A stretch of 63,202 nucleotides of DNA, the filler included, from Octopus bimaculoides (lineage: Eukaryota): NCBI RefSeq assembly GCF_001194135.2. It is 8 parts of 7 records of this genome, joined end to end, with 100 filler letters (N's around TTAATTAATTAA, not from the genome) between each part and the next. Parts side by side here need not be neighbours in the genome. Positions count along the whole stretch, not along the records: positions 1 to 14,461 come from NC_068992.1; positions 14,562 to 23,470 come from NC_069003.1; positions 23,571 to 35,542 come from NC_069010.1; positions 35,643 to 41,884 come from NC_068983.1; positions 41,985 to 44,913 come from NC_068994.1; positions 45,014 to 46,415 come from NC_068983.1; positions 46,516 to 54,648 come from NC_069002.1; positions 54,749 to 63,202 come from NC_068988.1. One strand, given 5' to 3'. Every line of letters starts with the position of its first letter. Within the stretch, counting starts at the first letter, position 1. Below the pieces are notes generated by a model. It saw nothing but the letters and a program-made list of their open reading frames with translations, ran no database searches and had not been told where the DNA came from. The position numbers were made by a program, and so were the translations under genes. Below are positions 1 through 63,202 of the stretch, piece by piece.

Positions 1-450
1 TATATATATATATATATATATATATATGGATATGAATATATACAAACACACGAACGCAGGCACTCACACACATACAAACACACAAACGCAATATAGACAC
101 GCACAAGCGCGTGCTCACCGCATACACACACACAAACACACACACATATATCATGAAATTGTAGTTATCTCTAGGATTATGCTGAAGTTATTTCACGTGA
201 GAAAATTCAAACAAAATGGACTCCAAACAAACATATTTACAAAACACATCAACAAAAAGAAGCACGGAACTATGCATACAAAAGCAGTCATATATATATA
301 TATACTTACGCATACACATGTATATAAAAGTATTGTCCATATATAAATATATGTGTGTGTATGTTGTATTGTTTGCATGTGTCTGCCTGCGTAATAACAA
401 TTCAAATAACACAACCAGTAGTAAGAAATTATAACAACTTTATTTATTGT

Positions 451-842
451 ATGGCTGTATGTTAAGTAGCTTGCTTATCAACCACATGGTTCGGGGTTCA
501 GTCTCACTGTGTGGCAACTTGAGCAAGTGTCTTGTACTGTAGCGTGGGGCTGACCAAAGCCTTGTGAGTTGATTTGGTAGCCGGAAACTGAAAGAAGCTC
601 GTCGTATATATGTATATATGTGTTTTTGTATGTGTGTATTTGTGTGTCTGTGTTTGTCCCCTCCCAGAACATCGCTTGACATGCGATGCTGGTGCGTTTA
701 CGTCCCTGTAACTTAGCGGTTCGGCAAAAAGAGACCTATAGAATAAGTACTAGCCTACAAAGAATAACTCGGGTCGATTTGTTCGAGTAAAAAGTGGTGC
801 TCCAACAAGGCCACAGTCAAATGATTGAAACAAGTAAAAGAA
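451..842 (+). mobile_element. tRNA-derived SINE, family A (head, CORE-like block, internal microsatellite, conserved tail block)
   Basis: A-box-like TGGCTGT.TG and B-box-like GGTTCAGTC, then a GGCA(C/A)CTTG(G/A)GCAAGTGTCTT block resembling the CORE domain. More than 15 similar copies occur in the window. Confidence 0.85.
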
Positions 843-1863
843 TATATATNNNNNNNNNNNNNNNNNNNNNNNNNNNNNNNNNNNNNNNNNNNNNNNNNNN
901 NNNNNNNNNNNNNNNNNNNNNNNNNNNNNNNNNNNNNNNNNNNNNNNNNNNNNNNNNNNNNNNNNNNNNNNNNNNNNNNNNNNNNNNNNNNNNNNNNNNN
1001 NNNNNNNNNNNNNNNNNNNNNNNNNNNNNNNNNNNNNNNNNNNNNNNNNNNNNNNNNNNNNNNNNNNNNNNNNNNNNNNNNNNNNNNNNNNNNNNNNNNN
1101 NNNNNNNNNNNNNNNNNNNNNNNNNNNNNNNNNNNNNNNNNNNNNNNNNNNNNNNNNNNNNNNNNNNNNNNNNNNNNNNNNNNNNNNNNNNNNNNNNNNN
1201 NNNNNNNNNNNNNNNNNNNNNNNNNNNNNNNNNNNNNNNNNNNNNNNNNNNNNNNNNNNNNNNNNNNNNNNNNNNNNNNNNNNNNNNNNNNNNNNNNNNN
1301 NNNNNNNNNNNNNNNNNNNNNNNNNNNNNNNNNNNNNNNNNNNNNNNNNNNNNNNNNNNNNNNNNNNNNNNNNNNNNNNNNNNNNNNNNNNNNNNNNNNN
1401 NNNNNNNNNNNNNNNNNNNNNNNNNNNNNNNNNNNNNNNNNNNNNNNNNNNNNNNNNNNNNNNNNNNNNNNNNNNNNNNNNNNNNNNNNNNNNNNNNNNN
1501 NNNNNNNNNNNNNNNNNNNNNNNNNNNNNNNNNNNNNNNNNNNNNNNNNNNNNNNNNNNNNNNNNNNNNNNNNNNNNNNNNNNNNNNNNNNNNNNNNNNN
1601 NNNNNNNNNNNNNNNNNNNNNNNNNNNNNNNNNNNNNNNNNNNNNNNNNNNNNNNNNNNNNNNNNNNNNNNNNNNNNNNNNNNNNNNNNNNNNNNNNNNN
1701 NNNNNNNNNNNNNNNNNNNNNNNNNNNNNNNNNNNNNNNNNNNNNNNNNNNNNNNNNNNNNNNNNNNNNNNNNNNNNNNNNNNNNNNNNNNNNNNNNNNN
1801 NNNNNNNNNNNNNNNNNNNNNNNNNNNNNNNNNNNNNNNNNNNNNNNTATATATGTATATACA

Positions 1864-2032
1864 TACATACGACGGGCTTCTTTCAGTTTCCGTCTACCAA
1901 ACTCACTCACAGGGCTTTGGTCGGCCCGAGGCTATAGTAGAAGACACTTGCCCACGGTGCCACGCAGCGGGACTGAACCTGGAACCATGTGGTTGGTAGG
2001 CAAGCTACTTACCACACAGCCACTCCAGCGCC
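1864..2032 (-). mobile_element. SINE family A, head half
   Basis: Reverse complement of GGCGCTGGAGTGGCTGTGTGGTAAGTAGCTTGCC...GAAAGAAGCCCGTCG. Confidence 0.85.
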
Positions 2033-3323
2033 TATAAATGCTTTAATAATATTTCTGCCTTCAAACTTATATCTCCAAATGTTAAAACATTTTTCAAGTA
2101 ATATGATACCACATTGACATGTTGAAAAGTAACCCCAGGCTAAATACCCTACGACCAGAATGACAAAACCTCATGCTTCAAATCTTCCTCTGCCATCTGC
2201 AACTCATCCAGAATACTCTACTTCCTACTTGTGCAATCATCAATGCCAGCCTTTGCTTCCTTGGTATCACAATGTTATATCTACTTTAGCACAATCTCTC
2301 GTTCATGACACTATAATAACTACTGAGAAGCCGCTGTAAGGTTGATCCGAATGGTACGTAATTGTTTACTCTACTTTGTAACCCAAATGACATCCGCAAA
2401 ACACTGATCTTCTTCTCCTCGATGTCCATAGTTGACATACTGACATCGGACAGTGACAGGAACAACAAAACAATAGCGAGGATAGCATGCAGGTGTACCC
2501 AAACATTGAAGCAACCACATAATCTTGATTTGTAAACGTTCAAAAGCTATTTCTTAAGTTCTCTACTGGTTCTGAGATGGTAGTTTTAGATAGCATGAAG
2601 CGGATGAGTTTCCAGCAGCCACCGTCATTTGAGAAAATAATTTCTATTGGATTGGTTTGAAACTCATCGTTGCCCATGTCCTCAACAATCAGCCTCAACA
2701 AGCAATTGATCACGCTGTTAGATTCAGTCATCTTTGAAGTTTGTTAGTGGTAGCTGTCGCATGCTGGACACTGACTGATGTCCTCGGCACTCCATCTCTG
2801 CTGATATAACGTCCATGTCCATAGTGACGACAAAGAGAATTACCAAAATGGAGTATCAATTTCGGTAACTTCTTAAGTCACATTTTTGTAACCTGTACTA
2901 TACTGATGCGTGGTTCCAGAACTAAGTGTCATGTCATTTTGAAGGTATGGTAGTAATTAAGAATGAGGTCTTTAATTTTGCTGAGATTATAAACAAGGCG
3001 GCATTTTTAGATTATTTAGTCCTGAGAGCTTCTGGCTGGCGAAACACAATGATGTTGAAACAATCGGTTATCGAAGAGCCCGCTGTACTAATAAATCGAA
3101 CGAGTTATGAACACATATTCATCGTAAAGAAGAAGCTGTTCTCTTGTGACGAACATATTTACGTTCGAATATAACGGAATGTATAAAGATTAATTATGCA
3201 AGTCATCACTTTGAATCGTGCTGTTCACTGAGCATTCAAGATATGTGTATTTCAGAATGTGTACTTGTGTAAGTACATACGTAATTTCATATATATATAT
3301 ATATATGTGTGTATATATATATA

Positions 3324-3370
<47 letters not shown>

Positions 3371-3702
3371 TACATACATATGTGTGTGTCTGTNNNNNNN
3401 NNNNNNNNNNNNNNNNNNNNNNNNNNNNNNNNNNNNNNNNNNNNNNNNNNNNNNNNNNNNNNNNNNNNNNNNNNNNNNNNNNNNNNNNNNNNNNNNNNNN
3501 NNNNNNNNNNNNNNNNNNNNNNNNNNNNNNNNNNNNNNNNNNNNNNNNNNNNNNNNNNNNNNNNNNNNNNNNNNNNNNNNNNNNNNNNNNNNNNNNNNNN
3601 NNNNNNNNNNNNNNNNNNNNNNNNNNNNNNNNNNNNNNNNNNNNNNNNNNNNNNNNNNNNNNNNNNNNNNNNNNNNNNNNNNNNNNNNNNNNNNNNNNNN
3701 NN

Positions 3703-3739
<37 letters not shown>

Positions 3740-4419
3740 ATAAATCAGTTGTTTGCGATATTCTTGGAAATACATAAGTAGAAATGGGAGAAGGAAAAAT
3801 CATTAAATGCGTGAATCATATACAATCGACAGGAATTTATTCGTTAAAAATTTACTCAAATATTAATCTACTTATTGCTTATAGCAAGCATTAAGAATAT
3901 TAGCAGACATATTCATCATCTGTCACCTTCCTGCAATTAAAATATTATCAAAACGACAACTGCTTTATTGGTACTTAAAAGTATTGCTTGGTGAAGTTGT
4001 CGTTTATCATTTCATTGCGGGGAATATTTTCTATTGAAAGAGAAGTATTTTGGAAATATACTTTCATTTCTGATAACTTTGGCATTTAATCAAACTTATC
4101 AGTAAGAATACAAATTGAACCAACCAACATCTCTGTCAAAGTCTGTTAACAGGTGCGCCTCTACTTTGCCGCATCATATTTTGCAGAGCAAGAAAATGTC
4201 GGTTCAATCACACCTAACCATCTTAAAGTGAGGGTGGACATTGTGTCTCAAAATAAAATTTGGTGGTCACATGTTAACCCTTAAATTATGGACATCATTA
4301 GTTGGTGCATGTTTCAATGCAGAACAGCGTACATCATCTTTCAGACATTTTGGATGGATGCGTTCATCATCAAAGGAGAGTGAATATTTTACGCCATATT
4401 TCGATAACGAATTACTCTT

Positions 4420-4829
4420 TTTTACTCTTTTAATTGTTTCAGTAATTTGACTGCGGCCATGCTGGAGCACCGCCTTAAGTCGAGTAAATCGACGCCAATA
4501 CTTATTCTTTGTAAGCATAGTACTTATTCTATCGGTCTCTTTTGCCGAACCGCTAAGTTACGGGGACGTTAACACACCAGCATCGGTTGTCAAGCGATTT
4601 TGGGGGGACAAACACAGACGCACAAACATACACACGCACATACATATATATATATATACATATATACGACGGGCTTCTGGCAGTTTCAGTCTACCAAATC
4701 CACTCACAAAGATTTGGTCGGACCGAGGCTATAGTTGAAGACACTTGTCCAAGGTGCCACGGAGGGGGACTGAACCCGGAACCATGTGGTTCGTAGGCAG
4801 GCTACTTACCACACAGCCACTTCTACGCC
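4420..4829 (-). mobile_element. SINE family A, full length
   Basis: Head, (TA/CA)n spacer and tail block are collinear with the 451-842 copy. Confidence 0.9.
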
Positions 4830-6190
4830 TAATTGTAAATTATATTGTGGAAATGACTAAGAGTTATTATAGTTTTTGTAATTATTTAAAGTAAAGATAA
4901 CTATATAAATTACCCTTATGAAACATAGCTACATTTTCGTTTGGTGCCTGCATTATGTGTTTGGCCTACATTAAGCCATTTCCTGCCGTTTATGAGTTAA
5001 ACAAGATTCAAAGCTTCAGGACTGACCTGTGACCTCCGAGCAACAATAAAAGAAAATGCAACTATACCATTATTTTGCTATTCTGCAAACCGATTTCGAA
5101 GTTTTGTTTCTGAATTGAAAAATAATTCACGAGATCAGCTTTTTAACCACAGTTATGTTTTAACTTGCATAACTACTGAATGAGAAAGCTTGTTAGATAA
5201 AAAACATACTTCAAATATAATGCTTCATTAGTATTACTTCATTACAATACACATGAAATAAGATTCTCAACATCACAAAAATAAAGCTCTCAATAAAATA
5301 GGATAACCTAATTGGATAAACTAAGATTTCAGTCTACCAACGTAAGAAAATATAATTTTATAATGTTGCAAATAGATTATGTTAATTCTTATGATTATAT
5401 ATCGAAATTAAATCGGTGAAACTATCTTGAAGATGCTGGTTTATGGTACTGACGAGATAAATAAGTTATGGAAATGATTTCGAAGTGAAGGGTATATAAG
5501 ACAAAATCATGTTTTTTATATGTGCGAATGTACATGATGCGATATTTATTGTAAGCCTATTGTTCATATAATAAGATTTTTGCCGTTTACGTCATGGTTG
5601 TATCATATACTATTAGCTATCTGAGTATATTTAATGCAAATATTTCAGTTCTAAATACATTAAAGCTATGTAAAATTGTTGTGAATAATGCAACTTCATT
5701 AAACGTGCCTTCTTTAAAAGAGCACATACAGTTCAGCTAATATAATTAACGGGTGTCTTTCAAAATATATTGAGTTTTGAAATATATATCGAAACACATA
5801 TAGAAAACAATGGATATTACATAGGTCATAATGAAAACATTAATAAAGGTAAATATGTAAATGAATTTGATTCAAAATCGGTATTTATTTAAGTATCTCT
5901 TTCTGAAGAATAGCATCAGTAGCGATAGTTTCCAACTAACCAATCATTGGTTCATATTCTTTCTAACCGGGAATGTGACAAGGTCCTGTCAGGACAAATT
6001 GGCTGATAATGCTTGAATCGTTTGCTGATATAAATCCACATAAGATCATATAGTGGTTTAAAATCAGGTCTAAATTTATTGACTAGATATTATATTTAGA
6101 TACATATATACATGCATACATACATACATACATACGTGCATACACATATTTACATATATATACATTAATACGTACATACATACACATGTA

Positions 6191-6470
6191 TACAGGGTAT
6201 TCAGGCTAAATTTGTCGATTATTTATGGTGCCTTCTTTTTTCAGGAACAGCATGATGTATTGTAGAACAGTCAAAGACGTTGGAGTATAATTAAGTTGTA
6301 GCTGAGAAAACATTAGCTGACATGAAGGACTGGAAACCATCTAGATACTGGAGAAGAGTTACCTGTATTATGTTGATTGGCAGCAGGTATCAAAATGCCG
6401 ATATGATGAATGCTGCTCAATGCTCTGTGAACACACTAAAGGCTATAAGAAGCAACATGAACAACTGCAC
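6191..6470 (+). mobile_element. Tc1/mariner-superfamily (maT-like) transposon 5' fragment
   Basis: TA followed by the terminus CAGGGTATTCAGGCTAAATTTG, then MKDWKPSRYWRRVTCIMLIG...AAQCSVNTLKAIR. Homologous to 43810-44110, and the same terminus recurs at 49452-49477. Confidence 0.6.
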
Positions 6471-7681
6471 GAGGAATGTATATATGAGAAGTTTTGACTG
6501 CGTCTGCATGCCGGGGTTCGCACCCTCAACTTTGAACAGAGCCTTTTAGCTCAATTCGAATGATTATATGCAACTTAAGGGGACTGTGGAACTGCATAGA
6601 TGAATACATACATATACACGCAGACATACATTCACATACACGCACAATATATGTGAAGGTTTGTGTGTATGTATGAGCAAGAGATACCTAAAACAACGTA
6701 TCAAAATGCCATCTGCATCCACGAAAAAAATCACTGAGAGGTATTGAGGACCGTTATAGAAGTGGAAAAAAAAACAACAACGAAACGTCCTGCAAATCCA
6801 TATTATTTTATAAAAAACTATGAAGCAAGAAATGAAAATTTGAGGAAGCTAATTTCTACACAACAGCGATACTTCAGCTACATATTGGAAAAACGGATGT
6901 CACATGTTTACATTTGAAAGCTAATGTAATTTACACTATATTAAAATAATATTGGAAGAGATATTTTTCGTGATCCGAGAAAATTCTGAAATAAATATAC
7001 CTGATGCTGCATTCCCCCATCAATATTTTGTATGTAAAATAAACATAGATTTACTCTTTACAAAAATGCAAGAACACTTAATTCGTTTTCTACATCAAAT
7101 ATTGCTGCTCTTATAATTTACGAAATATTGTCATTAATCAGATGCGTATGAACTCCAAATACGTATTTTCACGCGCATTTATATACCCAATACAAAACGA
7201 TAGCATCTATTTAAAGATATATCATAGAAAAAGAAAATGTAGGTGATGTGCAGAAATTTCCTCATAGTGAATGAGAGAGAGGTAGACCCATGCAGAGAAG
7301 GGGAAGAAATAAATACGAGGATTTTTTTTTTTTTTTTTAAGGGAAGAAAGAAACAGACGAAATATTTTAAATCCAAAAATGATTCATCCCAATATTTAAA
7401 AGGTTTCTAATGATTTGACTATTGAGTTGGGGAAAAGGGTTGAAATAGATTATATCAAATGTGTTACATAAAAAATGTTAAGAAAATAAATCATATATAT
7501 TGTTATATATAGGAGAAGACGGACGCACAACCAGAGTGATGTATATTGATACATAGATAAAGATTTATAAGAGCAGGCATGGCTCTGGAATGAGACTGCG
7601 CGTGTACATATATATATACAATTGCATTTATACATATATATATTTATATTTTTTATAATGCATAAAGATATCTATATATTC

Positions 7682-7742
<61 letters not shown>

Positions 7743-7750
7743 TGTGTACA

Positions 7751-7887
7751 TCGGGATTCTTTCAATTTCCGTCTGCCAAATCCTCTCCCAAGGTTTTGGT
7801 CGGCCCGTGGCTAAAGTAGAAGATACTTGCCGGATGTACAATGCAGTGGGACTGAACTCGGAACCATGTAGTTAGGAATCAACTTCC
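7751..7887 (-). mobile_element. SINE family A, partial
   Basis: Matches the family A head region. Confidence 0.75.
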
Positions 7888-7904
7888 GGAGAGGGCTAGT
7901 CCAT

Positions 7905-8005
7905 TACATTGACCCCAGTAATCAAATTATACTTAGTTTTTCGATTCAGAAACAATAAAAGCCAAAGTCGACCTCGGTGGAATTTGAACTGAAAATGTAA
8001 GGACA
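7905..8005 (-). mobile_element. SINE family B, partial
   Basis: Reverse complement of TTCAAATTCCACCGAGGTCGACTTTGGCTTT...CTGGGGTCAAT. Confidence 0.7.
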
Positions 8006-8989
8006 GAGGAAACAGCATAAATATCCCTTCATACCAACGTTTGAGTCGCGCGCATATATGCATATACACGTATGGATGTGTTCATAAACAGAAATATTCC
8101 ATCCAGAATCGGTAGTCCTACACAATATATTTCGTCGGACTAACGATTATTGATAAAATATTTTTATTCATTTACCAACTTAATTTTGAGTTCTTTATTC
8201 TAAGCGGTCGGACATAGCTACTTCTGAACTTGTAACACCCTGGAATGATCCTATACGACTATATCTATAAATATGTATGTATCCCTCTATGTATCTATAT
8301 ACAAATATAACTAAATATATTCATATAGAAAGACACAGTTACAGATAAGCATATTTCTGGACGACTTGGATGACTATACGTATATTCATATATTTATTGA
8401 AGACCTGTACGCACATATACACTGCACTACACACACACACACACACACGCACACATACACACACACATACATATATATAAATATATATATATATATATAT
8501 GTATAAATGCAATTGTATATATACGTACACGCGCAGTCTCATTCCACATCTGTATTTATGTGTCTGTGTGTAGGTATACGTGTGTGTATGTGTATGTCTC
8601 ACTATGTGTTTACGCATGCATCCATGTATGTATGCGTATATGCACATGATATATAAGCACATAAACACATATACTCACACATTTATATACACGTACTTCT
8701 AAAATATTTTTATTGAAGAGTTGTTTTATATTTTCTCTTTATCACTAAACTAGAAATTTTTCTACAGCAAATAAACGTTATTAACTCGGTAAAAGTTTCA
8801 AGAATTTCAGAAAATAAATCGGCTATTCTTCCTCCAACATCTACAACCTAATTAGATAGTATTCATATGTGTCAGTTGTGATCTTCCATTGGCATTTTTC
8901 TTCTTTTTCTTTTTTCTTTTTTTTTTTGGTTTTTGATTTCTTTTTATCTTTAATATATTGATCTTTTTAATTGTCTTATTTCGTTTCTT

Positions 8990-9125
8990 CGATTTGTTTT
9001 AGTTCTTTATTTTGGGACTTTTATTCCCTATCCACTACGTCGTCTTCTCTCTTTCATTGATCTTCTTTGCCATTTTCTCATTCTGTTTGGAATTCAAGGA
9101 GATTCATTCACACATCCTGTTTTCT
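8990..9125 (-). other. Candidate terminal or non-coding exon of a minus-strand transcript (lower boundary arbitrary)
   Basis: Strong acceptor (T)n-AAACTTTCAG|A at 9125. All three frames stop within about 30 nt, and AATAAA motifs follow about 100 nt downstream. Confidence 0.25.
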
Positions 9126-9878
9126 CTGAAAGTTTAAAAAAAAAAAAAAATAATAAAAAAAAATGAAATGAAGAACAAAAATTAGCTCTTTCACGGCTTC
9201 TCAGTAGTGTCACGCCATCAGAATATAAACAGAGAAGAAAAGCTTGAAGAATAAGCTAACGACAGATCTGCTTATTGACGTTGATTGCATCGTTGTAACC
9301 TTTCCACTTAGGAGCTGCATCGTTGAGGAGGCATTCGGCTCCAGACATCAGTCCTCGGTTTTCCATTGATAACGGCCTCGACTGACGCCAGTTGGTTCCG
9401 ATTGTATTTGATTAGTGTTAATAACAATCGTAGCCTAAAGGTTTTCACCCAGAAGATNNNNNNNNNNNNNNNNNNNNNNNNNNNNNNNNNNNNNNNNNNN
9501 NNNNNNNNNNNNNNNNNNNNNNNNNNNNNNNNNNNNNNNNNNNNNNNNNNNNNNNNNNNNNNNNNNNNNNNNNNNNNNNNNNNNNNNNNNNNNNNNNNNN
9601 NNNNNNNNNNNNNNNNNNNNNNNNNNNNNNNNNNNNNNNNNNNNNNNNNNNNNNNNNNNNNNNNNNNNNNNNNNNNNNNNNNNNNNNNNNNNNNNNNNNN
9701 NNNNNNNNNNNNNNNNNNNNNNNNNNNNNNNNNNNNNNNNNNNNNNNNNNNNNNNNNNNNNNNNNNNNNNNNNNNNNNNNNNNNNNNNNNNNNNNNNNNN
9801 NNNNNNNNNNNNNNNNNNNNNNNNNNNNNNNNNNNNNNNNNNNNNNNNNNNNNNNNNNNNNNNNNNNNNNNNNNNNNN

Positions 9879-9930
<52 letters not shown>

Positions 9931-9977
9931 GATGTATGTATATATACTTGTATATATGTGTGCATGCGCATGTGTAC

Positions 9978-10009
<32 letters not shown>

Positions 10010-10065
10010 ATGTATGTATGTATGTGTGTGCGTGTGTGTGTGTGAGTGTGTGAGTGTCTCTCCTC

Positions 10066-10117
<52 letters not shown>

Positions 10118-10376
10118 TGTATATGTTTATATCGACGCACACAGATTTGTTATACATGCGCATATATATGATGTAAAATATAAGTGCATTACCAATCTAG
10201 TGATACTGATTAGATTTGCTACGTGAACATTGAGATTCGCATACTCATTCAAATAGCTTAATGTTTGGTATTCACTGAAAGACTGTTCGTATAAAATACA
10301 CCTCTACTTCTCTATATACATATGGGTACACACATAAATGCATACATACACGCATAAATGTGCATGTATCTAAGTT

Positions 10377-10459
<83 letters not shown>

Positions 10460-10865
10460 GTGTGCGTGTTTGTATGTGAATGTGCGTGTGTGTATACGTA
10501 TATATACATTTATAATATNNNNNNNNNNNNNNNNNNNNNNNNNNNNNNNNNNNNNNNNNNNNNNNNNNNNNNNNNNNNNNNNNNNNNNNNNNNNNNNNNN
10601 NNNNNNNNNNNNNNNNNNNNNNNNNNNNNNNNNNNNNNNNNNNNNNNNNNNNNNNNNNNNNNNNNNNNNNNNNNNNNNNNNNNNNNNNNNNNNNNNNNNN
10701 NNNNNNNNNNNNNNNNNNNNNNNNNNNNNNNNNNNNNNNNNNNNNNNNNNNNNNNNNNNNNNNNNNNNNNNNNNNNNNNNNNNNNNNNNNNNNNNNNNNN
10801 NNNNNNNNNNNNNNNNNNNNNNNNNNNNNNNNNNNNNNNNNTATATAAATATAAATATATATATG

Positions 10866-10903
<38 letters not shown>

Positions 10904-11062
10904 CATATGCATGCATACATATATATACATATATACATATACATATATATATATATAAACACATATGTGCCTATGTACATGTATGCATTTATGTTTGTTT
11001 ATACGCCTCTAGGTAGATGTATATATATATACATATATATACATCTACCTAGAGGCGTATAA

Positions 11063-11119
<57 letters not shown>

Positions 11120-11295
11120 TGTGTGAGTGCGTAGGTATGCGTGTAAGTACATATGCATTCTTGTATATGTATTTATATGTATATATGCATGTATGCTGCA
11201 TATTTACTTCTGTATACAACTATGCTTGTGTATACAATTTACTATTTTTGTAGTCGTATATCCATAGCTATATGCAAAGAGGTGTGTGTATGTGC

Positions 11296-11332
<37 letters not shown>

Positions 11333-12048
11333 CGATTGTCATATGTATATATATATGTGTAAATGAAGTATGTTTACAGAACAAGACAAAGCACACTCAC
11401 ACGCACACGCACATGAACACACCTACGTGCAAGGGAAAAAGGGACAGGCAGCAAAAAAGAAGACGAGATTGAAAGTCAGTAAAGGTTGTGTGTGTTACAG
11501 TTACTTAATAGTTGGTATCTCGTTCTTGAACTTCTTAGCACTGCAAGCATTTCCTCTTCATGCAAGCATTATATAATATCTCTTCATCAGGCACTACCGT
11601 TCCTTAGAGGTTAATGCCAGCTATGAATAATAAATAACTAGCAGCAGTAGTTTTAGACATGTGAACAGCAAAGTCTATTAAATGTAGGCTTCAGACATAG
11701 ATGCAAGTTTGTATTTTTTACTTATTTACTGTGAAAAATAACAGTCGAGAAAGATTACTGACCAGCAACATTTTTGAAATCACCTTTGCACTACACACAC
11801 ACAGATACGTACATTCCATATCCCCCACACCTATACACACGCATATATTGGCGCACATACATAGTCGTTCATGTGTATGTGCTTATTATATGTCTACGTA
11901 TCTTTATGTTTTACGGTACAGTAATCACTCGCCATATTGCGGTTCACCTATTGGCGCCCTCTCTACATAGCAGATTCTTCTGGCTGGTATATGTAAATTT
12001 ATATCGTGGTCTCCTCAGTATATTACGTGTCTGTGCGGCCGATAGATA

Positions 12049-12246
12049 CTCTTTTACTTGTTTCAGTCACTTGACTGCGGCCATGCTGGAGCACCACCTT
12101 TAGTCAAGCAAATCGACCCCAGGACTTATTCTTTGTAAGTGTAGTACTTATTCTATCGGTCTTTTTGCCGAACCGCTACTTGACGGGGACCTAAACACAC
12201 CAGCATCGGTTGTCAAGCGATGTTGGTGGGGACAAACACAGACACA
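12049..12246 (-). mobile_element. SINE family A, tail block
   Basis: Matches the tail TGTGTTTGTCCCC...GCGGTTCGGCAAAAAGACCGATAGAATAAGTAC...GAAACAAGTAAAAGAG. Confidence 0.85.
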
Positions 12247-12250
12247 CAAT

Positions 12251-12309
<59 letters not shown>

Positions 12310-12488
12310 ACAAAGTAAAGTTGTAAGATACCACACGAGTGGAAATATATGTGAAAGAAGGTTTGAAAATGCAATTTTAAAGATGCTTATTCACTTTAGC
12401 GGTTTCACTTTTTTAGAAAAAGATTGTCAAAAGTAAAATATAAAGCTGTATATAAGCTTTGTAGTGTTAAGTACAGGTTGTCACAAAG

Positions 12489-12640
12489 GTATTAAAATAC
12501 ATATATACATTCTCTGATAATAATAAGAAAATGTTAAAAACAGTTTCAGTATTAAAATACAGAAATAAAAATACATATATATATTCTTTGCTAATAATAG
12601 AAAATGTTAAAAAGCAGTTTAAGTATTAAAATACATATAT
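12489..12640. repeat. Imperfect AT-rich tandem duplication (about 65-75 bp unit)
   Basis: GTATTAAAATACATATAT...ATAATA(A)GAAAATGTTAAAAA(G)CAGTTT occurs twice, followed by a third partial start. Confidence 0.7.
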
Positions 12641-13165
12641 TTAAGAATTTATAAAATATTGGAGAGGAACTGACCCATCTTTTTAACATGTTTTCTCTCT
12701 TGTGTGTAAGCTAGGGGATGTTGGCTATTTTAAAGGACAGTGTGGGAGGCTGGTTGGAGTGGGAGGCTGGTTGGAGTGGGAGGAAGGAAGAGCAATGTAG
12801 AATTAAAAGGATTTTTTTGTGTTGTTTTATGGGCTAGTCTGTCATGGTTCAGTGGTGTTTGGAACTGGTCTTAGAGGTCAGAATGTCTCTGTGCACGTCT
12901 CTATGTGTGTGTAAATATACGTGTCTGTGTCTGTGCGTGTGGGCCGTTTTTCATTGGTCCCAAAGTTTATTGTAGCGTGCGTATATGTGTGCACGCTTGT
13001 GTGTATGTGTGTGTGTTTGAGAGCAACCGTATGTATGTGTGAGGGTGCGTATGTATGAGTGCGTTTGTGTGTGTGTGTGTGTATGTTTGTGTGCTTGGTG
13101 TTGATAGGGGTGTTATGTATGGGTGCGGGAGTGTGTGTGTACGCGGTTTGTGTGTGTGTCTCTGT

Positions 13166-13320
13166 TTCTTTCAGTTTCTGTGTAGCAAATCCACTCACGA
13201 GGCTTTGGTCGGCCCGAGGCTATAGAACAAGACACTTGCTCAAGGTGCCACGCAGTGGGACTGACCCCGGGACCATGTGGTTGGTAGGCAAGCTACTTAC
13301 CGCACAGCCACACCTGCGCC
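13166..13320 (-). mobile_element. SINE family A, head half
   Basis: Reverse complement of GGCGCAGGTGTGGCTGTGCGGTAAGTAGCTTGCC... Confidence 0.85.
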
Positions 13321-13399
13321 GATTTATATTTTTTTTAGATTTTAATTATTTCTGTGGTATAATAAGCATTTTCACGCCTAAAAATTAATATATTAATAA

Positions 13400-13683
13400 A
13401 CAAAAATACAGCACAGTACTGGACCGTACAAGACACTCATTAAAATATGTTAAAAGAAAATACGTAGTGTACCGTTGATGAGTAAAGAATCGCAAATACT
13501 GTATGGAAAACGAAATTCGGTAGGCGAGTGTATGGTGTTGTTTTGCATTTATAATAAAATAAATACATACAAATTATAAAAGTAACGACGGAAAATATAC
13601 AGCACTGTTTCTATTTTGTGGATTTTCAACTATCGCGAGGAGTTTTGGAACGTAGCACCCGCAATAGTCCAGAGTATACTGTA
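13400..13683. mobile_element. pogo/Tigger-like non-autonomous DNA transposon end (left boundary approximate)
   Basis: Ends ...TATCGCGAGGAGTTTTGGAACGTAGCACCCGCAATAGTCCAGAGTATACTG followed by TA. A CAGT terminus with TA flank is typical of pogo/Tigger MITEs. Confidence 0.5.
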
Positions 13684-13711
13684 TTTCATATTTCAAAACT
13701 TAAAATGAAAT

Positions 13712-13900
13712 TATTTACATTATTTACATTATTTACCCTTGACGGACATTTGTCCTCATCTTGTTTGTTGCTAACACAAAGATTCGGCTGATATACCCTC
13801 ATGCCTTCATGTCTTGGGGAAATTTCGGACCTTGGTTCTGTCAAATGTAAATAATGTAAATAATGTACATGATTTCTCATCTCTTAAATATAGAATTGTA
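13712..13900 (-). mobile_element. Hammerhead-bearing repeat family H, decayed copy with an inverted second terminus
   Basis: 13712-13836 aligns to 29610-29740. The ribozyme core is broken by a 5-nt deletion (CAGGT) and substitutions in GAAACG. 13837-13868 is an inverted copy of the same terminus. Confidence 0.75.
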
Positions 13901-14228
13901 TTAAAATGAAATATTGTATCTTAATGTAAATTATTTTTAAAAAGGCACAGGAAATTCAGCTTATACTTTTGCCTTTCCTCTGTATCCGAGACGATACACA
14001 TGACAGACCATCCGGGCGTCCAAGCAACTTGTATGACACACATTCTCAATTTTTTACGTCTATCAGAGTAACTTCGGACTTATGCAAAAGAAGCTTTATA
14101 TTTCTCTCAGAACATATAATACAATGGCTAACTAAAAGTTTGAACACCAGAATAGACGTTTAGAAGAGACTTATGAAAATGCTTTCGACAGGCAAAATGA
14201 TTATATAGGTAGACAGAGAGACAGACAA

Positions 14229-14405
14229 GTGCAGGCGTGGGTGTGTCTTAAGAAGCTTGTTTCCCAACCACATTGTTCGGAATTCAGTCTCACTGCGTGA
14301 CACGTTCGGCAAGTGTCTATTAGTATAGCCCCGTGCCGACCGCCGACAAAAACCTTGTGAATGAATTTAGTAGACGGAAACTGAAAGAATCCCGATGCAT
14401 ATATG
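14229..14405 (+). mobile_element. SINE family A, head half
   Basis: Diverged match to the family A head, followed by (GT)n. Confidence 0.8.
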
Positions 14406-14409
14406 TGTG

Positions 14410-14461
<52 letters not shown>

Positions 14462-14505
14462 NNNNNNNNNNNNNNNNNNNNNNNNNNNNNNNNNNNNNNN
14501 NNNNN

Positions 14506-14517
14506 TTAATTAATTAA
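14506..14517. other. Artificial contig-join linker TTAATTAATTAA
   Basis: The same 12-mer sits inside about 100-nt N blocks (44 N + 12 + 44 N, counted here) and has stops in all six frames. Also at 23515, 35587, 41929, 44958, 46460 and 54693. Confidence 0.95.
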
Positions 14518-14561
14518 NNNNNNNNNNNNNNNNNNNNNNNNNNNNNNNNNNNNNNNNNNNN

Positions 14562-14824
14562 AGTGCCCCTGGACTGGTTCTTGTGCGGGTGGCACATAAA
14601 AGACACCATTTCGAGCGTGGCCGTTTTCGTGCGGGTGACACGTAAAAGCACCCAATACACTCTCTGAGTGGTTGGCGTTAGGAAGGGCATCCAGCTGTAG
14701 AAACTCTGCCAAATTAGACTGGAGCCTGGTGTTGCCATCCGGTTTCACCAGTCCTCAGTCAAATCGTCCAACCCATGCTAGCATGGAAAGCGGAAAGCGG
14801 ACGTTAAACGATGATGATGATGAT
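14562..14824 (+). mobile_element. SINE-like family C with (GAT)n 3' tail
   Basis: GGTTGGCGTTAGGAAGGGCATCCAGCTGTAGAAAC core, internally duplicated GTGGCAC(A/G)TAAAAG unit, ends GGACGTTAAACGATGATGAT. At least 6 copies in the window. Confidence 0.85.
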
Positions 14825-15121
14825 ATAATGCTAATTTCAAGCATTATGAATGAGAGTTCAACACTGCATTGGTAGATAAATATTCTTTAATTGTGAGTTA
14901 ACAAGACAACCAATGGTTTTATGTAAAGAGATCTTCACAATTGTTCAAGTGTACCACATGGAAATGTTGGTAATCACTCCGATAAGGAATGGCCACCACT
15001 CAAATGCATTAGTGTTGTTGACAGAGACACACGGCTTGAAATTAAGGATCTGTCAGGGTTATTGGAGAACAGAGATTCCTACCACACCATTGTGAAATGT
15101 ATCTCAGTCGCCAGAAGAATA

Positions 15122-15350
15122 TATCATCATCATCATCATCATCGTCATCATCAATTAACATCCATATTCCAAGCTGGCATGGGTTAGACAGTTGCACAGG
15201 AAGTGGCAAACCAGAAGGTTCTACCAATCCCTGCTGTCTGCTTTAGCATAGTTTCTACAGGTGTATGCCCTTCTTAATGCCAACCACTTTACAGAATATG
15301 GTGGATGCTTTTTATGTGGTACCAGCATAGGTGCTTTTATACAGCACCAG
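15122..15350 (-). mobile_element. Family C, diverged copy
   Basis: (ATC)n followed by TTAACATCC...GCTGGCATGGGTT...TGCCCTTCTTAATGCCAACC. Confidence 0.7.
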
Positions 15351-15807
15351 CATCGGTAGGATCACCAAGTAAATTTGCAAAACAGAGCCTACCCCTTGGC
15401 TAGGAGAGGGGTGGTACTGAGAAAAGTGGCTATATACATAATATAGCTAATAGTGAGGGATTATCAATCCAGGTAAAATATCTCATAAGCTCTCTGTTGG
15501 GACACCAGGCTAACAATATTGTTTAGATTAGTGAAGAACTCTCCTTCTATTACGTGACCCCTTCCTCTATTCTTTCCTTCCTTCTCTTCACCTTATTGTA
15601 ACCTGTCTTCCTCTTTATCTCTCTTCCACTTGCCTTTTTTTCTCCTCCTCCCATTCCTTCAGTGTTCTGCTCTGTTATAACCAAAAAATGGCTCTGACAA
15701 AAGTAGCATTAATTTTTTAGGTCGTTTCCTAATTTTCCTCAATTAATCAATAGATCAATTGAGTAAACCTATCAGCAAGGTACCTATAATGACTACTGGA
15801 AACAACT

Positions 15808-15965
15808 GCATTATCTTAAGGCTTTGAGATTTTGATGATGTGATAACTTATTTTCAGAATAACAATGTAGGGTAAGTATGAGAGGCCAGATGTAGCCAGT
15901 TCGAACACAAAACAAGTAGAATATCAGGGCCAAGATATGGCTGGTTTAAAATGCTAAAGGGTTAA
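15808..15965. mobile_element. piggyBac-like MITE, one end
   Basis: Ends AATGCTAAAGGG followed by TTAA. Internal sequence matches 22707-22933. Confidence 0.7.
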
Positions 15966-16320
15966 AGTTAAGTTTTATTAGTGAAATGTAGTTGCTTTGA
16001 ATTTGCTGCAGAAAGTGGTGGTGGTGGTGGTGGGGCCCTAGGAATGTGGTCTATGTGCCAAGGGGGCAGCAGCCTGAAAAACGTTTGGGAAGCACTGATC
16101 TAGATGTTAAAGTCCCTAGCTTTTAATATTAAACGTGTTTGACTCGACAATGGAAAAAACACGGAGCAGGGGAGATAAGCACAAAATTCAAATTCAAGAT
16201 TGATTTATTTCAGAATAGAGTGGGAAGTGATTTTTATAATTTTCTAATACGATGACACATGTTTTAATCATATCAACTTTCAGCAGCAAACAATATTCTA
16301 ACTTTTATTTCCTGGATGAG

Positions 16321-16472
16321 ATGCAGGAATGAACGTGTATTTAAGAAGCTTGTGGTATCAGGTTCAGTCCAACTGCCCAACACATTGGGCAATGTCTTCC
16401 GTCATGGTCTTGGGCCAACCAAAGTGTTATACATGGTTTTGGTGGATGGAAACTGAAAGAAGCCCATCATAT
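16321..16472 (+). mobile_element. SINE family A, diverged head
   Basis: GGTTCAGTCC...CATTGGGCAA...GGAAACTGAAAGAAGCCCATC. Confidence 0.7.
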
Positions 16473-16607
16473 ATATATCGTTTGTAGAAAATATAAATCC
16501 GAAAAAAAAAAAAGCAAACTCTAAGATGTAGAGCAGTATATATCAAAAATAGGGAAGGTTGGTTTATAAGATTACCTTTGGTTTTCTGTCATGGGCCAAC
16601 AGGTTTT

Positions 16608-16671
16608 TGGGATCTGACGATACGCCATAAAGCTAAACCCTTTATGGATGGGGAAATTTAAGGCAATCCCA
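16608..16671 (+). ncRNA. Decayed type I hammerhead-like fold
   Basis: TGGGAT|CTGACGA, then the hairpin CCATAAAG/CTTTATGG, then GAAA, then ATCCCA (6-bp stem I abutting the core). The cleavage triplet lacks the required U. Confidence 0.35.
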
Positions 16672-16707
16672 TAAACCGGCCTTCCCCATTTTAATATATA
16701 TATATAT

Positions 16708-16763
16708 ATGATTGACCGTTGACTGAACACTATTCAATTTTTTTTCTCCTTGTCTCCGTATAC
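16708..16763 (+). mobile_element. Family F repeat, start of a copy cut by a gap
   Basis: ATGATTGACCGTTGACTGAACACTATTCAATTT...CTCCTTGTCTCCGTAT is the reverse complement of 41808-41872. Confidence 0.8.
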
Positions 16764-17887
16764 NNNNNNNNNNNNNNNNNNNNNNNNNNNNNNNNNNNNN
16801 NNNNNNNNNNNNNNNNNNNNNNNNNNNNNNNNNNNNNNNNNNNNNNNNNNNNNNNNNNNNNNNNNNNNNNNNNNNNNNNNNNNNNNNNNNNNNNNNNNNN
16901 NNNNNNNNNNNNNNNNNNNNNNNNNNNNNNNNNNNNNNNNNNNNNNNNNNNNNNNNNNNNNNNNNNNNNNNNNNNNNNNNNNNNNNNNNNNNNNNNNNNN
17001 NNNNNNATATATATATATATATATACATACATATATATATGTGGAGTACGTTTTTTTTTTATCTTAAGACCCCTGTATCTCAGTCTACATTTGCTCTACA
17101 TAGACATATTATACCTTTTTGGAATTAGGATGATCCCAGGTTTGAAAATCTGCCCTTCATTTGGTCTTTGAGCATTCAGCATTGAGAACTGATTTAAAAG
17201 CATTTAGGTTACTAATTCTTAGCTGATTCACACCATCTTGGTGGGCATTTATCTAGGAGGTGATAAATGATATTTGTTTCATTAATTTTATGTCAAGACA
17301 AGAACTTTAGAACAAATTGGTCAACAGTTGGAATTCAACTTGGGACTGGAATAATTGAATGATTGCAATATAGAATTAATTCTCATCAGTCCTTAACCTC
17401 TGATCAAACACCACCGGGGCATATAGTCATTATAGTCATGCTATTTAGCTCTTTTTAGTTTTAGGGCCACAGGCCCAATTAGCCCTCTGCAGGAGCCAGC
17501 ATAAAAGTTCACATGGAGTAGAGCTTTTAAGCTAATATCTATTAAAACTGAAACTTGAAATATTATACATGTATAGTGTTTAAGTAAATGTGAAAGAGAA
17601 TACATAGTATTCTCTTCAAAAGAAACGTTAATTCATAGCAGAAACATTCCCCCACTACCACCACCATCACCACCATCTTTGCCTGCCTAAACAAAATTAG
17701 CTCACTTCTGAGTGAAAGCTGTGTGATGAGAGAGGAGTATGAGTCAGTTGTTTGCTTGAGATGAGTAAAAGTTTAAAGTAGAGTGTGAAGTGTCTCTCAA
17801 GGTGTGTCCTGTTACTTGTGAATGTGGGTGTAAGTGACAAGTGAATACAATTTACAACAAAGTTGTGATTAAATCTGCTTTGGGATT

Positions 17888-17933
<46 letters not shown>

Positions 17934-18321
17934 NNNNNNNNNNNNNNNNNNNNNNNNNNNNNNNNNNNNNNNNNNNNNNNNNNNNNNNNNNNNNNNNNNN
18001 NNNNNNNNNNNNNNNNNNNNNNNNNNNNNNNNNNNNNNNNNNNNNNNNNNNNNNNNNNNNNNNNNNNNNNNNNNNNNNNNNNNNNNNNNNNNNNNNNNNN
18101 NNNNNNNNNNNNNNNNNNNNNNNNNNNNNNNNNNNNNNNNNNNNNNNNNNNNNNNNNNNNNNNNNNNNNNNNNNNNNNNNNNNNNNNNNNNNNNNNNNNN
18201 NNNNNNNNNNNNNNNNNNNNNNNNNNNNNNNNNNNNNNNNNNNNNNNNNNNNNNNNNNNNNNNNNNNNNNNNNNNNNNNNNNNNNNNNNNNNNNNTTATT
18301 TATTTATTTATCTGTGTATAT

Positions 18322-18531
18322 CTTTGTGTCTGTGTTTCTCCCTTTCCCCACCATCGCTTGATAACTAGCGTTGACGTGTTTATATCCCTGTAATTTAGCG
18401 GTTCGGCAAAATTGATCGATAGAATAAGTACTAAGCTTTTAAAAAATAAGTACTGGGGTCGATTCATACAATTAAAAATTCAAGGCGGTGCCCCAGCATG
18501 GTCGCAGTCTAATGACTAAAACAAGTATAAG
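18322..18531 (+). mobile_element. SINE family A, tail block
   Basis: Matches the family A tail. Confidence 0.8.
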
Positions 18532-20616
18532 ATATATGAATGTGTGCGTGTGTGTGTGTGTGTGTATAAGTGCGTGTGCATAGGCACGTACGTACGGGCG
18601 TGCGTCATATTCTTTGGCCGCTCGCGGTGGGGAGCGCAGCATTTTTTTTTTCTGGAAAATTGAAGTGGAGTGCGGGATAGAAACGGTTGAGAAACACTAG
18701 TGTAGCGTATGAAAAGAAAAAGTAGTGTCGAGTGTCGAGTGAAAGTGGAGTTTAACACGTTGAGTGTAGTATCCAGCTTTCATAGTTGTTAGTCTGTCAC
18801 AACCATGGCAACAGCTTCCCACAATGCTTTGCGAGCCAAAGCTTTAACATGGCGGTGAAATTTGTAAAGTGGAAACGTTGAGTTGTTGGAGAAATTATTG
18901 TCGACATTCGGCTTGTAGCAATGGACTCGTCACACTCTGCTGACTATCGCAGGGTTCTCCCTATAGCAGGTAATTTTTTAATGCTAACGTGTCTCTATGT
19001 TTGGTTTTTTGTCTCTAAATTGGTGTTCTACAGGTTGTTGAATGCCAACTTCTGATGGATTTGTTTTGATAATTCGTGGTCGGAGGCGAAGGAATGTTTT
19101 TTTTAATTATTCCTCACACGGATGTTGATGGATATTCTCATTTAAATGTCAAGGATGTAGTGTCTTTTCGGTCGATACAATCCAGTACTAGTAATATACT
19201 GATTTAATTCCCTTAACGATTCTAGTTAAACCTCTTTCTCTCGCCTCTGGTCCGAAAGACAAATGGTTTTGTGAAGCTAATAATGTCTTTAAATAAACCA
19301 CAATTATGACAAAGACATTATCAGCTGATCGCTATACTCTCTTTACTCTTTTACTCTATGATGAGCAATCTCCATATCAATGATTAAAAGTAATAATTAA
19401 AAACAAATCATTTGTTTTAACTTCAGGTGTTTATTGTCCAGTTTTCGTTTTAATTCTCAAAGAATTAAGAAATATCTCAGAAATAAACGTTAGATCTGTT
19501 TATTGGTCGAAACAATAACCCCATGTAGTGTTTCTTCTCATTTACATTTAAATTTCGTTGTCGGAATCTGTTTCGACTTCTGTAACTATTGTAATGATTA
19601 GTGGAGCCAATAGAATAAATACCAGTAATAATGTGGGTTCAATCAAATCCTGTCCTCGTCAGGATTTCGATTCCCACTTGTGCTTTGTTAGAGACGATTT
19701 TTACAAGTGTGTGTGCCTCCTGGATAACGTTAGTGAACTGATATTCAGCTGTGAGAGATATCTCAGACAAAATAAGATGACATGCCTTTGAGAATATCTA
19801 CAATGATTTATCCTAAGGGTTTTATTAACCATAAAACAATCGACAGAAAGCTACGAAGCTGACTCAAAGGCCGAGAGTTTCGTGCATGCCTCTCAAGCAT
19901 TTGAAGTCACGTCTGTAACTTTGTGCCGACAAATTCACAACTCTGGGTTTCGAACTCACAGTTGTGGACGTGGACTTGTGTAATTGTCGCAAACACGACA
20001 ATAAACACTTTTCAAAATTGTTTACATCCATACATACATCAAACCTACAGACATTTGATTTCTTACAAAGGTTCAAAAACCAGACCTATTCGACACTGTA
20101 ATAACTTTGCTTATTTCTGCTTTGTTTTGGTTAATAAATCCCTTTATTATTTCGGATAAATCATTGTAGATATTCCTAAATCTCTGTCATCTTACTATAT
20201 CTCTAATCATTTATCATCAACAAAATACCAAGTCACTAATATTTCAGTATGGAATACAGTTAGAAGTAAAATTTGTTCAGCGCGCTTAATTTCTTTCCAC
20301 ATAAAAAAAATAAGTTATGGGAATTATAATTTCGTGTCTATAAGAAGGTATTGATGCGTCGCTAATTGTTTTGGGCGTGAATAAAAGAACGGTAAATTTA
20401 GAATGGGTGCTGCTTATAAAATGTGATAAGATTCAGATGTTTTTTTCGTTCTCCCTATTTAAAACGATGTTCACTGAAAAAAGCAAAGCCTTTTTTTTTT
20501 AATCTTTGGCAGAACTGGTTTGGATAAGAACTCTAAGAGTTTGTGCACATTAATTACAAGCAATAGACTCTTGATAGGTTTCAAGAACTGCAGTTCTATT
20601 TACTAACATTATATAT

Positions 20617-20810
20617 CATCATCGTCCGTTTTGTGCTGGCTGAGTTGGACGGTTTGACAGGATCCGATAGGCCCTAAAGACTGCACCCTGCCTCAGTGTC
20701 TGCTGTAATATGGTTTCTAGGACTGGATACCCTTCGCAACGCTAATCACTTTACAGCACTTATTGGGTGCCGTTTTTTTTTTGTGTGTGGCACCAGCACT
20801 AGTGAGGTTG
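20617..20810 (-). mobile_element. Family C, diverged copy
   Basis: CATCATCGTCCG...GTTGGACGG...GGATACCCTTCGCAACGCTAATC. Confidence 0.6.
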
Positions 20811-20932
20811 CTATGCAGCTTGCAAGACTACCAACCCCAGGGGGCTAAGCGAATTAAAGGCCTAATTATCTACCAGGGTAGTATACTCATCTTTGCAGCA
20901 CCTCAGAATAAATTAAATCCAAAAAGTTAGTT

Positions 20933-21140
20933 GTTGGCAGAATCGTTAGCACGCCGGGCGAATTGTTTAGCGGCATTTCGTCTGTCTTTACGTCCTGAGT
21001 TCAAATTCCGCCGGAGTCGACTTTACCTTTCATCCTTTCGGGGTTGATGGAATAAGTACCAGTCGAGCACTGGGGTCGATGATTCGGCTTATCCCCTCCC
21101 TCAAAATTTCAGGTTTTGTGCCTATATTAGAAAGGATTAT
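20933..21140 (+). mobile_element. tRNA-derived SINE family B, full length
   Basis: TGGCAGAATCGTTAGCACGCCGGGCG head, GAGTTCAAATTCC B-box, central GTCGACTTTACCTTTCATCCTTTCGGGG block resembling conserved metazoan SINE central domains, and a short (TTA/TTG)n tail. Confidence 0.85.
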
Positions 21141-21676
21141 TGTTGTTGCTGTTATTATTATTAGTTCGTCCTTCGTTGTCGACAATGACCAAGGATATCA
21201 CATAGGAGAAGACGACGGGGCATTGTGTGTCCAGCTGGGTTAATTAGTCTGATGTGTATTGGGAAGGCTCTACCAAAGGTCAGGCCCTGGTGGTCTGTTG
21301 GGGTTGAAGGTGAGGAGTTGGCTCTGGTCTTGCATAGTTCGTTTATTTTGTGCCCCTGCAATTCTGTTGTTTGGTGCAGCTTTGTCAGGTAGGGCTGTCT
21401 TGTGCTTGTGTTTCTCGGGTGTCAGGGTTGATCTCAAAGCTTTTCAGTGAGGCTTTGAAGAGCTTTTTCTGTCCATGTTGTGTGTGCTTGCCTTCCGCCA
21501 GGAAATTTAGTTATTGTTAGACTGAAAGGAGCCAGTGTACCAATTAACCCAAATAAACATACAAATTGGGAATCCTTCATAGATTTTCTCAGACTGAACT
21601 TTTTCATTCGATGCAAGAGCCATATCAGTCTGATACGGTGTTCTTTACAAATGTATTATTATCATGTCGTATAGAT

Positions 21677-21953
21677 CAGGGGTTTTCAAACTTTTTGACT
21701 TGCGAACCCCTTTATATTTCAGGCTTTACCTTAGGGACCCCCTTATAAACGCTTATGAAATTTATACATAAATATTTGCTTAAAATAACATATATTTTTA
21801 CATTTATTTATTCAACAGTATTTAACAAATAGGTTTATTGTCAATTAAAAGATTTCGATTAAAAAACATATAAAATCAAATTGCCCATAAAAAGTATTCG
21901 CTGTCTACGGACCCCCTGTCTTGTCCTTGCGGACCACAGTTTGAAAACCCCTG
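21677..21953. mobile_element. hAT-superfamily MITE (277 bp)
   Basis: Perfect 16-bp TIR CAGGGGTTTTCAAACT and perfect 8-bp TSD GTATAGAT (21669-21676 and 21954-21961). Confidence 0.95.
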
Positions 21954-22174
21954 GTATAGATAATGGTGAATTAATTTTATACTGGCCCTGAGATTGTTAC
22001 AGAGATTAGAAATCATTTTAACACATGTACCGTTTGTTTGTATAATGAGCAGCAAAGACCAACTCTTTTACAATGACAATTTTACGCAAACATTCATCTC
22101 TGAACTAACTCTAGAACATGCTCTTATCTTCAGTACAAAACACGTTATTTATAGAAAGGATAAAATATTTGTAA

Positions 22175-22209
<35 letters not shown>

Positions 22210-22706
22210 CATTTGGGCAGTGCAGGTGGGAAATCAGGCAAAATATTTAAGGTTATGTAAATAAATGAAGACAAGGAGAAAAGATATTGTATTACTTTAC
22301 ATAGGTTGTTTACTGACCGTATAATATTTTGGCAAAGATTCTACTTTAGAAATAGACAAAAATAATCAAAAAGAGTTTGGAAAAATGTGTTATGAATGGG
22401 CCATTCTAGTTTGTTGGGATGTTTATTTTTGAACTTCACGATGCAAAAGTTCTTTCTGCAAGCTGTGACACACATACACACACACATAGGTGTTTGGTAA
22501 ACAATGGCAAAAGCAAAGGCTTATGTTTAAAACCATAATCTTAGGAAAGAGGCCAAATTATTTGACAAATCCTGTGGCATTTGTGTTCAAATCAGATTTA
22601 AATGCACCTCTTGTACTGATAAGTATTCCCACTTCACAGCTGTGAGAATGAATACAGTATGGGCTGTAAATGTGTTGATCATAGCTGACTCAGACGCCAC
22701 TTATAT

Positions 22707-22933
22707 TTAACCCTTTAGCATTCGGGTTATTCTGTCAAATGTGATGCTTGTTTATTTACATTGTTTTGAATTAATCATGTATTGTCTTGTAGCCTCAAGA
22801 TTTCGATGATGTGGTTGCCAATTTTTCGAATGCCATTGTAAGACAGGTGTGAGAAACCAGATTTGGTCAATTTCAACATAAATTAAATAGAATATTTGGG
22901 CCAAGATGGCCAGTTTAAATGCTCAAGGGTTCA
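22707..22933. mobile_element. piggyBac-like MITE
   Basis: TTAA-CCCTTTAGCATT ... AATGCTCAAGGG-TTCA. CCCTTT termini with TTAA flanks are piggyBac-like. Related copies at 15.8 and 50.0 kb. Confidence 0.75.
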
Positions 22934-24567
22934 GCCATTTTATGTTTCAGTAGGAGCTCATAAAATATGGGGAAATGTCTATTTTCCAAGCTTCTCTACA
23001 TGGAGTGTTCTAATGGCAGTTGCATCAGACTTTGAACCAGAATTCATTCAATTAAAAGGTTGCTGAAATCAAGTTGGTTGCATCATCATCATCATCGTCT
23101 TCTTCTTTTAGTGTCCATTGTCCATGCTGGCATGGGTTGGATGTCAGGTCGCTCTTCAGTGCTACTGGTAACATGTAATCCAGTACAACCTGTTGCATGG
23201 TCGGGTCGTCGGCGACTAAACTGGCAACCCCACCAGGCTTGCTTGGTGAGGAGGGTGTTGTTGGACACCCTGCAGGACGAAAAATAAGACTTGTCAAAGG
23301 GCGGATGAACTCCTGAACAGTCAACGACCATCTAACAAAATGTCTCTAAATACGTATATATATGGGTGTATGTATATGTATGAATGTCTGTAAATATGTA
23401 TATATGAATAATTCTAATTTTATATATATATATTATTTTTTATATTATTTATATATATATATATATATATNNNNNNNNNNNNNNNNNNNNNNNNNNNNNN
23501 NNNNNNNNNNNNNNTTAATTAATTAANNNNNNNNNNNNNNNNNNNNNNNNNNNNNNNNNNNNNNNNNNNNTATATATATATATATATATATGAAATCTAT
23601 AGATCGGTACTATCCAAATTGTTTTATAAATCCTCGCTGTCTATTTTCCTCGCTTACAACCTTGTGTAGTGGATTAATAATCTAAGTGGTTCATAGACCA
23701 TTTGGGGTCTATTTCTAGCAGACTGGTGTTGTAATCGTTTAACACCTTTCTTATATATATATATATATAGAATGTACGGGTGTATACTCTGCCGGCGAGA
23801 ATGGATACAAACACATTTATATTCTTTTAATTCGTGGATACTATACGTGTTACATAAACACGATGGTTTATATACAAAGCATATCTAATTATTTATTTAG
23901 CCCTGGGCCACTCCCGATCTAGCTGACCAGCGATCAAAGATGTTTCAGCTTGACCAGCAAACCGTTCTGTATTTCAGACACAGTATAAGGCGCCCGGAAA
24001 TATATAATCAAATGCGTGTTTTCTAAAAGATAGTAGGGAGTGATTTGAGGGCAATCGGGCTGCTATTTCTAGCTAGTGGAATGACCATGTTGTCCTGCTT
24101 AATAACACCTGTACCGAGCTATTGAGGTTAGCCTTGTGCCAGGCGAAAAGGGGGGAGAAAAGTACTAATTAATGAATTATTGAGAATTCGCACATGGTGT
24201 TAATTAAATTTGATGATGACATGTGACTGACCTTTGAAACTGGCGATGATCAGCGGAGAGAAGAGAGAAGACATTACCAAGAAAAAAACATGAAGCGGCG
24301 GACGGTGAAACTTCTCGAGTGTTGGGAGGAAGAGAGAAGGCGTAGGCAGAGGAGAGAGGAAAGAAAGGGTAGTAAAGAATGTTCGGGAGATAGAGAGGGA
24401 AGTATAAGAGAGAGGGGAAGTTTCAGCTATAGGAAGAGGAGGAAGAGTGTAAGAGAGGGGAAGACGGAGAGAGACACAGAGACAAGACGAGAAAGAGACA
24501 GAAAGATAGATATAGAAAGAGGGGGAGAAATAAATAGAAAGAGTAGGAGAGAGACTAAACAAACGTT

Positions 24568-24842
24568 GCCAGTGCCGCTGGACTGGCTCCTGTGCAGGTG
24601 ACACGTAAAATACACCATTTTGAGAGTGGCCGTTGCCAGTACCGCCTGACTGGCCCTCGTGCCGGTGGCACGTAAAAGCACCCACTACACTCTCGGAGTG
24701 GTTGGCGTTAGGAAGGGCATCCAGCTGTAGAAACTCCTGCCAAATCAGATTGGAGCCTGGTGTAGCTATCTGGTTTCACCAGTCCTCAGTCAAATCGTCC
24801 AACCCATGCTAGCATGGAAAGCGGACGTTAAACGATGATGAT
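24568..24842 (+). mobile_element. Family C, well-preserved copy
   Basis: Collinear with 14562-14824 and ends in (GAT)n. Confidence 0.85.
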
Positions 24843-25891
24843 ATATATATATATATATATACACACACATATTTATATATATATATATANNNNNNNNNNN
24901 NNNNNNNNNNNNNNNNNNNNNNNNNNNNNNNNNNNNNNNNNNNNNNNNNNNNNNNNNNNNNNNNNNNNNNNNNNNNNNNNNNNNNNNNNNNNNNNNNNNN
25001 NNNNNNNNNNNNNNNNNNNNNNNNNNNNNNNNNNNNNNNNNNNNNNNNNNNNNNNNNNNNNNNNNNNNNNNNNNNNNNNNNNNNNNNNNNNNNNNNNNNN
25101 NNNNNNNNNNNNNNNNNNNNNNNNNNNNNNNNNNNNNNNNNNNNNNNNNNNNNNNNNNNNNNNNNNNNNNNNNNNNNNNNNNNNNNNNNNNNNNNNNNNN
25201 NNNNNNNNNNNNNNNNNNNNNNNNNNNNNNNNNNNNNNNNNNNNNNNNNNNNNNNNNNNNNNNNNNNNNNNNNNNNNNNNNNNNNNNNNNNNNNNNNNNN
25301 NNNNNNNNNNNNNNNNNNNNNNNNNNNNNNNNNNNNNNNNNNNNNNNNNNNNNNNNNNNNNNNNNNNNNNNNNNNNNNNNNNNNNNNNNNNNNNNNNNNN
25401 NNNNNNNNNNNNNNNNNNNNNNNNNNNNNNNNNNNNNNNNNNNNNNNNNNNNNNNNNNNNNNNNNNNNNNNNNNNNNNNNNNNNNNNNNNNNNNNNNNNN
25501 NNNNNNNNNNNNNNNNNNNNNNNNNNNNNNNNNNNNNNNNNNNNNNNNNNNNNNNNNNNNNNNNNNNNNNNNNNNNNNNNNNNNNNNNNNNNNNNNNNNN
25601 NNNNNNNNNNNNNNNNNNNNNNNNNNNNNNNNNNNNNNNNNNNNNNNNNNNNNNNNNNNNNNNNNNNNNNNNNNNNNNNNNNNNNNNNNNNNNNNNNNNN
25701 NNNNNNNNNNNNNNNNNNNNNNNNNNNNNNNNNNNNNNNNNNNNNNNNNNNNNNNNNNNNNNNNNNNNNNNNNNNNNNTAACTACTATTTCTCCCCATCA
25801 CAATCAATAACAGCACCACAACCATCATTACTACCGCCTACATCAGCCGTGCTACCATCACCACCACCACCACCACCACCATCTTTCTCAC

Positions 25892-26118
25892 CATTTCTTC
25901 TGCCTCCGATTGATGTAGATTGTAGTTGTGGTGGTCGTGGTGATGATGATGATATCTGTAGTAGTAGTAGTAGTAGTAGTAATGTTGACGTTGTTACGGG
26001 TGTCCTGATTATGATGATGATGTTGTCGGTGCTGATGATGCTGGACGTGGCGGCGATGTTGACGAGGATGATGGCGTGTGGGGAAGGTGGCGGCGGCGGC
26101 GGTGTAGATGCCCGTTAA
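25892..26118 (-). CDS. Candidate first exon of a minus-strand gene: 5'UTR ending in ATG directly before a splice donor (upper boundary approximate)
   Basis: Minus strand reads ...GGCAGAAGAAATG|GTGAGA (ATG at 25894-25892). The UTR is GC/CpG-rich and lies just downstream of CCAAT/ETS motifs. No second exon was identified. Confidence 0.45.
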
Positions 26119-26169
26119 ATAAAATAACAAAAAAAAAACAAAAAAAGAGAAAATGAGATGCAGAAGAGC

Positions 26170-26246
26170 ACTTCCGGCACGATTCTCATTGGTCGAAATC
26201 TTGCAGTCGGCCAGGCGAACAGCCAATCGATCATTCTCGTTATTGG
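26170..26246. promoter_or_regulatory. Promoter core: ETS site plus three CCAAT boxes in both orientations
   Basis: ACTTCCGG 26170-26177, ATTGG 26188-26192, AGCCAATCG 26221-26229, ATTGG 26242-26246. Local CpG enrichment. Confidence 0.6.
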
Positions 26247-26540
26247 AATTGAAGAAGAAAAGCTGAACAAGGAATAACAGTTTAAAGGTATACACACTCA
26301 CACACATACACACATATATATATACACACACACAGACGTATACAGGCACACACACACACACACACACGCATACATACGCACGCGCATACGTACACATACT
26401 CTAAAAAAAAACATTAGTAATAATAATGATAATGTCTTTTATCTCCCCCTCGCTAAAAAAATGACAAACAAATTGTTCAGAATGAAAACAAACAACAAAA
26501 TGTATGTTTTATTGAGAAAGAGAGAGGAAGGTCGGCCGCC

Positions 26541-26564
26541 ATGACTGTGTCGTCTGGTCTTGAT
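26541..26564 (+). CDS. Candidate first coding exon of a divergent plus-strand gene (MTVSSGLD)
   Basis: GCCGCCATG Kozak context, 8 codons, then GAT|GTATGT. The motif could instead be only a YY1-like site (ATGGCGGC on the minus strand). Confidence 0.3.
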
Positions 26565-26909
26565 GTATGTGTTCGTGTGTCCGATAATCGACGATGATTT
26601 TTTTTCTGATTTTTGTATATATATATATATATATTTAGTTGCATTTATTTTTATTTTCACAGAAATTGTTGTTTTCAAGTAGCAAATCTAAAAAAAAAAA
26701 AAACTTTCGCTGCTATGTCTTCTTTATAGCGATGATAATAATGATGGTGGTGGCGGTGGCGGTGGAAATAGCTGATTTTTTTTTTAATGTATTTTTTATT
26801 TACACGGATGATGGTAGTGGAGGGGATGGAATCGCCGGTGGCGATGATATTTTTTTGTTCTATGATTGAGTGTGGCGGTGGATAACCGTAGTTTAATGAT
26901 AGTGATCGC

Positions 26910-27134
26910 GATGGTGGCGGCGGAGAAGGCCTAGTGACGATGTGATGGTGGCGGCGGAGAAGGCTTAGTGACGATGTGATGGTGGTGACGGAGAAGGCTT
27001 AGTGACGATGTGATGGTGGTGACGGAGAAGGCTTAGTGACGATGTGATGGTGGTGACGGGGAATGCTTAATGACGATGTGGTGGTGGCGGCGGAGAAGGC
27101 TTAGTCACAATGTGGTGGTAGTGGCGGTGGAGAT
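26910..27134. repeat. 34-bp G-rich minisatellite, about 6.5 units
   Basis: Unit GATGGTGG(C/T)G(G/A)CGGAGAAGGCTTAGTGACGATGT starts at 26910, 26944, 26978, 27012, 27046 and 27080. Confidence 0.9.
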
Positions 27135-27812
27135 ATTGACTAAAACATATACTAGATAGTGATGATGCTGGTGATGGCAGTTGTGGTGAGATGAGTAAAT
27201 GGGGGTGGGGTTGGCCATTACAACTATGATGATGATGGTGGTGGTGGTGGTGGTGGTGATGATGAGGAACAATAAAAAAATGTCGGGGCGGAAAAGACGA
27301 CAGTGGGGAGGCAGTGTGTGGTTAGGAGGGGAGGGTTGAGAATAGGTTTCCTTTTGGTCTTTTTTCAACCTGAGATTGATTGATGCAATGCAATACATAC
27401 ATACATACATACATACATACAGTTTTTTTTTCAGCTTTGGTATATATATATACACATCATCATCATCATTTAACGTCCGCCTCCCCAGCTGGCATGGGGA
27501 GGCGGACTCCAGGAATTGAACCTGCAACACTATGAACTGAACACCCTTAGCCTCTTGGCCACACACCATCTGCAAAAAATAATAGGATGTATACTGTTGA
27601 AAGATCTCCCGCATTCGGTGCTTATTTTTGTCCCTCGCCCATTATATTCCTATCCACGCAGTACATATCCTAATACAACTATCTGGTGGGGGGATATTTC
27701 AGAACAACATCCACAATCTTATATTATAAAAGGATCTCCGTCTGTCGGTCCGTAACAACATTTGAGTAGAGAGAAGAAAGAAGGGGAGGAGAAAAGTGGT
27801 TGAGAGAGAAAT

Positions 27813-27864
<52 letters not shown>

Positions 27865-28102
27865 AGATAAATAGGTAATGTTGTCACTTTAGTAACTAAC
27901 AAGTTTTGATTAAAAACTTAGGAATTTTAAGTGCAAGTCTGTCAAAACAACGCAACACAGACTTAAAAAAGACTATGTGTAATATATAATACATACAGTT
28001 ATTTTTTTGGCTGTTTGTGTGTGTATGTGTTTGTGGTTTTGCATATCTTTCAATATATGGACAACGCAACACAGACTTTTAAAACAGACTTCCACTTTGA
28101 AC

Positions 28103-28349
28103 AATTCAGCGTAATACAGTGTGACAAGGCTGACCCTTTGAATTACAGGCACAACAGAAACAGGAAGAAAGAGTGACAGAAAGTTGTGGTGAAAGAGTAC
28201 AGCAGGGTTCACCAACATCCCTTGCCGGAGCCTCGTGGAGCTTTAGGGGTTTTCGCTCAATAAACACTCACAACGCCCGGTATGGGAATCGAAATCGCGA
28301 GGCGATGACCGCGAGTCCGCTGCTCTAACCACTGGGCCATTGCGCCTCC
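28103..28349 (-). mobile_element. tRNA-derived SINE (distinct family), 3' truncated
   Basis: Minus strand GGAGGCGCAATGGCCCAGTGGTTAGAGCAGCGGACTCGCGG...TTTCGATTCCC (A and B boxes), followed by a non-tRNA body. Confidence 0.75.
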
Positions 28350-28628
28350 ACTCATATTCGAATACATCAAATATAAACTACAATACGATCGAAGATTGAA
28401 AATGGGTAAATTGCAGCCATCTTGATGAAATGAGGTATCGTCGATCATATTAATCCCCAGATCACACATTGTACTTGGCTCTGCTATTGCCGTTGTTGGG
28501 AATGCCGTTGTTGCAGCATGTGAGCAAAAACTAGCTGATAGCGGAACGCTTGGAATTTACCTGCATTAAATTGCATGTCGTTTTCTTCGGACCATTTACA
28601 AATGGCATGTGGGTTTTTCTAAAGGAAA

Positions 28629-29605
28629 TTCCTTGACTGCTTGTACTACTTTTGTGTCGTCGGCATAGCTAGTAAGTGTGGCTGTCTGTGTAACTGACGA
28701 CATGTTTGAAAGAGCCACCATAAACTGCAGCAGCCCCAATACAGTTCCCCGAGGCACTCCACTCTCTATCACTGTCTCCTTGGAGGGCTCCATTCGCCGC
28801 AACCACCTGACACCTGTCTTTTAAGAAGTCATGTAACCATTTCCTGGTTTTCCGACTATGCCGAGTCTCCGTAGTTTGTGACATTTTATCCCATGATCAA
28901 CTTTATCAAAGGCCTTTGCAAAATCATGATATATCACATCCACGTTTCGGCGATTCATTAGGTGTGTCATCACCCTGTCAGAATGCAGCAAAAGCTCTAT
29001 AAGGCATCCTCTTCCTAAGCTGAAACCATGCTGGGTATTAGGGAGCAATGGATTTCCTTCTGACAATCCCTGCCATGATTTTGCTGACATGATAGGTCAG
29101 AGAAACAAGTCTACAATTTTTAGCATTCGCTCTACTACCTCTCTTACGGAGAGGAGATATACTTTCCTTTAACTTTCTGAGAAGTCTCCCAGTTTTTAAG
29201 AAGCTCAGGAAGGGGATCAGTAGTGGTCAGGGGCGGACTGAGAGTATTAAGGGCCCTCGGGCATAACTGTTTACCGGGCCCCTTTGAATGTGTGTTTTAG
29301 TAGAGTTAACATGTAGAGTGCGGGCCCCTCAGAGCTCCGGGCCCGATTGATCGACGGCTGGTAGTGGTCTTGCAAGAGCTTCTTTCCAATTCTTTAGGGG
29401 GGCTTGCTGGGAATCCATCAGGACTGAGTTTGAGCTCATTTCATCAGTGACTGATATAGCATCATCAGTGACTGATATTACATCATTAGTGACTGATATT
29501 ACATCATCAGTTTCCTCTATTTCGATACTATCAATGATAGCCATCTATTTGTGTAGAGCTATGGTGCCAAAGAACTCATCAGACATAGCCATTTGCAAGT
29601 GCCCC
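28629..29605 (-). mobile_element. CR1/Jockey-group LINE reverse transcriptase fragment, frameshifted
   Basis: Across frames: EMSSNS...LKNWKEALARPL, SISPL...NCRLVSLT, QHGF, DVIYHDFAKAFDKVDHG, WLHDFLKDRCQVV, SGVPRGTVLG, SYADDTK. Interrupted by a hAT MITE and carries a 21-bp triplication at about 29441-29510. Confidence 0.9.
29228..29360. mobile_element. 133-bp hAT-like MITE nested in the CR1 fragment
   Basis: Perfect 8-bp TSD GTAGTGGT (29220-29227 and 29361-29368), CAG...CTG termini, imperfect TIR, internal GGGCCC repeats. Confidence 0.8.
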
Positions 29606-29609
29606 AATG

Positions 29610-29772
29610 GTACATTATTTACATTACTTACATTTGACGGATATTTGTCCTCATCTTGTTTGTTGTTAACACAACGTTTCGGCTGATACACCCACCAGTC
29701 TTCATCAGGTGTCTTGGGGGAAATTTCGGAGTTGGGTTCTCATTCCTAAGGTATTTTTCGAAATTCCCCCCC
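29610..29772 (-). mobile_element. Hammerhead-bearing repeat family H (PLE pLTR-like), runs into a gap
   Basis: Aligns to 13712-13836 and contains the ribozyme fold below. Confidence 0.75.
29668..29713 (-). ncRNA. Minimal type I hammerhead ribozyme with canonical core
   Basis: GACAC|CTGATGA|A|GACTGG-TGGGTGTA-TCAGCC|GAA|ACGT|T|GTGTT. Stem I GACAC/GTGTT, stem II with one A-C mismatch (G-C in the 13.8 kb copy), palindromic stem III ACGT, predicted GUU cleavage after 29673. Confidence 0.75.
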
Positions 29773-30664
29773 NNNNNNNNNNNNNNNNNNNNNNNNNNNN
29801 NNNNNNNNNNNNNNNNNNNNNNNNNNNNNNNNNNNNNNNNNNNNNNNNNNNNNNNNNNNNNNNNNNNNNNNNNNNNNNNNNNNNNNNNNNNNNNNNNNNN
29901 NNNNNNNNNNNNNNNNNNNNNNNNNNNNNNNNNNNNNNNNNNNNNNNNNNNNNNNNNNNNNNNNNNNNNNNNNNNNNNNNNNNNNNNNNNNNNNNNNNNN
30001 NNNNNNNNNNNNNNNNNNNNNNNNNNNNNNNNNNNNNNNNNNNNNNNNNNNNNNNNNNNNNNNNNNNNNNNNNNNNNNNNNNNNNNNNNNNNNNNNNNNN
30101 NNNNNNNNNNNNNNNNNNNNNNNNNNNNNNNNNNNNNNNNNNNNNNNNNNNNNNNNNNNNNNNNNNNNNNNNNNNNNNNNNNNNNNNNNNNNNNNNNNNN
30201 NNNNNNNNNNNNNNNNNNNNNNNNNNNNNNNNNNNNNNNNNNNNNNNNNNNNNNNNNNNNNNNNNNNNNNNNNNNNNNNNNNNNNNNNNNNNNNNNNNNN
30301 NNNNNNNNNNNNNNNNNNNNNNNNNNNNNNNNNNNNNNNNNNNNNNNNNNNNNNNNNNNNNNNNNNNNNNNNNNNNNNNNNNNNNNNNNNNNNNNNNNNN
30401 NNNNNNNNNNNNNNNNNNNNNNNNNNNNNNNNNNNNNNNNNNNNNNNNNNNNNNNNNNNNNNNNNNNNNNNNNNNNNNNNNNNNNNNNNNNNNNNNNNNN
30501 NNNNNNNNNNNNNNNNNNNNNNNNNNNNNNNNNNNNNNNNNNNNNNNNNNNNNNNNNNNNNNNNNNNNNNNNNNNNNNNNNNNNNNNNNNNNNNNNNNNN
30601 NNNNNNNNNNNNNNNNNNNNNNNNNNNNNNNNNNNNNNNNNNNNNNNNNNATATATATATATAT

Positions 30665-30882
30665 ACGTGTGTCTTTGTGTCTGTTACCCGCCACCGCTTG
30701 ACAACCGGTGTTGGATTAATTACGTCCACGTAACTTAACGGTTCGGGAAAGACTGATAGAATAAGAGGGATAGAAAAAGAGAAAAACACAAGTCCTGAGG
30801 TGGATTTGTTCGACTAAATCCCTTTTAGGTGGTGCCCCAGCATGGCCGTGGTCCAGTAACAGGAGCAAGTAAAAGATAAAAG
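30665..30882 (+). mobile_element. SINE family A, tail block
   Basis: Matches the family A tail. Confidence 0.75.
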
Positions 30883-31450
30883 ATTACTTGTCGAGTTATC
30901 TGGCAATTACGAATTACAAGTAACATTAATACAATAAACTTTTTAAAAAAATACGAGAAATCCATAGGGTGAAAGTTGCAACATTAGGTCACCTTACCGG
31001 CTTATACAAATCACTGGTAGAAATTTTATTACAATAACTTCTTGATTCCTCAGTTATTATAGCTATATACTCTCTTTAGAACATAAAGATCTGTTATTAA
31101 CTATTGTCCAATGATTTTACGATTCTGTTATTTGCGATTTCAAGATAGTTTGGCTGTCATTTCTAGCAAGTCGAAGCGAACAGGTCGAGGCTCATTCGTC
31201 GTCGGCTTTACTAGAGCCAAGGAAGGTAACTCTGTTCGTCTTGTACGTGTTCGCCCAGCTGTGAGTGTCTTAATCATTGTTTGTAGCTCAGTGTTCTGCC
31301 AACATGTCACATTTTAGCAGGTACGTTTGTTTTGTTTCCATAGTCATTTTCGCCTCTTGTGTATGTTTGAGTATCGGTATATATATATATATACACCTAT
31401 CCATATACACGCGCGCATATACTACGTATGCAATCTCTCTCTCTCTCTCT

Positions 31451-31496
<46 letters not shown>

Positions 31497-31950
31497 TAAC
31501 ACACACACACGCACGCACTTAACTAGTTATTTAACCTCTGATCAGATCTGGTAGAGCAAGCCTCTTAACAAAAGTATAAAAGTATTCCAGATATGGCCAT
31601 CTCTGTCCAAGTTCTCCCCCCCCCCNNNNNNNNNNNNNNNNNNNNNNNNNNNNNNNNNNNNNNNNNNNNNNNNNNNNNNNNNNNNNNNNNNNNNNNNNNN
31701 NNNNNNNNNNNNNNNNNNNNNNNNNNNNNNNNNNNNNNNNNNNNNNNNNNNNNNNNNNNNNNNNNNNNNNNNNNNNNNNNNNNNNNNNNNNNNNNNNNNN
31801 NNNNNNNNNNNNNNNNNNNNNNNNNNNNNNNNNNNNNNNNNNNNNNNNNNNNNNNNNNNNNNNNNNNNNNNNNCCCCCATATATCGGGTATCTGCGACTA
31901 TATTAGAAACTTGTTTTAGCTTGTATTTTTAATTCACCCCACCAATATCA

Positions 31951-31995
<45 letters not shown>

Positions 31996-34739
31996 GCCTG
32001 AAAAAGAAAAAAAAAAGTAAGGGATTAGAACAGTGTCTGGATATTTATGTTTTGAAAATCGTGTTCGAAATAATATCCAAAGACTGGTTTTAAAAGCCAT
32101 AATAATAATAAAAATAAATTTAAAGTGGGCGGGGGTTAAGAAAGATCCCCTTTAAACCAACGACTGCCCTACATAATCCCAATGTATCCTTCGTTTCCTT
32201 TAAAACACTCTGGTATAATTTGATCGGGATTTGGTTCCTGTTTTTTTTGGGGGGTGGGGTGGTTTACTGGTTATTTGATGGCATCGGCATTCGTTCGTAT
32301 CTACAACCGGCAAAATATAAGAGGCTTCTCTCATCGCCCCCCCTCTCTCGCTCTCACACACACACACACACACACACATACAAAGCCTCTATAAACCAGT
32401 TATTTAACCTCGGGGGCTGTCCGAAACAAGCAGACCTTCAATCGAAACGTGTTACAACCATGAGCCATGCCTTCTTATTTTGAGATGGACTTCATTATCT
32501 AGTTGGTCTAAGTGGAAACCTTCTCCCTTTATTTTTCGTAAGTTTGTTGTAAAACTATATCATTGGTGTGATTTTAAGGATATTTGATTGCTATTTCTAA
32601 CAGTTCGATCGACCACAACGCGTCTACCGTCCTATGTTACCAGCTAGATAGCTATATTTATATTTTGGGGCGCAGATATTACTACCATATATATATATAT
32701 ATATAATAATAATAATCAATAATATTAGGGATAAAATCCAAAATTACAGGTAAAATCTCAATTAAAATCAATTTATTAAAAATTAAAATTAAATTAAGTT
32801 TCACAGTGTAAAATATATATAAATATATAGTTTTAGGGAAAAGAACCAAGGTTTATGAACCCATCGNNNNNNNNNNNNNNNNNNNNNNNNNNNNNNNNNN
32901 NNNNNNNNNNNNNNNNNNNNNNNNNNNNNNNNNNNNNNNNNNNNNNNNNNNNNNNNNNNNNNNNNNNNNNNNNNNNNNNNNNNNNNNNNNNNNNNNNNNN
33001 NNNNNNNNNNNNNNNNNNNNNNNNNNNNNNNNNNNNNNNNNNNNNNNNNNNNNNNNNNNNATGAAGTATATGGAAAGGAAAAATTGTAAGTGTAGACGAA
33101 CTTTAATGCAATTCATAATCTAAGTTGGTACAGAACCAATGTACATTCTACAAATTGTTTCGGAGTCTAATTAATTCCAAAGTCAAAAACGAAAAACTCT
33201 TCATGAAATAAAAATTAGATTCCTCGTATAGCAGTACTTTTCCTTCTTAGTTTCAAATTCTACCGTATTTTAACAGCTGCTGGTACCCCGTCATCATCAT
33301 CATCTAATACCCAGCCTAGAACAGAGATCGACTGTTTTAATATCTCAGACAAAGGAAACTAACACACACACACACACGTTTTAAAATTCTATTCTGTTGT
33401 ATATATGCAGTTGTGTGTGGTTTATTATTGATAATGTAAATAAACAATCGGCATAATTCTTGGGTGGATCTATAGTCTTGTAACTTTTGTGTTTAATCTA
33501 CGATGTTCGACGAAGCTGACAGAATCTTTAGAGCAGCAGAAAAAAAAGTACTTTGCGGTTCTTATTCCAGCTCTTTGTATTAATGTTCTGATTTCAAATC
33601 TTCCTGAAGTAAATAAGTAAATTTTGTCTTTCGTCCATCCGAGATCCAGTCAAGTCCTGGGGGGGGGGTCGATAGTATCTACTCACACCCTCTTCCTGTG
33701 TCTAAATCAGAAATAATTTACTAGTAATCATTACTGTTTGTGTATGTCTTTGTTTAGTTGGACGAGGATCTAATCCAGCAGGAAAAACAAGGAAAAGATT
33801 TCAAATTATTTACGGTTATTTAACCGTCCTCTCTCTCTATCTCCCTCTCTCTCTCAATATTTTGTCTCTCTTCCTCCACTGTTTCACCCCTACTCTCTCT
33901 CTCACATATTAATATTCTATCCCCCTCTCTCATTCACTCATTCTCTCCCCTTCTCCCTCACATTCTCTTCCTTTCTCTTTCCTCAACTACTTTCTGCATT
34001 GTTCTCTCTTTCTTCTTTTTCTTTTCCCTTATTCTGCTCGTTCATACCTAATTTCTGGTCCCTGTTTCTCCCTTATTTTCTCTGCCTCGTTCTGACCCCT
34101 TTCTTCTTATACTCACTCTATTACACACATACAACTTCTGTTCCCCTGTCTCATCTCTCTCTCTCTCTCTCTCTCATGCACACGCATTCTGTCCCTTATA
34201 GTCTCTCTCTCTCTCATGCACACGCATTCTGTCCCTTATAGTCTCTCTCTCTCTCTCGCATTAATTTTCCCTTGACCGTGTCACATCACCGCTCCCCCTT
34301 CTTTGCCTAGCTCTCTCTCTCTTCCCCCCACTCTCTGCCTTTCTCCCCTTCCTCCCTCTCTCACTACTATTCTACATTTGCTGACTAATAACACGGAGCC
34401 TCCTTCTGGTCGCCTAAATCTGCTTGCTAGAAATAGCAGCCAACTAACCTTCATACCATTTCCTAATCTATTAAAAACTGCAAGGAACAATTGGATGATG
34501 TGCTCCTAGATACACTTAACATAAAAAAACAGTATGGTCACAGCTAGAACGTCTTAGATTATAAGCTTGAAGTCAAACAACAAAGACAAAACATTGCTAA
34601 CTGAGATTCGGTATAACTATTCCCTAACCTCGTTTTAATGTGACCACCACCACCTATTTCTTCACGTCATCCAATCTAACAAGAGTGTCTCTACACAGTT
34701 CCTTGATTTGCTAGATATAGTAGCAAAATTTCTCAGAAG

Positions 34740-34823
34740 CGCAGGCGTAACTGTGTGGTGAGAATAGGTGCCCACGTTACTGTGTGGTTCCACTGCGTGG
34801 CACCTTGGGCAAGTGCCTTCTGC

Positions 34824-34855
<32 letters not shown>

Positions 34856-34910
34856 CGGCTAGAGTCTTATGAGTCGATCTGGTAGACGGAAACTGAAAGA
34901 AGCCCATCAT
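34740..34910 (+). mobile_element. SINE family A, diverged, with a (TA)n expansion at the CTATAG site
   Basis: CCACTGCGTGGCACCTTGGGCAAGTGCCTTCTGC(TA)n...GGTAGACGGAAACTGAAAGAAGCCC. Confidence 0.75.
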
Positions 34911-35186
34911 GTGCGTGTGCATTGGCATCTCATGACATCACGTGACAATTGTAAATGAATGTTACTGTCATACAAGCGGTGTCGTCTATTTCCGATACCA
35001 GCTGACCCCGTGCCATCAAAAATGGCTAATTGTAGTATTTTATATATAAATATGGATGGTAAATCAAATTAATACACTTACTCTTTTATGCCAGTGGCAC
35101 AAGTGCCAGTAAGGCGATATATATAAGTTTAAATACAGGTTAAAATAGCCTCATTAAGGGATAAAAATATCCAATGAATTACTGAT

Positions 35187-35385
35187 TCATCATCATCATC
35201 ATCATCGTTTAACGTCCGCTTTCCATGCTAGCATGGGTTGGACGATTTGACTGAAGACTGGTGAAACCAGATGGCTACACCAGGCTCCAATCTGATCTGG
35301 CAGTGTTTCTAGAGCTGAATGCCCTTCCTAACGCCAACCACTCCGAGAGTGTAGTGGGTGCTTTTACGTGCCACCGGCACAAAGG
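35187..35385 (-). mobile_element. Family C copy
   Basis: (ATC)n GTTTAACGTCCGCTTTCCATGCTAGCATGGG... is the reverse complement of the 24.6-24.8 kb copy. Confidence 0.85.
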
Positions 35386-35779
35386 TGGTGAGGTTTAAGT
35401 ATAAATCTTGGTTTATAAATATCTAAATTAAAATTCAGAAAATGGAGAAGTAGCATTAATATAATTTATTAACTCCAAAAATTCTCAACCATAAGGTTCT
35501 GGGTTCAGTCCCACTGTGTAGCACCTTGAACATGTATCTTCTNNNNNNNNNNNNNNNNNNNNNNNNNNNNNNNNNNNNNNNNNNNNTTAATTAATTAANN
35601 NNNNNNNNNNNNNNNNNNNNNNNNNNNNNNNNNNNNNNNNNNTATATATATATATATACGTAACGCACATTCATATATATTCGCATACACATAAATTACA
35701 CATACGCATACAGGCACACACACACACACACACACACACACAAGTTACACCGAATGATACAACATTCTTGCGTGAGACG

Positions 35780-36411
35780 TGACGTACTGTGATGAAAATT
35801 CTCTGCTACCAGAACTGAGTGATGCGGGTGGGGTGACAAGGGTGAAAGGAAGCAGAGTGGTATGTAAGGTAGGGATCGGTGGTACCCCTCCCCAGTATTA
35901 AATCCGACCCTTAATGTTACCATAAATCCGTAGAAGCTATTTTAATGTTGATGGTATCAAGCCAAATGTCATCAATCGTACTTTTAAAGGGAGATTTAGT
36001 TCTGATCAACTGTTAAACAATGATTAATTAAAATCCGAACGTGGATTGAATGATTTACGTCAGCTGATGCTCCCGTATGACGTTAACACTCAAGAGACTT
36101 TTTTCCCCATGTGATTTTTGTTGTTTTTTTTTCTCTCTTTTTCTTCTGTAGATTGATTTGATAAAAATAAACAACAATAGTAATAACAATAACAGCGACA
36201 GTTTCGTACAAAAACTAAAAGAAACACAAACAACACAAACAACAAAATCAAGATGTCAACTACTTAAAGAGTCTCACTAGTCTCTTCCGTATATTCGTAA
36301 CCTATTTACATAATCCAAACCTGGATTTACCAATCAATATACCACAAACATGTGGTGTTCCCTGGGTCTTTTACACACGTCTTGCTAGATTACGTGAAGT
36401 TTATGACGTCA
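35780..36411. promoter_or_regulatory. Cluster of CRE/bZIP-like sites
   Basis: TGACGTAC 35780, TTACGTCA 36055, TGACGTTA 36078, TTACGTGA 36390, and a perfect TGACGTCA at 36404-36411, in otherwise non-repetitive sequence. Confidence 0.35.
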
Positions 36412-36660
36412 CAACTAAGTTGTTTTGTTGTTGCTGCTGCTACTGCTATTGTTGTTGTGTAGCCCAAGGCTAGTTCTGATCCAGTAGTTCTATTGGTAAG
36501 GAGATAGTAAGTGGCATTATGATCTGTGACAAGCATTCTTTTGCCCGCTTATACCGTCATTGTCTAGCTGTGGACCATACAACACATTTCGACATGCAAT
36601 GAGCAATAGTATGTGGTATAGCGTGAAAGGGAACTCTCTATCCCGTCAATTCCTCTATGC

Positions 36661-36900
36661 CAGTGATTCTCACTCAGAGTCCAGATAACCCTTAGGGGTT
36701 CATATAAAATTGTGCAAGGAATTTCGTTATGCTTGAACAATACACAAATTATTTTTTTCAACAGTTTTTATACAATTTCTAGAAATAGCTAATTATAAAG
36801 ATATGATAGGATTTTTTGAACATCAAATGGTTCTGAGGTTCCATTCAAATAAAACAAGAATCAAGGGGTTCATAAGAAAAAAAGGGGTTGAAAACCACTG
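36661..36900. mobile_element. hAT-like MITE (240 bp), older
   Basis: CAGTGATTCTCA...TTGAAAACCACTG termini. The flanking 8-mers CTCTATGC and CCAAATGC match at 5 of 8 positions. Confidence 0.65.
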
Positions 36901-36949
36901 CCAAATGCCCCTACATTCTGACGGCTGTTAGAGCAAAAGTGGGTGAGGT

Positions 36950-38300
36950 GTATTTGATCAAAGCGTGACAGTTTCTGTTCCTTTAAGCTTTCTTCTTATG
37001 GTCATGATCTGTAAGTTCACCGTCATCAATTCATCCCAGGGAGGTTCACCCTAAGGAATATACGTTTTGATCTCCATCACTTTTGCTTTTTTTTTTTTTT
37101 TTGATAGGGAATGGGTTTTAATAAAATAGTTTTTAACTATTTATAGTGAGATGCTATGGATATACTTTCTCGGTAAACTATCCTTGCGGTCAACTTTCTT
37201 GAATTCGTTTATGGTATGTTTATCACAACAAAGAGTTTAACTATTTTTGAGCTTGTCACTTTTAGGTTTGTCTAGGCTGAGTGGGAGAAACGGTTCTTTT
37301 ACGTTATTGTTCCGACAGTGTTCTGAGGTGTTGTCTATGTGTGTTTAGAGATAGATTTCCAAATTATTAAAAGGAGTTCAGAAAGATATGCAAGCAAATT
37401 GTGCTCACTGCATGTCCAAGTGGTCATTAATTTTTAGTACTTTTGCTTCCTTGATTAAAAAGATAGCCTCTCACTGTAGACTGTGTATAACCTGTTATAT
37501 TGCATAGTATGACATCTGTATAATGCGATATTCCGAGTGGTTTGTTACGGAGAATTTGGAAACCCAGTCAACACAACTAGATACACTTTTTCTTAAGTTC
37601 TTCCCTCCCTTTGGAACAGAGGCCATCCGACTTTTCCGACTACTTTTGGACCTGGAATGTCTTCTCTGCTTTTTTTCAATTGGTTCTCTACCTTTTTCAT
37701 TGGGGAAGCTCTTCTTCTTCCAGGTCTTGTTGGTTTTGAATTATCATCAATAATTCATTAATACTGCTCTGTTTTTTTTTCTTTTATTTCAAGGAAGTAA
37801 TTTTGGCTCTATGCAAATCCATTTTCACCCCTGGAAAGAGGTGGTCCGTAATAGTCTGGCCTCTCTCCTTTGAGGCCCTACCAGATGTTTCTGCTCCGCT
37901 GGCATTACTCTGAGTATCATCGACGTTCACAAGCAAACATATTGCAACAATGAAGTCAATCTAAGATGGGTTTAATATATGCTATATTTCTTTGATGACA
38001 AAACGTGGTAACTGTGCTTGCTCTAAGTTTCTTTGTATGTCATCTTCTACGTCTGTTGGGAATGTTGTGGATGAGTTGTCAGCAACTTCGAATATTTTTG
38101 TCTTCATTGTGTCGCAGATTTATGTTGTTGTGTACGAATGTTGGTTATATTTGATGTTCCCGAGTATCCTGGTAAGAAGGAAAGCAGTAGAATTGGTAGT
38201 TGTCCATTGTGAATCAGGTTTCTAAGTTATCTAGGTTGGAGTTGTTGTAGCTTAGTCGGGAAAATTTTGGAAGAATGTGAGTCCGATTATCAAATAATTA
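36950..38300 (-). mobile_element. Heavily decayed retroelement, possibly Penelope-like
   Basis: Coding-like composition with many stops. The segment near 37.0-37.1 kb (WR...IF...GE...E...N) loosely resembles the PLE RT palm/thumb region. Confidence 0.3.
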
Positions 38301-38580
38301 AAGCCAAATAGTGAAAATTACCTCAATTATATTATCAATGGCTGATTCAACTCTATTGATTTTTCTTACGAGATTTAGTGTCTGTTATTGACAACCAGTT
38401 CAACTGAGATCTGCATTGCTCGTACATAAGTGATCACTTGGAAATCCAACTTTTACGCACAAGCCAATCGGTTAACTGACTTGCGAAGAAAAAGAAAATA
38501 AAACTGTCAGCTCACCCACTAAAGTAATATAAAATATAAACGACATCGTATATGGAATAAACACACACACACGCACGCAC

Positions 38581-38625
<45 letters not shown>

Positions 38626-38634
38626 TACACATAC

Positions 38635-38847
38635 ATGCAGGCGTAGCTGTGAGGTAAGAAGCTTGCTTCCTAACCACATGGTTCCGGGTTCAGTCCCACT
38701 GCGTGGCACCTTCGGCGTCTTTTACTATAGCCTCGGGCCAACCAAAGCCTTGTGAGTGGATTTGGTAGACGGAGACTGAATGAAGCCCATCATATATACG
38801 TGAGTGTGTGTGTGTGTGTCTGTGTATGTGTGTGTGTGTGTGTGTCT

Positions 38848-38881
<34 letters not shown>

Positions 38882-39095
38882 CATTGTGTCTGTGTTTGTT
38901 TCCTCCATTACCGATTGACAACCAGTGTTGGTGAGTTTACATCCCCATAACTTAGCGGTTCGGCAAAAGAGTTTGATAGACTAAGTATTAGGTTGAAAAT
39001 ATAAATTCTGGGGTCAATGTGTTCGACTAAAACCCTTCAAAGCGGTGCTCCAGTATGGCTGCAGTCAAATGACTGAAAGAAATAAAATAATAAAA
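38635..39095 (+). mobile_element. SINE family A, full length
   Basis: Head, long (GT)n spacer and tail block are collinear with the other copies. Confidence 0.9.
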
Positions 39096-39513
39096 AGAAT
39101 AAAAGAATGCATACTTACACACACACATGCCCAGGCAATGCAGGACAAGGACATTTAGTTTCATTTAATTCAATCTTCGGTTGGAATCAAGTTCGACTGG
39201 CCCTCTGTGGTAAAGTTCTTATTTGTTATTAATTTATTTGTTCATAATGCACCTAACTGATATGCTGACCCGTCGGATATTCTGGAGTATACTTAATAAC
39301 GTACGACCAATACAACCTACGCGTTTGGATTACCCCACAGGCTATCAAAATACTCATAAGGGTTAACTTCTCTGTACACACAACGTATATTTTTCTCTGG
39401 TTATACTTCGGTACCCAATTTATCTATTCGACTAAAAGTGGTGTTTCGTAGTTGATTTCGACCCTACCTGGTGCCTACCATTTTAGTACTTGATTCCTTT
39501 GAATCTTTTATAT

Positions 39514-39548
<35 letters not shown>

Positions 39549-39889
39549 ATATATATATATATATATATACATATATATATGGATATATAAGTGTGTATTC
39601 TCTTTCGCTCTCCTCTTAAGACACCTTTCCTCCCTACTTTTATTCACCCCCACTTTTTCCTTCCATATCTGTACCCCTCCCCATCTCTATAAGCGTTGTT
39701 AAGTGTATCTCCTTCTCTCTCCTACCTCAGACGGCCCGCACCCATCTATATAACACTTCAAGTAGGTCTTCCGCAAACAAAGCCAATCGTAAATCAAAAA
39801 TATCAGTACCTTGTACTTGAGCATCGTCGAACGACACCTAATCACATAGGTTGATGATTAAATCATGGTTAAGAGCCGCTCTCTGCAAA

Positions 39890-40350
39890 CATACGTCTAT
39901 ATAGACAAACATGCATGCGCGCGTAAACAGATGCTCCTTCGTCTTCTTAGTCGTCTGTCATAGCCGACGATGACCTCTCTTGCAGCTGATACACCGGAGT
40001 CAACGCGCGTGTGCGTATGCAAGTCAATTTCACAATTGACATGTTCATGCATATGAAACAAACTCAGATATGATGATTTGTGGTGGTTGATGCATGTCAC
40101 TGGTGTTTGCCCGCGCCAGCCACTTTTTATCTGTTCGATTTCAGTGGTCTACAAAGTTGGTGATGGTGGATGGTGTTAATTATTGGCTACTCAATGCTGT
40201 GTTTTTGTCCATTCTTCCTATAAGGCCTGTGGCATCTTGTACTGCTCCTGTGTGCGTCTTGGCTATTCACAGTATCACTTCTTTTGGCTTCTCTGCTTTC
40301 ATGACCCCGTTAACATCACGCAATAAAAGACAACTATATGTGTATAATTG
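39890..40350 (-). mobile_element. Possible decayed Tc1-like transposase N-terminal fragment
   Basis: Only loose similarity (DRRLRRRRSICLRA vs the TVRRRLxxxGLxAR motif), with many stops. Confidence 0.2.
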
Positions 40351-40974
40351 GTCATACTCATCTCAGCCATGTTTCAGGTAGCATGTTTGAAAATAACTAG
40401 CGCTTTATATGCGATATAATATATCCCCGTAGGTAACTCTGTTCTTCATATATAATGCAGTCTTCTATGGTAGAACGTTTCGGGTTGCTTACATTTTGTG
40501 CCTTCTTACAGAGTCTAAGTTTCACTATATTAGATAAAAGCGGTGGTCACCACTCACTTTTACATAGCCAGTTTGACGTTGCCCTTATTGAAGAAGTGCT
40601 TCCGTAAAGACCAAAAGTCCAATTAGTTTAGTAAAGCCTGTACTAAATTTCTTTTTCCATCGTGATGTCTGAGGTAGAGTTTCCAAAGTTCGTTAATGTT
40701 CAGTGAATTGGAGTGCAATGAAAAGACCGATATGGCAACTGACGTTCTGCGAACTAACTTCTGTCTTATTAGATTTGATCGAATAGCCATAGCCGATGTC
40801 ACACCGTTAATTTAATATGGAAAAGTACCTAAAATACTTGTAGGTTCTCCCCTAATTAAGCAATAATAAGCATTCGTTGGTGTAAAGTAATACAATCGTG
40901 GTCAAATGTTTGGAATATATTTTAAAAAATTAAAAGTGTTATGCCCAAGGACAATTCATTTCAAATATACTTAC

Positions 40975-41001
40975 CTAATAACTGATCCAATGGTTCAATA
41001 T
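40975..41001 (-). CDS. Candidate 27-nt microexon
   Basis: TTGCCTACTTTTTCTTCTAG|ATATTGAACCATTGGATCAGTTATTAG|GTAAGT. Near-consensus splice sites. Open in phase 1/1 (xIEPLDQLL); in phase 0 it gives ILNHWISY-stop. Confidence 0.55.
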   Translation of the reverse strand: MLNHWISY

Positions 41002-41676
41002 CTAGAAGAAAAAGTAGGCAAAAAATTATAATTTTCAGACCTGTTCAAAACTTTTGGTCACGCCTATATGTGCACTGGGATAATTTTGGCTCGGTCGTTC
41101 GTGTGCATATCGAGGTGAAGTTTTCATAGGTGCTTCTAAAAGGTTATTCAAGTGTGGCACTGAGATAAAACACAAGAAGCGTGAGTGCTGATAAAAAACA
41201 TCCCTGTTGACTCATGTCTCTTAGGAAACTAGCAGTGCTACTTCATGCAGTAGGATGAAATTCTTTGCATCCCCGTGTAGTAGTGCAAGTAACCTAACAA
41301 AATGTTTCAAGAACAGCCTTCACGTTTAGCATCACAGCTCACAGCATGCTGGGGTTTATGGAGTTGAGCCAACCTTCTAATAAATACTGACAGTTACAAC
41401 AAAATATGTTGAGTGCTACTATGCTTTGTTTTGTTTTTCTTGGTTTACCACAATCACTGATACACATACTCACACCTAAACATACACACACACACACACA
41501 TACACACACACACACATACGCACACACACATGCACACACTCTCACATACACGCACACATAGACATGCACACATATATGTGTGTGTGCTTTGGTGTGGTGA
41601 TTGCTGGAACAAACATGAGGAATAACACATTCTCTCCACACACTTTCTCTCTCTCTCTCTCTATATATATATACAT

Positions 41677-41872
41677 ATGGGAGAATATACGAAAAAACAA
41701 CAACAGACGAGGACAGGTGGTGTAAATAACAAAAGGATGTATTAGTATGACGCTCGGGAATACGGAAAGTCTTTGACGTTTCGAGCTACGCTCTTCAACA
41801 GAAAGAATACGGAGACAAGGAGAAAAACACGGAGAAAAGAAATTGAATAGTGTTCAGTCAACGGTCAATCAT
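41677..41872 (-). mobile_element. Family F short repeat flanked by (TA)n, carrying a hammerhead-like fold
   Basis: Related copies at 16708-16763 and 52485-52640. All three abut (TA)n tracts. Confidence 0.75.
41770..41806 (-). ncRNA. Minimal hammerhead-like fold with variant core CUGUUGA
   Basis: TCTTT|CTGTTGA|A|GAGC-GTA-GCTC|GAA|ACGT|C|AAAGA. Perfect 5-bp stem I, 4-bp stem II, palindromic stem III and a GUC triplet. A6 is replaced by U. Confidence 0.6.
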
Positions 41873-41984
41873 AATATATATATANNNNNNNNNNNNNNNN
41901 NNNNNNNNNNNNNNNNNNNNNNNNNNNNTTAATTAATTAANNNNNNNNNNNNNNNNNNNNNNNNNNNNNNNNNNNNNNNNNNNN

Positions 41985-42385
41985 GTGCTTTTTCTGTCTC
42001 TTCTCTCAAGGCTCGCCTACCAAGTATCCATAATAATTTTTCTATCGTCTTGGCTCAACAACCCGCACCGTTTGTTTTTACTGTCTTGTTCTCACTGTCC
42101 TGTTCTTGTTAACACTTTCACCCTCCGCAAAAAATTCCAAATTTTATTTAATTTGCTTTGCTGGAAGGACTGTTTCAACGAAGTCACGTATTGTCCTTGC
42201 CTACGAAACGCGGAGTAGATGAAACAGGGATAACTGATAAAGGGGTATACTCTTTATGTTGCATGTCTCGTTTCTCTGTTTTTTTATTTCGTCGTTCGAA
42301 AAAAAGTTCGTTTTCTATGTTTTTGTTTTTGTTTTCGTTTCTCATTGTGTTCAACGTTTTTTGATGTCCTGTACCCATATATGCA
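41985..42385 (+). mobile_element. Family G repeat fragment with a hammerhead remnant at 42170-42227
   Basis: CTGTTTCA-ACGA-AGT...AC-GAAACGCG-GAGTAGA-TGAAACAG. Outer 8-bp complementarity is intact, but core bases appear deleted. Ends in a TA-rich tract. Confidence 0.4.
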
Positions 42386-43176
42386 TGTATGTATACATAT
42401 ATATGTAGGTATGTACATATATGTATGGATATATGCATTTATATANNNNNNNNNNNNNNNNNNNNNNNNNNNNNNNNNNNNNNNNNNNNNNNNNNNNNNN
42501 NNNNNNNNNNNNNNNNNNNNNNNNNNNNNNNNNNNNNNNNNNNNNNNNNNNNNNNNNNNNNNNNNNNNNNNNNNNNNNNNNNNNNNNNNNNNNNNNNNNN
42601 NNNNNNNNNNNNNNNNNNNNNNNNNNNNNNNNNNNNNNNNNNNNNNNNNNNNNNNNNNNNNNNNNNNNNNNNNNNNNNNNNNNNNNNNNNNNNNNNNNNN
42701 NNNNNNNNNNNNNNNNNNNNNNNNNNNNNNNNNNNNNNNNNNNNNNNNNNNNNNNNNNNNNNNNNNNNNNNNNNNNNNNNNNNNNNNNNNNNNNNNNNNN
42801 NNNNNNNNNNNNNNNNNNNNNNNNNNNNNNNNNNNNNNNNNNNNNNNNNNNNNNNNNNNNNNNNNNNNNNNNNNNNNNNNNNNNNNNNNNNNNNNNNNNN
42901 NNNNNNNNNNNNNNNNNNNNNNNNNNNNNNNNNNNNNNNNNNNNNNNNNNNNNNNNNNNNNNNNNNNNNNNNNNNNNNNNNNNNNNNNNNNNNNNNNNNN
43001 NNNNNNNNNNNNNNNNNNNNNNNNNNNNNNNNNNNNNNNNNNNNNNNNNNNNNNNNNNNNNNNNNNNNNNNNNNNNNNNNNNNNNNNNNNNNNNNNNNNN
43101 NNNGCTATCAACGACGACTTGTCTTCACTTGGACAGCTAGAAGTCCGAGTGGAGACAGCTGAACTGTTGTACTTAC

Positions 43177-43295
43177 GATTCCTGTATTTATCCTGCCATC
43201 TATGTTGCCAGAGAGTTCTGGAAATCCTTGTAACTTTTACAAATTTCTAGAAAGTTCTAGAAAATTCTGCTTCAGCAACTCGGCGCTGAGTTTGT
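43177..43295 (-). other. Candidate 119-nt exon with stops in all frames (non-coding or poison exon)
   Basis: TTTTCCATTACATTTCAG|ACAAAC...CAGGAATC|GTAAGTAC. Confidence 0.45.
43244..43268. promoter_or_regulatory. Perfect five-unit heat shock element
   Basis: TTC-TA-GAA-AG-TTC-TA-GAA-AA-TTC (43245-43267), with a further TTC-TG-GAA at 43216-43223. Confidence 0.65.
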
Positions 43296-43809
43296 CTGAA
43301 ATGTAATGGAAAATAGGCCACAAAAGCAAAGTTTGAAGGGAAAAGTAGTTAGTTACTTTGGTTTCTAGCTAGATGCAAATAGGAAATAACACTTACTTAT
43401 CAAAGACGAAAAAAAAAAAAAAATGAATAAACAGATGAAATAGAAATTTTGTTACACAGTGTAATAGTATGTATATATTGGTTTCATGTCCCACGAGTAG
43501 GTTTCGAACTATTGTATCTAACAGATTTTTCCAAATTAATATTTACATGCTATCTAATACTTATAATTTTATGTTTTTTTGCGATCCACTACACCATAAA
43601 ATATACATACATACATACATAACAAAGAATGGCTATAAGTGGTTCATCAATGAGCGGATAGATATACATATATCGGAAAGAAAGAATGAACAAGCATAAC
43701 ATGCTAGTTTATGCCTGGAGATGGCTCAAAGAAGCTTTCAACTGTTTTACTTCTACTGTAAAGCACGGAGGTGATTCGAATGATTTGCGCAGTAATCATA
43801 CATTGATAA

Positions 43810-44110
43810 ACATCCAATGGCGTTGGAGAGCATAAAGACAAAGTTATAATTTTGAAAAAATCAGCTGACATTGAAGGGGACCAGAAGGGATATGAATACT
43901 GGAAAAGAGTTACCCGTATCATGATGATTCGTGTCGATATCATGATTGTTGCTCACTGTTCTATGAACACTACAAAATCTGTAAGGCGTGATATGGACAA
44001 CATGAAAACAAAGTTACCCAAACTGTGATTGTCTTCGGGTGTATCTCCAGTGAAGATGACCCACATCATGATGCCCCACATCATTGAACAGGGCCTTCGG
44101 CTCTTGGCTC
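43810..44110 (+). mobile_element. maT/mariner-like transposase fragment with an internal deletion
   Basis: YWKRVTRIMMIRVDIMIVAHCSMNT (homologous to the 6.3 kb fragment) is fused to MKTKLPQTVIVFGCISSE...MMPHIIEQGLRL, a region near the catalytic domain. Confidence 0.6.
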
Positions 44111-44169
44111 TTCCCTGCCTGAAGATCTTGTCTCGAACAGGCAAAAATTATCATTATCATTCAGTCATT

Positions 44170-44275
44170 CTTTCATTTCTTCTTCTTCTTCTTCTTCTTC
44201 TTCTTCTTCTTCTTCTTCTTCTTCTTCTTCTTCTTCTTCTTCATGATGATGATGATGGTCATCCTCCTCCTCCTC

Positions 44276-44321
<46 letters not shown>

Positions 44322-44398
44322 ACGTTGTCGTCGTCGTCGTCGTCGTTATCATCATCATCATCATCTTGTTCTTGTTCTTGTTCTTCTTGTTCTTGTTC

Positions 44399-44436
<38 letters not shown>

Positions 44437-44528
44437 CTTCTTCTTCTTCTTCTTCTTCTTCTTCTTCTTCTTCTTCTTCTTCTTCTTCTTGTTTTTCTTC
44501 CTCTTCTTCTTCTTCTTCTTCTTCTTCT

Positions 44529-44562
<34 letters not shown>

Positions 44563-44670
44563 TGCTGTTGTTGTTGCAGTACCATCAGTAGCACAGTAGT
44601 TGTGGTGGTAATGTGGCTACTAGTAGTAGCTGTAGTAGTAATAGCAGTAGTAGCAGCAGCAGCAGTGATG
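44170..44670. repeat. Compound trinucleotide microsatellite block
   Basis: Successive (TTC)n, (GAT)n, (CAT)n, (CGT)n, (GTT)n, (CTT)n, (AGT)n and (GCA)n tracts. Confidence 0.95.
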
Positions 44671-45222
44671 GCCTGTCTTTAAACATTCTTTGATGAATAC
44701 ATCACTGTTTATCAAATTAAATTTCACAAGGTGGGGGTGCAGGGCGTTGGGGGAATGTTTTGAATGTGGCTTTCATTCTCTTTCATGCAGATACCAATAA
44801 ACAATGGATATATAACGCTGGTGAGGGGGGGTAGTATCGATATATATATACATATGCATATACATACATACATATATATATATATATATCTATATATATA
44901 TATATATATATATNNNNNNNNNNNNNNNNNNNNNNNNNNNNNNNNNNNNNNNNNNNNTTAATTAATTAANNNNNNNNNNNNNNNNNNNNNNNNNNNNNNN
45001 NNNNNNNNNNNNNGGAGATGAATGTTTTGAAAACATTCTGAGCTATCTTTCAGAATGGTTTACTTTTCAATGAAATGTCATTTTGTTATTTTTCATGCTT
45101 TTATTCAATTAATCTGAAATTTTCTTCTTGTATCAGATGGATAACCCACCCTCCATTTACAGCAAGTAGCGAGTGTCTCGTTTTTACCTGTGTGCTAAAT
45201 TTGACTACTTACGACTAACGCG

Positions 45223-45234
45223 TGCGCATGCGCA
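45223..45234. promoter_or_regulatory. NRF1-type palindrome TGCGCATGCGCA
   Basis: Exact match to the YGCGCAYGCGCR consensus in a locally GC-rich, non-repetitive patch. Confidence 0.45.
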
Positions 45235-45395
45235 AATTTGTGACATGCATACTCCCAGAACTCGGATCCACACTTCTCCAGTAGTGCCAAATTTTGAAAC
45301 TGAGTTTGCACCCCCTAAGCAAATTTTGTTCCCGGGCCACTGCCCATACCTATTGAATTAATTTCCCTTTATTCAACGGTTTTTTTCATAGTGTT

Positions 45396-45468
45396 TGTCT
45401 TAATAACTGATGATGTGCGGGAGCAGACTTCAGCCCCGGCATCCGAAACTTTGAATTTTATCATGACA
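45396..45468 (+). ncRNA. Decayed type I hammerhead-like fold
   Basis: TGTCTTAATAA|CTGATGA, a GC-rich imperfect hairpin, then GAA|ACT-TTG-AAT|T|TTATCATGACA. Stem I pairs at 9 of 11 positions and abuts the core. Stem III has one mismatch, and the base of stem II is out of register. Confidence 0.4.
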
Positions 45469-46515
45469 ACCAACTAATTGTCACATATTATTATACTTAT
45501 AGATAATTTCCTCTATTTTACATATCGAGGTCTCATTCATTCTTTTGCTGTCATATTATTATTATTAATATATATATATACGTATATGCTAATATGTATT
45601 TATGTAAGGACTATGTGCTTACGTATGTATGTACGTATGTACATACGTATGTGTGAAGTGTGAACGAGTGAATAAGTGGATATTGGAAACATAAAGATTG
45701 AATCTTATTTCAGTACTAACAGACATGCAAAAGCGTTAACGGAAAGGATTGGTACACGCAAACATTCACATACGTATGCTGATGTATACAACTGTGTGAC
45801 TTAACTCATGTAAACTTCATGGTGTTTATTTATTTCGCAATACACCACATGTGAAAATGAGCGAAATAAACGAATAATCAAATATAATTGATATCACGTC
45901 AAGTAAAAGATATGATGTGACTGACATTTTACGTTATTCTGGTTTACATTAAAACAAATTATTATCCATCAGTTTAAAAGCAATATATGTGTGACACATA
46001 TATTTGCTCTCATATTGTTTCTTTACACATCAGACTCTTAAACTAGACAATGTTACAAAATTTTATAATCATTTTTCTTTCATTTCCTTATTAAACATAC
46101 AACATTTACCGATATGATTTTGATATATTTCAGAAAAAACCTTACAGGACGATTCAATGGTGTGTTCTCAAAAATATTTAAAATATTGAAATTGAAGAGC
46201 AAATAACGTGATGAAGATGATAAGGCGACGATAATCACCGTTTTGTAGCCGATGTTGTGTCATTTATTCTCATTGTATGATAATAACACGGTTGTAAGCG
46301 ATTAATTTTGATAAATTCGTTTGCTATGTATATGCATATAGACAGATATGGATTATAATTAGTTTTATATGTATATATATATGTATATATATATGTATAT
46401 ATATATATATATATANNNNNNNNNNNNNNNNNNNNNNNNNNNNNNNNNNNNNNNNNNNNTTAATTAATTAANNNNNNNNNNNNNNNNNNNNNNNNNNNNN
46501 NNNNNNNNNNNNNNN

Positions 46516-46546
<31 letters not shown>

Positions 46547-46657
46547 GTATATGTAGATATACATAAATGTATTCATATGTACACATGTGCAAGTACACAC
46601 ACACACATACTCTTCTCATGATTGAAAAGGAAACCACCTTTTCTTATTTGAACTTAC

Positions 46658-46720
46658 TTCGGTTTCTTCTGTTTTGATGACATGCTTCTCTGGTTCCATG
46701 ATTGGTAGAATGGCACGTAC
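46658..46720 (-). CDS. Internal coding exon (63 nt, phase 0/0) of an unidentified minus-strand gene: VRAILPIMEPEKHVIKTEETE
   Basis: CTCTCCTTCACAG|GTA...GAA|GTAAGT. Phase-compatible with exon 50507-50754. Confidence 0.75.
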
Positions 46721-46911
46721 CTGTGAAGGAGAGCGAGAATGAGACAATGTGTGTGTGCGTGAAAGAGAGGGCAAGAGAGAGAGAGAGAGAGAGAGAGGAT
46801 GAGAGCAAGAGAGCAAGAGAGAGAGGGTGAGAGAGTGTGTGCAAGAGAGAGTGAGAGAGAAAGTCAGAAAGAGAGAGAGGGGTGACAAAGAAAGATGCAA
46901 GAGAGAGAGAG

Positions 46912-46955
<44 letters not shown>

Positions 46956-47008
46956 AATTAAATTTGAATATTAAGCATGAATAATATAAAAATAAGACAT
47001 TTAAGATA

Positions 47009-47401
47009 GGTGCAGGAGTGGCTGTGTGGTTCCAGGTTCAGTCCCACTGCATGGCACCTTGGGCAAGCCTTGTGAGTGCATTTGGTAGACAGAAACTGAA
47101 AGAAGCCCATCCTGTATCTATAAATGGTTTTTCAAGGTAAATAAATAAAAAATAACACTTGCCCAAAGTGCCATATGGTGGGACAAACAAGGACAGACAG
47201 ACGGATTAAATCGAATATATCGAACCCAGTGTGTAACTGGTACTTATTTAATCGACCCCGAAAGGATGAAAGGCAAAGTTGACCTCGGCGGAATTTGAAC
47301 TCAGAAAGTAGCGACGGCCGAAACACCGCTAAGCTATTCGCCCGGCGTGCTACCGATTCTGCCAGCTTGCCATCTTCTTACCACACAGCCACACCCGCAC
47401 C
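47009..47401. mobile_element. SINE cluster: internally deleted family A (+), then a family A (-) copy split by a family B (-) insertion
   Basis: A(+) 47009-47111, A(-) pieces at about 47153-47180 and 47373-47401, B(-) at about 47195-47372. Confidence 0.75.
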
Positions 47402-48292
47402 TCATGTGTAAATTTATTATTTAGTGACCAACAGAAAACCACCCAGAGGGCAGTGTTTCTGTTAGTGTTAGTAATAATTTCTAATACAGTTCTAAGATTT
47501 GTAAAGGAATAGTATTTTTTTATACTTACTTTTGCCATTCTTTTAGCCTGTTTTTTACCACTTTTACGCTGTTTTTCATCTTTGAATAAATAACAAATAT
47601 ATCATAATATATATCCACATATATAAACAAAATATATATCATGAGTGAGGCTTATATTTATCATAGAAATGTTGCAATAAAGAAGGATTCAATTTGTGAC
47701 TTCAATAGCTAAATAGCTATGGCTATTTCAGTTGCAAAATACAGATGCGTCGTAGAATTAGAATTGTATTGTAAACATTCAGTCTTGCATTCGGGAAATG
47801 TCAACTAAAGCAACAACAATATTTATTGAGTACTGCAAAGGTTTAAACCATATATATATATTTTTTATTATATGTATTTATTTTCTCCTAGTAATAAATA
47901 ACTCAGATAAAATAAATTGGTTAATAGATACCAGGGTATCGGTTATAATGTCTTACGTTTAAGCTGGTTACCATACATTTCCCTGAGGAGAAGTTTACAT
48001 TTTTAACATCACCGATTCCTATGGATCGCATAAATTGTAATTCTTCGAAACATATGTCGGAATAAAAGTATGCAGTTATAATTTGCGTTTACTCCATTCT
48101 TTAAATTTATATATATATATATATATATATATGGGCATATATACATACACACATACATACAAACATACATACATATATATATAGTGTGTATATATATAGA
48201 AAAAATGTGTGTATATATATATATATATATATACATACGTACACACAGATAGATAGATAGATATATACACAGATAGACAGATAGACAGACAT

Positions 48293-48343
<51 letters not shown>

Positions 48344-49142
48344 TACATATATATATATATATATATANNNNNNNNNNNNNNNNNNNNNNNNNNNNNNNNN
48401 NNNNNNNNNNNNNNNNNNNNNNNNNNNNNNNNNNNNNNNNNNNNNNNNNNNNNNNNNNNNNNNNNNNNNNNNNNNNNNNNNNNNNNNNNNNNNNNNNNNN
48501 NNNNNNNNNNNNNNNNNNNNNNNNNNNNNNNNNNNNNNNNNNNNNNNNNNNNNNNNNNNNNNNNNNNNNNNNNNNNNNNNNNNNNNNNNNNNNNNNNNNN
48601 NNNNNNNNNNNNNNNNNNNNNNNNNNNNNNNNNNNNNNNNNNNNNNNNNNNNNNNNNNNNNNNNNNNNNNNNNNNNNNNNNNNNNNNNNNNNNNNNNNNN
48701 NNNNNNNNNAGACAGATAGATAGATATAGATATATACATTCATATACATATATTTACATATATGCATGCATATATATTGAACAATTGTGGAGATCTCTTA
48801 TGTATGAAACTGCTGTTTGCTTTTTGTTAACCCACAAATAATGTGTGTGCCTACCTGGGACCTGCTGCTCTCCATCTTCGTCAATTGCTGCTTTACTCCT
48901 TGAAGCTTTATGTTTCCCTGATTTCTTATCTTTTTGTCTTTTCTCCCGTCTGCCTTCCTCAATCTGACTTTCCGTATCATAATCTGCAGCCTCTGTGCAA
49001 GTAAGGACATATATATATCAGTATATTCCCTTAGTAGATACTATTATCATAATTGTTTTTATTATTATTATTTCATTTACTCACAATAGATTAGACTGCT
49101 GAAAAAAAAAAAATTACAAACATCAGATTACAACAATTAACT

Positions 49143-49268
49143 TTAGATGACAAGAACCTTCCTAAGTATCCTAACTGTTCCTAGTAATACTGTTTTCTGG
49201 AGCTGCACCAAACTAAGTTTTATGCCTATGTCCTCTCTCTATCTATTCAAATCTTTAGAGATAGTTCC
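49143..49268 (-). mobile_element. C-terminal end of an RLE-type (Hero/NeSL-like) non-LTR retrotransposon ORF
   Basis: GTISKDLNR*REDIGIKLSLVQLQKTVLLGTVRILRKVLVI-stop matches the LQKxxLLGTxRILRKVL terminus. An (AAC)n-tailed fragment and a maT terminus interrupt it upstream. Confidence 0.65.
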
Positions 49269-49982
49269 TGTTGTTGTTGGCACTCCGTCGCTTACGACGT
49301 TAAGGGTTCCAGTTGATCCAAGAAAGTTGAGGGTGGCTACTTTATGTAAATTGTTATCTCCCAGCCATAATCTAGCTGAAAGGTTTTTGATTTTTTGATA
49401 TAATTTATTTCTGTATGAGATATTGTGTTTTCTTTTCCTCCTATGCAAACTGTTGAATTTAGCTCAAACACCCTGTAGATGGAGATTCTCCCAGAACAAG
49501 AAAATCACATTATTCTTGTGTTCACATGCTTTGTGTAACAATCTGTATACCATGTGCAATTTGCTGGTGAGTTCCTTTTTGCTTAAAGTCCCCCATTTCC
49601 TGGGGGCTTGTTGATATTTTTTGTTCTCTCATCATTATTGTTGTTGATGGAGTCAGCTGTGGCTGAGAAGTACATCAGTGAGAGAGTGGGAGAATTTGCA
49701 GAGAACAATGGTGATGTTATGCAGGAGGTGAAAGTGTACAGGATTGAATTTCCGTTAGAGTAGGAATATTGCATAACTGGGTGAGAGATCTGTGTTGTTA
49801 CATTTGTCATTTAGCTGAGTACCTTTGCATCATAGGACTGCCCAATCAGGACATGTCTGGAACATGAACAACAACAACAGCAGTAACAACAATGACAACA
49901 ACAGCAACAACAGCAACAACCATAAAAATAAACAGCAGCAACAACATCATTTACACACCAGTCGAATGTCTGAATCAAATAC

Positions 49983-50422
49983 TTAACCCTTTAACATTCA
50001 AATTGGCCATATCTGGCCCAAATACTTTACCTATTTAATGTAGGTGTGAGAGGCCAGATCCAGCCTCTCACACCTACCCTACTATGTCATCCTAAAAATA
50101 AACAATCACATCACTGAAATCTCAAAACTATAAGATAATGCATGGTTAATTCAAAACGCTGTAAATAGATAAGGATTATATTTGACAGACTAATCTAAAT
50201 GCTAAGGGTTTCAGCCAGCCATATCCAGCCCAAATATTTCACCCATTTAATGTTTAGACTGTCCAGATTCAGCTTCTCACACCTACCCTACAATGTCATT
50301 CTAAAAATAAACAATCACATCACTGAAATCTCAAAGCTATAAGATAATGCATGGTTAATTCAAAACGCTGTAAATAGATAAGGATTATATTTGATCGAGT
50401 AATCTGAATGCTAAAGGATTAA
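49983..50422. mobile_element. Tandem dimer of the piggyBac-like MITE
   Basis: TTAA-CCCTTTAACATT start. Two near-identical units of about 215 bp end in AATGCTAAGGG (50208) and AATGCTAAAGGA-TTAA (50422). Confidence 0.8.
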
Positions 50423-50506
50423 ACAATTTGACAAACCTTGGGAGGAAGTTTCTTGCAAGAATGACGATTTTAGAAAACTAGATGTAGACAGCTGTTCCGG
50501 TTTTAC

Positions 50507-50754
50507 CATTAATTTTTTCGCTTTATCTCTGTCAGTCATTTGAAGAGTGTCTTTTTCTAAGCTATCAGCACTTTGAACTGTGTCCTTTGATATGGCATCC
50601 ACAGGATCTTCTGAATCTCTTAAACTTTTGGCACGAATATACTTTTTATCAGCAGCTGACTCTCTAGAAGCACCTTCGAATTCAATAGGTGGAGGACCTT
50701 CGAATCTCACTTTGGAACTGCTGGCCTCAGGTTCTTCGAGTACTCTCAAGTGGT
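50507..50754 (-). CDS. Internal coding exon (248 nt, phase 1/0) of the unidentified minus-strand gene; acidic, probably disordered
   Basis: TTTTTCTAATTTCAG|AC CAC...TTA ATG|GTAAAA. Open frame (D)HLRVLEEPEASSSKVRFEGPPPIEFEG...DRDKAKKLM, non-repetitive. Confidence 0.75.
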
Positions 50755-50768
50755 CTGAAATTAGAAAA

Positions 50769-50990
50769 ATCATCATCATCATCATCATCATCGTTTAACA
50801 TCCGCTTTCCATGCCAGCATGGGTTGGACGATTTGACTGAGGACTGGTGAAACCGGATGGCAACACCAGGCTCCAATCTAATTTGGCAGGGTTTCTACAG
50901 CTGGATGCCCTTCCTAACGCCAACCACTCAGAGAGTGTAGTGGGTGCTTTTACATGTCACCCGCACGAAGGCCAGTCAGGCGGTACTGGC
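50769..50990 (-). mobile_element. Family C copy whose tail abuts the 3' splice site of exon 50507-50754
   Basis: Reverse complement of family C. The (GAT)n tail ends about 14 nt before the exon. Confidence 0.85.
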
Positions 50991-51302
50991 AGTGTTTAGT
51001 AAGAAATGAAGTAGAATTGGTATTACATGTGAAGAAAATGGTATTACAATGGGATATAAACTGCAGCATGTGATAACGGACAGGATATGAGGTGGAGTAT
51101 GGGATCAGGAAAGGATATCAAATGAATGATGCAAAATTGGGACAGGATATCAACTGAATTATGAGATTGGGACTGGATATTATCTGAATTATCGGAATGG
51201 AAGAGGTTTTCAACAGTATAGGCCTGATGGATCAGGCTAATTTCAAGTATTACAACAACAATGACAACAACAACATGGCCAATGGAAGTATGAAAAATAA
51301 AC

Positions 51303-51568
51303 ACAGGCATGAGTGTGCGGTTAGCAACCTTGCTTCTTAATCATGTGATCTTGGGTTCAATCCCACCACATGGTATCATGGGCAAGTATAGCCTTGTCTT
51401 CTAGAATAGCTTTGGTCAACCTATAGGTTGACTAAAGTTTTGTGAGTGAATTTGGTTGGTGGAAACTGAAAGAAGCCCATGGCTGAGTGGTAAGAAGCTT
51501 GCTTCCCAACCACATGGTTCAGGGTTCAGTCCCACTGTGTAACACCTTGGGTAAGTGTCTTCTAGTAT
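51303..51568 (+). mobile_element. Two tandem family A heads, the second interrupted by an insertion
   Basis: Diverged head at 51303-51480. The second head (51481-51568) stops at GTGTCTTCTAGTAT. Confidence 0.75.
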
Positions 51569-51676
51569 AGGGCTTTCCTATAAGTAAGTTATCTCCCTTG
51601 GCTAGGCGGCGCTCCATGTAGATAATTAAACTTCCGGAGGCTAACCCACGCCATTGTTATTGTTTTACGTCTTATC

Positions 51677-51878
51677 ATGGATATAAAGCAGCTTGATGAT
51701 TCAGCTATCGAAGTACTTACTGTGCCTGAGTTAAAGAAATATTTAAGATTATATGGACAGTATGTTACTGGAAGAAAGGCGGACTTGACTGAAAGGTTGA
51801 AAGGAATAAAAATTCTGTTGATGAAGAATGTCAACAAAGTAAATTCATCGGACGATAAGTCTGAAGTATCGGACGATA
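51677..51878 (+). CDS. N-terminus of a SAP-domain protein on an inserted element (element starts about 51569; truncated by a gap)
   Basis: LTVPELKKYLRLYGQYVTGRKADLTERL fits the SAP motif (LTVxELKxxLxxxGxxxxGxKxxLxxRL). 67 codons with no stop. Confidence 0.7.
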
Positions 51879-52456
51879 NNNNNNNNNNNNNNNNNNNNNN
51901 NNNNNNNNNNNNNNNNNNNNNNNNNNNNNNNNNNNNNNNNNNNNNNNNNNNNNNNNNNNNNNNNNNNNNNNNNNNNNNNNNNNNNNNNNNNNNNNNNNNN
52001 NNNNNNNNNNNNNNNNNNNNNNNNNNNNNNNNNNNNNNNNNNNNNNNNNNNNNNNNNNNNNNNNNNNNNNNNNNNNNNNNNNNNNNNNNNNNNNNNNNNN
52101 NNNNNNNNNNNNNNNNNNNNNNNNNNNNNNNNNNNNNNNNNNNNNNNNNNNNNNNNNNNNNNNNNNNNNNNNNNNNNNNNNNNNNNNNNNNNNNNNNNNN
52201 NNNNNNNNNNNNNNNNNNNNNNNNNNNNNNNNNNNNNNNNNNNNNNNNNNNNNNNNNNNNNNNNNNNNNNNNNNNNNNNNNNNNNNNNNNNNNNNNNNNN
52301 NNNNNNNNNNNNNNNNNNNNNNNNNNNNNNNNNNNNNNNNNNNNNNNNNNNNNNNNNNNNNNNNNNNNNNNNNNNNNNNNNNNNNNNNNNNNNNNNNNNN
52401 NNNNNNNNNNNNNNNNNNNNNNNNNNNNNNNNNNNNNNNNNNNNNNNNNNNNNNNN

Positions 52457-52484
<28 letters not shown>

Positions 52485-52489
<5 letters not shown>

Positions 52490-52640
52490 GAATTTACAAA
52501 AAAATAAAAGACAAAGACGGGTGTGTAAACAACAAACAGATGTATTAGTTTAATGCTCGGAAAGTGAGAAAATCTTTAACATTTCAAGCCTATGCTCTCC
52601 GACAGAAAGGAACACAGAAATAAACAAGGAGAGAAAAGAT
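52485..52640 (-). mobile_element. Family F copy with decayed hammerhead-like fold at 52573-52610
   Basis: CCTTT|CTGTCGG|A|GAGC-ATAG-GCTT|GAA|ATGT|T|AAAGA, adjacent to (TA)n. Confidence 0.65.
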
Positions 52641-52891
52641 AAGAGGCCTTAGTGCCTCAATTTGAATTTGTATTTTTCTTGGTAAGAGGCTCAGTGCCTC
52701 AATTTGCATCCATTCTTTGAACTGAGGTAGGAGGTTCAATGCCTCACTTTGTTTTGTTGCAAAAAAAAGAGAATAATGTTTCCAAGAATGCAACAATCAG
52801 CAGGCGTTGTTTGCTTCTCCCACCAACCATTTTTTTCATTATCATTGTGTCTTTGTCGAGCCTGCAGCTGCATAGCCAATTTTATGAAATA

Positions 52892-53332
52892 AAGTAGCTT
52901 GCTTACCAACCACATGGTTCCAGATTCAGTTCCACTGCGTGGCACCTTGGGCAAGTGTCTTCAGCTATAGCCTTGGGCCAGCCAAAGGAAACATATATAT
53001 CTATGCGTGTGTGTGTGTGTGTGTGCGTGCGTGCGTGCGTGTGTGTTTGTCCCTCCACCATTGCTTGACAACTGATGTTGGTGTTTAAGTCCCCGCAACT
53101 TAGCGGTTCGGCAAAAGTAACCGATAGAATAAGTACTAGGCTTACAAAGAATAAGTCCTGGGGTCGATTTGCTCGACTAAAGGCAGTGCTCCAGCATGGC
53201 TGCAGTCAAATAAGTAAAACAAATAAAAGAATATATGTGTGTGTGTGTGTGTGTACTGTATATATGTTGTATGGAAACGTGTAGTGATTATTAAATAACT
53301 GTCTAACCATACTTCTTCTAATCTTATTTAAT

Positions 53333-53366
<34 letters not shown>

Positions 53367-53590
53367 TGTATGTGTGTATGTATGTCTTTGTGTCTGTGTT
53401 TATCCCTCACCATCAACTTTGGTGTTTACCTTCCTATAACTTAGCGGTTTGGCAAAAGATATCGATAAAATAAATACTAGGCTTTAACAATAAAACAACT
53501 ACTGGGGTCAGTTCATTCGACTAAAAACTCTGCAATGCGGTGCCCCAGCATGGCCACAGTTAAATGACTGAAACAAGTAAACGATAAAAA
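52892..53590 (+). mobile_element. SINE family A (52892-53231) plus a second tail block (about 53380-53590)
   Basis: Matches the family A head and tail. Confidence 0.8.
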
Positions 53591-53707
53591 ATTATCCATG
53601 TCTAAATCTATGTATCTTCTATATACTTATAAAAAGCAAGTTTGTTTGAAGATTAATCATTAATTTCACCAAATAAAATTGGCAATAAGTTAGTTTTGTG
53701 TGTGTGT

Positions 53708-53773
<66 letters not shown>

Positions 53774-53862
53774 ATAAGTGATCTTACCCCCATCATGCTT
53801 GCTGTGGACTGCCCCACCCACCGAAAACGGGTTTGGAGGTTGAGGGTAAATTTATAATTTAC

Positions 53863-53884
53863 CTTTATAATTCGAAGTTGAATA
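53863..53884 (-). CDS. Candidate 22-nt exon (phase 0/1; YSTSNYK plus G)
   Basis: TTAATTATTTTTACAG|TATTCAACTTCGAATTATAAAG|GTAAAT. The phase fits exon 50507-50754, but the donor overlaps a palindrome that may be repeat-derived. Confidence 0.3.
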
Positions 53885-54599
53885 CTGTAAAAATAATTAA
53901 TGGACAGCCAGAGCCTTATATCTTGTCAGTTAAGCTGCGAAAACAAGACTAAAATAACAAACGGAATGGGAATGAGTGACAGTTAGAAACGCTAAATGTA
54001 GACGAACTGTAATGAAAGAGTTTGTTCTGAATCAAAATAACACTGCAAATTTTTTAGCATAAATCGAATTTAGTTTATCAATTCCATACACACACAAACA
54101 CACACACACCACACGTATATAAATATATAAATGAAATTAAATATTAACCTCGTTTGCTTTCAAAATATTATTTTCTTCTCCAACTATAACATATTTTGTA
54201 GATTACATTGATCTCCAAAATGTAAACAAATACGTGCGGACGCGCACGTACGCATATGTGTATGTATATACATATGCGTGCGTGTATATAAATGTGTATG
54301 TGTATTTATGAGTGCATACACACACACATACACAGACGTAAATATGCATATACAGCATTTTAACGTGTATAAGGAAACCCCTAATTTGGGGGGCTTAAAA
54401 TTTGGAAAAAAAAGTTTTTGTAAGGGATTATAATACTATCCATGTCTAAAAAAAAAACTCCCATATTTTTTAAACCTAATTTTTGATAGAAAAGTATTCC
54501 TTACACGGTATGTATGAGTGAGACAAATATATATGCATGTGTGTGTGTGTGTGTGTGTATGTATATATGTCTGTGTGCATATACATATATATGGATGTG

Positions 54600-54648
<49 letters not shown>

Positions 54649-54984
54649 NNNNNNNNNNNNNNNNNNNNNNNNNNNNNNNNNNNNNNNNNNNNTTAATTAA
54701 TTAANNNNNNNNNNNNNNNNNNNNNNNNNNNNNNNNNNNNNNNNNNNNATATATATATATATATATATAGGTATGTATATGTATGTATGGATATATGCAT
54801 ATATTTATATATTATTTATATTATATATATATATGTTACATATATGTTACATATATATAACATATATAAGTATATATAAATATTATTTATATGCATATAT
54901 ATGTACAGATATATATATATATAACATATATGTATATGTTGTTGTATTTGGGGATGGTCATGTTGCCAGTTTAGCCAATAAAAA

Positions 54985-55081
54985 CACACGTAAACGCTCG
55001 TAAAGCGAAAACTCATAAAAAGAAAACTCGTAGATCCGGGGTCTCGTAAAGCGGGTCTTCGTAAAGTGAGGTATTACTGTA
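54985..55081. mobile_element. pogo/Tigger-like MITE end
   Basis: Repeated (C/T)TCGTAAAG(C/T)G units ending GTGAGGTATTACTG followed by TA. Confidence 0.6.
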
Positions 55082-55139
55082 TATATCTCGAAGTGTATTA
55101 GATTACATACAGCTCACAAAAGCTGGTATATTTATCTGG

Positions 55140-55600
55140 GTTGCTGAAACACAAACACAATCAATGATCTACTAACGCAAACAACACCAAATTCTACGAA
55201 GGCTGTCACCAAATGCTTGTCCGTCTAATTTTATTTCGTGTACTGTATTATAATGAGTTGCAATGGCACGTTGCTGTCCTTTCGCAGCATTCTACACGGC
55301 TAAAATGAAAAATAAACTTGTTCCCAAACAGAACCGCAATTATCTACACACAATTATATACACCAGCTACGTTGATGACATATTTATTGTGACAAATACA
55401 AACGTACATGCTGAAAGATTTCAGGAAAATCTTGAAAATAGCTCACTCTTAATATTTACGATCCGTCATGCCTAAACTCAAGCCGTAACACCCTCCTCCC
55501 ATCCTCACACATAAATATAGCGGTTAGGAATAACACATGTAACACCCCAGTTTACACACACAAAATACAGACAAGGTGCATTCCAGAATATTTCAGACGT
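55140..55600 (+). mobile_element. Penelope-like element reverse transcriptase fragment
   Basis: VAMARCCPFAAFY (vs GVAMGSPLGPxxANFY), then YVDDIFIV, then a thumb-like FT...NT...VYT segment. Frameshifted. Confidence 0.7.
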
Positions 55601-55628
55601 TTCTTGGAGAGGCAGTTATGACTGTCGT

Positions 55629-55712
55629 ACGTTATTTGATATCGCTTGTTTGACGTTGATGATTCAACAGCATCGAATCAGAGAAGACAAATAAGCGATA
55701 TCAAACAAACGT
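55629..55712 (-). other. Extended hairpin (18-bp outer stem, 7x7 internal loop, 8-bp inner stem)
   Basis: 55635-55652 pairs with 55688-55705. 55660-55667 pairs with 55673-55680. Confidence 0.55.
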
Positions 55713-55764
55713 GTTAATATTTTCCTAGTTCACCCCCACCTCTCTCTCTCTCTCTCTCATTATT

Positions 55765-55796
<32 letters not shown>

Positions 55797-55854
55797 TCAC
55801 TCTCTCTGTTTCTGTGCGACTGTTTAGTTACGTCTGCATGAATGTGTAATATCT

Positions 55855-55908
<54 letters not shown>

Positions 55909-56959
55909 CCTCTCTTTGTTTCTGTTTATGTGTGACTGTTTAGTTACATCTGCATGAATGTCTAATATGCCCCCTCTCTCTCTCTCTCATACGCCCCATC
56001 ACTCTCCTCTCGTACTCCCTCATTCTCTTTCGTTCTCTCTCTCTCATTTTCTCTCAATTTTTCTTTCGTTTTCTCTCTTTTTGTTTCTATCTCTCTCTCT
56101 CTTTCTCTCTGTGAGCATCTAATTATGTTTGTATGTTTAATATCTTTCTCTCTCTCCGTCTCTATCTCTCTCTCTCCGTCTCTACCTATATCAACCTGTA
56201 TGTGAATATTTCTGCGTGTATGTATGTGTTAGTGTGCGTGTGTAAGCGTTTGCCTCCAGTGCCAAAACGTACTGTCTCCAACACAAGTTCAATATCCAGA
56301 CAGCTGCACTAATTCGCCAGCATTCATATAACCATGCTCACTCGTCTCAACCCGATCTAATTCTTGCCTCTATCTTTAAGGCAACACTATCACCGCTTAT
56401 GATAACCGAGTGCATTGAGTTTATAATCTGATATAATTACACTAATCTTGCTTTAACATGTCATTTCACGGTTATATCTAACATAATAAATATTTCTACG
56501 TCAATTAAGTTTTCATTATTTCTGCTAAACATTAGTTTCTTGCACTGGCTCAAGACCATAAATTGTTAAGACGGATTAGAGTTTATTAAAGTAACTCCAG
56601 GTAACTGTATTAAGATTTGTTCTGTCAACGTTTTCAGTTCAGAACATAATGGAAGGTACTCGGACCCGTCTGTCAGCTCAACACCTTTATTATTTCATTA
56701 GAAATCTCTAACTCTGCTATAAGACGAAAGGTTACAGTCGATTAAACAGGCTACAGGACATTATTTTTATATTATTTTATTAACACCAGGAAAAGGTGTT
56801 AATATATCTATTTTTATTAACCATAGAATGATTAATAACAAAGTCTGGTTCGGTTGCATTTGGTGTCGGTCAATATTGACATCCATCCTACCGATTTTGA
56901 AAAGTAGATGCCATTGACTGCGAATGCACATTTTGTCTATTACTATACGCTGTCATTAA

Positions 56960-57385
56960 GCCGGCAAGCTAGTAGAGTTGTTAGCACGCAGGACAAAATA
57001 CTTAGCGGAATTTCGTCCGTCTTTACGTTCTGAGTTCAAATTCCTCCGAGGTCGACTTCGCCCTTCATCCTCTTCGGAGTCAATAAAATAAGTACCAGTT
57101 GCGTACTGGAGCCGATGTAATCGAGTTAACCCCTCCTCCGAACTTGCTGACCTTATATTAAGCTTTGAAACCATCATTATAACCTGTGTGATGTTGTATC
57201 TATATTAGATATTAGCTTGGTAAAAGATATTAGCTTGGTAAAAATGCTTTGCTACATTCGTTCTGGCTCTTTATGCTCTGAGTTCAAATCCCGCAGAGGT
57301 CGGTTTTTCCTTTCATCTTTTTAGGGTCGATGAAATAAAATACTAGTCAAAAACTGGGATTGATGTGATCCACTAAGCCCTCTCC
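56960..57385 (+). mobile_element. Two SINE family B copies (56960-57180, and a diverged copy at 57242-57385)
   Basis: GAGTTCAAAT(T)CC..(C/A)GAGGTCG..TT..CC.TTCATC blocks. Confidence 0.8.
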
Positions 57386-57394
57386 AAAAGGTAT

Positions 57395-57782
57395 CTGATT
57401 TCCACACAGTTTTCATCAACCAGATTTACTCAAAAGGCATTGGTGGTTCTGGAACGGTAGCAGTAGACGCTTGCCTCTATGATGTCACGCAGTAATACTG
57501 AACCCGAATCTATGTGGATCTCAAGCCGTACATAGAACCAATGTTTCGTTCCCTTGAAAACCTAAGTTCAAGCCATTCTATAAATGTAGTAAAATTAATT
57601 CCAATGCATATCACCCTTCATAGTCGCAGACATCATTCTGTGGTTCAGAAGCTCCCTTTGCAATCCCGTGATTTCGGGCTCAGTGCCACATCGCGGCACC
57701 TTAGGTGCTTTGTACTATAGCCCCGGGTCGACCAATGCCCTGTGAGTGAATTTGGAAGACGGAAACTATGTGGAAGCCAGAT
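57395..57782. mobile_element. Two diverged family A-related heads in opposite orientation
   Basis: (-) about 57395-57517, (+) about 57638-57782. Confidence 0.6.
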
Positions 57783-57795
57783 GTATGCTTATATA

Positions 57796-57839
<44 letters not shown>

Positions 57840-59049
57840 NNNNNNNNNNNNNNNNNNNNNNNNNNNNNNNNNNNNNNNNNNNNNNNNNNNNNNNNNNNNN
57901 NNNNNNNNNNNNNNNNNNNNNNNNNNNNNNNNNNNNNNNNNNNNNNNNNNNNNNNNNNNNNNNNNNNNNNNNNNNNNNNNNNNNNNNNNNNNNNNNNNNN
58001 NNNNNNNNNNNNNNNNNNNNNNNNNNNNNNNNNNNNNNNNNNNNNNNNNNNNNNNNNNNNNNNNNNNNNNNNNNNNNNNNNNNNNNNNNNNNNNNNNNNN
58101 NNNNNNNNNNNNNNNNNNNNNNNNNNNNNNNNNNNNNNNNNNNNNNNNNNNNNNNNNNNNNNNNNNNNNNNNNNNNNNNNNNNNNNNNNNNNNNNNNNNN
58201 NNNNNNNNNNNNNNNNNNNNNNNNNNNNNNNNNNNNNNNNNNNNNNNNNNNNNNNNNNNNNNNNNNNNNNNNNNNNNNNNNNNNNNNNNNNNNNNNNNNN
58301 NNNNNNNNNNNNNNNNNNNNNNNNNNNNNNNNNNNNNNNNNNNNNNNNNNNNNNNNNNNNNNNNNNNNNNNNNNNNNNNNNNNNNNNNNNNNNNNNNNNN
58401 NNNNNNNNNNNNNNNNNNNNNNNNNNNNNNNNNNNNNNNNNNNNNNNNNNNNNNNNNNNNNNATATATATATATATATACATATATGTACATACATATAT
58501 AAATATATATACTTATATATACATATCCATATACTCATATATGTATATACGCATATACATATATTTATTTATATGTGTGTATGTGTTAAAGTGCGTGTAT
58601 GCGCGCGTGTGTGTATGTGTACCTATGATCTTCACATAAAAAAGTTCAAACACGGGTTAGATAGTTTATGTAACAATTACGAAATGGAACAAGATGGAAC
58701 ATTAATATTCAGAGGACACGGATATATCATCATCATCAACAGCAGTAGCAGCAGCAGCATCATCATTATCATCATCATCATCACCATCATATGACTTTGA
58801 TTCAATGATAAATCATGAAAAGAAAGAAAGAAATCTGAGTGGGGAAATAGCTGATAAAACATTATTCAATAAGTACACATCGGAAATGAACGAAAGAGCT
58901 ATTTAGTCACTGATTTATAGGCAAATGATTGTTCTCCATCAGTGTATATATTGATTTATACACGTATACGTGCATATATATCAATATATATAATATAATA
59001 TAATATATATGTGTGTGTAAGTGTGTGTCTGTGTGTATGTATACCTATA

Positions 59050-59620
59050 TACAGGGGTTGGACAAAATAATGGAAACACCTTAAAATTTCAAACAAATTT
59101 ATTTTAATATGGGGTAGCACCGCCTTTGGCAGTAATTACAGCTTGAATTCTACGAGGTATCGACTCGAACAAAGTTTGAATTGTTTCCAAACGAATTTTT
59201 GTCCATTCTTCAGCTAAAACAGTCTCCAGTTCTTGTAGTGATGATGGTGGAGGATATCGACTCCTTACTTGTTTTTCTAAAATGCACCATGAAAGTTCAA
59301 TAATATTGAGATCTGGGGACTGTGGTGGCCAAATAAGATGTTCAACTTCACTAGAATGCTCCTCGTGCCATTCAGTAAAAACTTTAACCGTGTGAATTGG
59401 TGTATTATCATCCTGAAAGATTGCGTTTCCCTCCGGAAACAATTCCGCAACCATAGGATGAATTTGATCAGATAAAATGCTTAAATAGTCATGACTATTA
59501 ATTCTGCCATGAAGGAAAACCATTGGGCTGGCGGATTTTCAAGATATATCCCACCCCACGCCAGATCATCACAGATCCTCCTCCATGTTTAACAGCTGGA
59601 AGAACGCAGTCTGGGTGGGA
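59050..59620 (-). mobile_element. Tc1-like transposon, 3' half with terminal inverted repeat
   Basis: PDCVLPAVKHGGGSVMIW, then IFQDDNTPIH, WPPQSPDLNIIE, and SIPRRIQAVITAKGGATPY-stop (59104). Terminus TA-CAGGGGTTGGACAAAATAATGGAAACAC at 59050. Confidence 0.9.
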
Positions 59621-60880
59621 GTCGGGTAGGTGTGGGATGGGGTCGTCCTTTACAGCGTGTGCCTTTTTTTCTCTTTCTTCTCTTTCTCCCAGCTGTTTCC
59701 CGTTCATTGTCCATCTCCTCTTCTTCGACGCTGGTACTGGTCTTTGCCTGTGGTGCCGTTTCATTCTCCTTTTTCTCAACCTCCACGGGCAGTGGAGCAC
59801 CAGTCACTTTCTCACTCTATTGTCTCTCCTTAGCCTTCACAGGTGATGGAGGACAATCTGCTCTAATGTAGCCTTTTAAGCCACATTTGTAGCACCGCGG
59901 AATCCTCCCTTCCACTCTGACTTTCAGTGTTGCGTCTCCGACCGAAACTGTCTCTACCATACTTTCGATATCTTCCACGGCAACCTGTTCTACCATATCG
60001 AGGCTTTGTCTTGGCCAGTTCCTGTGGGGTGTTCTGGTGGCCTGGAGGACCACCACCTTTTCCTCCATGTCTAGTAGTATGGCAGCTACCAGCCAGGCTA
60101 CATCTACTTCTGGGGGTGTGTCTTCTACCCCAACCCTGGAAGCACGTCTCCCAAGGTATACGGGTAGAAGCACCACTTCATCAGTTCTCAACGGTGTTGC
60201 TGAGTGCAGCCTGGCAGTAGCTACCTCGCAAAATCGCACTTGCACGGTCCCAAATTTTCCTCCTCTGGCAAGGTAGGAAATTCCTTGCCAGATTGGTTTA
60301 AGTACTCTTTCCACTTGAGTCGTCGTCATGGTTTCAATTTTCCTGGCTGCTACCGAGTACGTTCTGTAAATTACTGTTTTCTCATCTCTTTCCTTTAATA
60401 CTTCGTTAGTGGGGGGGGGGACACCTTCACTTCGTTCCCCTCCCTTTTAATCATTTCCTTGAATTTACTTATATCCTCTAGCCTCACGTCTTCGCTTTTT
60501 TTCTTTCATCACCTCTGCATAATTCTCCGTTTCCATCACCTCGTCAGTCTTCTTAAAACACTCTACTATTTCTTCCTCAGACGACACAAAGTCTGAAGAA
60601 GGATAGTTTAAATCTTCACAACTCCTCACCCGACGCCCCCCCCCATTAAACAAGAGGGGAAAACGTCCCACCGCTAAGACAGCAAAAAAAAAAACACGTG
60701 TGTTACAAACAAAACCAACAATTTGACTGACAAACGATATACCGGAATCAAGCTTTTTACCACACAGCCACGTAAAGTAAACAGGAACAGATCGACGAAA
60801 ACTAAAGCCATACTGAAGTGAAACGTGACAAACCGAACAGCGCGCAAACGATGGAAATTTGTGTTTGTCCCGGGACACAT
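59621..60880 (-). mobile_element. 5' part and ORF1 of an L1/Tx1-like LINE
   Basis: ORF 59817-60329 ends in a zinc-knuckle-like CYKCGLKGYIRADC (H to Y), followed by a basic stretch (RKRRKRKK). No ORF2 is present. Clade assignment is tentative. Confidence 0.6.
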
Positions 60881-60997
60881 TACTTCCATTACATCATCTA
60901 TCATGTGTTATTTATCTATTTACACCGGACTGTCAAATATGCGAAATATAATAACTACGCAATACATGCTACAGAACTGGAATATTAATTTACTTAC

Positions 60998-61140
60998 CGA
61001 AAGCTGACACTTCACTCTGCGAGAGCGAACCACTGCAAAGATCAATGCGTCACAAATTTTTGGGGGTGTCTTTTCACTTGCCGTTTTCAGCTCAGCCAGA
61101 AACAAATCAATTCGGCAAATATTTGCGCAGCATAACAAGC
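60998..61140 (-). other. Candidate non-coding first exon (upper boundary approximate)
   Basis: Strong donor TCG|GTAAGTAA at 60998/60997 after a CpG-containing stretch. No acceptor was seen. Confidence 0.25.
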
Positions 61141-62028
61141 AAACTAAGTAGCAACTGTATTATTCTAGGAACTTCCCTGCCGAAGTAACCGTTGTAAATC
61201 ATATAATACGCAAACTTTTACAAAAAATTAAAAAGCAAGTTTTTCTTATGAAAGAAAAAATTGTCATTAACGATGTCGACATAGAGGTAGGTAAATATAA
61301 GTGTCACGGGTTAGTGTCTTGTTAATCACTGATAAGTATTAAAACAATAGCAACAGGGTTTGTTTTAACTATTTTATTTTTTAAAAATCGCATTATTTAC
61401 AATGTAATGAGCCATAAAATGGCGAAATTTACATCGGAATTTATCTTTGAATATTTTTTGTTTTTGTGGATTTTATTTGGCTCATCAAAAATATTCGAAA
61501 TTAGCAATTCTGTTATTTAATTTTTTTTTAAAGCATTATTTCAACTTTGATGTGCCAAAAACTGGTTAAATTTGCACCAGAATTTATAATTGAACAGAAA
61601 GAAAATTCTCCTGGATCTTATTTGCCTCCTCGAAAATATTCGAAATTAACAATTCTGTTAATGGAAGCGATGCTATTGGTTGATTTTTCGTCAATTTCAG
61701 GTCATTCTTATTTTCTTAAAATTCCAGTGATAAAATACAAAACGAGATTTTTTCTTAATGTTATCTTTAAAATGTAGTAGGTAGCATCGATTTTTACAAA
61801 AAAAAACTAGCTTCACACATTAAAGAAGACCTTTAACTTCACATGATGAAACTAATTTGAAATCAAAACAATACGAAAACGATGAAAACAAAATTGTTAT
61901 AATTTTAGGTTTTTGTTTTCATTTTTTAATTTTTTAAACTTTTTTTTTGCATCATTTTTAGATTTATTTATGTTGTTTTCTTCATTTCCTTTTAATTTTT
62001 TTAATTTTAAATTTTTTAATCAATTTCA

Positions 62029-62211
62029 TTGACCGATAAAGGTTTAAGAGATGCACAGATAGCCATTTCAAATCGATTATCTGTAGAATATCTGACGAAG
62101 AAAACAAGATGTAGGTTTCGAATTAAAGAACGTGACAGACGTTGTAGCAGGAGAAACCGTGTACTGGAAGCACTAAAATGGTTGTATAGAAATAACTCTC
62201 CAGTTAATTGA
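62029..62211 (+). mobile_element. Possible Helitron Rep/helicase N-terminal fragment
   Basis: RRNRVLEALKWLYRNN resembles the VRRxKVxxALxWLxxNNxxY motif of Helitron-associated proteins. Confidence 0.45.
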
Positions 62212-62569
62212 AAATTTTGGCAACCACGAAGAAGATGAAAGTGGGTAGGGGTNNNNNNNNNNNNNNNNNNNNNNNNNNNNNNNNNNNNNNNNNNNNNNNN
62301 NNNNNNNNNNNNNNNNNNNNNNNNNNNNNNNNNNNNNNNNNNNNNNNNNNNNNNNNNNNNNNNNNNNNNNNNNNNNNNNNNNNNNNNNNNNNNNNNNNNN
62401 NNNNNNNNNNNNNNNNNNNNNNNNNNNNNNNNNNTTTTTTTTTTTTTTTTTTTTTTTTTTTTATCAATGTCAGATACAACTGCAGAAGATAAGAATGATT
62501 TGTTTGGCAAAGAGCCCACGATGTTGCTTTGCATTAAACAAAGAGAAGTTTGAACACACTATCATTATT

Positions 62570-62700
<131 letters not shown>

Positions 62701-63202
62701 CGTAAAACCGACCCGTTTGTTTATTATATTTATATTTTTTATGCATATGCTTTTTACTCGGTTATCGGTTTTGTTGAAATTGTGTTTTATTTCAAAAGTA
62801 TTTTGTCTAGAAGCTAAGCTAAAAAAAAAATGATAATAATAAAACGTTGGAGCCAATCAACAAAATACACTGTCCAGGTGGGAAAGGATAGATTGAAGTG
62901 GTTGATGATGAGAATATTGGCTTCTGCATGGTAGTTATTTGAGGGAAAGCAATATTCTAAAAAATGTCTTCTCTTCACTATTGCCTTATTCCCTTTCTTT
63001 TATATTCTTTATCTTTCACCTTAATACCTGTCAATATATCTGTTTGTCGGCTGTTGGTTAGATTTCCAGTACGCTTCATTTTCTGTTTGTCTATTGATTT
63101 TGCCAGTTTATCTGTCTGTCTGTCTGTCTTCTATCTGCCTAGTTGCCTGTCTTTGTCCTTATGCCTTACTGTCAGCCCTCGCATGTATATATATATATAT
63201 AT

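Follow-up and report, generated by a model that had tools for sequence, protein, structure and literature searches.

Hammerhead Motifs in Families H and F

The window analysed here is a 63,202-nt stretch of Octopus bimaculoides DNA (NCBI RefSeq assembly GCF_001194135.2), assembled from eight parts of seven records joined by N filler. It holds two unrelated families of short repeats (H and F) with hammerhead-like motifs, two singletons, a U-rich stretch (G) and a decayed reverse-transcriptase (RT) fragment of a Penelope-like element (PLE). Family H is represented by two copies, both on the minus strand. In the H repeat at 29610-29772, whose upstream side enters an N gap, the motif H2 (29668-29713) comprises stem I, the canonical core CUGAUGA, an extra A, stem II, GAA, a palindromic ACGU, U17 (29673) and stem I′; a G-C pair opens stem II, and the second pair is an A.C mismatch. 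Its relaxed descriptor score of 12 compares with a mean of 0.175 matches scoring at least 7 per shuffled window (40 shuffles). The other copy, H1 (13707-13876), is 84% identical to H2 over 130 nt and is thus a genuine family member, but its motif remnant (13775-13815) has lost the start of the core (C3-U4-G5) together with the palindrome. The hammerhead-like character that a preliminary description of this DNA had assigned to H at both 13.7 and 29.6 kb consequently stands for H2, with its canonical core, and not for H1. A 40-nt inverted copy of the 3′ end of H1 adjoins its 5′ side, an arrangement reported as typical of PLE insertions (PMC8557442). The H core contains an ATG, from which 25 open codons run to the end of the element.

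Family F is represented by F2, F3 and part of a third copy. F2 (41676-41884, minus strand), a repeat some 200 nt long flanked on each side by (TA)n, belongs to a very abundant family; its motif (41770-41806, minus strand) carries U at position 6 of the core (41798) and has a predicted cut after C17 (41775). F3 (52484-52636, minus strand), at 74.5% identity to F2 over 153 nt, is a copy from a diverged subfamily, and its motif (52574-52609, minus strand) has U6 too, along with G at position 9 and a decayed ACGU. F1 (16700-16763, plus strand), the 5′ part of a copy, matches the family in 28/28 nt, and an N gap begins about 10 nt short of the motif. Of the three positions described earlier as hammerhead-like (16.7, 41.7 and 52.5 kb), the second and third are borne out with a changed core, while at the first the gap precedes the motif. 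F1 and F2 have an identical 5′ boundary at (TA)n, from which the 5′ side of F3 differs. The 3′ end of F is fixed, about 99 nt beyond the predicted cut, and the family has no ATG start in its core comparable to that of H.

The motif layout of F2 and F3 is like that of H2, and shuffles give 0.025 matches per window (200 shuffles). An additional nucleotide separating position 9 from position 10.1 and a G10.1-C11.1 pair occur in both H2 and F2, and F3 has the extra A with a G.U pair; a palindromic ACGU without a stable stem III is present in H2 and F2 and decayed in F3 and H1. The layout said to be common to H and F does recur in H2, F2 and F3, but the pattern by which it was expressed, CUGNNG(A/G), masks that F2 and F3 both carry U, not A, at position 6 (CUGUUGA in family F). 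Judged by layout, H2, F2 and F3 all read as clear minimal type I hammerhead motifs. The core of the minimal PLE hammerheads, CUGANGA...GAAA...UH, is found in family H (intact in H2, decayed in H1) and not in family F, which is classed as a variant of this group rather than a member because of its U6.

Singletons, Region G and Background Tests

The singleton at 16608-16671 (plus strand), whose stem II is long and whose stem III segment is extended, keeps an intact CUGACGA, a stem I of 6 bp and an inner helix of 8 bp, and its score of 14 was equalled in 0/300 shuffled windows; its stem II junction pairs and U16.1 position are broken, and it is probably a decayed hammerhead copy. The singleton at 45403-45461 (plus strand) scores 8, a value equalled in 7.7% of 300 shuffled windows, and is a borderline candidate for a hammerhead relic, so that the claim made for both singletons is upheld to very different degrees. 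The same claim for G, at 42.2 kb, fails. This U-rich stretch (41986-42375, plus strand), which has a single copy in the window, ends in CCCA(TA)n as F does, shows no hammerhead fold and fits none of the descriptors tried; its GAAAC precedes a CUGAUAA by 29 nt, and the nearest downstream GAAA is about 60 nt off.

If the motifs were chance look-alikes in AT-rich repeats, unremarkable folding would be no surprise, and monomer z-scores of the motif regions, which proved uninformative, do run from -0.05 to -1.2, with F3 at +1.1; unconstrained homodimer folding did not produce the hammerhead dimer. Rfam likewise returned no hammerhead at H2, F2/G or the 16.6-kb singleton, and none among the 150 of 188 whole-window matches listed, although these nulls were not weighed against the motifs because Rfam models cover minimal motifs poorly. 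Against chance, the descriptor matches of H2, F2, F3 and the 16.6-kb singleton are far above shuffles, and the extra A, G10.1-C11.1 and ACGU recur in two unrelated families. Chance resemblance, highly improbable for the motifs as a set, is refuted for H and F; it holds for G and possibly for the 45.4-kb singleton. The sequence features support H, and F with its changed core, as putative PLE-type minimal hammerheads.

The Reverse-Transcriptase Fragment

A decayed RT fragment around YVDDIF (55176-55469, plus strand) aligns with PLE RT motifs, and a PLE profile matches at 55275-55469 (E 1e-10), confirming the PLE RT reported at 55.1-55.6 kb. The fragment is heavily decayed, with stops. It has two matches among 1.84 billion representatives, a word-index protein search having given 16 candidates and 0 matches, and the family of its relatives has an RT followed by a C-terminal GIY-YIG endonuclease; on sequence grounds, the fragment is assigned to the C-terminal-endonuclease (GIY-YIG) PLEs.

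Within the window, the fragment is linked to no hammerhead motif, and no PLE reading frame adjoins any motif. It and F3 are on opposite strands, 2.6 kb apart, and the interval holds unrelated repeats, microsatellites and a gap. Among 54 long RT relatives, no N-terminal match was found beside H, F or G; in metagenome contigs, a pattern scan for the F motif gave 0 loci, as did a locus scan for which the query was a full-length RT relative.

Abundance and Transcription of Family F

Read-level family data cover family F alone, with F2 (211 nt) as reference; three rows of small share (0.05) from insect and termite metatranscriptomes were left aside. On these 211 nt, 12,820 DNA contigs align, and two RNA-seq runs contain 3,254 matching reads of 12.9 million and 3,121 of 12.0 million. 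In the two runs, 454 and 647 RNA reads run on past the F2 5′ end and share the longer sequence that they enter, so that F is, at least in part, the end of a longer element; 250 and 190 exit F2 at 41873 into AT-rich sequence. Mate directions are equal, as could be expected of passengers carried by host transcripts or if the library were unstranded. Read ends do not pile up at the predicted F2 cut, a weak test in random-fragment RNA-seq. Of 6,375 RNA reads on F2, no more than 38 (<1%) have go-back joints, and these start at scattered places, several returning to 41692; no dominant circular joint for F appeared in the two runs, whose libraries were prepared without circle enrichment.

These data bear on whether the motifs might be non-LTR retrozymes, that is, tandem units cut into small circular RNAs. 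The unit of about 200 nt does fall inside the reported range of 170-400 nt (PMC7229834), and a few go-back joints, including those returning to 41692, could be read in this way. However, none of the 53 tandem-repeat rows of the window holds a hammerhead, the joints are rare with many different starts, and the motifs belong to the minimal PLE type, without an Rfam hammerhead match, instead of canonical type I with loop-loop contacts. For F, the retrozyme reading is largely refuted, and for the motifs in general it is very improbable.

The preliminary description had also proposed non-autonomous, ribozyme-processed PLE derivatives, a claim that sits poorly with the lack of tandem arrays and of a cut-end pile-up, the rarity of go-back joints, the reads that extend F and the unlinked RT fragment on the opposite strand, and single motifs are expected as leftovers of truncated PLEs (PMC4209133). 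In a specific form of non-autonomy, F (and perhaps G) would be a discrete unit some 200 nt long, fixed at both ends; it would be transcribed, and a PLE that targets (TA)n would mobilise it in trans, whether or not the ribozyme of F cuts. A short non-autonomous F is favoured by the (TA)n 5′ boundary common to F1 and F2, at which the 250 and 190 reads exit, and the fixed 3′ end, the very high abundance and a preprint deriving animal retrozymes from PLE pLTRs (10.64898/2026.07.22.740005) point the same way. Yet the reads entering the common longer sequence outnumber those that stop, F3 has another 5′ side, the AT-rich boundary letters could promote recurrent truncation by microhomology, and the equal mate directions would suit host-transcript passengers or an unstranded library. 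A discrete element of this kind is possible but unlikely.

The Altered Core of Family F

No letter but U reaches at least 5% at position 6 (41798) in any of four runs (one DNA, three RNA or RNA-like). In DNA, the sole motif site varying at 5% or more is position 17 (C 67%, U 33%, never G), and no stem variants at 5% or more were seen; U4 is altered in about 4% of DNA depth and ACGU in 0.7%. Across F2, F3 and two loose-end consensus rows of low depth, position 7 differs while position 6 is constantly U. Variable sites number 1/37 in the motif vs 12/94 in the downstream flank (p = 0.11), a weak excess of conservation that becomes 0/36 vs 12/94 (p = 0.036) with position 17 left out; the upstream flank, at 1/66, matches the motif in invariance (p = 1.0). 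Neither F2 vs F3 nor H1 vs H2 shows a two-sided compensatory stem change, with two copies in the window to compare for each family.

In Fig. S3 of PMC4209133, A6 is present in each of the 56 representatives and U6 in none. When a mutational scan altered the CUGA turn, activity was low (PMC9901934), and a natural A6C hammerhead is reported to be slow in Mg2+ (PMC3088659; PMC7151607) and to cleave well in Mn2+ (PMC7151607). The swapped core letter would thus be expected to slow or stop self-cutting in F. A closed hairpin in which U6 would trap the core was considered as a cause and dismissed as not specific to U6, the A6 monomer being predicted to close no less readily (-8.7 vs -8.0 kcal/mol). 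Literature searches for U6-type cores and for octopus hammerheads found no relevant paper. Lunse et al. in 2017 reportedly described PLE hammerhead variants that cleave as dimers, and U6 variants may already figure there or in the supplements. What appears to be new here is the U6 core in an abundant hammerhead-bearing family, the rest being mostly of a known kind.

The U6 core might nevertheless be an active hammerhead variant, its fold under selection and its cleavage occurring in a dimer, aided by an element protein or another metal. The DNA variation confined to position 17, between the permitted C and U, the difference in variable sites once that position is left out, and the persistence of U6 while position 7 changes would all be in keeping with activity, as would the Mn2+ cleavage of A6C (PMC7151607) and the protein requirement of an anole hammerhead (PMC11167929). 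The equally invariant upstream flank, the low activity of CUGA-turn mutants (PMC9901934), the missing RNA read ends at the cut and the altered U4 argue otherwise, and activity is doubtful. The fuller proposition, in which F is a (TA)n-targeting Penelope derivative in thousands of copies, with U6 fixed across diverged subfamilies and still self-cleaving as a dimer, seems rather improbable.

Origin of the Motifs

The explanation that we favour, and hold to be reasonably probable, is that H and F, each bearing a minimal hammerhead fold, likely represent 3′ pseudo-LTR fragments of several PLE families, likely copied into AT-rich DNA and likely 5′-truncated. The folds, the fixed 3′ end and (TA)n flanks of F, the inverted end-copy of H1, the longer F in RNA and U6 itself are directly supported here; among them, the inverted end-copy and the longer F are indirect signs of a place in a pLTR. 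Weighing against this explanation are the nulls of the metagenome scans and of the 54 RT relatives, with no PLE frame beside any motif, the 5′ boundary common to F1 and F2, which suits a discrete short element, the F motif being conserved weakly above its downstream flank and equally with its upstream flank, and stems that show no two-sided compensatory change. The H and F copies were likely placed into AT-rich DNA by the RT and endonuclease of a PLE. If known PLE biology applies, reverse transcription would begin downstream of the hammerhead, so that the motif would be carried along in every short insertion; a lone motif would be unable to form stem III and hence inert, and cleavage would require two motifs pairing through the ACGU palindrome. 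Most likely, family F was amplified with a slow or crippled ribozyme, which is compatible with amplification because insertion by an anole PLE needs no cleavage in vitro, and its fold may have been retained through recent shared descent or a structural role.

Comparison with Known Elements

The closest description is that of minimal hammerheads in the pLTRs of metazoan PLEs (Cervera and De la Pena 2014, PMC4209133), which resemble H and F in being type I with a short stem I, an extra nucleotide after position 9, G10.1-C11.1 and a palindromic stem III (15.1-16.1/15.2-16.2). As here, several unrelated families occur per genome, mostly as dispersed single copies, which are described as widespread and probably derived from truncated PLEs. 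The two cases differ in that the published motifs sit in PLE pLTRs, whereas H and F are known here from the repeats alone, and in that F has U6 where the 56 representatives, with no cephalopod among them, have A6.

In the anole Poseidon element PAc (Frangieh et al. 2024, PMC11167929), the ends of insertions lie 111-118 nt inside the ORF, 85-92 nt from the cut at +26; hammerhead mutants still insert in vitro, the hammerhead cuts only with protein present, and RNA-seq was reported without reads ending at the cut. PAc thus resembles F in its fixed cut-to-end distance (85-99 nt), AT-rich targets and lack of cut ends in RNA-seq, but has a canonical core with an ORF that begins inside the hammerhead, whereas F has U6 and no such start. 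The A6C hammerhead of phage Bcep176 (Perreault et al. 2011, PMC3088659; PMC7151607) shares with F a natural change at position 6, although it is C6 in one phage sequence with full stems and not U6 in a very high-copy animal repeat with a minimal fold. Animal non-LTR retrozymes (Cervera and De la Pena 2020, PMC7229834; Li et al. 2026) are likewise short, non-coding, hammerhead-bearing and PLE-related, but occur in tandem arrays and are characterised by canonical type I hammerheads and by circular RNAs, in contrast to the dispersed single copies and minimal motifs of H and F; minimal PLE-type motifs are set apart from the canonical retrozyme type in PMC7229834.

Finally, Naiad PLEs (Craig et al. 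2021, PMC8557442), reported to be without canonical hammerheads, some having a "half core", insert into (TA)n as F does. The Octopus Naiad 3′ ends compared here differ from F, and the RT of the window is of the C-terminal-endonuclease PLE type. F was considered as a Naiad 3′ end and set aside, as H/F marker words were not found in the supplement of PMC8557442 by an exact-word search, from which line breaks or divergence could hide them. One marker-word match there stands in an unrelated context.

Significance

The role of PLE hammerheads has been called unclear (PMC8557442), and insertion in vitro is cleavage-independent (PMC11167929). An abundant family in which the whole fold is kept and a core letter is changed constitutes a natural test of that role. 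If F does not cut, cleavage would be dispensable for large-scale genomic amplification, and something other than cleavage may account for the retained fold. If F cuts, the hammerhead core consensus and CUGANGA-based descriptors would be too narrow, a natural CUGUNGA hammerhead would have been overlooked by standard descriptor searches, and PLEs said to lack canonical hammerheads may, as a hint, bear off-consensus ones. Family H, the singletons and the RT fragment add one further animal genome to the pattern described in 2014 (PMC4209133).

Hammerhead motifs in the window

The strict descriptor comprised CUGNNG(A/G), an optional extra base, a stem II of at least 3 bp, GAA, A...U, H, and a stem I of at least 4 bp. 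Two copies of repeat family F matched it, F2 (41770-41806, minus) and F3 (52574-52609, minus), compared with 0.025 matches per window in 200 shuffles. A mismatch-tolerant descriptor gave three matches, namely copy H2 of repeat family H (29668-29713, minus; score 12), F2 (score 8), and a weak match at 16286 (score 6), which was dropped as chance; scores of at least 7 arose at a mean of 0.175 per window across 40 shuffles. The H2 core is canonical, and the single mismatch in its stem II is a pairing G in the decayed copy H1 (~13.7 kb), where the core start and the palindrome are both gone. A third descriptor, aimed at decayed copies, recovered H2 and both singletons, with the score at 16.6 kb reached by 0/300 shuffled windows and that at 45.4 kb by 7.7% of 300; all of these rates are somewhat flattering, since the descriptors were composed with the motifs already seen. 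F1 (16.7 kb) runs into an N gap ahead of the motif position, and the U-rich stretch G (41986-42375, plus), present in a single copy in the window, matched none of the descriptors. Of the eight hammerhead sites named in the preliminary description, three are clear, one likely, and one borderline, while one is dead, one not visible, and one unsupported. The finding is real for H and F.

Origin of the H and F families

Both families belong to a kind known since 2014, and they share the extra base, the G10.1-C11.1 pair, and the palindrome with the min-hammerheads of Cervera and De la Pena (PMC4209133). According to the same source, these occur as several families per genome, mainly as single copies from truncated Penelope-like elements (PLEs); their monomers do not cut, and dimers cut weakly. 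The 3' end of F adjoins (TA)n, ~99 nt beyond the predicted cut, and this fixed end fits insertion in the style of PAc, the anole Poseidon PLE, in which reverse transcription is described as beginning 85-92 nt downstream of the cut (PMC11167929). PAc targets are AT-rich, and its hammerhead mutants insert all the same (PMC11167929). An inverted end-copy at H1 likewise fits PLE insertion (PMC8557442). Since the min-hammerhead and PAc literature, the F 3' end, and the H1 end-copy agree, we infer that H and F are probably PLE 3' ends, on which the hammerhead motif would ride as a passenger. It is very unlikely that H and F are retrozymes, which are reported as tandem with canonical motifs (PMC7229834); none of the window's motifs lies within a tandem array.

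It is rather unlikely that F is a discrete non-autonomous form. At the F 5' end, 250 and 190 RNA reads lead out into AT-rich sequence, and 454 and 647 run on into a common longer sequence, of which 30 letters are visible. No more than 38 of 6,375 reads held go-back joints, which had varied starting points; the F RNA reads showed no pile-up of read ends at any position, and the two mate directions were equally represented. The claim that these families are non-autonomous and ribozyme-processed is unproven.

The preliminary description had also reported a PLE reverse transcriptase (RT) fragment at 55.1-55.6 kb, and this was borne out at 55176-55469 (plus). Against Pfam alone the match was weak (E 0.085), and a word-index protein search gave none; a full HMMER search with 72 stop-free residues returned two matches (E 2e-4). 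At E 1e-40 or better, their family took in 662 of 8,000 scored proteins (120 listed), arranged as an RT with a GIY-YIG domain downstream of it (matched by Pfam in one of four scanned). A profile from 121 relatives matched the window solely at 55275-55469 (E 1e-10; next best, 0.44). The fragment is internal, decayed, and isolated, lying 2.6 kb from F3, which is on the opposite strand; it shows that PLEs are present in the genome and is no proof that H or F arose from them. Directly after it lies a MITE-like 18-nt inverted repeat (55630-55710).

Within the H2 core, an ATG opens 25 codons (29628-29705, minus) that stop near the element's 3' end, resembling PAc, whose ORF starts inside its hammerhead (PMC11167929). 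Among 54 RT relatives, none had an N-terminus matching this frame. Immediately upstream of the H2 motif, an inverted repeat with G-rich and C-rich arms (29715-29772, minus) enters a gap.

Abundance of family F and its U6 core

Reads were placed on 41672-41882 at 80% likeness in 4/4 runs, with 5% as the lower limit for listing differences. A single DNA run yielded 12,820 placed contigs, two RNA-seq runs 3,254 of 12.9 million and 3,121 of 12.0 million reads, and one RNA-like contig set 248; F is therefore very abundant, although depth does not equate to copy number. The F core reads CUGUUGA, with U in place of A at position 6 (41798), where no alternative letter reached the 5% threshold in any of the four runs. 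Because one difference alone would not bar placement, A6 is rare among F2-like copies, with the caveat that clipping may fall short of 41798 in subfamilies whose loop II is longer.

Across the 37-nt motif in DNA, position 17 alone varied at 5% or more (U 33%, the rest C), and U4 was altered in 3.9% of depth. The motif was more conserved than the downstream flank (12/94 sites variable) at p = 0.11, or p = 0.036 with position 17 excluded, and not more conserved than the upstream flank (1/66, omitting one change private to F2; p = 1.0). Selection to maintain the F fold is thus suggested by the sequence variation, short of proof. Changes at 41777 and 41783 occurred in 9-13% of RNA reads versus <1% of DNA, and at 41787, 270 and 178 reads (runs X21 and X22) exit F into a single common sequence outside it (agreement 0.98). 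Both likely stem from one well-expressed locus, the exits likely reflecting a host transcript with a truncated, core-less F copy.

A literature search for U6 cores, beyond whose reach lay Lunse et al. 2017, reportedly the most extensive survey of hammerhead variants from PLEs, found nothing relevant. Two papers on octopus repeats leave ribozymes unmentioned, and the supplement of one of them contains none of the motifs. The 2014 supplement has A6 in 56/56 representatives (PMC4209133), from all of which F differs. The only natural position-6 change found in the literature was A6C in one phage, described as slow in Mg2+ and better in Mn2+ (PMC3088659, PMC7151607), and changes to the CUGA turn gave low activity in a mutational scan (PMC9901934). 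The U6 core is provisionally new as a natural hammerhead variant. The F ribozyme is most likely slow or inactive, and it is doubtful that U6 represents an active variant. This fixed core in a very abundant family is the sole point meriting a bench test.

Other repeats

Like F, G is U-rich and terminates in CCCA(TA)n. It carries GAAAC 29 nt upstream of CUGAUAA within an 8-bp hairpin; the published 3' ends of Octopus Naiad that were examined have GAAAC ~25 nt upstream of CUGAUGA in a hairpin, a "half core" (PMC8557442). The two possibly share an undescribed structure.

The window (55,338/63,202 bases called) is AT-rich, with abundant microsatellites, SINE-like repeats, and N gaps. By eye, we tentatively take 28821-29096 (minus) to be a LINE-type RT fragment, 59104-59538 (minus) a Tc1-like transposase fragment, 59817-60446 (minus) a gag-like frame bearing a CCHC knuckle, and 51626-51870 (plus) a SAP-like domain. 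A SINE-like repeat of two parts, centred on a (TA)/(TG) microsatellite, is very frequent, with >10 copies (449-849, 4418-4837, 12042-12268, 13166-13328, 38636-39096, 52892-53594, and others). Finally, a repeat family with a (GAT)n terminus (14562-14839, 15138-15327, 24571-24842, 35192-35385, 50756-50991) is young, its copies being up to 96% alike.
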